From positions 1-36,211 of IMG/VR virus record IMGVR_UViG_3300034071_000844: a stretch of DNA of 36,211 nt; one strand, 5' to 3'. Below the pieces are notes generated by a model. It was not told the DNA's origin. It was given only the letters and a program-made list of their open reading frames with translations, and ran no database searches. The position numbers and the translations under genes are program-made. Shown here in pieces: positions 1-36,211 of this stretch (position 1 is the first letter of the stretch; every line of letters starts with the position of its first letter). The DNA is from a virus (taxonomy: Duplodnaviria; Caudoviricetes).

Positions 1-127
1 GCCGCCGCCCTTGTATTCGAAGGTGCGTGCGAACGGATTCGTACCAGTGGTCTTGAATTCGCGTTCGCAGTATCGCGATATCGCATCTGAAGCACGCGTA
101 ATCATCGCGCTAATTTCAGCGTCTTGC
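1..127. repeat. Terminal direct repeat (copy 1), circular assembly overlap
   Basis: Identical to 36085-36211; 127 bp equals a common assembler k-mer; the head-tail adaptor ORF reads through the junction. Confidence 0.95.
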
Positions 128-198
128 GTGGTGTCGCTCGCAGACTTCTGAAGAAAGCTGCGAACAATGGCGAGCGTAGTCAGGTCTTGCGCTGCCAC
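1..198 (-). CDS. 5' part of head-tail adaptor (continues at 36084 to 35686 across the circular junction)
   Basis: GTG at 198 gives MAAQDLTTLAIVRSFLQKSASDTTQDAEISAMITRAS, in frame with ORF 35686..36189; gp6/gp15-like N-terminus. Confidence 0.8.
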   Translation of the reverse strand, partial: MAAQDLTTLAIVRSFLQKSASDTTQDAEISAMITRASDAISRYCEREFKTTGTNPFARTFEYKGGG

Positions 199-203
199 GT
201 GAC

Positions 204-389
204 CTAAAACTCAGTCTTCGTCTTCTTCGTCTTCTTCGCTGCGCGCTTCTGCGGCGTTTCGGGCTTCGCGCCCAGCTCAGTCAGCTGCTTTTTGACAGCC
301 GCTGCGCGATCTTTCTTGCCGTAGCGCTCATAGCCGGTAAGCTCAGCAGTAAGCGCTGCGATCAGCTCAGCCTTCTGTTCGTCAGTCAC
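204..389 (-). CDS. Small basic hypothetical virion-region protein (61 aa)
   Basis: GTG at 389 preceded by CAGGAG SD; MTDEQKAELIAALTAELTGYERYGKK; lies between capsid and adaptor. Confidence 0.75.
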   Translation of the reverse strand: MTDEQKAELIAALTAELTGYERYGKKDRAAAVKKQLTELGAKPETPQKRAAKKTKKTKTEF

Positions 390-419
390 GAAGGTATCTC
401 CTGTGTTCGAAGTTTCAGT

Positions 420-472
420 GAAAGTCGAAGGCGACCCGCCAGATCGAAAATGACCTGACGGGCGCCAGTCGA
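420..472 (-). terminator. Long hairpin after major capsid gene, possible terminator or stabiliser
   Basis: Minus strand GTCGA..GGCG CCCGTCAGGTC/GATCTGGCGGG..CGCC..TCGAC followed by TTTC. Confidence 0.5.
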
Positions 473-493
473 CGGGTGGTGCTGGTGCTCGAC

Positions 494-1858
494 CTAGAAG
501 GTCGGGGCGACCAGACCAGTGCCGGAAATGACCGAAATGGCCTTCGGGCGACGCGCGTGAAGCTGCGCGTAGTAATTGTGCGCACGTACTCGAACGGTGA
601 GCGTTCCGCTTCCAACATCGCGGAAAGTCTCCAAGTACGGGCCGCCGTCTTCCCACAGATACAGGTCAGGAACAGACGCGACGATGATACGGTCTTCGTC
701 TGTGCCACTGCCCAGATTCGTCGGGATATTGGCGTCGGTGTAGACGGGCAGACCCTGAATCGAGCCGACCGCGCCCTGTGCGGCGTTGCCACCGAAGGTG
801 CCAGCACCATTCGACGGTGCGACAGGCGAAATAAGCGGCCTGTTCGAGCCGTCAACCGCTGCCAGACAGAAAGCCCAGCGGCGCGGGTGCATAAACACTG
901 CAGTAGCGGGTGCGTAGATGCCTGTCGCAATCTTCTGAATTGCGTCAGCGATCTTCGGGTAAAGCTCAGCCAGCGTAGGCGAAGCGTCAGTGTAAGTGAC
1001 GCTGTTTATGCCAGTGACCTGCAGCAGACCCTTATTGTTCGACACGCTGCTGTTTATGACAGCGGTGTCAAGCGTCTGGGCGTAGCTTCGGGCCAAGTCC
1101 TGACCGATAATCTGATCGACGCCCGGAATCGAGCGGTCAAGCAGCTGCTGCGACACGTCCTGCATACCGGCGATGGTCTTCACGTCTGCGGCTGCAGTGG
1201 TGAAGGTCGCGTCAGTCTCAGAAACAGATGCATTGTCAGCCTGCGAAGCAGTGGTGACGCCGCCGTCCTGAATCGGTACGTTGACCGTATCGGTGTTCGG
1301 TGGCAGCGGGCGTGAACCGATGACGTCGGCTACGACCCTACCGGGGCGCGCGAAGTCAGCGAATTCCTGCTGCAACCACAGTGGCGGCACAAGGTAGCCA
1401 CCGGCTGAATCGGTGCTGCTCAGATCGAATTCGGCCCGGTCAGCCATTTCGCGGCTGTGACGGGTCAAGCGCTCCTGAGCGGTGACGTCATTCGCAGTCG
1501 CGCTGCGATACAAGTCACGAAAAATCGACTGGCCGTTCCCCTTGTCATAGGTAAGCGGCTCAGACTTCACGCTGGCGGAAATATCAGCCTCTGAATCTAC
1601 TTCAGGGATAGATACCTCGCGCGCAGACTGGGTGCGCTCGAACAGATCGACCTTTTCGCGAAGCTCATTGGCGCGACTCTCAGCCGCGTCGAAGCTTGCT
1701 TTTAGATCGTCCAGCGAAACAGAAGCCTCGACGTCGGCGCCATCGGCGTCTACGTCAGCGGCAGCGTCGGCGTCGAATTTCTCGACGGCGTCGGCTGCAG
1801 CGTGCAGGTCTTCTACTGCCTTGCTGTACTGCTCGCGCACAGTGTTCAGGTCTTCCAT
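494..1858 (-). CDS. Major capsid protein, HK97 fold, with N-terminal acidic scaffold (delta) domain
   Basis: 454 aa; GGYLVPP, FMHPRRW and GSIQGLPV motifs; follows prohead protease; GAAAGG SD. Confidence 0.95.
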   Translation of the reverse strand: MEDLNTVREQYSKAVEDLHAAADAVEKFDADAAADVDADGADVEASVSLDDLKASFDAAESRANELREKVDLFERTQSAREVSIPEVDSEADISASVKSEPLTYDKGNGQSIFRDLYRSATANDVTAQERLTRHSREMADRAEFDLSSTDSAGGYLVPPLWLQQEFADFARPGRVVADVIGSRPLPPNTDTVNVPIQDGGVTTASQADNASVSETDATFTTAAADVKTIAGMQDVSQQLLDRSIPGVDQIIGQDLARSYAQTLDTAVINSSVSNNKGLLQVTGINSVTYTDASPTLAELYPKIADAIQKIATGIYAPATAVFMHPRRWAFCLAAVDGSNRPLISPVAPSNGAGTFGGNAAQGAVGSIQGLPVYTDANIPTNLGSGTDEDRIIVASVPDLYLWEDGGPYLETFRDVGSGTLTVRVRAHNYYAQLHARRPKAISVISGTGLVAPTF

Positions 1859-1865
1859 AGTGGAA

Positions 1866-2600
1866 TTACCTTTCTGTGTTCGGGTGTTCGAATTGCGCCA
1901 TACGACGTGCGACGTAGTGCTTCACGCCTTCGGTCGAATTGACGGCGAAAAGGTCGCCAGACTTTTCAGTCTCGACTTCCCCAGCGCCCGTATCCGCGAC
2001 GCTGTCGACGTCCTGCGGAGAATCCGCAGCGGCGTCATCGGCCTGTGCAATCTGCACACGACCGGCTTCTTTCGCTGAAGCAAGATCAGCGGCCAGCGAC
2101 GAATCGGTCTGTGGAAACGCGCCCTGCGCGCAGACCGTCACGTCGTACAAGCCTGAAACTTCTGTAATGGTGCGAGTGACGTCAGCGGTATCGCCTTCGC
2201 CGGTTTGCGTCCACGTATCAGCACCGATATCGCAAGCGAAGCTCATCTGATCGACGTCGCCGCGCTCCATAAGAATTGCCAAGTCATCGGCGTAGCTGGT
2301 AGGTGCGAGCGATGCCCAGACGTGCAAGCCGCGCGGGTCTTGCCGCAGCTCCAGCGTCTTGCTAGCGGTGCGAGCAAGCACGTAGCGGGTATCGTGATCC
2401 CAGACCAGATGCACGTCTGGGTTGCTATCCAGAATCTTTCCGAAGGCATCTGGCGCTATTTCGACGCGATAGCCGCCCAGATCGTGTGACTTCTGGCCGA
2501 AGACAGCAGCGTGGCCGCGCAAGAATCGCCCTGCGCCTTCGCGACCGCTGTTTTCGAATTTCTCGATAGATAGTGGAAAAGTGAAGTGAACGGGTGTCAT
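1866..2600 (-). CDS. HK97-family prohead protease
   Basis: GHAAVF, DLGGYRVEIAPDAF, WDHD, RGDVDQMSF, LYDVTV motifs; between portal and capsid. Confidence 0.92.
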   Translation of the reverse strand: MTPVHFTFPLSIEKFENSGREGAGRFLRGHAAVFGQKSHDLGGYRVEIAPDAFGKILDSNPDVHLVWDHDTRYVLARTASKTLELRQDPRGLHVWASLAPTSYADDLAILMERGDVDQMSFACDIGADTWTQTGEGDTADVTRTITEVSGLYDVTVCAQGAFPQTDSSLAADLASAKEAGRVQIAQADDAAADSPQDVDSVADTGAGEVETEKSGDLFAVNSTEGVKHYVARRMAQFEHPNTER

Positions 2601-2617
2601 ACCGTAAGTCTCTCCTG

Positions 2618-3826
2618 TTAGTTAGCGGGGCTGCCGCTGTTTGCAGTGTTAGGTGCGCCGCCGACCGGCGTTTCTTGAATCTGGTCGCCGCCTTCAGCTG
2701 GCGCATAGCCTTCAATCGCGCGAATTTCATTCGCTGTAATCCAGCCGCCTTGACGTGCAAGACGGTAAGCGTCGAATCGGGTTTTTATATCCGCGCGAAG
2801 CAAGCGTGAAGGGTCGAATTCAACCGACCAGTCAGGCGCCGGAAAGATATCGACGTCATTCGCAAGCGCCTGTTCAAGTCTTGTAATCCACGGGTCAAGT
2901 CCGTACTGCAGAAAGCGCATATTCTCAGACTCGACCGAAGGGCTGGCAAGCGCGTCAGGGTCATTCAGAAGTCCAGCTGGTATGCCCAGCATTCTGCCGA
3001 CTTCTTGCACGCCGAATTTCTGGCTTTCAATGAATTGCGCGTCGGTCAGCGTCGTCGCGACCCTGTCAATTTCCCAGCCGCCCCACAGAATCGCCGGTCG
3101 TCCAGCATTCGACGGGCCGGTGTGTCGAGACTCGAAACTCTCGCGCAATTCTTCGCGCTGGTCGCGCGTCACGTTCGACGCGTGCTTCAAGATCACACCG
3201 GGAAAGCCGTCATTCTGCAGGTAGCGGTTTTCGAATTCGTGGCGCTGTATTTCAGTGGATATCGAACGCCTGAAAGCGTCGACCACTGATACGCCGATAG
3301 CCGGGTGTTCGACCAGAATGCCTGCGACGTAAAGAATGGTTTCAGCACCGACCCTTGACGTGATACGGCCAGACGGCTTGTCTCGCAGATCGAAGCTCAT
3401 TTTGCCGTTTTTGTATTTAGGCGTGACCAGTCGCGGGTCAACTGGCACCAGCTGAATGACGTTGCCGCGCGAGTCTTTTACCTTGAACAGATAGGCGCCG
3501 CCGCGCAGCATCGAAGCGAAGGTGTAAGACCAGACCTGCGACGACGGAATTTCACGCCCTGCCGGGTGCTTCAGCAGCTGCGCCTGCGAAGACGTCGCCT
3601 GCTCGATTCGATCAGTCGCGCTGCCCTGATAGACGCGAAGCGGAAAGCTTGACGCCGTGTCGCAGATCAGCCTGACGCCCCTAGCGAAAGCCGGTACGCC
3701 GATAGCGTCAGAAAGGTCGATGCGGTTAGCGTGCGAGTTATACACGCTGGCGCGCGGTATCGGGGTAGATGAATCGAAGGCAGCCCCGAAAGATTCGCGG
3801 TTCCCCTTCGGTGTAGCGAGTATCAC
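2618..3826 (-). CDS. Portal protein (HK97 family)
   Basis: 402 aa; GVSVV, NAGRPAIL, DAQFIES, VGRMLGIP, GWITANEIRAIEGY motifs. Confidence 0.95.
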   Translation of the reverse strand: MILATPKGNRESFGAAFDSSTPIPRASVYNSHANRIDLSDAIGVPAFARGVRLICDTASSFPLRVYQGSATDRIEQATSSQAQLLKHPAGREIPSSQVWSYTFASMLRGGAYLFKVKDSRGNVIQLVPVDPRLVTPKYKNGKMSFDLRDKPSGRITSRVGAETILYVAGILVEHPAIGVSVVDAFRRSISTEIQRHEFENRYLQNDGFPGVILKHASNVTRDQREELRESFESRHTGPSNAGRPAILWGGWEIDRVATTLTDAQFIESQKFGVQEVGRMLGIPAGLLNDPDALASPSVESENMRFLQYGLDPWITRLEQALANDVDIFPAPDWSVEFDPSRLLRADIKTRFDAYRLARQGGWITANEIRAIEGYAPAEGGDQIQETPVGGAPNTANSGSPAN

Positions 3827-4029
3827 GGTGTTAGTACCTGCTTGAAAAGAACGTTTGTTTTAGGAATTTCAATCGGGCCTGACAGCGTGACTGTCGATTC
3901 TGGCCCTTCGATCAGCTTCGGCGATTCGACTACGTAGTCATTACGCCGCGTGCGTACCAGCACGCCTTCAATCGAAGTCTGCCGGTCGTGAAAATGAAAG
4001 CGAAGCGTTTTCGCGTTGCGCCTTACCAT
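3823..4029 (-). CDS. Small hypothetical protein between terminase and portal
   Basis: 68 aa ORF overlapping both neighbours (translational coupling). Confidence 0.7.
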   Translation of the reverse strand: MVRRNAKTLRFHFHDRQTSIEGVLVRTRRNDYVVESPKLIEGPESTVTLSGPIEIPKTNVLFKQVLTP

Positions 4030-5489
4030 TCGAAGCCCCCTCCAGTGGTTGAAGTGTCTACCTGCGGAAAAGCGATCAGCAGCGCCATTAGCGCGTCAAT
4101 TGGCCGCTTAGCCTTGCCCTTAGCAAGTCGCCAGCCGCGTTCGGTGTCGCGAGTCGCGCCAGCTTTCACGTGCGCAGCCAGCACCGGGTCGCCATTGTGC
4201 GCGATGCGGCACGTCTGAATGGCTTCGAAAAGTCTGGTCGACGCAGGTACGGTGCGCTCATTCGTCATCGGAAAGTCGACCATTAGAAGACCTTCGTCTG
4301 ACAGCATCTGCGCTGAACGTTCGAAAGACCAGCGGTCGTAGGCGACGCTCATAACCGAATAGCGATCTGCCAGCTGCCTGACTTCGCCTTCGATCAGCGA
4401 CAGGTCAAGCGTGTCTGAGCCAGTCGGCGCGAATACCTTCGCCTGCACGACGATTCTTTCGTCTTCGCGCTTCCAGCAGGCGACTATGGCTGAAGTGTCT
4501 TTCCGCAGTCCGACGTCGACGCCCACGTACACGGGCGAACCTTCAGGTATGACAGCGTCAGGGTCGTAGCAAGCTTCCCACGCGCCAGCTGGTAGCCACG
4601 CATCTGCCGATGGTGTCCAGACGTTTGCGTGATAGCGCGCCCAGCGTGTTTCGGTCATCGACGGCGACGCTTTTATGCGTTCGAGCTTTTCGCGAGTCAC
4701 GAAAGTCGCCGGGTTTGCTTCTGCGACCACGTCTAGGTCTTCCAGATCGGCGCCTTCGGCAGCCGCCCATTCGAACATCGCGAAATTACCGTCAGCCGCG
4801 AGCGTCAGCGAGTCTGCGCGATTGACTTCAGGCAATTCGAGTGCCTTTTTACGAATCCTGCCCAGCACGCTTTCTTCGTCAGCGCCAGCGGTCGAAATAG
4901 TCAGCATTCGACCATCGCGCTTATGCAGTGCGCCCTGCATCGCTGCGTACAGCGCGTCATTCACGTGCGCGTGAAGCTCGTCAACCAGACCCAGCGTCGG
5001 CCCGATACCTTCAAGCGAGCCGCGATCTGCCTTATCTGAAGCGAGCACGCGCAGGTAGCCTTGCGCCGCATCTTTCTCGACGCGAATTTCCATATAGCCG
5101 GGAAACGGCAGCAGATCGACCTGCCTAGCGAAGCGCGATGCTTCGCGATACATCTTCTGAGCCTGCGCCGCGCTCGAAGCACCGATATAGGCTTCAGCTG
5201 CGTTAGTGGTCTTCAGGTGATACACGGCGAGCGCTGCGAGCAGAACGGTCTTGCCGTTGCCCTTCGGTATGAGCGCCAGCACTTCGGTATAGCCAGCGAA
5301 GTGCGCCAGCATTATTAGCCGCTGAAACGGTTCGAGCACCAGCGATTCAGCTTCGGTGGTCTGCAGATCAGCGCAGAAGGCTTCGAAAATCGCTAGACTT
5401 CGTGTCGCTTCATCGAGCTTCGTCGGCGTCAGTAGCAATTCGTCGACTCTAGGAATATCGCCAGCAGGCGACTTCGTATTCGGCGTCAT
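4023..5489 (-). CDS. terL: Terminase large subunit
   Basis: Walker A PKGNGKT, Walker B GLVDELH, ISTAG coupling motif, nuclease YVGVDVG and PIDALMA. Confidence 0.95.
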   Translation of the reverse strand: MTPNTKSPAGDIPRVDELLLTPTKLDEATRSLAIFEAFCADLQTTEAESLVLEPFQRLIMLAHFAGYTEVLALIPKGNGKTVLLAALAVYHLKTTNAAEAYIGASSAAQAQKMYREASRFARQVDLLPFPGYMEIRVEKDAAQGYLRVLASDKADRGSLEGIGPTLGLVDELHAHVNDALYAAMQGALHKRDGRMLTISTAGADEESVLGRIRKKALELPEVNRADSLTLAADGNFAMFEWAAAEGADLEDLDVVAEANPATFVTREKLERIKASPSMTETRWARYHANVWTPSADAWLPAGAWEACYDPDAVIPEGSPVYVGVDVGLRKDTSAIVACWKREDERIVVQAKVFAPTGSDTLDLSLIEGEVRQLADRYSVMSVAYDRWSFERSAQMLSDEGLLMVDFPMTNERTVPASTRLFEAIQTCRIAHNGDPVLAAHVKAGATRDTERGWRLAKGKAKRPIDALMALLIAFPQVDTSTTGGGFEW

Positions 5490-5709
5490 CGGATTCGGCG
5501 CCCGCTCAGCTCGACGGGCACGCGCAACGATTTTTTTCGAAACAGTGGTGGCGCGATACTCGTTTTCGCGCTAGGCGTGAAAGGCACCCCCCCTTAGAAG
5601 ATGCGCTGCGCGGTGCTCGATCACGATTCTGGGCGTGCATAGGTTCGGTGCCTTCCCTCCGGGTAGAAAAGGCTGCGCCACTGTGTACCCGGACAGTAGA
5701 CGCAGCCGC

Positions 5710-6057
5710 TTAGAAGTCTGAGCCTTCGACCAGTGTGCGTAGTGGTGACTGTCGGCCTGCACGCAGGTCAGCTTCGATCTGGTTATGGTGTCGCACGCAC
5801 AGTGGTCGCAGGTTGTCGATGGTGTCAGTCCCGCCTTCTGCACGTGGTACGACGTGGTGTGCGATCACGTGGTCGTGGGTGCCACAGACTAAGCAGCCGG
5901 TGCGTATGACTACTGACCTGAGCCTTCGCCATTCAGGTGAACGGTAGAAGGTGGTGTCGGCGTTATGCTTATCCTGTCGAGCCTTCACGCAGGTAGGGCA
6001 GCGTGGGCCGCGACTGATTAGCCTGCCGCATTCTAGACAGATGGTCGCGCGTGGCAT
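5710..6057 (-). CDS. HNH endonuclease (packaging-associated, HK97 gp74-like)
   Basis: Likely start ATG 6057 (MPRATICLECG); YRSPEWRRLR, CLVCG, AHHVVPRAEGG, NLRPLCVRHH; upstream of terL. Confidence 0.9.
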   Translation of the reverse strand: MPRATICLECGRLISRGPRCPTCVKARQDKHNADTTFYRSPEWRRLRSVVIRTGCLVCGTHDHVIAHHVVPRAEGGTDTIDNLRPLCVRHHNQIEADLRAGRQSPLRTLVEGSDF

Positions 6058-6270
6058 TAGTCGTGGTGATCGGTAGTGGCGTCGACCCGAATCGAACGGG
6101 CTTCTTCGGCTGGTGTGGCCGACGTGGTGCCATTCCACTACGACGCCTGCCGCGCTGCGAGAAAGGGAGCGCGCGCGGCGTGTGTGTCAGTCAGCTATCG
6201 CGCCACGTAAGGCAGCGTGACGAATAGGTATGCGACTTTACTTAGGCACACGGACACGGTCTTTCCACCT

Positions 6271-6888
6271 TCAGACGCTTTCGACCGGCCAGTATCGGTC
6301 GACTGTCTTACGCGACACGTCAAGCCTTCGAGCAGCAGCAGCCTTCGATTCACCTGCAAGCGCGAGCGTAGCCACCGTCGCGTGCCGTGACGGTTCATCT
6401 AGCGATATAAAGACCGAAGGCAGCGTGCCGTCTTTCGGTCTGCGCTTATGCACGCGTCGAGCCTTAGCCACGAATTGCACACTGCACGCTTCAAGCACTG
6501 CGACTTCTAGGTCTTGCACGCCTTCATACCATTCAACGATGCGTGCCATAGACGCGCGCTCATCTTCTGGGCCGGTCTTGCCGCGTGGCTGCGGGCTTCG
6601 ACCCTTAGCCTTCGCGTGGTCGCGCTCAGCCAGATAACACAGCAGCCTGCGCCTTTCGTCATCGCTGGCGCGTGCGAAGTGATAGGCATACCATTCGTAA
6701 AGGCTTCGGTCTTTAGGTGGTGGCTGCGTGCTGTCTCGATCTGGTCTGCTGCCGGGTGGTGGCGAGCTATCAGGCTTAGACTGACCGCCACCGTCATTAG
6801 CCACGATTGACGCTGAATCGACGTCTGACAGCATCTGCAGCTGCGTCAGCACTGATCGTATGCGGGCTTGCAGCTCGCGGTCAATCAT
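6271..6888 (-). CDS. HTH DNA-binding protein, candidate late-gene activator
   Basis: C-terminal HTH GESKAAAARRLDVSRKTVDRYW; last gene before packaging module. Confidence 0.65.
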   Translation of the reverse strand: MIDRELQARIRSVLTQLQMLSDVDSASIVANDGGGQSKPDSSPPPGSRPDRDSTQPPPKDRSLYEWYAYHFARASDDERRRLLCYLAERDHAKAKGRSPQPRGKTGPEDERASMARIVEWYEGVQDLEVAVLEACSVQFVAKARRVHKRRPKDGTLPSVFISLDEPSRHATVATLALAGESKAAAARRLDVSRKTVDRYWPVESV

Positions 6889-7138
6889 CGGCCATTAGGT
6901 CTTCTGGGTTAGGTATGCCGTAGTGCTCGTCTGCAGGTACGATCTTCGACGGGTGCTTCAGGTTTTTCACCCAGCGTTCGGCCTGTTCGAGCGGCATTCC
7001 CCATTCGAACATCGAGTCGTACTTACGTGGGTCGCTGCCATATACCTGACGACCGCTTTCGATATTCACGATCACGTAGCGTCGCGTCAGCGGTGGCTTC
7101 TTGACTGGCTTGCGTGCGGCTGTCTTGCGCTTGCTCAT
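6881..7138 (-). CDS. Hypothetical protein (85 aa)
   Basis: Coupled overlaps with neighbours in minus-strand operon. Confidence 0.7.
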   Translation of the reverse strand: MSKRKTAARKPVKKPPLTRRYVIVNIESGRQVYGSDPRKYDSMFEWGMPLEQAERWVKNLKHPSKIVPADEHYGIPNPEDLMADD

Positions 7139-7227
7139 ATGGCGCCCAGACCGAACGCGACAGCGATCAGCAATGCGACGGTCATTACCGCAGCGAAGAT
7201 CACACCGGCTGCTTCGTCACCATTCAT
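7135..7227 (-). CDS. Small membrane peptide (30 aa)
   Basis: MNGDEAAGVIFAAVMTVALLIAVAFGLGAI; ATGA overlaps at both ends; not in ORF track. Confidence 0.65.
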   Translation of the reverse strand: MNGDEAAGVIFAAVMTVALLIAVAFGLGAI

Positions 7228-7877
7228 AGGCCGCACGCCCAGCTAGTAGTCGGATACCTGCCAGTGCTCGATACAGCGCGGCTGCCGACACGTATCGCTG
7301 CAGCGCCGTGATACGGCGACGCGTCGCGGGGCAGCTTTCCAATGCGTATGACGACGCGCCGCTGCTTTCTGTGGCCGATAGTGCGATGCGTCCAGCGACC
7401 AGACGACCAGCGCGTGTGCCTTATAACCGGCAGGCGCTTCGTGGCCTTGACTCGCAGCTTCATCTTGCGCGGCGTGCCTGCCCACATCGAAGACCAGATC
7501 GTGCCGAATTGCAGCAGACCGCCATACTGACCATTCGTCGCGCCGGGATTGAAGGTCGATTCGCAGGCAATTCGATTCAACAGCGACGGCGACTGCCAGC
7601 GTCGCGCTTCTGACCTGTCAAGCCAGACGATCTGCTGGTAGGTAGGTGAAGACCACGGGCGCCAGTCAGTAATACGAATGGTGCGATGCTTCGCTGGTCT
7701 GGTGATCTTGCGGTCAAGCGCGACAGGAAACGGGCAGCCTAGATGCTGAGCTTCGCCGCTTCGAACAGTGCAGCGATCAGCGTCATCGAGCACGCCGTCA
7801 CCGTCTGTATCGGCGCCACCGAAGATCAGCAGCACTGCCGTCAGCGGCACTAGAAAGGCAGCGACTAGCGCGTGCAC
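7224..7877 (-). CDS. Exported lytic transglycosylase / Rpf-like lysozyme-fold protein
   Basis: Hydrophobic N-terminus, DTDGDGVLDDADRC repeat, core IACESTFNPGATNGQYGGLLQF..W and C-terminal WAC. Confidence 0.7.
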   Translation of the reverse strand: MHALVAAFLVPLTAVLLIFGGADTDGDGVLDDADRCTVRSGEAQHLGCPFPVALDRKITRPAKHRTIRITDWRPWSSPTYQQIVWLDRSEARRWQSPSLLNRIACESTFNPGATNGQYGGLLQFGTIWSSMWAGTPRKMKLRVKATKRLPVIRHTRWSSGRWTHRTIGHRKQRRVVIRIGKLPRDASPYHGAAAIRVGSRAVSSTGRYPTTSWACGL

Positions 7878-7969
7878 GTGTCGCCCCTGAAGCGCATACC
7901 GCAGGACGCGCAGACGTGGCCGTCACCAGCCTGCACCAGCAGACCGCCGCATTCGCTACACGCCTTCAC
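7865..7969 (-). CDS. Small zinc-ribbon peptide (34 aa)
   Basis: MKACSECGGLLVQAGDGHVCASCGMRF; GTGA overlap with upstream stop; not in ORF track. Confidence 0.65.
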   Translation of the reverse strand: MKACSECGGLLVQAGDGHVCASCGMRFRGDTCTR

Positions 7970-8457
7970 CCGCGCAAGATGCTTTCTAACTCGTCAAGGT
8001 CAGAAAAGTTAGGGCAGCCCAGATCGACGTAGCAGGCGTTGCACACGACCGTCATCGTCTTCGGGTCATAGGTGCGGTCGCCTGTCATACCTTCGTCTTC
8101 GTAGACTTCTTCGCAGGTCGTGCGCTCCAGCTGGTGACAGTCCGGCGTCACCTGCGATCTACAGCGCACGATCAGCGGGCCGTATCGCCTATCTAGGTAG
8201 CTGGTCAGCTTGTATTCGTGTGCGAATCGCTCAGTGTCCAGCGGTATTTCGTCACGTGCTAGGTCGATGAAGCGGTGGTCGAAGCGGTGGTGGTGCGCTC
8301 GACACGCGACTACCCAGCAGCGTTCGTCCCAGATCACGTCGCGGGGCAGATTCTTTATGCGCATAACCTGCTTTTCGATCAGGTGCGCGCGGTCGAAGAT
8401 TGTGCGGTCGCAGGGCTTGTCATCGACGTCAGCGAAAAAACAGACTGCTTCGGTCAT
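7966..8457 (-). CDS. HNH-like His/Cys protein with C-terminal zinc finger
   Basis: DRAHLI...W...ACRAHHHRFD resembles an HNH core; C-terminal CNAC. Confidence 0.55.
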   Translation of the reverse strand: MTEAVCFFADVDDKPCDRTIFDRAHLIEKQVMRIKNLPRDVIWDERCWVVACRAHHHRFDHRFIDLARDEIPLDTERFAHEYKLTSYLDRRYGPLIVRCRSQVTPDCHQLERTTCEEVYEDEGMTGDRTYDPKTMTVVCNACYVDLGCPNFSDLDELESILRG

Positions 8458-9164
8458 CGCTGCAACCTTTCGCGTACTGACTGAGCAGCCAGCGCACCTG
8501 CTGCTTCGTCGCGCACAATCAGAAAGTCAGCGAGCAGGTTGCCCAGTGCTTCTTCGCGGTTATCTGCGGCGACCAGAAAGTCAGAAAGGTCTGTGCCGTC
8601 GGGTAGCTCGACTGGTACGACGCCTATCGCCTTGCGTTCAAGCTCAGCAGATACGCGCGCTGTCGCCTTGCGACCGGCTTCGTCAGCATCGAACACGACG
8701 TATGCCCTGCCTACACCAGCTGCACGCAGATCACGCGCTACACGCGTGGCCGGGAAGCTGGCGCCGGGTACACCGACAGGGCACAGATCAGAAAGCAGCG
8801 GGTGATCTGACGAATCGACCACGCTTGCAGCGGCTAGCGTGTCGGCTTCGCCTTCGCACAGAATGACTGGCACGCGAGCACCTACGCCCAGCGGCCAGAA
8901 CATCGAAAGCAATTCGCCTTTCGGCTGTCGGCAGATGCCATCGCTGAACGTGCGACGCCTGTAATAGTGGGTGCCGTCAGCGCGTGCGTAGGGAAAGCTG
9001 ATCGAGTAGTGGTCAGCCGTCACGCCTACTTCGGCTGCCAGATTCAAGTCGACAGCGTGGCTGCGAAGGTATTCACGCGCAGGCGTATCTGCACTGGGTC
9101 TAGCGGCAGCGCTACAACTGTCGCTGCGACTAGGTACAGTCTGTGTACCAGCGGGGGCGATCAT
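8454..9164 (-). CDS. TOPRIM-domain DNA primase (start uncertain)
   Basis: ILCEGEADTLAA, VVFDADEAG, GTDLSD motifs; ATG 9164 chosen to avoid overlap with integrase. Confidence 0.85.
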   Translation of the reverse strand: MIAPAGTQTVPSRSDSCSAAARPSADTPAREYLRSHAVDLNLAAEVGVTADHYSISFPYARADGTHYYRRRTFSDGICRQPKGELLSMFWPLGVGARVPVILCEGEADTLAAASVVDSSDHPLLSDLCPVGVPGASFPATRVARDLRAAGVGRAYVVFDADEAGRKATARVSAELERKAIGVVPVELPDGTDLSDFLVAADNREEALGNLLADFLIVRDEAAGALAAQSVRERLQR

Positions 9165-9177
9165 CGGAAAGGGAAGC

Positions 9178-10623
9178 GTGACAGGCACTTCGGACGTAAA
9201 AACGTGGGCAGGATACCGGCGCGTGTCGCGAGTAGGCGACAGGCAAGAAACGCTGATTTCGCCTGAATTGCAGGCCGAACGCATTGAAGGCTACGCAGCA
9301 GCGCGTGGTCTGAGCGTCGAAATGCTTGACCCTGAGCTAGACGTTTCAGGCGCCAGCACCAGCAGACCGATTCTCGATCAGGCCATCGCGGATATTGCCG
9401 AAGGTCGCTACGCAGGTCTGATCGTGGCTCAGCTTGACCGGCTGTCGCGTATGGCCGTAGTCGACGCGCTGAAGATCATCGAGCGCATAGAAGGCTACGG
9501 TGGTCAGGTAATTTCGGTGGCGGAAAACTTCGACGCCGGTACACCAGAAGGCAACCTGAGCCGAACGCTAATGCTGTCAATCGGCGCGATGCAGCGCGAC
9601 CGCTACAGCGCGCAATTCAGCGATGCGAAGAAACAGGCGCTAGAACGTGGCTTGCTCGTCGGCTCGCAGGTGCCGTTCGGTTATCAGGTCAAGCGCGTTC
9701 GCGATGGTGGCGACGGCAGGCTGAAGCCTGATAAGGCAGCGGCGAAACTGGTTAGGAAAGCCTTCGAGCTTCGCGCAGCTGGCGGGTCGTGGGTTGACGT
9801 CGGCACACTGATAGGCAAGTCACCGAACGGTGCAAGATCGGTCGTACAGAATCGCGTCTATCTGGGCGAGCTACACCTAAAGCCGTTCGCGCCGAATCTA
9901 GAAGCGCACGAAGCCATCGTCGAAGTCGATCTGTGGAACGCCGCGCAGCAGGCGAAAGGCACGCGCCCTGCTCGTAATCCAGACTCGCAGCCGGTGCTGC
10001 TGGCAGGTCTGGTCAGATGCGCAGGCTGTCGGCGTCTTATGAGCGTCTATCGCGGTCAGCGTGCCTACAAGTGCAAGCGCTACCACGCGCACCAGCACTG
10101 CACCGATGCTGCGTGGGTATCGCAGCCGCAGATCGAAGCACTGGTCGAAGATTCGGTGCTGGCATACCTACGTGATCGACTGCACATCGAGACTACGCAG
10201 CAGCGCGACGAATTGGCAGCGCTTGAAGCCAGACTGACCGAAGCAGAAACTGAGCTGGCAGCATTCATCGAAGGCACGCAAGCATCTGGTGTAGCCGCTG
10301 AAGTCTTCGCCAGTGGTCTGCGTCAGCGATCAGATGCCGTCGAGACTGTTCGACGCGACCTTCAGGCAGCGCGTGGGCCTGAGCTGCCTGTCTTTTCTGG
10401 CGGCATTGACGACGTCTGGCCGTCGCTGACCGTGATCGAGCGCCGTCAGGTCATCGCTGGCACCATCGGGTCTGTATGGGTCAAGCGTGGGCGCGGCGTG
10501 CCGCTTGAAACACGCGTGAAGCTATCTAAGCCTGACGAAGATGCGCCGGGGCAGGGCTGTAAGGCACCTGCAGCGCCTGTCGACTGGTCAGCGATCACGG
10601 TCGACGTCAACCTTCAGGCGTGA
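9178..10623 (+). CDS. int: Large serine recombinase (integrase)
   Basis: YRRVS catalytic Ser, QLDRLSR, PFGY, NRVYLG recombinase domain, LAGLVRCAGC..YKC zinc ribbon and coiled coil; GAAAGGGA SD. Confidence 0.93.
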   Translation: MTGTSDVKTWAGYRRVSRVGDRQETLISPELQAERIEGYAAARGLSVEMLDPELDVSGASTSRPILDQAIADIAEGRYAGLIVAQLDRLSRMAVVDALKIIERIEGYGGQVISVAENFDAGTPEGNLSRTLMLSIGAMQRDRYSAQFSDAKKQALERGLLVGSQVPFGYQVKRVRDGGDGRLKPDKAAAKLVRKAFELRAAGGSWVDVGTLIGKSPNGARSVVQNRVYLGELHLKPFAPNLEAHEAIVEVDLWNAAQQAKGTRPARNPDSQPVLLAGLVRCAGCRRLMSVYRGQRAYKCKRYHAHQHCTDAAWVSQPQIEALVEDSVLAYLRDRLHIETTQQRDELAALEARLTEAETELAAFIEGTQASGVAAEVFASGLRQRSDAVETVRRDLQAARGPELPVFSGGIDDVWPSLTVIERRQVIAGTIGSVWVKRGRGVPLETRVKLSKPDEDAPGQGCKAPAAPVDWSAITVDVNLQA

Positions 10624-10665
10624 ATTAGGCGTGACGAAGAAATTGCAGAAAAATCGTCAATCTGG

Positions 10666-10735
10666 CTGCATACGTTGTAGCCATCTGCTACACTTCTTCT
10701 TGTAAGTCAGTCAGCTAAAAGAAAGGCAATACGAA
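10666..10735 (+). promoter_or_regulatory. Cassette promoter/operator copy A
   Basis: CTGCAT-17bp-TACACT; palindrome TGTAGC-catct-GCTACA 10676-10692; leader GTCAGTCAGCTA; GAAAGG SD. Confidence 0.85.
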
Positions 10736-11059
10736 ATGACGAATCTAACTAAGAATGAAGCAGCAGCGATGATCGCGTCACTGAATTACACTGATCGCGA
10801 AAACCAGCTGTCAGATAACTATTCGAACGCAAGCATTGAAGTGCTAATGCAGACGCTCGACTGGTCAGCCCAGCAGGTAGGCGGTCTGATTAGCAGCCTG
10901 ACCGATAAGGGGTTCGGCTTTATCGACGGTGAAAATGGTCTTGACGGCATTCTCTGGCTCACCGAAGCAGGCGTAAATGCGATATTCGACTACATCGAGA
11001 AAAACAGCGTCGATATCGGTCACAATGAAGGCACGCCCGGTATGGGCATACAGTCTTAG
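10736..11059 (+). CDS. Cassette A gene: acidic winged-helix-like protein (107 aa)
   Basis: QQVGGLISSLTDKGF...WLTEAG resembles MarR-type wHTH; own promoter, SD and terminator. Confidence 0.75.
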   Translation: MTNLTKNEAAAMIASLNYTDRENQLSDNYSNASIEVLMQTLDWSAQQVGGLISSLTDKGFGFIDGENGLDGILWLTEAGVNAIFDYIEKNSVDIGHNEGTPGMGIQS

Positions 11060-11091
11060 CACTTCAGCAGCTAAGCAGCCAGCTTCGAATT

Positions 11092-11115
11092 AGGCGCCCT
11101 ACGGGGCGTCTTTTT
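11092..11115 (+). terminator. Intrinsic terminator (shared cassette family)
   Basis: AGGCGCCC-tacg-GGGCGTC-TTTTT. Confidence 0.85.
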
Positions 11116-11204
11116 CGTGCTGTTTACGACTTCGACCTTGACCAGCTGGTCAGGTGATCGAGCAGCCAGCACCAGTCGAAGCGCCTTCGCCGCGCCTTCG
11201 ACGC

Positions 11205-12173
11205 TCACGCTGCCACCGCGTCGAACCGAATCTGCGTGCTATTCAGCCTGACCTTACAGCCGCCCGGTCGACCTGCCCTGACCTTCGCCAGCCATATTTC
11301 GGCACTTGACAGAAGCCGCGCGCCGTCATCTGGGTCGTGGTCGCGAGCGACGATCATTACGGCGTCGCTGAAATTGGCTATCGAACCTGAGCCGCGCAGG
11401 TTCGCAAGTGTCGGACGGCGAAGACGCACGCCGCTATCGTCGACGCCTTTTTCATTGAAATGGTGGCCGACCAGCAGCAGCGCGCCGGTCATACGCGCCG
11501 CGTCGACTAGGCGACTGAAGCCTGCTTCTAGCTCGCGATGGTCGCGTGCTGGTACGCGCGAAAGCAGATCGAGCGCGAACACGTCTGCTGGGTGTTCAAG
11601 CATTAGGTCAGCGATATCACCGAAGCTTGCACCTGCGACTTCGCTTGCCGTCCACGGGAAAGTCTCAGCCTCACTTACGACGCGTTCGACTTCGTCTGCG
11701 CTCAGATCACCAGCCAGCACCCTTTCTTCAGCGATAGCAGTGCGTCGCTGAATCCAGCGCGAGTCGCGATCTGCGACCGACATTTCAGAAAGCAGCAGGT
11801 GACACGACGCGCCCTGATGCGCGAAGTCTTCAAGTGTCTGGTCAATCAGAATCGACTTACCGTGACCGCGTTCACCTGCGATCACGCAGGTCGCGCCGGG
11901 TCGCAGTCCACCCATAAGGCAGGCGTTCAATTCATCGAACGGCAGCTGCCACGTCTTCTGCGGCTCGCTGGTCACTAGCTTTTCGATGCGCTTCGGCGCG
12001 TCTTCGCGCTCGTAGGTGTTATCACCTAGCGGTCGAGTCGAGCGGGCTTCGAATAGCAACGCGTCAGCGGCTGCCCAGTCGTCTGCTGATCGACTCTCGA
12101 CGGCGTCAGCAGCCAGCAGAATTGCGCGGCGACGCATCTGCCATAGCGAGTCGCCCTTATTCACCAGCGTCAC
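11205..12173 (-). CDS. DnaB-like (SF4) replicative helicase, ATPase domain
   Basis: GGLRPG..IAGERGHGKS Walker A, LSEMS, RPTLANLRGSGSI..D, AKVRAG. Confidence 0.88.
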   Translation of the reverse strand: MTLVNKGDSLWQMRRRAILLAADAVESRSADDWAAADALLFEARSTRPLGDNTYEREDAPKRIEKLVTSEPQKTWQLPFDELNACLMGGLRPGATCVIAGERGHGKSILIDQTLEDFAHQGASCHLLLSEMSVADRDSRWIQRRTAIAEERVLAGDLSADEVERVVSEAETFPWTASEVAGASFGDIADLMLEHPADVFALDLLSRVPARDHRELEAGFSRLVDAARMTGALLLVGHHFNEKGVDDSGVRLRRPTLANLRGSGSIANFSDAVMIVARDHDPDDGARLLSSAEIWLAKVRAGRPGGCKVRLNSTQIRFDAVAA

Positions 12174-12918
12174 CTATAAACGGATTCGGCTTCTTCGGTG
12201 CAGCTGCGCCCTTCGATTCTTCGATGAAGCGTTCGATATGCTCAGCGTCGCGTAGCGCCAGCTCGATTGACAGGTATTCGCGGTGCGCAGGATTTTCGCC
12301 CCTGTGGAATGGTGAAGCGGCGATGCCTTCAACCGCTGCGACCAGATCATCTGTCGACCATTCATCTAGGCGACGCCGTATCAGGTCAGATCGAGACTTA
12401 GTCAGCTTCGTGCGTGACTTACCTGTCGCCCTGACCCACGCGTTATACACGCGATAAATTTCCAGCCTCTTACTTTGTCTTGTCTTGTCTTGTCTTGTCT
12501 TGTTAGTGACTTTGCGTGACTGGTCTGTGACAGGCCGTGACAGGTCTGTGACATCGCGTGACTTTTTCTGTTCACGCGCCTTCGCCTGCCTGAAAGCAGC
12601 CTGCCATTTCGACCAGTTTTCAATCGTGCAGGCGTAGCCGCGACCGTTCGCTTCACCTGCGAGAAAACCGACGTCGATCAGCCGCTTTATGACCGACTCG
12701 ACCACGTCGCGGTCTTTCACGTAGCAGTCGTGCGCCATATCGCGGTAGGTGCCGTGAACGGCGCCACCTTCGCCTAGCGTGCTGGCGCGAGCCATAAGCG
12801 CTACGGCGATCAGCGGCCCTACTGGGCCGAATTCTTCGCCCACGACTTCGATCTTTTCGTCGCTCAGAAACTGATTGTGCATCGCGTACCAGCGCACTAG
12901 CCAGCCGCCTTCGCGCAC
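12157..12918 (-). CDS. Replication initiator protein
   Basis: N-terminal wHTH-like region ending IENWSKWQ, low-complexity repeat linker carrying iterons, C-terminal helical domain; directly upstream of helicase. Confidence 0.8.
   Translation of the reverse strand: MREGGWLVRWYAMHNQFLSDEKIEVVGEEFGPVGPLIAVALMARASTLGEGGAVHGTYRDMAHDCYVKDRDVVESVIKRLIDVGFLAGEANGRGYACTIENWSKWQAAFRQAKAREQKKSRDVTDLSRPVTDQSRKVTNKTRQDKTRQSKRLEIYRVYNAWVRATGKSRTKLTKSRSDLIRRRLDEWSTDDLVAAVEGIAASPFHRGENPAHREYLSIELALRDAEHIERFIEESKGAAAPKKPNPFIGDAGE
12475..12562. repeat. Probable replication origin: (TTGTC)x5 plus six helically phased GTGAC iterons
   Basis: TTGTC tandem 12475-12503; GTGAC at 12506, 12516, 12527, 12537, 12548, 12558; inside initiator gene as in lambda O. 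Confidence 0.7.
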
Positions 12919-13106
12919 ACGGTTTCGAAGTCTTCGATCATAATTTTCGCCAGCGATTCGATAGCCATATCGCGAATGACGTCGTAGCCGACAGTCTCGA
13001 TGACGTCCTGACGCGCCACGCCCGCTTCGTCAGCAGCCTTCGTCGCCGCAATCGTGACCAGTGTTTCGACCACGCTTTCAAGACGTGTCGGGTCGAGCGG
13101 CGTCAC
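12897..13106 (-). CDS. Hypothetical protein (69 aa)
   Basis: Coupled ORF in early operon. Confidence 0.65.
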   Translation of the reverse strand: MTPLDPTRLESVVETLVTIAATKAADEAGVARQDVIETVGYDVIRDMAIESLAKIMIEDFETVCAKAAG

Positions 13107-13513
13107 TTGCGACCGTCCAGAAAGCCAGCAGATCGAGCTTCTTCCAGATGCGAATTCATCGCCGTTTGCGCAGCAGACAGACGCTTTTCAAGCGAGCGAA
13201 AGCGTCGGTCGATCACGACTAGACGCGCTCGAAGCTCGCTGCGACGGCCATACAGCTTGCCGGTGCCTGTTTCGTCATCGCATACAGCCTTGACGACGCG
13301 TGCTTTCAGCTCAGTGGCAGTCGCCTTCGGGTGATCGTCGGCCATCTTCACGGTAGCCAGCGCTTCTGCAATTTCTAGGCTTTCTTCCACGACGCCCATT
13401 TCTTCTTGCAGCTTCGTGAATTCAGGCGTCAGCGCGGCGATGCCAGATGCGCAGCGTTCAAGCTCAGCGCGCGTGCTCGCAGTCGAATCTAGGTGCACGA
13501 TCACTTCAGTCAT
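13103..13513 (-). CDS. Coiled-coil hypothetical protein (136 aa)
   Basis: Helical heptad-rich sequence; ATGA/GTGA overlaps. Confidence 0.7.
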   Translation of the reverse strand: MTEVIVHLDSTASTRAELERCASGIAALTPEFTKLQEEMGVVEESLEIAEALATVKMADDHPKATATELKARVVKAVCDDETGTGKLYGRRSELRARLVVIDRRFRSLEKRLSAAQTAMNSHLEEARSAGFLDGRK

Positions 13514-13599
13514 CGTCGACCACCACCAGATATGGCGATCAGAAGCGCGCCGTAGACGACCAGTGCAGCCAGTGTCACTACTGCTAGCACCATCGTCAC
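13510..13599 (-). CDS. Small membrane peptide
   Basis: GTG start overlapping upstream stop; MTMVLAVVTLAALVVYGALLIAISGGGRR. Confidence 0.55.
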   Translation of the reverse strand: MTMVLAVVTLAALVVYGALLIAISGGGRR

Positions 13600-13772
13600 G
13601 ACTGCCCTACTTCGTGCGGCGCGAGCACGTAATTTCGCTGCTGCACCTTGCAGCCGCACAGACCGTCGCACAGACCGCCCCAGCGCTGCCACGATCTGCA
13701 GCAGGGGCACACCCAGACGTAGATAGACAGCGGTGGCGACTTGCGCTTCGAGTAGACAGGCAGCGCGCTCAT
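13596..13772 (-). CDS. Small Cys-rich protein (58 aa)
   Basis: ATGA overlap at 13772; VWVCPCC...CDGLCGC. Confidence 0.55.
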   Translation of the reverse strand: MSALPVYSKRKSPPLSIYVWVCPCCRSWQRWGGLCDGLCGCKVQQRNYVLAPHEVGQS

Positions 13773-14278
13773 ACAGGCACACCAGACTTCAGGTCGTGCA
13801 TCGGACGCAGCAGACCAGACGACTGCGACACCCAGTGACCGGCGATGCCCAGCTTCGGGTGCGTCTTCAGCGGCGCTGCTTGCATCGCGTCGCCAGCACT
13901 GCACCAGCCGACCAGATTCGCGCAGCAGCGCGAATAGTCGAGCGTCACCAGCACGAAGCGCCCATCGACCGGGTCGGTCGGATAGACGATCAGGTGGCCG
14001 TTCGGCCACGTAGTCGACCGCACGTGAAGATCACCGACGTCGCCTGCATAGTCGCACGTGTCCTGAGCGCCCCAGTCGACACCTAACCACGCTGCGACAG
14101 CAGATTCGCCTAGACAGCCTACGCAGTCAGTTTCGAAGCGATTCAGCGTAGGGTCAATCTGCGCCTTCTGCACGCGACCCTTTTCGAACGCGATCAGCGT
14201 GCGATGCGCAGCCACGTCGAACGCGCGACTGTACCAGCGCGCCGGGTGACGGAATGGCATTTCGACGCTATTCGTCAT
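13769..14278 (-). CDS. Hypothetical protein, possible PD-(D/E)XK nuclease fold
   Basis: Start ATG 14278; GCLGESAVAAWLG...GDVGDLHVRST pattern. Confidence 0.55.
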   Translation of the reverse strand: MTNSVEMPFRHPARWYSRAFDVAAHRTLIAFEKGRVQKAQIDPTLNRFETDCVGCLGESAVAAWLGVDWGAQDTCDYAGDVGDLHVRSTTWPNGHLIVYPTDPVDGRFVLVTLDYSRCCANLVGWCSAGDAMQAAPLKTHPKLGIAGHWVSQSSGLLRPMHDLKSGVPV

Positions 14279-14435
14279 TGAAGTCTTTCGGTGCCAGCTC
14301 GCGTAGTGGCTCGACGATCTGTTCCATCGCATCTGCGTAGCCAGCTTCGTATGCCTTGCACGCGTCGATAGTGGGCGTCACGCCCATTTCTTTCAGTCGC
14401 GCAGACACGTCGTCAATGGTCGGGCCGTCGCTCAC
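14268..14435 (-). CDS. Hypothetical protein (55 aa)
   Basis: MSDGPTIDDVSARLKEMG...AYEAGYADAM; GTGA overlap; not in ORF track. Confidence 0.6.
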   Translation of the reverse strand: MSDGPTIDDVSARLKEMGVTPTIDACKAYEAGYADAMEQIVEPLRELAPKDFNDE

Positions 14436-14623
14436 GCGTCTTCAGACCTTCCAATTTTCTTAGCGAAGTCGTAGCCGACGCCCTGCGCGACCGTCCTAGT
14501 CGGATAGATGCGATGCCGATGACGCGCAGCCAGTGGCGGCGTAATTCCACGCGAGCGCAGGCAGTCCCAGCACGTGCAGCGGTTGCGCGATTCAAGCGCC
14601 TTTATCTGCTCAGTCGCCTTCAT
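14432..14623 (-). CDS. Hypothetical protein with CxCxxC (63 aa)
   Basis: Coupled ORF in early operon. Confidence 0.55.
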   Translation of the reverse strand: MKATEQIKALESRNRCTCWDCLRSRGITPPLAARHRHRIYPTRTVAQGVGYDFAKKIGRSEDA

Positions 14624-14810
14624 CGCTCAGACTTTCTTCAAGCCGCGACAGCTGGCCGTCAGCCTTCTTCGCGACTTCGATGCGCCAGTCATTGACGTCG
14701 CCGTCATTGCCTTCGATCTTCGCGTCGTAGGCAATATCGCGAAGCAGCACGTCAATCGCTTGACGCGCCAGCCGAATGCTGATCTGTATCTTCGAGTCGA
14801 TAGCCATTAC
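14610..14810 (-). CDS. Hypothetical protein
   Basis: Likely start MAIDSKIQ near the upstream stop; helical. Confidence 0.55.
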   Translation of the reverse strand, partial: VMAIDSKIQISIRLARQAIDVLLRDIAYDAKIEGNDGDVNDWRIEVAKKADGQLSRLEESLSDEGD

Positions 14811-15229
14811 GCTGCCATCGCTCCACGCCGGTATGACTGACACCATTTCTGCACCGAAGACTTCGATATGCCTAGCTCATTCGCTATCGCGGTCGTGGTT
14901 TCGCCAGCCTCGACGCGCTGCGCGGCACGCAGTCGATCTTCTGGGCATATCTTTCCCTGCTTCCACGTGCGTTCGACGAAGCAGTCATCGGGCACGTCTT
15001 GCAGGTTCAGGTGCAGCGCCCTGACCAGAAATTCGTCTGCTGTGTAGACAGATACCCAGCGGCTTTCATTCCGCCACGCATACCAGCGTCGCGCCCAGCG
15101 ACCCTTTCGCAGATCGTCGGCAGCGCGTATGCGCTCATTTAGACCTTCTTCGCCGTAGATACTTAGCAGCCAGTCGACGAAAGGCTTCGTGTTTATGTAG
15201 ACAGCGCGCTCGCGCAAGTCGTCAGTCAT
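14807..15229 (-). CDS. HTH DNA-binding protein
   Basis: C-terminal GETTTAIANELGISKSSVQKW. Confidence 0.75.
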   Translation of the reverse strand: MTDDLRERAVYINTKPFVDWLLSIYGEEGLNERIRAADDLRKGRWARRWYAWRNESRWVSVYTADEFLVRALHLNLQDVPDDCFVERTWKQGKICPEDRLRAAQRVEAGETTTAIANELGISKSSVQKWCQSYRRGAMAA

Positions 15230-16110
15230 TAGTCGCCCTTTCTTTCGCGGGCTTGCGCCCTTAGTGCTTTATCCAGTGCCTTGCCCTGCTGGTAAAGCGA
15301 CAGGGCATCTATGAAGTGCTGCGGCTCAGCGAGCGCGGGCACCAGCTCATAGGTGCCGTCATCGCGCACGTGCAAGAAAGCCTGCTGGTCAGATTCGCCG
15401 TATCCAGATTCGCGGCAGCCAATTTCGTAGCCAGCCATCTGCACGTGATAGGTACGTCGGTCGACCGACTTCGACGTCTTGCAGTCGATCAGCCATACGT
15501 CATCGCCGCCATCGAGCTTGACGCGAGCGTCGAAGCGACCGGCGAAGCCGTGTTCGGTGCTGACGATGACCGATTCGATCTGCTCAGCTACCGGCGTGCG
15601 CTCGTCAAGAAAAGCATTCACAGCAGCCACGTAGGGCTGCGCTGCAGGTGGCACGCCGTCTATCGACTGACGCTGACCACGCAGACCGGCTTCTAGCGCG
15701 TAGTGCGTAATCGAGCCGATGTCACCAGATGCGCCGCGCGAGTCGCGCCACGTCATCTTGCGATCACGCAGCATTACGCCGACTTCGTCAGCGTTCGCGC
15801 ACCACGCGAGCGCGTCAGGCAGCTGCGCAAGCGGCGTCGACAGCACTGCGTCGTGAACGCAAGTCGCGACGTTTGTGCGTTCGATCTTCGCGCCCCACGA
15901 AATTAGGTGGTCAGGATTCGCGTCGGCATACTTCGCGATGGTCGACGGCGACCCTAGCCTGCCTTTACCGACCCATTTCCCTGCCTTTTCTTGCGCGTCA
16001 GCGTAGTAGTCGTGTGCGGCGTCGCCGTAGAAAGCAGTCAGACCGTTCGGTGTCTGGTGCTTCTGAAAGCGCCCCACCTGCTCGACGAAGCTTTCGTAGA
16101 CGGCAGTCAT
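15229..16110 (-). CDS. PD-(D/E)XK exonuclease (RecE/Cas4-like recombination nuclease)
   Basis: GSITH, FAGRFD, LIDCKTSK, QMAGY motifs. Confidence 0.85.
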   Translation of the reverse strand: MTAVYESFVEQVGRFQKHQTPNGLTAFYGDAAHDYYADAQEKAGKWVGKGRLGSPSTIAKYADANPDHLISWGAKIERTNVATCVHDAVLSTPLAQLPDALAWCANADEVGVMLRDRKMTWRDSRGASGDIGSITHYALEAGLRGQRQSIDGVPPAAQPYVAAVNAFLDERTPVAEQIESVIVSTEHGFAGRFDARVKLDGGDDVWLIDCKTSKSVDRRTYHVQMAGYEIGCRESGYGESDQQAFLHVRDDGTYELVPALAEPQHFIDALSLYQQGKALDKALRAQARERKGD

Positions 16111-16625
16111 CGGGCGACCTTTTCCTGCACGCCGAATTCTTCTGCGTAGGTGTGCAGATTGTCTGCGTCATCGAAGACCGGCACGCCGTATCGAGTCGCC
16201 AGCGCCTGCAGATCAGCGGGCGTATCACGGTGGTAGTCGCCGGTGTCGCCGTAAAGGTCAAGATGCCAGTCAGGTGCGTCAAGGCCGCGATAGTAAAGAC
16301 CGATGCATTTCGCGTATTCAGCCCTGAAGCCGCGTGTGTGAATCGCGCACTTGCCCCAGCCGATCACAGCGCCCACTACCCAGCGACAGCCGCCACAATT
16401 CCAGTAGACGTATGAGCGGTCGAAGCGCGGCATTTCTTCGTCGCGATGGTCGAAATCCCAGTAAGCGTGCAGCCCCGGCCTGCCCCAGTCTTCTGCGAGC
16501 ACTTCGGCGTAGGCCGGTCGATCATCGGGCCAGACGTACGGGTGCGACCACGCGCACAGCTGACCTTCTTCGTCAACCGTCCACAGTCGATAGCCGAAAA
16601 GCTGGCTGCCGCCACGCCGCTTCAC
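16107..16625 (-). CDS. Aromatic-rich hypothetical protein (172 aa)
   Basis: GYRLW...GLHAY...VGAVIGWG...H.RGFRAEYA; coupled overlaps. Confidence 0.7.
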   Translation of the reverse strand: MKRRGGSQLFGYRLWTVDEEGQLCAWSHPYVWPDDRPAYAEVLAEDWGRPGLHAYWDFDHRDEEMPRFDRSYVYWNCGGCRWVVGAVIGWGKCAIHTRGFRAEYAKCIGLYYRGLDAPDWHLDLYGDTGDYHRDTPADLQALATRYGVPVFDDADNLHTYAEEFGVQEKVAR

Positions 16626-16711
16626 ACTGGCACCTTCACTGGCTTAGGCAGATCAACTTCAGCCGGTGGCGGTATATCGACGGTGCGAATCTGTTCGCCC
16701 AGATCAGACAC
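16622..16711 (-). CDS. Pro-rich peptide (29 aa)
   Basis: MSDLGEQIRTVDIPPPAEVDLPKPVKVPV; GTGA overlap with the next gene; not in ORF track. Confidence 0.55.
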   Translation of the reverse strand: MSDLGEQIRTVDIPPPAEVDLPKPVKVPV

Positions 16712-16790
16712 TGTCGACCCATTCGGCAAGCCCCGGCACGACGAAAGCATCGTGAAGCGCCCGCACTAGGTCGCGTTCACGTGCATTCAT
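16704..16790 (-). CDS. Small hypothetical peptide (28 aa)
   Basis: MNARERDLVRALHDAFVVPGLAEWVDSV; fills gap after SSB-like gene. Confidence 0.4.
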   Translation of the reverse strand: MNARERDLVRALHDAFVVPGLAEWVDSV

Positions 16791-16825
16791 CGCGTCGGTA
16801 TCGGGGGCGGGGGCGTGCTGCATTC

Positions 16826-17329
16826 TCAGAAAGGGATATCGTCGCCTTCGTCGGCAGCCGCTTCTGGCTTCTGCGCTTCAGCCTTTTTCGCCTTGCCTTG
16901 AATCGCGTCATAGACGACTTCGGTCGTCTTGCCGATCAGGTCGAAGGCTTCATCGGTGGTGATCTTGCCTGCGGCTACAGCCAGTGCGACGTATGCAGTC
17001 GCAGCCTTCGCAGACGTCTGACGCTCGATGCTCGCGCCGACTGCATCGGTGCGACCAGCTGGCGCCGACGGTGCTGCGGCTCGCTGCGGCGCTGCGCCGC
17101 CTGCAAGTGAAATCAGCTTCGCGTCATCGAAGCGCGGGTGCGGCTGAAGCTCGACACCTGCCAGCTTCTGACCGACTGTCGGTGCCGCATCGCCTTCGGA
17201 CTGTTCGAGCTTCACTTTCCGATTCTCAGCGCCGCTTGCGTCATCGCGAACGGCTACCGAATACGTTGCGTTGCCCTTGTAAGTGTGTGGCGGCTTATCG
17301 CCTACCCACGTGATCGTGAAATCAGCCAT
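16826..17329 (-). CDS. ssDNA-binding-like protein
   Basis: Beta-rich N-terminus, Ala/Pro linker and acidic DDIPF C-terminal tip typical of SSB. Confidence 0.6.
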   Translation of the reverse strand: MADFTITWVGDKPPHTYKGNATYSVAVRDDASGAENRKVKLEQSEGDAAPTVGQKLAGVELQPHPRFDDAKLISLAGGAAPQRAAAPSAPAGRTDAVGASIERQTSAKAATAYVALAVAAGKITTDEAFDLIGKTTEVVYDAIQGKAKKAEAQKPEAAADEGDDIPF

Positions 17330-17528
17330 CTTTCTTCACCTGTCTTTCTTTTTCGAGTACGTACATTCGGTGTTCAAGGTCATTCAGTCGACCCAGTGCC
17401 ACCGTCAGCTGCTGCTGAAGCGAAGGGGCTGCCGGTCGAGCGCTTGCGTCGGACGCTCGACCGGCTTCGGTGCCCCCCAAGTAGCCACCGGCCCTTCGTG
17501 CTTCGTCTGTGGGTAGAAGGTGTTTCAC
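17322..17528 (-). CDS. Hypothetical protein (68 aa)
   Basis: Coupled ORF near start of early operon. Confidence 0.55.
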   Translation of the reverse strand: MKHLLPTDEARRAGGYLGGTEAGRASDASARPAAPSLQQQLTVALGRLNDLEHRMYVLEKERQVKKDG

Positions 17529-17602
17529 CCGCCGCGACTTTCTGCGATCAGGACGACTAAGACCGCGACCAGCGGCGCGAGCAGTGCTAGGACGTCGATC
17601 AT
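17525..17602 (-). CDS. Small hydrophobic peptide (25 aa), first ORF of leftward early operon
   Basis: MIDVLALLAPLVAVLVVLIAESRGG; GTGA overlap with the next gene. Confidence 0.5.
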   Translation of the reverse strand: MIDVLALLAPLVAVLVVLIAESRGG

Positions 17603-17760
17603 CTGCCGACCACCAGACAGGTCAGAAGCGGCCTTATCGGACTTCGATGTTCGCTACGGGGGTACACGACGGCCAGAAAACTAACACAGAAGCGCGACGG
17701 AAAAACTGTCAAGTGCGAAAGCGTCCGTTTTCAAGGTCGCAACCTGCAAGTATCAGAGTC

Positions 17761-18159
17761 GTGTTCGCATACGAAAGCCAGCAGCAGACAGCCGACCGGC
17801 TGAAGCTAGGTCGACAGCAGTTAGGTCTGACGCAGGAACAGCTGGGCGACGCGCTTGACGTGACGGCGATGACCATTCGCCGCCGCGAACAGTGCCTGCC
17901 TAAGTCAATGCCTGATAATGCGTGGCAGCGCGCTTACTTGCTCGAACAGCTGGCCGATCTAGGCTGCCCACGCGACGTTCTAGGTCTGCCGTCGACTACT
18001 TCCCTGCAGATTGAAGGGCCAGTGCCTGTCGACGTCGAGACTGCCGAAGAAGCGATCAGGTCTGCTGAGCTTCGCGTTGCTCGCGCGGTCGAAGCGATGC
18101 ACCGGGTAGCTGAGACTGCCGCGCGGTTGCGATCAGAAGACCTTCGATCAGATGACTGA
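17761..18159 (+). CDS. XRE-family HTH repressor (immunity candidate)
   Basis: RLKLGRQQLGLTQEQLGDALDVTAMTIRRRE; likely GTG start 17761; divergent from early operon. Confidence 0.8.
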   Translation: MFAYESQQQTADRLKLGRQQLGLTQEQLGDALDVTAMTIRRREQCLPKSMPDNAWQRAYLLEQLADLGCPRDVLGLPSTTSLQIEGPVPVDVETAEEAIRSAELRVARAVEAMHRVAETAARLRSEDLRSDD

Positions 18160-18494
18160 CCGGCTCGCGCCAGATTGACGTAGGCGAAAGCGTTGCGTAG
18201 GTGCGTTGCGCTTCCAGAAGAAGTGCTGTCAATTCGTGCGGGGGCACGTGTCTAGGGTAGCGCAATTTCAGCCAATAACTAGCCGCTAGCGGTAAAACAG
18301 CTTGCCTTTTTCGAGGTAATTCGATGCGTGTCACAGTATGAAGGCTTGAAGGGCATCGCTGAATGGTGCGGTAGCCGAAACACAGTGAAGCGCCTTAGAA
18401 CGCCGCACAGCGCTTCTGAGCCTGTATCTAGGCGTGACAGGTAGTGACACGCTGCGAGCGCTTGCGGCGATCTGGCAGATCGGTCGACACCGCT

Positions 18495-18561
18495 ACGCAT
18501 TCCGTGTAGCGACCTGCTACACTGACCGTGTCAGTAAGTCAGCTAAGAGAAAGGCAACGTA
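18495..18561 (+). promoter_or_regulatory. Cassette promoter/operator copy B
   Basis: GTGTAGC-gacct-GCTACAC 18504-18522; TACACT -10; AGTCAGCTA leader; GAAAGG SD. Confidence 0.85.
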
Positions 18562-18726
18562 ATGAATACAGTCCCGACAGTACAGATGACCTTCACGAAG
18601 CAGGAATTGACCACGCTGCGTGAAGCGCTCAACCTTCTTGCCGTCCACACTGCTTCGGCAGATGAGACTGACAAGATCGAGCAGCTGCGCGAAATAATCC
18701 AGTACGAAGAAAGCGAGCTGCGCTAA
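18562..18726 (+). CDS. Cassette B gene: small acidic helical protein (54 aa)
   Basis: MNTVPTVQMTFTKQELTTLREALNLLAVHTASADETDKIEQLREIIQYEESELR; SD-led; below ORF-track cutoff. Confidence 0.8.
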   Translation: MNTVPTVQMTFTKQELTTLREALNLLAVHTASADETDKIEQLREIIQYEESELR

Positions 18727-18792
18727 GTCGAAACCGGGGCGATCTGCCCCGGTCTGTCGGAATTGACCTACCGGCACTGAAGATGACAGGTC
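18727..18792 (+). ncRNA. Type II hammerhead ribozyme HH1 with pseudoknot; predicted cleavage after C18754
   Basis: GUC-GAAA; stem III ACCGGGGC/GCCCCGGU; GUC triplet; stem I UGUCGG/CCGGCA; core CUGAAGA; extra U then GAC closes stem II; loop GACCU pairs with tail AGGUC. Confidence 0.9.
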
Positions 18793-18845
18793 GTGTAGCA
18801 GTTTGCTACACTGTAGGTATCAGTCAGCTAACGGAAAGGCACACG
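18783..18845 (+). promoter_or_regulatory. Cassette promoter/operator copy C (overlaps HH1 3' end)
   Basis: ATGACA-18bp-TACACT; GTGTAGC-agttt-GCTACAC 18793-18811; CAGTCAGCTA; GAAAGG. Confidence 0.8.
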
Positions 18846-19166
18846 ATGACCAGTAGACAGCGAGCAGCACAGGTTCGCAAGCAGCACCCAGACTACGACC
18901 GCGACGCATATAGTCGTGGCTACAAGTCTTCGGTCAATTCGACCGGGGCGGGCTTCGCGCTCGAAGCCGCCGATGGTCGCGGCGAACCGAATGAATGGTA
19001 CGACGGCTACAGCGACGCAGCTACCTGCCTTGAAAAGTGGCATCGCCCGCTGTGCGACGCTGATCTGCACGACGTGGGCGGCTGCAGGTCGACCGCAGAT
19101 GAGCCTTGCATCTGCGGCGCACCGAAGGCCGAAGGTCGCGACGACTGCGGCGATCACGGCTGGTAG
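18846..19166 (+). CDS. Cassette C gene: 106 aa protein with Rmf-like aromatic-Gly motifs and Cys/His-rich tail
   Basis: ATG 18846 after GGAAAGG; AYSRGY and WYDGY motifs; flanked by two hammerheads. Confidence 0.75.
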   Translation: MTSRQRAAQVRKQHPDYDRDAYSRGYKSSVNSTGAGFALEAADGRGEPNEWYDGYSDAATCLEKWHRPLCDADLHDVGGCRSTADEPCICGAPKAEGRDDCGDHGW

Positions 19167-19235
19167 GCGAAACGGTCGCGCCTTCGGGCGCGGCTGTCCG
19201 ACAGACTGACGACCTGTCGCTGACGAGCCTAGTCA
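19164..19235 (+). ncRNA. Type II hammerhead ribozyme HH2 with pseudoknot; predicted cleavage after C19198
   Basis: Stem II UAGGC/GCCUA; GAAA; 11-bp stem III with UUCG loop; GUC triplet; stem I CGACAG/CUGUCG; core CUGACGA; loop UGAC pairs with tail GUCA. Confidence 0.93.
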
Positions 19236-19254
19236 CCACCAGAAAGATGACCAG

Positions 19255-19455
19255 ATGACCGATGACGTAAGAAAGACACTGAAGGCAGCCGGTCGACGCT
19301 ACGGCAAGACGCAGGCTGCTCAGACGCAAGCGCTCGACGATCTTCGAGCGGCGATCACAGCTGCAGCAGACGCAGGTATGCCGAAGACCGAAATTGCCGA
19401 CGCTGCCGGTGTGCATCGCGTGACGGTTTACAAGATGATTGACGCAGGCAGCTAG
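19255..19455 (+). CDS. Small HTH protein (66 aa), candidate repressor of the cassette operator
   Basis: Long N-terminal helix then GMPKTEIADAAGVHRVTVYKMI. Confidence 0.85.
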   Translation: MTDDVRKTLKAAGRRYGKTQAAQTQALDDLRAAITAAADAGMPKTEIADAAGVHRVTVYKMIDAGS

Positions 19456-19961
19456 TGACCGAATTGCAGCAAGTCGCTACTGAATATGCGCAGCAGGGGC
19501 TTTCAGTCCTGCCGTTAGAACCGCGCGGAAAGCGCCCGATAGGGCGGCTAGTCAAGCGCGGCCACCTTTCAGCCAGTGCAGACCCTGAAGTCGTAGGCAG
19601 CTGGTGGGCGAAGGTGCCTGACGCGAATATTGGCATCGCCTGTTCGCTCAGTGGCATCGTCGTCTTTGATATCGACAGACGTAATGGCGGCGAGCGGCCA
19701 GACTGCCTGCCAGATACTTTTACCGTCGAGACTGGCGACGGCGAACATCTTTACTACTGCGCGCCAGCAGACTTTTCGCCAGCGCAGGTCGACGACGAAG
19801 GTATCGACGTGAAATGGAATGGCTACGTCGTAGCTGCGCCTTCAATTCACCCTAACGGCAAGACCTACAGCGTCGCCCGTCAAGACGTGGTGCGAGCGCT
19901 GCCGTCAGACCTTCAGGCATTTCTGAGCGATGACCTATCGGTGATTGAAGAAGCACCCTAG
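19455..19961 (+). CDS. Stand-alone bifunctional DNA primase/polymerase (Prim-Pol, AEP) domain
   Basis: VLPLEPRGKRP, NIGIA, VFDID, T..G.HLYY, GIDVK, YVVAAPSIH motifs; no helicase fusion. Confidence 0.92.
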   Translation: MTELQQVATEYAQQGLSVLPLEPRGKRPIGRLVKRGHLSASADPEVVGSWWAKVPDANIGIACSLSGIVVFDIDRRNGGERPDCLPDTFTVETGDGEHLYYCAPADFSPAQVDDEGIDVKWNGYVVAAPSIHPNGKTYSVARQDVVRALPSDLQAFLSDDLSVIEEAP

Positions 19962-19974
19962 ACGTCAGGTCGCG

Positions 19975-20041
19975 CTGCATTCTGTGTAGCAACCTGCTAC
20001 ACTAGACGTGTAATCAGTCAGCTACAGAAAGGTGATTCGAA
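19975..20041 (+). promoter_or_regulatory. Cassette promoter/operator copy D
   Basis: CTGCAT-17-TACACT; GTGTAGC-aacct-GCTACAC 19984-20002; CAGTCAGCTACAGAAAGG. Confidence 0.85.
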
Positions 20042-20308
20042 ATGAAGTCATTCACACCCAGCACTGCAAGCGTCGGTGACAGCGTCACTACCAGCGTTCG
20101 CACAGGTCAGCTTTTCGTGCAAGACCGACCCTTCGAGTGCCGACCCAGCTGCGTCTGCGGGTCGTGCAACGGCGTCGTGACCACTGGTCGCGGCACCGTG
20201 ATCGAATTCATTCACTGGGCCGATGGTGCCATCGACGCGAAAATCGCTGACGATCAGGGCAAGGTATTGACCTTCCCGGTCTACGCTGGCAATAGCGACG
20301 CCTGCTAG
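20042..20308 (+). CDS. Cassette D gene: hypothetical protein (88 aa), CxxxCxCxxC insert
   Basis: SD-led; followed by terminator. Confidence 0.75.
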   Translation: MKSFTPSTASVGDSVTTSVRTGQLFVQDRPFECRPSCVCGSCNGVVTTGRGTVIEFIHWADGAIDAKIADDQGKVLTFPVYAGNSDAC

Positions 20309-20328
20309 CTCGTCACAGAACGCGAAAC

Positions 20329-20352
20329 GGGGCGCCTTCGGGCGCCCTTTTT
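20329..20352 (+). terminator. Intrinsic terminator (shared family)
   Basis: GGGCGCC-ttcg-GGCGCCC-TTTTT. Confidence 0.88.
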
Positions 20353-20362
20353 CGTGGTCTAA

Positions 20363-20430
20363 CTGCATTTGGTGTAGCGACCTGCTACACTTACGGTGTA
20401 AGTCAATCAGCTACAGAAAGGCAATAGGCA
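20363..20430 (+). promoter_or_regulatory. Cassette promoter/operator copy E
   Basis: CTGCAT-17-TACACT; GTGTAGC-gacct-GCTACAC 20372-20390. Confidence 0.85.
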
Positions 20431-20628
20431 ATGACCGAATACACGCAGGCGCAACTCGATAAGGCAGTCGGCAAGTACACGAAGACCAATGACCCAGATC
20501 AGGTCGCCCGGTGGCGCGCTGACGGCGACAGCACGACTGCTGAAAACGTCGGCAAGCTGGTACGCAACTGTGACTTCGATCAGTACGAGCGCGTCATCGA
20601 GTACCTAGAAGAAGACGGGCTGCTTTAG
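20431..20628 (+). CDS. Cassette E gene: small acidic protein (65 aa)
   Basis: SD-led; followed by terminator. Confidence 0.78.
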   Translation: MTEYTQAQLDKAVGKYTKTNDPDQVARWRADGDSTTAENVGKLVRNCDFDQYERVIEYLEEDGLL

Positions 20629-20650
20629 TCTTCGTCGAGCCTTACGAATC

Positions 20651-20674
20651 AGGCGCCCTACGGGGCGCCTTTTT
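20651..20674 (+). terminator. Intrinsic terminator (shared family)
   Basis: AGGCGCCC-tacg-GGGCGCCT-TTTT. Confidence 0.88.
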
Positions 20675-20680
20675 CGTGCC

Positions 20681-21121
20681 CTATTCGCTGTCAGGCTCGC
20701 TGAACGGTCGCGGGTCGAGCGCCCTGTTATGGCGATACGACGGTCTACCTTCGGCTTCGCGCACTACGTCGCGCGCCATCTGGCAAGCCTGCCAGCTGAG
20801 CAGACCGAAGCTCGCTGCTCGAAGCAGAAGCACGCGCGCCGTATGCACTTCGTCGCGTGGCATCGTGTGCGACACGTCTCGCAGGCGCTGCAGCGCAAGT
20901 AGCGCCCACGCTGCCTGATCTGAGCCTTCTTCGCTGCATTCTGCGATCAGCTCGTCGACGGTCTTCGATGCGAAGGCACTGTCGCCGCCGTATTCCACGC
21001 TGCCGTGATCTAGCCGCTTCTGCACCACGTGTTCGAAGGCTCGCGCGGTAGCACCATCGCACTTCGCTTCGGCTGCCATCGCTTCTAGGGCTTGCGATTC
21101 GTATTTCAGATCACGGGTCAC
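20681..21121 (-). CDS. Possible all-alpha NTP pyrophosphohydrolase (MazG-like)
   Basis: KRLDHGSVEYG...ELIAECSEEGSD pattern resembles R..G..YG..E..EE..D. Confidence 0.45.
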   Translation of the reverse strand: MTRDLKYESQALEAMAAEAKCDGATARAFEHVVQKRLDHGSVEYGGDSAFASKTVDELIAECSEEGSDQAAWALLALQRLRDVSHTMPRDEVHTARVLLLRAASFGLLSWQACQMARDVVREAEGRPSYRHNRALDPRPFSEPDSE

Positions 21122-21381
21122 GATTCTGCCTTTCTCAGTCGAATGATCGTGGCAGCGTCTTCGCTACCTAAGTCTTCTGGCGATGCTTCGCCGCGAGCGA
21201 TTCGGGCCTGCTCGCGCGCTTCGTAGAAGGCTTCGAATTCCATCGCGTTTGCCAGACGTCCTGCTTCCACCTTCGACGGCGACGATTCGTCGAGCGCCAG
21301 CACCGTCTGACCGCCGCACGCGCAGTCGCGCCAGCCGATAGGCCAGATCGTGCTGCACCGAATGCAGCGACGCGCTGGCAT
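21118..21381 (-). CDS. Hypothetical zinc-ribbon protein (87 aa)
   Basis: CIRC...CACGG; coupled overlaps. Confidence 0.65.
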   Translation of the reverse strand: MPARRCIRCSTIWPIGWRDCACGGQTVLALDESSPSKVEAGRLANAMEFEAFYEAREQARIARGEASPEDLGSEDAATIIRLRKAES

Positions 21382-22604
21382 TAGGTCACGTAGCGCTTAC
21401 CGTTCGGCGCAAGCAGTCGACCGGGCGAGTAGACAGCAGGTGCCACCAGAAAATCGCCGGATTCTTGCCAGACGGTCGCAGTCAGAAAGCCGTTCTGCCA
21501 GTCAGGTTCGCCTGCGTGGTAGCCCAGCCCTTCGCCGTCTTCTATTTCGCACATCGCGCCAGTCTCAGCTGCCAGTCGCGGCTGCATTTCTTCGCCGTCT
21601 TCGCCTTCAGACCAGCGCGTGTGCAGCTTTATCGACTGCCGGTGCGTGTGCCCTTGTAGGGTCGAATTCGACAGGCTTTGCAGCAGCTGGTCGGTGGCGC
21701 GCTTCGATGCTGAATAGCCGTGACGCACCGTTAGCTTGCTCGATATGCGCAGCTTCGCCTTATCCCAGTCGCTTTCGTCACCTACGAATTCGATGCCCAG
21801 ATCGTCAAGACGTAGCAGGCGCCTGAGCGACAGCGCAGGCACTTCGTCGTCAGCGGCGCGCACGTCGACCAGACCGCGCACGTGGTCAAGCAGCTGGTGC
21901 GCGATTCTCGCGTCGTGATTACCGGGCAGCAGGTGCCAGCGGGTAGACGGCGATGCCTGACGCAGCGCCAGCAGCACTTCGAAGGCTGACTGAATGCCGT
22001 CATTAAGCGTCGTGCCTTCGGTATAGCGGCGCGGGCGGTGTCGAGACACCTGCGTCGCATCGAGTAAGTCGCCGTGAATGACGCCGTAGTCTGGCTGTTC
22101 GTCGGCTAGGTACTGGCAGAACAGGTCAAGTAGCGGCTGCGAATGGTGCGGGCAGTGGAAGTCGCCGCAGATCACCCAGCGTTCAGGTGCCTTCGTCTGA
22201 CGCTTCTTGCGCGGCTTCGGTGGCAGCGGCTGTGCATCTGGCGCAGACGGTGCGACGATCATCGCTTCGCGCGGTACCAGATCGACCCGCACCTGCGGGC
22301 CGTTCGGCCAGTCATTCAGTCGAACGCGCACGACTTCGAACGCGTCAGGGTCGACGCCGAATTTCTTCATTACTTCAGCGACCGCGACAGATTCGCCCGG
22401 TTCGCTGGTGATCGACGTCTTGCCGTCACGCTCGACCTTTCCCGGCGTGAAGTCGTCACGCGCCGCAGCTCGCAGCTTGCGCACGTGGTGCGCGACCGCG
22501 CCACGCGAGACACCCAGCTTCAGCGCAGCCTGCGTCGGGCCGACGCTGTCGACCAGTTTCAAGACTTCTTCGTCATTCCAATCGTGTTTCGGCTTACCTG
22601 CCAT
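21381..22604 (-). CDS. Calcineurin-like metallophosphoesterase with N-terminal HTH
   Basis: Likely start ATG 22604; GDFH, HGDLLD, GNHD, RHG, GHTH motifs; AALKLGVSRGAV HTH. Confidence 0.88.
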   Translation of the reverse strand: MAGKPKHDWNDEEVLKLVDSVGPTQAALKLGVSRGAVAHHVRKLRAAARDDFTPGKVERDGKTSITSEPGESVAVAEVMKKFGVDPDAFEVVRVRLNDWPNGPQVRVDLVPREAMIVAPSAPDAQPLPPKPRKKRQTKAPERWVICGDFHCPHHSQPLLDLFCQYLADEQPDYGVIHGDLLDATQVSRHRPRRYTEGTTLNDGIQSAFEVLLALRQASPSTRWHLLPGNHDARIAHQLLDHVRGLVDVRAADDEVPALSLRRLLRLDDLGIEFVGDESDWDKAKLRISSKLTVRHGYSASKRATDQLLQSLSNSTLQGHTHRQSIKLHTRWSEGEDGEEMQPRLAAETGAMCEIEDGEGLGYHAGEPDWQNGFLTATVWQESGDFLVAPAVYSPGRLLAPNGKRYVT

Positions 22605-22923
22605 TCGGCCACGTATCCCTTCCAGCGTAGAAGCGCGGGCCTTGCCGGTCATACGGCCACCAGACCAGTACGGGCAGCCAGCCTGCGCGCTCAGCCGCTT
22701 CTGCGAATTGCGAACGCTCAGACGGCGACCAGCCCGTGAAAGGGCCAGCCGCCGTCGTCTTGCATTCGATGACCTGCGTCTGGTATCCGGCCTTGCCGCA
22801 CACCAGATCACCTGCGCCCTTCGACCCAGCCGAACGTATGACAGTCCAGCCCTTACCTTCGTAGCGGGCTTTCAATTCACGTTCGCGCCGAATACCTGCG
22901 CGCTGTCGATTGTTTGCGGGCAC
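22594..22923 (-). CDS. Hjc-type Holliday junction resolvase
   Basis: G.RRERE, VIRSAGSKG.GDL, IECKT. Confidence 0.85.
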   Translation of the reverse strand: MPANNRQRAGIRRERELKARYEGKGWTVIRSAGSKGAGDLVCGKAGYQTQVIECKTTAAGPFTGWSPSERSQFAEAAERAGWLPVLVWWPYDRQGPRFYAGRDTWPNGR

Positions 22924-22951
22924 TGTTCGAAGCTCCTAGCTTCGGGCGTAC

Positions 22952-23095
22952 CTAGCCGTTAGGGACTAGGTAGACCAGCAGGGCAGTCGCTACAGCGATG
23001 ACGTCAGAAGCGACGCCCTGATCGAGCACGCCGACAGCGACGGCAAGACCGACCGCTGCGACGATGAATTTACGGATAGAAGCGACCTTTTTCAT
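22952..23095 (-). CDS. Holin-like membrane protein (47 aa)
   Basis: ATG 23095 after CAGGAG; RKFIVAAVG...ALLVYLVPN with two hydrophobic segments. Confidence 0.75.
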   Translation of the reverse strand: MKKVASIRKFIVAAVGLAVAVGVLDQGVASDVIAVATALLVYLVPNG

Positions 23096-23167
23096 CGCGT
23101 TTTCTCCTGTCTTCGTGCCTACTTCTAGGCGTTTGTTAGCGGTTGCTAAGAATCCTCGAGAATTGCG

Positions 23168-23236
23168 CTGCACACGGTGTAGCGACTTGCTACACTGACC
23201 GTGTCAGTAAGTCAGCTACTAGAAAGGTGATAGAAA
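23168..23236 (+). promoter_or_regulatory. Cassette promoter/operator copy F
   Basis: CTGCAC-17-TACACT; GTGTAGC-gactt-GCTACAC 23177-23195. Confidence 0.85.
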
Positions 23237-23506
23237 ATGCACGCAGAATCTTCGAAGTCTGAAGTGAAAGAAATTCCCGTCAGGTGGATTCAGGACGGCT
23301 ACGACGTCCTGATCGACGGTGAATGGCGCCTTGTGTATCGCGCGTCGTGGCAGATGCCGGGCGAAGATCGCGGCATTCTGGGCGCTGGCTCATCGCCGCA
23401 GACAGTGACGATTCAATTCGGCGCTGCGCACGATTACAAGTCGATGGTCTTCAATAACCACGACCAGCGGGTGACGATTCGTCGCCAGCCAGTACCGGGA
23501 ACGTGA
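23237..23506 (+). CDS. Cassette F gene 1: hypothetical beta-rich protein (89 aa)
   Basis: SD GAAAGGTG; IQDGYDVLIDGEWRLV suggests an SH3-like barrel. Confidence 0.75.
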   Translation: MHAESSKSEVKEIPVRWIQDGYDVLIDGEWRLVYRASWQMPGEDRGILGAGSSPQTVTIQFGAAHDYKSMVFNNHDQRVTIRRQPVPGT

Positions 23507-23512
23507 TCGCTA

Positions 23513-23857
23513 ATGGCTACCGAAATTGACATATACGGCAAGCGCGTGACGCTCGAACGTGTCTATACGAAGGCTGATCGTCAGTACGGCTTCAAGTCGT
23601 CACCTGACTACGCGCCTGAGTATGAAAAGTCGACCGAATACGAAGTGCTGATCGACGGCAAGACTGCTGGCTATGTGTTTGCTTACGAAACGCAGAATGA
23701 GCATTTCGCTAGCACTGGTAATCACGTCGCGTGGCGAAGCAAGCCGCGTAAAACGTGGGGGTACTTTATGCCCGGTGAGCTTCGCGGCACTGTGTGGCTG
23801 TCTACGCGTCGCGACGCCGTAGAACGTCTGGTGGGCGAGCACGTTCAGGAAAGCTAA
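23513..23857 (+). CDS. Cassette F gene 2: hypothetical protein (114 aa)
   Basis: Follows gene 1 by 6 nt; YEVLIDGK..GYV...W..TRRDAVERL. Confidence 0.72.
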   Translation: MATEIDIYGKRVTLERVYTKADRQYGFKSSPDYAPEYEKSTEYEVLIDGKTAGYVFAYETQNEHFASTGNHVAWRSKPRKTWGYFMPGELRGTVWLSTRRDAVERLVGEHVQES

Positions 23858-23955
23858 TCGCTAATGGCTACCACGATCACAGTCAGCGACCTACTTCGCA
23901 GCACCAGTCGCCTGTAGACTTACGTCTGCCGCTCGTAGCTGACTGGCAACGCGTT

Positions 23956-23982
23956 AGGCGCCTTCGGGCGCCTTTCGTGTTT
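23956..23982 (+). terminator. Intrinsic terminator (shared family)
   Basis: AGGCGCC-ttcg-GGCGCCT-TTCGTGTTT. Confidence 0.8.
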
Positions 23983-24555
23983 CTAGGCTGCCTGACGCTT
24001 GCGAGCGCGGCGAATCTTGCGAGCGTGACGAAGCACCCAGCGCATCGGATAGCTGCCGGGGTCGCTATGGTTGCCGCCCAGTGTGCCCAGCTTCTTATGC
24101 GTGATAACGCCTGATCGCACTACTGAGCCAGACCAGACGACTGCTCGACGCAGCGGTATATCGTGCTTCAGCGACCAGTCTGCTAGCCAGCGCGCAGTCT
24201 CCAGCAGCTCAGCTTCATTACCACGCCACGCGCGCCAGCCCTGCGCGGCGAATCCGATCTGCTCGACACCTAGCGACGCGCTGTTATACGAAGCGCAGTG
24301 CCACGCCTTGCGTCGATCTGGCACGAAGCGGGCAGACTGACCGTCAGCATCGACGCAGACGTGCGCGCTCGCTTGCGCTGCAGGATTCGAAAACCAGTTG
24401 GCGATAGCTTCCAGATCACCAGTGCCGGGGCGGTTATGCGATTCAGTCGAATGAATGACGATCAGGTTCGTGCGAACACCCGATGCGCGTAGTGACTGGT
24501 GCGGCGAGTCTTCGCGCACTACGACCTTCGGCTTTAGGCGCTTAGGCGTCTTCAC
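23983..24555 (-). CDS. Endolysin, N-acetylmuramoyl-L-alanine amidase (Amidase_2)
   Basis: IVIHSTE, ASAH, AWHC, N..SLGVE, ITH..HSDPG. Confidence 0.92.
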   Translation of the reverse strand: MKTPKRLKPKVVVREDSPHQSLRASGVRTNLIVIHSTESHNRPGTGDLEAIANWFSNPAAQASAHVCVDADGQSARFVPDRRKAWHCASYNSASLGVEQIGFAAQGWRAWRGNEAELLETARWLADWSLKHDIPLRRAVVWSGSVVRSGVITHKKLGTLGGNHSDPGSYPMRWVLRHARKIRRARKRQAA

Positions 24556-25052
24556 GCTGCCACGTGCACGTGATTATCGTGCTGATCTTCGAGCGCTGAA
24601 CCTTCATCGCCAGTAATGCGTGCGCCATTCTTTACCCACGTCGCGTTATCTGGGCCGAACAATTCCAGCAGCGAGCCTGCGCCCAGCTCGCGCAAGATCG
24701 CACGCTGCGCGCTGACCATCTGGCGAGTCGACGCGCTTGCGATATCCAGACCGCGCCCGCTGTAATGGTGGCTCGTAGGCGAATGCGCGCCGTCAGTCGT
24801 AGACGTGACGACCAGACCGTATCGAGCGCCGATGCGTGCAGCCTGCTTCAGCTTGCGATTCGAAAGCGCAGGGTGTCCGTTCCAGTCGACGCGACGTTCG
24901 CGAAGCGCGCGCCTGATCTTGACTACCTTCGCACGTGCGGCGACGCGATTCTTCTTCGCGACAGGCGAACGCACGCCGCGCTTGCGACGTGCTCGAATAT
25001 ACGAAGTCAGCTTCTGAATCCAGCGCTGTAGACGCGCCTTGACCTTCTGCAT
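24552..25052 (-). CDS. Second lysin: M15-like zinc peptidase with very basic N-terminus
   Basis: HSPTSHHYSGRGLDI and HDNHVHVA (SxHxxGxxxD plus HxH). Confidence 0.75.
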   Translation of the reverse strand: MQKVKARLQRWIQKLTSYIRARRKRGVRSPVAKKNRVAARAKVVKIRRALRERRVDWNGHPALSNRKLKQAARIGARYGLVVTSTTDGAHSPTSHHYSGRGLDIASASTRQMVSAQRAILRELGAGSLLELFGPDNATWVKNGARITGDEGSALEDQHDNHVHVAA

Positions 25053-25062
25053 TTCTATCCTC

Positions 25063-25146
25063 CTAAATCCAGTAGACAGCGACCGAAGCAGCCAGACCTA
25101 CTAGGCCACCGATCACTGAGAATTTCCAAGCCGCTAGCGGTGCCAT
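25063..25146 (-). CDS. Small membrane peptide (27 aa)
   Basis: MAPLAAWKFSVIGGLVGLAASVAVYWI; overlaps end of upstream membrane gene. Confidence 0.45.
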   Translation of the reverse strand: MAPLAAWKFSVIGGLVGLAASVAVYWI

Positions 25147-25331
25147 AAGTCGAGTCGCACGCCGATAAACGCGCCTGCGGCGGTTATCAGAATGCTTGCT
25201 AGGTACCTGTCGACCTGACCAGTCGTAATCTGGTCGTACACTGCCGTTGCCGTTAGCACGACTACGATGAAGGTTGCGAGCGATTGTCTGCGCCTGCTGA
25301 AATTCGAGTTTGTGTCTGGGTTTTTCGTCAT
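25134..25331 (-). CDS. Two-TM membrane protein, holin-like (65 aa)
   Basis: LATFIVVVLTATAVY and YLASILITAAGAFIGV; upstream of lysins. Confidence 0.65.
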   Translation of the reverse strand: MTKNPDTNSNFSRRRQSLATFIVVVLTATAVYDQITTGQVDRYLASILITAAGAFIGVRLDLWHR

Positions 25332-25359
25332 TCATATCGTGGTGGTAGTGGTGTATGGG

Positions 25360-25665
25360 TTATCTGAACGCTATCCACGCGACCGAAATCGTCGTGGTGT
25401 TTGAAGTGTTATCGACGTGTCGCACGCGAGCCGTAAAGCGTCCCTGACCGCCAGCGGTGGTGTAGGTGCCAGTCTGTGCCGCATAATTAGAAGCGACAGC
25501 AGGGCTAGCTACGACTGCAGTCGGCTGAACGTTGCCCCAGTCGATATCGACCGTTGCGGTGCCCACTGCCGAAGCCGTGACGGGTACGTCAACTAATCCG
25601 AAAGCGACTTCGGAAAATGACCCAGCCCACGCAGTGAAGCCACCATCTGTAAGTATCTTCGCCAT
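25360..25665 (-). CDS. Small beta-rich tail-tip protein (101 aa)
   Basis: PTAVVASP...ISVAWIA pattern typical of small tail-tip / H-lectin-like domains. Confidence 0.6.
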   Translation of the reverse strand: MAKILTDGGFTAWAGSFSEVAFGLVDVPVTASAVGTATVDIDWGNVQPTAVVASPAVASNYAAQTGTYTTAGGQGRFTARVRHVDNTSNTTTISVAWIAFR

Positions 25666-27356
25666 TACAGAACGCCGATGAGCGCGACGCCTAGCCTTTC
25701 CAGTATCGCTTCAACCTTGTAAGCGCTGTTATCTAGCGTCAGCGTGATCGTGCGCGTATCGTGGTCGTAGCTGGTTTCAATGATCTTGCGAGCCGATTCG
25801 CCGCCAGTCAGGTCTGCGACGGTCACGTAATCACCTGCGCGAACCTGCCAGACAGGTACACGGCCCTTCGTCGGGTGTTCAATTTCGCCGGTAATCGCAA
25901 GCTGACCGCGTCGAGTCGGCATATTCTGTTCGGCAAGCCACGTCGCGGCTATCTGAATCGCGCCCGCTGACGTAGTGGTCTGGCTAATATCGAGCTTCGC
26001 CCAGCGGCGCGGAATGCCTGCGGCGTTCACTGGGTTTTCTTCGGTCGTGTCAGCGAGCAGATCGCTGGTCGCATCGGCACCAGACCCGGTCGGCCCTACT
26101 GTCAGCTGGCTACCGCTAGCGTCAGCGTAAGTCGCTACCACGCCGTTATAGACGCTGTCTGCTTGCACGCCTTCCAGATCGAGTCGCGCACCGTCGCTAA
26201 GTCGAGCAGTCCACGTCAAGCGGTCGGCGTTCGACGGCTGCCAGTAGAACGTTCGATCATTCCAGACCGCCCAGTCCCACAAGTGATAAGCGTTCACAGC
26301 CAATATGACTTCTTCAGCAGTAGTCGGCTCGCGAAATGCCAGCTGCGGAATGCTGAAGTAGCTGGTTTCAATGCTGCCGTCATCGCCAGTGCTGAAATTC
26401 AGAAGCGGTGCTGCGCGTCCGACTACGTCTGCGATGACGTCTGAGCCGTAAAAGCCCTGCGCACCTGTCGCTGACGCAGTGCCACGCTTCGTAAGACCGT
26501 GATTGCCGTAGACAGCGAGACACGTCCACGCGACCGGGTTTATCTTGCCCGGAGCGCCAGCGGTGCCAGCAGCGTAGCCAAGTCCGATTCTGCCGAAACG
26601 TCGGTTAGAAGCGGTGGTGGTCAGTGTGCCAGTCCCCGGCCCTACCGCACGCAGATTCGCAGTCGAGTCGGCAGAAGTAAAAGTGTCAGTGGTGCCAGCG
26701 CCGACGTTCCACGACCACTGCGTATCGGTGTAGGTCGGTGACGCAAGCGACTGTTTCCACGCGTAGTAGATCGAGCCAATGGCGTTGCCTGAACCTGCGT
26801 CGTAAAGCGCTTCTGAAATTGGCAGCGTATTACTGCCCCACGCGCCGTCAATCTGTGTCACTAGGCTAGGTGCGCCGGTTGACGTGTCTGGCTGCACGCT
26901 TGCTTCTGTCATCGCGTAGCCGACGCTCATAATCGACAGCTTGCGTTCAACACTGGGCGCCTGCCAGCTCGCTAGGTCACGGTCGACGTAGACTTCGCTG
27001 AAGCTGCTGTCATCGCGAAGATGCGATGCCCAGCCGACTGCGCCGACCTGCACGACCGACTGATCGCCAGCTGATCTGGGCAGCTGTGCCACGCGCCCCT
27101 GCCACGCAGTTTCGCCGCCGGGTGCGATGACACTGACGTCATCTAGCAGCCCCAGATCGTCGTAATCCGCGTCGATCTTGCGCGAAAGCGACGTCGTGCA
27201 GTCTTTGAAGCCGCCCGGTATCGAAGTAGAAAACTGCAGACCCTGCGGCACATCTTCTGCGCTCGCTTCGTCTGGCCCTAGCCGTGTAGCGGCTGCAGAA
27301 GATCGCGCCACCACCACGCTTAGTCGCGTCCGATGAAGCAGGCCAGAATCGAGCAT
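25665..27356 (-). CDS. Minor tail (hub/Tal-like) protein
   Basis: 563 aa after Dit-like gene; WQGRV and VRAGDYV patterns. Confidence 0.75.
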   Translation of the reverse strand: MLDSGLLHRTRLSVVVARSSAAATRLGPDEASAEDVPQGLQFSTSIPGGFKDCTTSLSRKIDADYDDLGLLDDVSVIAPGGETAWQGRVAQLPRSAGDQSVVQVGAVGWASHLRDDSSFSEVYVDRDLASWQAPSVERKLSIMSVGYAMTEASVQPDTSTGAPSLVTQIDGAWGSNTLPISEALYDAGSGNAIGSIYYAWKQSLASPTYTDTQWSWNVGAGTTDTFTSADSTANLRAVGPGTGTLTTTASNRRFGRIGLGYAAGTAGAPGKINPVAWTCLAVYGNHGLTKRGTASATGAQGFYGSDVIADVVGRAAPLLNFSTGDDGSIETSYFSIPQLAFREPTTAEEVILAVNAYHLWDWAVWNDRTFYWQPSNADRLTWTARLSDGARLDLEGVQADSVYNGVVATYADASGSQLTVGPTGSGADATSDLLADTTEENPVNAAGIPRRWAKLDISQTTTSAGAIQIAATWLAEQNMPTRRGQLAITGEIEHPTKGRVPVWQVRAGDYVTVADLTGGESARKIIETSYDHDTRTITLTLDNSAYKVEAILERLGVALIGVL

Positions 27357-29987
27357 TTACGCGCTCGCGTCTGAAACGGTGATACCGCGTGGCTGATAAC
27401 TGAGCCGCGCCGAAATATCGTCGATGCCTGAATCTGCGCCGCTGTCTGGTGCGTAGCGCGAAGCCTTCAGCGTAAAGCGAATGGTGCGATTCTCTCGACC
27501 GCTGGCGGGCAGCTTCAGGTAGTCGCCTTCGTAGCGGCTGACGTCATTCCAGACGCTGCCGGTCGAATCTTCGCGCACGACGGCGTCGCTTCGAAGCTCG
27601 CAAGACTGCGAAGCGAACATCGCTGCGTCTTGCTTAGCGTCAGTGGTGCCGTAAGACTCTACGCTGAAGTTATCGTAGGTGCGCGTCACGGCTGGTGAAG
27701 CCGACGTGTATTCGTCATACATACCGCCCCTACCAGAAGCCAGCGCGCCAGCAGTCGCCAGTACGCTGTCTGTGCCGCTCAGCGTCTTGACCGTAGCGCT
27801 GCCCAGTTTCAGATTCGCTGTCCAGTTTCCAGCTGTGTCTGCTGAAAGGTTGACGGCATAGGTCGAGCCTAGTCCAAGAATGAAAGTAGTCGACGTGTTC
27901 AGCGTAGTAATGGTGCCCGCGACACGCTTACGTACCTTGAAATTCGCGATGCCGAAACCTAGATAGTCAACGGTCGCGCTTAGCCAGTTATTCGAATCGA
28001 CGTAGCGAAGTATCGTGCCGAATTTACTAGCACCGTCATTCGGATAAGCAGAAATGGTAAGGCTGACCTGCGCAGCAGACGCAGTGATCGCAGTACCGGC
28101 GACTGCCCAGCGGCCAGTATTGGCAGAATCCGATACGGCAGTGCGCGTGACGTTATACGCGCTCGCGCCGGATACCTGAAAGTCATCTGCGTCGCCAGCG
28201 CCTGCCCAGTTTCCGCCAGACGAAGGTATGGCAGGCGTCTTGCCAGCGAGCGCGCCAGCGGTTTGCGTGAAAGTGTCATAGGCGTTCAGCGTCGCGATAG
28301 ACGAAGACGCTTCAGGGGTAGCAATAATTTCGCCGCCCCCGTCTTCTACCGGCACAATCCACAGATAATCGACGTCGATATCGTCGCCAATAGTGGTCGA
28401 TTTCGCAAGAATTCGACCCTCCCAGCGCTGCGTGCCCTGCGTGGTCGTGTCAAGCTTCACGACGCCCAGATCGACCAGTGAAAAGTCGCCGCGCGCTGCC
28501 GGTGACGCACTTTCATTCTGCGTGGTCTTTCTGAAGTCGCCCTGCCCCCATTCGAGCCGAAGCGAAATAGTGCCGGTGTTAGCAGTCGCGTCGAAGACGC
28601 GCGCGAAGACCCGAAAGGTGCCCACGTGCGATAGGTGCGCACCAGCACCAGTAGCCTGCGTGCTCAGCACCTGCTGCCAGTCATCGACCAGATCGCTGTG
28701 GCGCACGACGTTATTCGATGCGCCGCCAGATGCGCTGGTGCGAGTAGCGATAGCAGCCGAAGACTTCAGCGTCAGCGCTTCTGCTTCGTAGAAGGTGCCT
28801 GCAGTGCTGGCAGACGAATAGTTTCGCGATTCAATGCCCCACGCAAGCCAGCGCTGATCGACGCCCTGATCTTCGTCGACTACCAGCTTCGCAAGCGCAG
28901 GCACTTCGCCGTCAATGCCTGTTTCAGTCCACGTCAGGTGCGCTGCTGAAGTCTCAGGGTGATCGCTCAGCTGCAGCCATTCGCCGCGTCGATAGAAAGG
29001 CTTCGCAGTGAAAGTCAGTGTCGCGGTGGTGCGCTTGCCGTGTAGAAATACGTTGCCCTGCGGAATTTCCACCGACGCGTCAATTAGGTCGAAGACCATC
29101 GGCTTAGCACCGGGCGCGACCCGCTTCAGCGTGCCACCTTCGCGCACGATACGGTCAACCGTCGACTGAAGATGGTCGAGAATCGAGTAGAAGCGAGCAC
29201 CACCAGTGGCAGGACGCGTCGACGATGACTGGTGCCGCGTAGAAGACCAGCTGCAACCGGGCGTATCGCCGTCGAAGTATTCGCCCAGCGATGACGACTG
29301 CTCGATCAGCACCATAGTCGCGTATGCGTCTGAAGCGCCTGCGCCGACCTGTTCGATGCCGAAGCGCCACGTAGCAGTTGAATCGGCAGCGACCGATACG
29401 TCTAGGCGCGTCCACGTGTCAAGCGTAGACAGCGTCGAGCTAGACGCCTTCAGCGTGCCAGACGCGTTGCGCGCAGTCAGCTTCACGCCAGTCGCCGTAT
29501 TCGTATCCAGATACACGTAGGCGCTGAAGCGATAAGTCTGACCGCTGGTGACAGCAGCAGACAGGTAGGCGACGTCTGTATCGCTATTGCCTTCAGCACG
29601 CAGCGCAGTTTCTGCGCCCTGCAGACCGATAGGTGTGCCGGTCTGGTCGAGCACCACGCGAGTCATACCGGCCAGACCGCTGTTAGTCCAGCCGGTTGTA
29701 TCGACTGCGGCGCGTGGATTCGTAGCCAGATTCGTGCCAGCGCCTTCGGTCGGCTCAGCGACGCGCAGCGTCATTGAAATTTCGCGATTCTGATAGCTGG
29801 TGTGCGCCAAGAAATCGCCTTCGGTGTCAGAAGATGACGCGACTACGGGCGAGCGAGCCGGTGCAGGGTAAGCGTGATCAAGCAGCAGCGTGCCCCACGA
29901 CGTCGTACCGTTCGGGCCGACCAATTCAAGCGGCGCATTCGAAGTCGACTCGCTTACAGGATTCAGTATCAGGCGTTCACCGGGCAT
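27357..29987 (-). CDS. Distal-tail-like protein with inserted carbohydrate-binding domains
   Basis: 876 aa directly after tape measure; NLATNP..GW, YRFSAYV, YFDGD CBM-like block; TFTAKPF Dit-like motif. Confidence 0.7.
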   Translation of the reverse strand: MPGERLILNPVSESTSNAPLELVGPNGTTSWGTLLLDHAYPAPARSPVVASSSDTEGDFLAHTSYQNREISMTLRVAEPTEGAGTNLATNPRAAVDTTGWTNSGLAGMTRVVLDQTGTPIGLQGAETALRAEGNSDTDVAYLSAAVTSGQTYRFSAYVYLDTNTATGVKLTARNASGTLKASSSTLSTLDTWTRLDVSVAADSTATWRFGIEQVGAGASDAYATMVLIEQSSSLGEYFDGDTPGCSWSSTRHQSSSTRPATGGARFYSILDHLQSTVDRIVREGGTLKRVAPGAKPMVFDLIDASVEIPQGNVFLHGKRTTATLTFTAKPFYRRGEWLQLSDHPETSAAHLTWTETGIDGEVPALAKLVVDEDQGVDQRWLAWGIESRNYSSASTAGTFYEAEALTLKSSAAIATRTSASGGASNNVVRHSDLVDDWQQVLSTQATGAGAHLSHVGTFRVFARVFDATANTGTISLRLEWGQGDFRKTTQNESASPAARGDFSLVDLGVVKLDTTTQGTQRWEGRILAKSTTIGDDIDVDYLWIVPVEDGGGEIIATPEASSSIATLNAYDTFTQTAGALAGKTPAIPSSGGNWAGAGDADDFQVSGASAYNVTRTAVSDSANTGRWAVAGTAITASAAQVSLTISAYPNDGASKFGTILRYVDSNNWLSATVDYLGFGIANFKVRKRVAGTITTLNTSTTFILGLGSTYAVNLSADTAGNWTANLKLGSATVKTLSGTDSVLATAGALASGRGGMYDEYTSASPAVTRTYDNFSVESYGTTDAKQDAAMFASQSCELRSDAVVREDSTGSVWNDVSRYEGDYLKLPASGRENRTIRFTLKASRYAPDSGADSGIDDISARLSYQPRGITVSDASA

Positions 29988-32029
29988 TAGTAGCTAGCCA
30001 GCCTTCCAGCGGTCGACGGCGTCTGAACGCCCAGACCCACGCGTCCACCGATCTGCCCAGATATGGCTGCGCTCAGTGCCTGCACCAGCACGCCGTATTG
30101 CGACGTCGCTACGTTAGTCGCGTTGCGCGAAATCTGTAGCTGCTCAGACAGCAGACGATTAGTTTCTTCCAGCTGCACTGAATCGCCGCCCAGATTCGCA
30201 ATATCGTCGCGATAGCCCTTTAGCGTCTGACGGGCCTGCGTCAGGGCCTGCCAATCCATAACCTTGCGCTTGTTTTCGCCCTTGCCTATCCATTTAGAAG
30301 GCCGCTGCAACCTGCGTTCGCGCTGCGTCCAATACCGTTCAAGCGCTTTCAGTGCGGTCAGATCGTCAGACGTCGTAGGCGTCAATTCAGCGCCAGCCAG
30401 ATTCGCTTCAAGCCTTGCGACGCCGCCCTTCGCGAATCGCGGCACTGCACTATTCATCGCCATTAGACGGTCAAGACCGATGGCGCTGACCGCTCGACGA
30501 TTCATTACGAATTCGCCCGGTTCTAGCAGCGCCGGAATGGTGTCGCCTTCGCCCACGCCGGGAATGAAGCCGCCGCGCTGAAAGCCCAGAACGTCGCGAA
30601 TCTTTCCCGGCATTGACGCAATGGTGCCCTTCAGGTTGCCGATAGCGTCAGCCACGTCTTGCACGACGCCCTTGACGGTATTGAAGGCACTGACGAATAC
30701 AGACTTGACAGCGTTCGCACCGGCCTTGACCTTGCCGAAGGCATTAGACATCGCGTTCCAGATGCTTGACGCGACCGACTTGACAGCGCCCAGCGCTGCC
30801 CTGAACACACTGGCCGTAAGCTTAGCAGCGCCCTTCGCACCGTTGCTAATAAGCTTGAAGCCGTCACCCACCGGGCCGAAAACGCCTCTTATCTTCGATT
30901 CAAACCAGCGCCCCATCGCCTTGCCGAACATACTCGCGCCGGTGCTGCCCATATTCAGCAGCGTGCTGAACAGCTCACCCTTCGAATTCCACAGACCCAC
31001 CGCGATAGCAGCGATGATCTTCGGCGTCGCGACCATAAAGCCTTCGACCAGTGGCGGCGTAATCTGCGTGGTGATCTGCGTAAAGACGGGCACCAGCGCC
31101 TGAATGCCCTTCGATATCCAATTACCGACCTGCTTCCAGTCGATTGACTTGAAGGTCTTCGTAATTTCCTGACCGATGGCAGTAATCTTTTCATTCGTCG
31201 ACAGCTTCGGGTCATTGACGATCTTCGCGAAGTCAGCCATTTTCGTAGCGGCGAAGGTGATCGCAGGTGCTAGCGCCAGCGTGAAATTCTTCTGCAGACC
31301 TATCTGAGCCAGCTTCACTTTCAGCAGCGCGCTTCGCAGGTCGCCAGCTTTCTTGAAGCCCAGATCGTCGAAGGTCGCGCCGACTTCTTTCGCGTACTTC
31401 AGATTGTCTTTCAGCGCCTTCGGGCCTTCGCGAAGCAGTGGCAGCATCGACTGCCAGCCCCTACCCATAAGCTTGCTTGCAGCATTGACGCGTTCGGTGC
31501 CAGCGCCCATACCTTGCAAGCCCTTCGATATATCGACCAGAAGACCGCCGACGCCCTTCGTCTTCAGGTCTTGCAGCGAAATACCCAGCGACTGAAATAC
31601 GCCGGTCGACGATTCTGAGCCGTCTTTAGCCTGCTCGACCTGCGTTGAAAGCGTCTTGAATGCCATACCCAGCTGCGTGACTTCGATGCCACGCGACTTA
31701 GCGACTGCGGCGAACGCTGACGCTTCTTCGGTCGCCATACCCAGATTCAGTGTCAGGTTAGAAGTCGCCTTGTAAAGCTCGATGGTCTGTTCAACCGCAG
31801 CCTGCGCTTGCGAAATGCTCAGGTAGGCAGCAGCGGCACCAGCTGCGTATCGCGCAGCGCTTCTGAATGAATTGCCCAGCGTGTGCGTCGCACGATCTAC
31901 GTTTCTGACTGAGCGCGTGCCGTCGCGGTCGAATTTCCGCAGCGAGCGCGTAGCCTGACTGACGCCGCGATTCAGACCGCTGGCATCTAGGTCAATCGCG
32001 ACACGAAATTTACCGCCGGACGCAGGCAC
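29987..32029 (-). CDS. Tape measure protein
   Basis: 680 aa Ala/Gly-rich helical; C-terminal FQRGG..GDTIPALLEPGEFV. Confidence 0.9.
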   Translation of the reverse strand: MPASGGKFRVAIDLDASGLNRGVSQATRSLRKFDRDGTRSVRNVDRATHTLGNSFRSAARYAAGAAAAYLSISQAQAAVEQTIELYKATSNLTLNLGMATEEASAFAAVAKSRGIEVTQLGMAFKTLSTQVEQAKDGSESSTGVFQSLGISLQDLKTKGVGGLLVDISKGLQGMGAGTERVNAASKLMGRGWQSMLPLLREGPKALKDNLKYAKEVGATFDDLGFKKAGDLRSALLKVKLAQIGLQKNFTLALAPAITFAATKMADFAKIVNDPKLSTNEKITAIGQEITKTFKSIDWKQVGNWISKGIQALVPVFTQITTQITPPLVEGFMVATPKIIAAIAVGLWNSKGELFSTLLNMGSTGASMFGKAMGRWFESKIRGVFGPVGDGFKLISNGAKGAAKLTASVFRAALGAVKSVASSIWNAMSNAFGKVKAGANAVKSVFVSAFNTVKGVVQDVADAIGNLKGTIASMPGKIRDVLGFQRGGFIPGVGEGDTIPALLEPGEFVMNRRAVSAIGLDRLMAMNSAVPRFAKGGVARLEANLAGAELTPTTSDDLTALKALERYWTQRERRLQRPSKWIGKGENKRKVMDWQALTQARQTLKGYRDDIANLGGDSVQLEETNRLLSEQLQISRNATNVATSQYGVLVQALSAAISGQIGGRVGLGVQTPSTAGRLASY

Positions 32030-32076
32030 GCTAAATCGACTGCCTTTCGGCAGCCGTCAGTGGTCGCATATTCATT

Positions 32077-32289
32077 TCATCGCAGCCCCTGTAGGTCATC
32101 TGGCACCTGATCGAAGGCATTACCGGCTGGTCGCGCACCGTCGCCTTCGCCTGTTTCGTGTTCGACGAATCGACTGACTAGAAGCTCGCGATACCACGCA
32201 GGTATTACGTAAGACGCTTCGTACCAGTCGAATTGAAAGTATCTTCTGAGCAGGTACAGCTCGACTTCGTCCTGCTCGCTCAGGTAGGG
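32077..32289 (-). CDS. Tail assembly chaperone frameshift extension (gpT-like)
   Basis: Open -1 frame PYLSEQDEVELYLLRRYFQFDWYEASYVIPAWYRELL...GLR with no evident own start. Confidence 0.65.
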   Translation of the reverse strand, partial: PYLSEQDEVELYLLRRYFQFDWYEASYVIPAWYRELLVSRFVEHETGEGDGARPAGNAFDQVPDDLQGLR

Positions 32290-32642
32290 CGGTCGACGCT
32301 GCCCTGCCTATCTTCAGTGCCGTTAGCGGCTTCAATGGCTTCGAGCACGTCAGTCCACAGACCCAGAAACTGTCGCGGCGTGATCGCGCCGGATTCGACG
32401 CCTTCGGTCAGCACTTCAGACGCTGGCTTTTCGTGGCCGACTGGCTTGACGATCAGGTCGAAGCCTTCGGCTAGCAATTCAAGCGCCCGCGCTTCTTCGG
32501 CGTCGGTGTCGCCTATTTCTTCCATTTCAGCCATTAGGTGACTGAAGCGCTTCGACGCTTCGTATGGCATATCGACGGTTTCGTATTTCGTGCCGCCCAG
32601 ATCGACTTCGACTGGGTTATATGCTCGCAGGCTAATTGCCAC
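32280..32642 (-). CDS. Tail assembly chaperone (gpG-like)
   Basis: GTG 32642 after CAGGAG; acidic helical; ends DRPT; upstream of tape measure. Confidence 0.8.
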   Translation of the reverse strand: MAISLRAYNPVEVDLGGTKYETVDMPYEASKRFSHLMAEMEEIGDTDAEEARALELLAEGFDLIVKPVGHEKPASEVLTEGVESGAITPRQFLGLWTDVLEAIEAANGTEDRQGSVDRPT

Positions 32643-32688
32643 GTGTTTTTCTCCTGTGATCGTAGGTACAGAAAATTGCGCAATTACG

Positions 32689-32762
32689 TTGCACACTGTG
32701 TAGCAACCTGCTACACTTCTTCTTGTAAGTCAGTCAATCCACTACAGAAAGGGGTACGACTT
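32689..32762 (+). promoter_or_regulatory. Cassette promoter/operator copy G
   Basis: TTGCAC-17-TACACT with extended -10 TGn; GTGTAGC-aacct-GCTACAC 32698-32716; AT-rich upstream element. Confidence 0.88.
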
Positions 32763-32930
32763 ATGAAGCACGAAATCAGCATTACGCCGAAGGCAGCCAG
32801 CGAGCGGGGAGCGCTCGACGGTTTCCAGATTCGCTGCACGTGCGGCCACGTCGCGGGTAATAGCTTTCGCGTCGGTGCTCAGCACGACGCAAGCGCCCAC
32901 AGGCGCTGGCACGCTAAGCGCGGCAAGTAA
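32763..32930 (+). CDS. Cassette G gene: small CxC..HxxxH zinc-finger protein (55 aa)
   Basis: ATG 32763 after GAAAGGGG; RCTCGH...AHRRWH. Confidence 0.78.
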   Translation: MKHEISITPKAASERGALDGFQIRCTCGHVAGNSFRVGAQHDASAHRRWHAKRGK

Positions 32931-32949
32931 GCCGCAATTCAAGCGAAAC

Positions 32950-32971
32950 AGGCGCCTTCGGGCGTCTTTTT
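32950..32971 (+). terminator. Intrinsic terminator (shared family)
   Basis: AGGCGCC-ttcg-GGCGTCT-TTTT. Confidence 0.85.
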
Positions 32972-32981
32972 CGTGGTCTAA

Positions 32982-33047
32982 CTGCACACTGTGTAGCAAC
33001 CTGCTACACTTACGGTGTAAGTCAATCAGCTACAGAAAGGCAAGAAA
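32982..33047 (+). promoter_or_regulatory. Cassette promoter/operator copy H
   Basis: CTGCAC-17-TACACT; GTGTAGC-aacct-GCTACAC 32991-33009. Confidence 0.85.
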
Positions 33048-33320
33048 ATGACGAAGGTAAAGACCCGCAACATCGCAACGCTCATCGACCTGTTCGAAGA
33101 CCGTCGCGTCTGCATCGAACAGCAGCTGGGCGAGCTTGACGATGCGACCGCAGTGCTGCGCGATTACATCGCGACCGCCCACCTGTCGGGAATGACCGAC
33201 GCGCAGATCGTCGAAGCGTTTGGCGTCACGCTCAGCGAGTATGCCGACGTTGCACACGATCTGAGCGACGGCGTGCGCGCTGACGCGCTGGTCGACGCGA
33301 TTCGCGCTCAGCGCGCTTAG
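33048..33320 (+). CDS. Cassette H gene: acidic helix plus HTH-like protein (90 aa)
   Basis: LRDYIATAHLSGMTDAQIVEAFGVT resembles the 19255 HTH. Confidence 0.75.
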   Translation: MTKVKTRNIATLIDLFEDRRVCIEQQLGELDDATAVLRDYIATAHLSGMTDAQIVEAFGVTLSEYADVAHDLSDGVRADALVDAIRAQRA

Positions 33321-33344
33321 CACAGCAGCAGAAGCAAGCGAATT

Positions 33345-33368
33345 AGGCGCCCTGCGGGGCGCCTTTTT
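33345..33368 (+). terminator. Intrinsic terminator (shared family)
   Basis: AGGCGCCC-tgcg-GGGCGCCT-TTTT. Confidence 0.88.
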
Positions 33369-33373
33369 CGTGC

Positions 33374-34402
33374 TTAGGCGTAGCTCGCTGTCGCGTTTAC
33401 GACTTCGAAGGTGGTCGACCCGCTTGACGCAGTGGTCGACTTCCAGCTCAGCGAATGACCGTGACGACGCCGATTCTGCAGCGCGTCTGGCTCGCCTTCT
33501 ACGTACTGGGCATTGTCAACCTTGACAGCCATCGAATAGCCGTAGCCGCTGGCGATCACGCTTGACGACTTCCAAGTCGCGGTTAGCGCGAAGCCGGTTG
33601 CATTCTTCAGTGCGTCGATATCGTCGACGTCCAACTGGCGCTTGTTTATTTCGCCGCTGACTACGACCGGGCCTTCATTGTCTTTTTCGAGCACGTCAGG
33701 CCAGCGCGAAGCGATGCCCAGTGACCGCACAGCTTCCATCGGATTAGAAATCGAGACTGTGAAGTCCTGCGTCGTGCCGGTGCCAGACAGATTCGAAGGC
33801 AGGGTCAGGTCGCCGCGAGTGAACGGGCGCACTGCGAGCGCTTCGTAGGCCGGTGTCAGCGTCGGATTCGACTGCCGGTCAAGGTATAGACACGGGCCAG
33901 ATGCAGTGACCATCGCGCCGCCTTCTTCTGGCGAATCGAGACTGAAGTCGCTGATACCAGCGCCCTTCAGCTTGTAATAGACAGACTGGTCGCTGTAGGC
34001 AGCGTCGATCTGCGCAGTGCGCGGCGATGCACCAGACGGGCCGAATGGCGCAGTCCAGCGATGCCGGTAAGCACCAGACGGTATCACGGTGCCAGCTAGG
34101 TCAGTGATAATGCCGTCGCCGTTTGCAGTAGTCGGCGCGCCACAGACCAGACCCAGCAGAAATGCCACCGTGTCGGGATAGGCACGCACGCCCAGATCGA
34201 ACGTAGGCGAATACGCTTCAGGAATGACCGCGAGCGGCTCGTCCTGATTACGTACTTCATCGTCGCGCATAAGATGCGCGGTACCGGGCTTCGGTGCGAG
34301 CGAAGTCAGGGGCGGAAACAGTTTCTTCGTCGAAAGCGTCGGTGAATTAGTTTCATTACCGGGCGTGCTTTCGTATGCAAGTCTTGCGTAGCCGTTCGGC
34401 AT
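33374..34402 (-). CDS. Major tail (tube) protein
   Basis: 342 aa Ser/Thr/Gly-rich; position between tail terminator and chaperone; AGGAG SD. Confidence 0.85.
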   Translation of the reverse strand: MPNGYARLAYESTPGNETNSPTLSTKKLFPPLTSLAPKPGTAHLMRDDEVRNQDEPLAVIPEAYSPTFDLGVRAYPDTVAFLLGLVCGAPTTANGDGIITDLAGTVIPSGAYRHRWTAPFGPSGASPRTAQIDAAYSDQSVYYKLKGAGISDFSLDSPEEGGAMVTASGPCLYLDRQSNPTLTPAYEALAVRPFTRGDLTLPSNLSGTGTTQDFTVSISNPMEAVRSLGIASRWPDVLEKDNEGPVVVSGEINKRQLDVDDIDALKNATGFALTATWKSSSVIASGYGYSMAVKVDNAQYVEGEPDALQNRRRHGHSLSWKSTTASSGSTTFEVVNATASYA

Positions 34403-34764
34403 TAGTCATTCTCCTTCTTAACAGCGTTGCGTTCATCGGTGAAGCGCGAAGTGTCATCTGCGGCGCGACCGTCAGCGCGAGCTGCGATCAGACCCTTCTG
34501 CCCTGCGTCCAGATCGGCTTCGACCTGAGCTTCGGCAGCAGCGACTTCGCCTGCGGAAATCTCGACCAATTCGAGCGCGTCTTTACGCGCTTCGACGGCC
34601 TTCTTCGCTTCGTCTAGGTCTTCGATGACGTCACCGGGCTTACCTACCGGGGTAGGCACGTCGGGGCGGAAATATCCGCGAAGACCAGAAATCGTATGAG
34701 GTGTGTCAGGGGCGCCGCCGATAATCAGCCGGACGCCGTGACGCTTACTAGATGCCACGTGCAT
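34402..34764 (-). CDS. Hypothetical tail-region protein (120 aa)
   Basis: CAGGAG SD; coupled to major tail gene. Confidence 0.7.
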   Translation of the reverse strand: MHVASSKRHGVRLIIGGAPDTPHTISGLRGYFRPDVPTPVGKPGDVIEDLDEAKKAVEARKDALELVEISAGEVAAAEAQVEADLDAGQKGLIAARADGRAADDTSRFTDERNAVKKEND

Positions 34765-34784
34765 TTCTCCTGTTCGGTTAGGTG

Positions 34785-35210
34785 TTAGACGAAGTCGAGC
34801 ACTGACACGCGTACTGGGTAAACCAGCATCGGACGTGCCGCGCCTTCTTCAATTTCGGGCGGGCCAGCGCTGATAGCTTTCGCCTCTTGCACTGTGCCGC
34901 CAAGATCAGGGTCAGCATCGACCGCTGCAATAAACTTTTCGATGACTTCCAGCGCCTGCGCTTGACCGAAGGTGGCGTCTGTGAAGTCGAAGTAGAAAGA
35001 CACCGGCCATTCAGACCGCCAGTCATACTGCGACAGGTGATCTTCGGCTGCGTCAGGCTCAGTGCGCGAGACTGTAGGTAGCTCGATCACTGCAGCTGGT
35101 CGCGCGTCTGTATCGCGTATCAGCCATTTCTTAGCCTTGACCGTCGGGCTGATCGTGCCAATTACTGCCACCAGACCATCGGCAATCGGGTCAAGAATGG
35201 TGCTAGCCAT
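34785..35210 (-). CDS. Tail terminator / completion protein
   Basis: 141 aa acidic; PAAVI and ADPDLGGTV patterns; position. Confidence 0.7.
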   Translation of the reverse strand: MASTILDPIADGLVAVIGTISPTVKAKKWLIRDTDARPAAVIELPTVSRTEPDAAEDHLSQYDWRSEWPVSFYFDFTDATFGQAQALEVIEKFIAAVDADPDLGGTVQEAKAISAGPPEIEEGAARPMLVYPVRVSVLDFV

Positions 35211-35689
35211 TAGCCGAACGCCTTCTGCAGCCTGCGCATAATCGCAGTGCCTACTTCTTGCCTGAATCGCGGCAGACCTGCGTCGATGCCGCGCTCCACG
35301 AAGCGCTTACCGCGAATGCGAGCAGTACCACGCACCACTGAGCGCACTTCGCCAGTAGTGCCGACTCGAATTGCCAGCCTGCGCTTCGGGTAGATCGGTC
35401 GCGGCAGTGTGCCGCCGTAATTCTGCAGACCGATAATTCTTGAATTCTTGACGCTGCCCTTCGTCGTAATGACGACCTGATTAGTGCGCGGCGCAGTGGC
35501 AGTAATCAGACCGCGCAGCTTCGTCGGCGCTGCGCCTTTCTTGACGCGCGGCACTATCCAGTGCATAGCAGCGTCTTTCATTCCGCCCTTGACAGATCGG
35601 TAATAGGTGCGCCTGAAGCTGTCCAGACTGTGCACCTGACGTTCGGTTTGTACGTCGCAGGTGACGCCGTTATACGCTCGAACGCTCAT
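35210..35689 (-). CDS. Neck / tail completion protein (HK97 gp10-like, basic)
   Basis: 159 aa basic; NYGG and RFVERG patterns; position after adaptor. Confidence 0.6.
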   Translation of the reverse strand: MSVRAYNGVTCDVQTERQVHSLDSFRRTYYRSVKGGMKDAAMHWIVPRVKKGAAPTKLRGLITATAPRTNQVVITTKGSVKNSRIIGLQNYGGTLPRPIYPKRRLAIRVGTTGEVRSVVRGTARIRGKRFVERGIDAGLPRFRQEVGTAIMRRLQKAFG

Positions 35690-36211
35690 AGCACTGTGCG
35701 CACGAATGGCTTCAGCAGCATCTGAGCACGCGAAGGTATGCCCTGCGGTCTTTCTAGTGCAGGCTCGTCAACCGACAGCACAGATTCGTAGGCAGTCACG
35801 TCGAGCTTCAGCCAATTATTGACCGTAAGAATGCAGGCGTGTTCGACGTCTTTCGGCACCGACGCGAAGCCCCACGTGCCGGTGACTTCAATGACTCGAT
35901 ACGACCAGCGCGCGATAGTGGGCGAAATTGCCGGGTCGATTCTCAGCGCTGTGTAGACACCTAGCGGCTTATGCACCGGCACCAGCCGATAGTCAGCAGC
36001 CAGAAGCGTAGTCGGTGAAGCAGTGTCGGTATCGAATCTAACCTGACTAAGCGACTGCAGATCGAATGGCGACAGATCAAGCAAGCCGCCGCCCTTGTAT
36101 TCGAAGGTGCGTGCGAACGGATTCGTACCAGTGGTCTTGAATTCGCGTTCGCAGTATCGCGATATCGCATCTGAAGCACGCGTAATCATCGCGCTAATTT
36201 CAGCGTCTTGC
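35686..36211 (-). CDS. Head-tail adaptor (3' part; true start at 198 across the junction)
   Basis: ISRYCEREF, IEVTGTWGF..VPKDVEHAC, LLKPF motifs. Confidence 0.82.
   Translation of the reverse strand, partial: QDAEISAMITRASDAISRYCEREFKTTGTNPFARTFEYKGGGLLDLSPFDLQSLSQVRFDTDTASPTTLLAADYRLVPVHKPLGVYTALRIDPAISPTIARWSYRVIEVTGTWGFASVPKDVEHACILTVNNWLKLDVTAYESVLSVDEPALERPQGIPSRAQMLLKPFVRTVL
36085..36211. repeat. Terminal direct repeat (copy 2)
   Basis: Identical to 1-127. Confidence 0.95.

Follow-up and report, generated by a model that had tools for sequence, protein, structure and literature searches.

Dispersed promoter-operator cassettes and a putative HTH repressor in a 36-kb temperate siphophage

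Lambdoid morons carry their own promoter and terminator, are inserted between late genes and are usually expressed in the lysogen, with no single promoter-operator common to them. Among more closely related arrangements, the SAS/ESAS units of cluster K phages, in the portions of the two papers used here, combine dispersed SigA-like promoters that bear an inverted repeat with a conserved leader/RBS and small non-structural genes (PMC3203893; PMC11373665). What ESAS does has been an open question from 2011 onwards, and in 2024 the identity of its regulator was still called unclear (PMC11373665). In large lytic T4-like myophages, PeSLs, at about 50 per genome, flank ORFans with a repeated sigma-70-type promoter, a stem-loop terminator and a Shine-Dalgarno (SD) sequence; genes are lost, gained and relocated at these repeats, the ORFs that differ between close relatives are bounded by them, and the sections of these reports used here describe no operator or repressor (PMC2839356; PMC4122927). 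Aca operons (PMC13551039) and the p576 Reg576 regulon (PMC8708921) produce a burst of expression on entry that is then shut off. Finally, type II hammerhead ribozymes form clusters in prophages, several flanking single variable accessory genes, with a pseudoknot between loop I and the 3' tail (PMC3088659; RF02276).

Here we analyse a 36,211-nt stretch of viral DNA (hereafter, the window), the genome of a complete temperate HK97-type siphophage of 36 kb. Actinomycetota are the likely host, given that one named relative of the integrase (47%) comes from Solirubrobacterales; a search for the integrase across genomes gave no informative host clue. We assign a probability of roughly 0.7 to the reading that the phage carries eight interchangeable, relocating accessory-gene cassettes, the promoters of which are likely all repressed by HTH66, a putative repressor of 66 aa.

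Repeated promoters, leaders and cassette ends

All eight palindromes of the form TGTAGC-N5-GCTACA that a sequence-only reading of the window had listed are exact (Table 1). With up to two mismatches allowed, the window contains 10 matches compared with 1.35 ± 1.04 in 100 shuffles, none of which reaches 10; a copy with two mismatches lies at 19465, within the prim-pol gene. As that reading proposed, the right arm forms a -10 element on the plus strand, with TG-C-TACACT, an extended -10, in every copy, and a YTGCAY -35 box is found 17 bp upstream in six of the eight, the exceptions being ACGCAT at copy 18505 and ATGACA at copy 18794, where the spacing is 18 bp and the box lies inside a predicted ribozyme. 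A leader and a GAAAGG SD precede a small ORF in all eight cassettes, but the description of these ORFs as orphans was too strong because the 107-aa and 90-aa proteins have matches. A conserved hairpin in the 5' UTR was considered and dropped, the leader folds being weak (-1.9 to -10.5 kcal/mol).

Six GGCGCC hairpins with U-tails, nearly identical as previously claimed, terminate six of the units, and at 20323-20389 and 32944-33008 the terminator adjoins the next promoter. The two cassettes that lack a terminator end in predicted type II hammerhead ribozymes instead. Not every unit consists of a single gene: the one starting at 18794 continues into the HTH66 gene and then the prim-pol gene, and the unit at 23178 takes in a second gene. 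The cassettes occupy four slots, slot 1 following the integrase gene and slot 3 lying between holin and lysin. These slots run opposite to the replication and virion operons, in line with the earlier claim that they are antisense to the core operons, but are co-directional with the integrase and CI genes.

Table 1 Features of the window discussed in the text
Feature	Position	Strand	Details
Large serine integrase	9178..10623	+	basis for calling the phage temperate
Slot 1 cassette	10666..11121	+	promoter-operator 10676; leader/SD; 107-aa ORF 10736-11059; terminator ~11086-11118
CI-like XRE repressor	17767..18159	+	palindrome absent from switch region; rival regulator, disfavoured
Slot 2, cassette 2	18495..18726	+	promoter-operator 18505; leader/SD; 54-aa ORF 18562-18726
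Predicted type II hammerhead ribozyme 1	18726..18795	+	Rfam RF02276, 31.5 bits, E 0.011; predicted cut after 18754
Slot 2, cassette 3	18783..19166	+	promoter-operator 18794; leader/SD; 106-aa ORF 18846-19166
Predicted type II hammerhead ribozyme 2	19165..19238	+	predicted cut after 19198; directly 5' of HTH gene
HTH66 (66 aa)	19255..19455	+	phrog_686-like, HTH_23; long helix + HTH; candidate repressor
Prim-pol N-terminal domain gene (168 aa)	19455..19961	+	variable cargo behind HTH gene
Slot 2, cassette 4	19975..20356	+	promoter-operator 19985; 88-aa ORF 20042-20308; terminator ~20323-20356
Slot 2, cassette 5	20363..20678	+	promoter-operator 20373; 65-aa ORF 20431-20628; terminator ~20645-20678
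Slot 3 cassette	23168..23980	+	promoter-operator 23178; 89-aa ORF 23237-23506; terminator ~23950-23980
Slot 3, second gene (114 aa)	23513-23857	+	direct repeat on both flanks; short remnant ORF also in slot
Slot 4, cassette 7	32689..32975	+	promoter-operator 32699; 55-aa ORF 32763-32930; terminator ~32944-32975
Slot 4, cassette 8	32982..33372	+	promoter-operator 32992; 90-aa ORF 33048-33320; terminator ~33339-33372

Both predicted ribozymes, which the earlier reading missed along with the candidate regulator, have the GAAA / NUH / CUGANGA core and three stems, with stem II open. Ribozyme 1 has one additional U after the CUGANGA core and a 5-bp pseudoknot, and its 3' end overlaps the -35 of promoter 18794. 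The window copies score 31.5 and 27.9 bits against RF02276, for which the gathering threshold is 37, and related copies score 40.1 (the orthologue of ribozyme 2 in the close relative G001), 39.8 and 39.3; accordingly, Rfam at the gathering threshold recovers neither window hammerhead. Matches to RF02276 are present in the window, in G001 and in a second relative, G010, and a motif scan found five hammerheads compared with none in 30 Markov controls. Among 129 viral loci with the same hammerhead pattern, a clear HTH66-family gene is found only in G001. A scan of viral contigs for the palindrome yielded at least 119 loci, nearly all attributable to chance, and among these the leader was seen only in the window's own phage and G001; the pattern scan of metagenomes gave no match, and the P0003 scan a single weak one (2 kb).

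Cargo exchange and cargo function

G001 is about 90% identical to the window phage (86-94% at the nucleotide level over long blocks) and retains all four slots. The non-slot proteins tested all have matches there (33/33, at 80-98%); 6 of the 11 slot proteins have none, and another matches over 21 aa only. The blocks of identity end at the leader/SD (18565, 23228 and 32752) and restart at terminators (20652, 23909 and 33337). Cassettes also move: the 65-aa gene of cassette 5 is present twice in G001, in slots 2 and 4, on a 3417-nt contig from run X2 cassette 8 lies in slot 2, with the HTH unit on one side and the gene at 20681-21121 on the other, and in contigs of X2/X4 hammerhead 1 is linked to the leader of slot 3, these run-level cases being assembled contigs near repeats from one study. 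The plug-in variability anticipated from the sequence is apparent both in G001 and in contigs from another run. The likely route of movement is homologous recombination at the leader and terminator repeats. Promoter "alleles" (families D2 and D11) are common to copies in different slots, which shows gene conversion among the copies.

The proposal that the cargo consists of host-takeover or anti-defence genes found no backing, in that no cargo protein matches a known anti-defence family in PHROGs, Pfam, PADLOC or the Atlas, the first three of which miss novel Acrs. A structure model gives the 107-aa protein, which matches phrog_25342, a MarR-like winged-helix fold (TM 0.63-0.66); two distant matches of this protein proved cold-shock-like on inspection and were dropped. 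The 90-aa protein weakly matches the HTH66 profile (E 0.0025), no homologue of the mobile 65-aa protein was found beyond G001, and the 114-aa protein has no family in the Atlas. By analogy with the known systems, counter-defence or host modulation might still be the most likely class of cargo function, although we consider this somewhat doubtful, and immediate-early firing on DNA entry, which is consistent with the Aca/Reg576 logic, may occur.

The candidate repressor and its alternatives

The HTH66 gene is located downstream of cassette promoters 18505 and 18794, with no TAnnnT between hammerhead 2 and the start codon and no run of four or more T between promoter 18794 and its stop codon. The protein is 97% identical in G001 even though both neighbouring genes have been replaced. 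A fold search yielded generic resolvase/Fis-type HTHs and nothing at E<=0.001, no known Aca is among its PDB sequence or fold matches, and tblastn in annotated phages with HTH66, P0003 and the G010 HTH gave no useful match; alignment A2 was too diverse to serve for a locus scan.

A profile of 36 HTH66 relatives matches Anaya gp37, and the family includes the ESAS-driven cluster K gene (Anaya 37/Adephagia 36). Reciprocally, when 712 ORF segments of the window are searched with a profile of nine named-phage proteins, HTH66 comes first (E 1.8e-4, against 0.13 for the runner-up), the similarity being remote (E 1e-13 to 1e-4; 0.005 per domain for MalagasyRose). TGT-N10/11-ACA is present at the gene's own promoter in eight of these nine family members, seven of which belong to cluster K or are K-like and hence are not independent cases, with Gordonia phage Thimann counted only when its start is reset to the Met at the onset of the profile match. 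The corresponding count is 0/14 for other HTH/switch genes, a weak negative control since these genes are often operon-internal; the background for TGT-N10-ACA is 0.015-0.096 per 150 nt. Thimann has TGTAG-N6-CTACA at this promoter, and its 48-kb sequence contains just two TGTAG-N6/7-CTACA, at 42 and 66 nt ahead of the HTH match. The spacing is N7 in the window versus N6 in the named phages, and no exact TGT..ACA site was found at prophiFSIL01-1 gp87 or at the weak G013 match. A prediction that Boilgate, reported to be without ESAS, would also be without the HTH failed: it carries the gene together with variant TGTAG-type sites. In G010 (TerL 79%), an antisense accessory operon ends in the HTH66 orthologue, and the only two TGT-N10/11-ACA sites in the first 20 kb, both imperfect, lie just upstream of this operon; the record, about 85% complete, gave no homologue of CI or of the 107-aa or 90-aa protein and no integrase match. 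Conservation of the HTH within the regulon, the family-wide TGT..ACA at own promoters and its absence from the CI switch support, by comparison, the suggestion that a single putative repressor governs the shared promoter-operator.

Under the preferred reading, when naked phage DNA enters the cell, its cassette promoters would still be unoccupied and would be fired by SigA-type RNA polymerase of the host, and the two hammerheads would cut the 18505/18794 transcript, freeing the HTH66 message. An HTH66 dimer would then bind TGTAG-N7-CTACA over the spacer and -10, turning down all eight promoters, its own included (negative autoregulation). A further effect of such repression would be to curb antisense transcripts that run into the replication and virion operons and to hold cargo expression down in the lysogen. 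Counting against this scheme are the extended -10, which by itself accounts for the whole right arm, and the HTH-like character of two of the cargo proteins.

It is unlikely that the palindrome is instead bound by the CI-like immunity repressor, with the cassettes being lytic genes silenced in the lysogen in stoperator-like fashion. In favour of this, the phage is temperate, G001 conserves CI at 90%, XRE dimers often read 17-bp operators, and a GC-AACCT-GC core is present at the CI promoter in both the window and G001. However, the 250 nt preceding CI contain no TGT-N10/11-ACA, nor do those preceding the first leftward gene, the CI switch is absent from the best 22 operator-matrix scores, and in G010, where HTH, sites and predicted ribozymes all occur, CI has no match; the same argument is used against CI for ESAS in the part of the 2024 paper drawn on here (PMC11373665).

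We also regard as improbable a plain PeSL arrangement with no phage repressor, in which the palindrome would serve a host factor or an activator, or would be a neutral passenger that gene conversion has kept uniform across strong constitutive promoters. Along with the extended -10 and the promoter alleles common across slots, the mismatches tolerated in three of the six operator copies of G001 fit this possibility, but 13 of the 14 copies share one left arm, in contrast to the variable central five bases and -35 spacer, and the half-site recurs in unrelated phages that carry this HTH family. There is little probability, too, that the regulator is a cargo protein: the 107-aa protein, with its MarR-like model, is encoded immediately after an operator and is retained in G001, and the 90-aa protein resembles the HTH66 profile, but the former is only 76% identical in G001 despite an unchanged operator, the gene for the latter is absent from G001, and neither is matched in G010. 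Integron-like exchange at the palindromes as serine-integrase recombination sites, suggested by the recombinase gene adjoining slot 1 and by the mobility of the cassettes, is highly improbable because the breakpoints fall at leaders and terminators, outside the palindrome, 17 bp is short for a serine-integrase att site, and G010 has variable antisense cargo without an integrase match.

Comparison with known systems

The cassettes resemble lambdoid morons in having their own promoter and terminator. Each ingredient is known, but the combination of relocating genome-wide operator-promoter cassettes, predicted ribozyme ends and a putative repressor inside the regulon was not found in the literature searched. 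Tentatively, and with slightly less than even confidence, we propose that one coiled-coil plus HTH family (HTH66, Thimann gp31, Adephagia/ZoeJ gp36, Anaya gp37, Boilgate gp34) could be a general autoregulatory repressor of dispersed accessory promoters in actinobacterial phages that reads TGT(A/T)G half-sites. It would then be the missing ESAS regulator, for which the gp36-type HTH is a specific candidate on the basis of sequence comparison, would mark co-regulated cargo as Aca marks anti-CRISPRs, and here would run a genome-wide, ribozyme-processed, recombination-shuffled counter-defence regulon. The family and its operator together provide a guilt-by-association handle for co-regulated small genes in actinobacterial phages.

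As in cluster K, going by the portions of those papers used here, a TGT..ACA repeat covers a SigA-like promoter and is absent from the immunity switch, and the genes behind the motif include one for an HTH of this broad family; but ESAS promoters have two TGT-N10-ACA inverted repeats (16-17 bp) each, in contrast to the one perfect 17-bp site here, and the window lacks both the pair of imperfect repeats and the 13-bp SAS consensus, its leader and sequences differing from those of cluster K. The cluster K units are co-directional with their neighbours and, in the same portions, are not described as terminator-bounded or relocating, with no ribozymes reported (PMC3203893; PMC11373665). The window cassettes work like PeSLs and yet are not PeSLs: as far as the sections used extend, they differ in number (8 copies), in lying antisense within core operons of a temperate siphophage of 36 kb, and in having an operator and predicted ribozymes (PMC2839356; PMC4122927). 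Unlike in the prophage hammerhead clusters (PMC3088659), the predicted ribozymes alternate with terminators as cassette ends, and one would gate the putative repressor message. In Aca operons and the Reg576 regulon, as with the putative repressor of the window, a small repressor is encoded downstream in the operon, and several strong promoters, its own among them, carry an inverted repeat. Unlike with Aca, no acr or other known anti-defence gene was found beside the window HTH, and the co-regulation described for Aca spans up to three neighbouring operons (PMC13551039), compared with eight promoters genome-wide; Reg576, for its part, is an RHH protein (PMC8708921), whereas HTH66 is an HTH. With repressor binding being putative, the regulon is best read as Aca/Reg576-like, autoregulated, recombination-shuffled and accessory.

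Genome architecture and promoter cassettes

The window spans a whole phage genome: it carries a 127-nt terminal repeat and falls in the class of direct terminal repeats, with completeness put at 100%. It encodes an HK97-type head, a siphoviral tail, amidase, DnaB, primase, a large serine integrase and an XRE repressor, with nearly all core genes on the minus strand. Given that the nearest relatives of the capsid protein are from mycobacteriophages (about 41%) and that the integrase has one named relative, from Solirubrobacterales (47%), the host is probably an actinobacterium. An inverted repeat, GGTACA-N5-TGTACC, possibly part of attP, lies immediately 5' of the integrase gene (9100-9155). 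The dnaB and primase genes, adjacent in the more distant relative G010, are separated in the window by the integrase and slot 1, inserted antisense. ARAGORN calls a tRNA-Val(CAC) at 6076-6147 (minus strand), overlapping the 5' end of an HNH ORF and without Rfam support at E<=1.

The cassette set described in the sequence-only reading is real. All eight TGTAGC-N5-GCTACA palindromes are exact, far beyond chance, and the right arm supplies the -10 as claimed: every copy lies on the plus strand and reads as the extended -10 TG-C-TACACT. The YTGCAY -35 attributed to most copies lies 17 bp upstream in six of the eight; the leader, GAAAGG and ORFs, the six GGCGCC terminators and the four locations (slots) were likewise found as described. 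When the window's copies are pooled with those of its close relative G001 (14 in all), the palindrome arms are nearly invariant and the central five bases variable. Between CI, the CI-like XRE repressor, and cassette 2, a non-coding stretch of ~340 nt (18160-18500) is conserved block-wise in G001 and carries short inverted repeats, with no Rfam match.

Slots, candidate repressor gene and operator-like sites
Feature	Coordinates	Location or description
Slot 1		after integrase
Slot 2		after CI
Slot 3		between holin and lysin
Slot 4		between tail tube and tail chaperone
HTH66	19255-19455 (window)	66 aa, 3' of hammerhead 2
Boilgate TGTW-N8-WACA sites (seven)	9742, 9771, 12934, 12957, 31621, 32464, 33836 (L310)	

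Overlooked in that reading was a type II hammerhead following each of the two cassettes that lack a terminator. When the whole window was scanned with Rfam at E<=1, these two were the sole matches, at 31.5 and 27.9 bits against a gathering score of 37; their relatives in G001 and G010 reach 40.1, 39.8 and 39.3 bits. A motif scan of the window and 11 loci recovered five hammerheads, and 30 Markov controls of the window yielded none. Each of the five combines a 6-bp stem I with a 4-6-bp loop I/tail pseudoknot. Self-cleavage is predicted. Because hammerheads beside variable prophage genes are already known (PMC3088659) and 124 viral stretches fit the pattern for this form, the ribozyme by itself is ordinary. 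The terminators at 20323 and 32944 start with CGAAAC and have a GCGCC-TTCG hairpin in common with stem III of hammerhead 2; they may be remnants of a decayed ribozyme, or the hairpin may simply have been extended.

Cargo exchange and relocation

The four slots are all retained in G001 (35.8 kb, 86-94% identical to the window over long blocks), where they hold six promoter-operators and one leader-only unit. Every one of the 33 non-slot proteins tested has a match in G001 at 80-98%; 6 of the 11 slot proteins have none there, and one matches over 21 residues only. Identity stops at the leader/SD and restarts at the terminators, and a 65-aa gene is present in both slot 2 and slot 4 of G001. Among contigs assembled near repeats in one study, cassette 8 occupies slot 2 on a 3417-nt contig of sequencing run X2 (listed in two records that agree in length and depth and are taken as one), and hammerhead 1 is joined to the slot-3 leader in contigs of runs X2 and X4. 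The claim of plug-in variable cargo is thus borne out, gene content both differing and relocating between the window and G001, and we infer exchange by homologous recombination at the repeats.

Several further rearrangements were observed. In the region 23500-23920, a 114-aa gene lies between copies of a direct repeat that includes the start codon, and behind it comes a short remnant similar to the beginning of the 106-aa slot-3 gene of G001; in X2 and X4 contigs the 5' half of the 114-aa gene is retained but joined to another 3' half. A short Cys-rich module, CxCG..P...CGEH, ends the 106-aa protein of the window (19100-19166) and an otherwise unrelated 112-aa protein of G001 (L140 13430-13500), and begins the first accessory protein of G010 (L173 ~15950-16010), a distribution that reads as domain-level shuffling. 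The tail tube/chaperone slot of G010 (L173 1940-2930) holds a co-directional gene, by eye sugar-aminotransferase-like, and no antisense cassette. Outside the slots, G001 has an extra lower-GC insert of ~800 nt (L142 ~10080-10860), between window positions 6855 and 6870.

In PHROGs, Pfam and PADLOC, none of the slot proteins matched a family linked to anti-defence or host takeover, so that the label proposed for the cargo goes unsupported beyond the architecture. The 107-aa protein has a predicted winged-helix fold, the 90-aa protein weakly resembles HTH66, and the 168-aa protein is a prim-pol domain.

A candidate repressor and its relatives

HTH66, the candidate repressor, is predicted to form one long helix and an HTH (pLDDT 96). 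The gap directly 5' of its gene contains no -10-like hexamer and no T-run occurs from promoter 18794 to its stop, so the cassette promoters would have to drive its expression. In G001, where both neighbouring genes are replaced, HTH66 retains 97% identity. In G010 (terminase 79%, 69% GC), its orthologue is the last gene of an antisense small-gene operon with two hammerheads, and the only two TGT-N10/11-ACA sites of the 20-kb piece lie just upstream of this operon; this record, about 85% complete, gave no homologue of CI, the integrase or the 107-aa protein.

A profile of 36 HTH66 relatives (35 of 45 matches kept as short single-domain proteins) matches Anaya gp37, whose own gene sits downstream of an ESAS, the promoter-associated inverted repeat of cluster K mycobacteriophages, and whose homologues span 241 phage records, including Adephagia gp36. 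TGT-N10-ACA occurs at the gene's own start in eight of nine named family members examined (Anaya, Pixie, ZoeJ, Boilgate, MalagasyRose, Yasnaya_Polyana, Aminay and Thimann, the last counted only with the start moved to the Met where the profile match begins), representing about three lineages when kin are counted once. The prophiFSIL01-1 member and a weak match in G013 have no exact site. TGT-N10-ACA is absent within 250 nt of all 14 of the other HTH or switch genes checked, a weak control because many are operon-internal.

Thimann has two TGTAG-N6-CTACA sites, the only two in 48 kb. Both fall in the annotated first 18 codons of Thimann gp31 (L316 25874-26128), and this start is probably too early, the profile match beginning at the next Met. 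Boilgate, reported to lack ESAS (PMC12699233), has in its 36 kb four TGTAG-N6-CTACA sites and three of the TGTTG type, which together look like a variant ESAS set.

The reverse profile, built from the named-phage members, ranks HTH66 first among 712 window segments (E 1.8e-4). As the operator spacing differs by one base between the window and the named phages and the HTH homology is remote, we rate binding of HTH66 to the cassette palindrome as no more than likely. The recognition-helix residue after the invariant Arg loosely tracks the half-site, with Met/Val accompanying TGTAG-containing sites and Leu accompanying TGTTG sites.

Proposed circuit and known systems

Each part has precedents: PeSL shuffling, prophage hammerheads, Aca-type control and ESAS-type promoter repeats (PMC3203893), to which motifs of Microbacterium phages are similar (PMC7302621). 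Our literature search, largely of openly available papers, found neither this combination of features nor a named ESAS regulator, so that a prior suggestion is possible; PMC11373665 calls the regulator's identity unclear and CI unlikely, and the GenBank note for ZoeJ gp36 reads putative transcription factor. The main value of the present analysis is that the question of the ESAS regulator becomes directly testable.

Upon entry, with the repressor absent, host polymerase would fire all eight promoters, and the hammerheads would break the slot-2 RNA down to gene-length fragments, freeing the HTH message. The HTH protein would then cover the site over spacer and -10 and turn down every copy, so that less antisense transcription runs through the late and replication operons and cargo stays low in the lysogen. 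In cluster K lysogens, genes 36-38 reportedly show low expression and other ESAS genes none (PMC11373665), which fits a self-limiting repressor. The proposed circuit follows the logic demonstrated for Aca, the anti-CRISPR-associated repressors, with an entry burst and subsequent repression (PMC13551039), and for Reg576 of plasmid p576 (PMC8708921). The cargo swaps and relocates at repeats in the same way as reported for T4-type PeSLs, the promoter/stem-loop cassettes (PMC2839356, PMC4122927).
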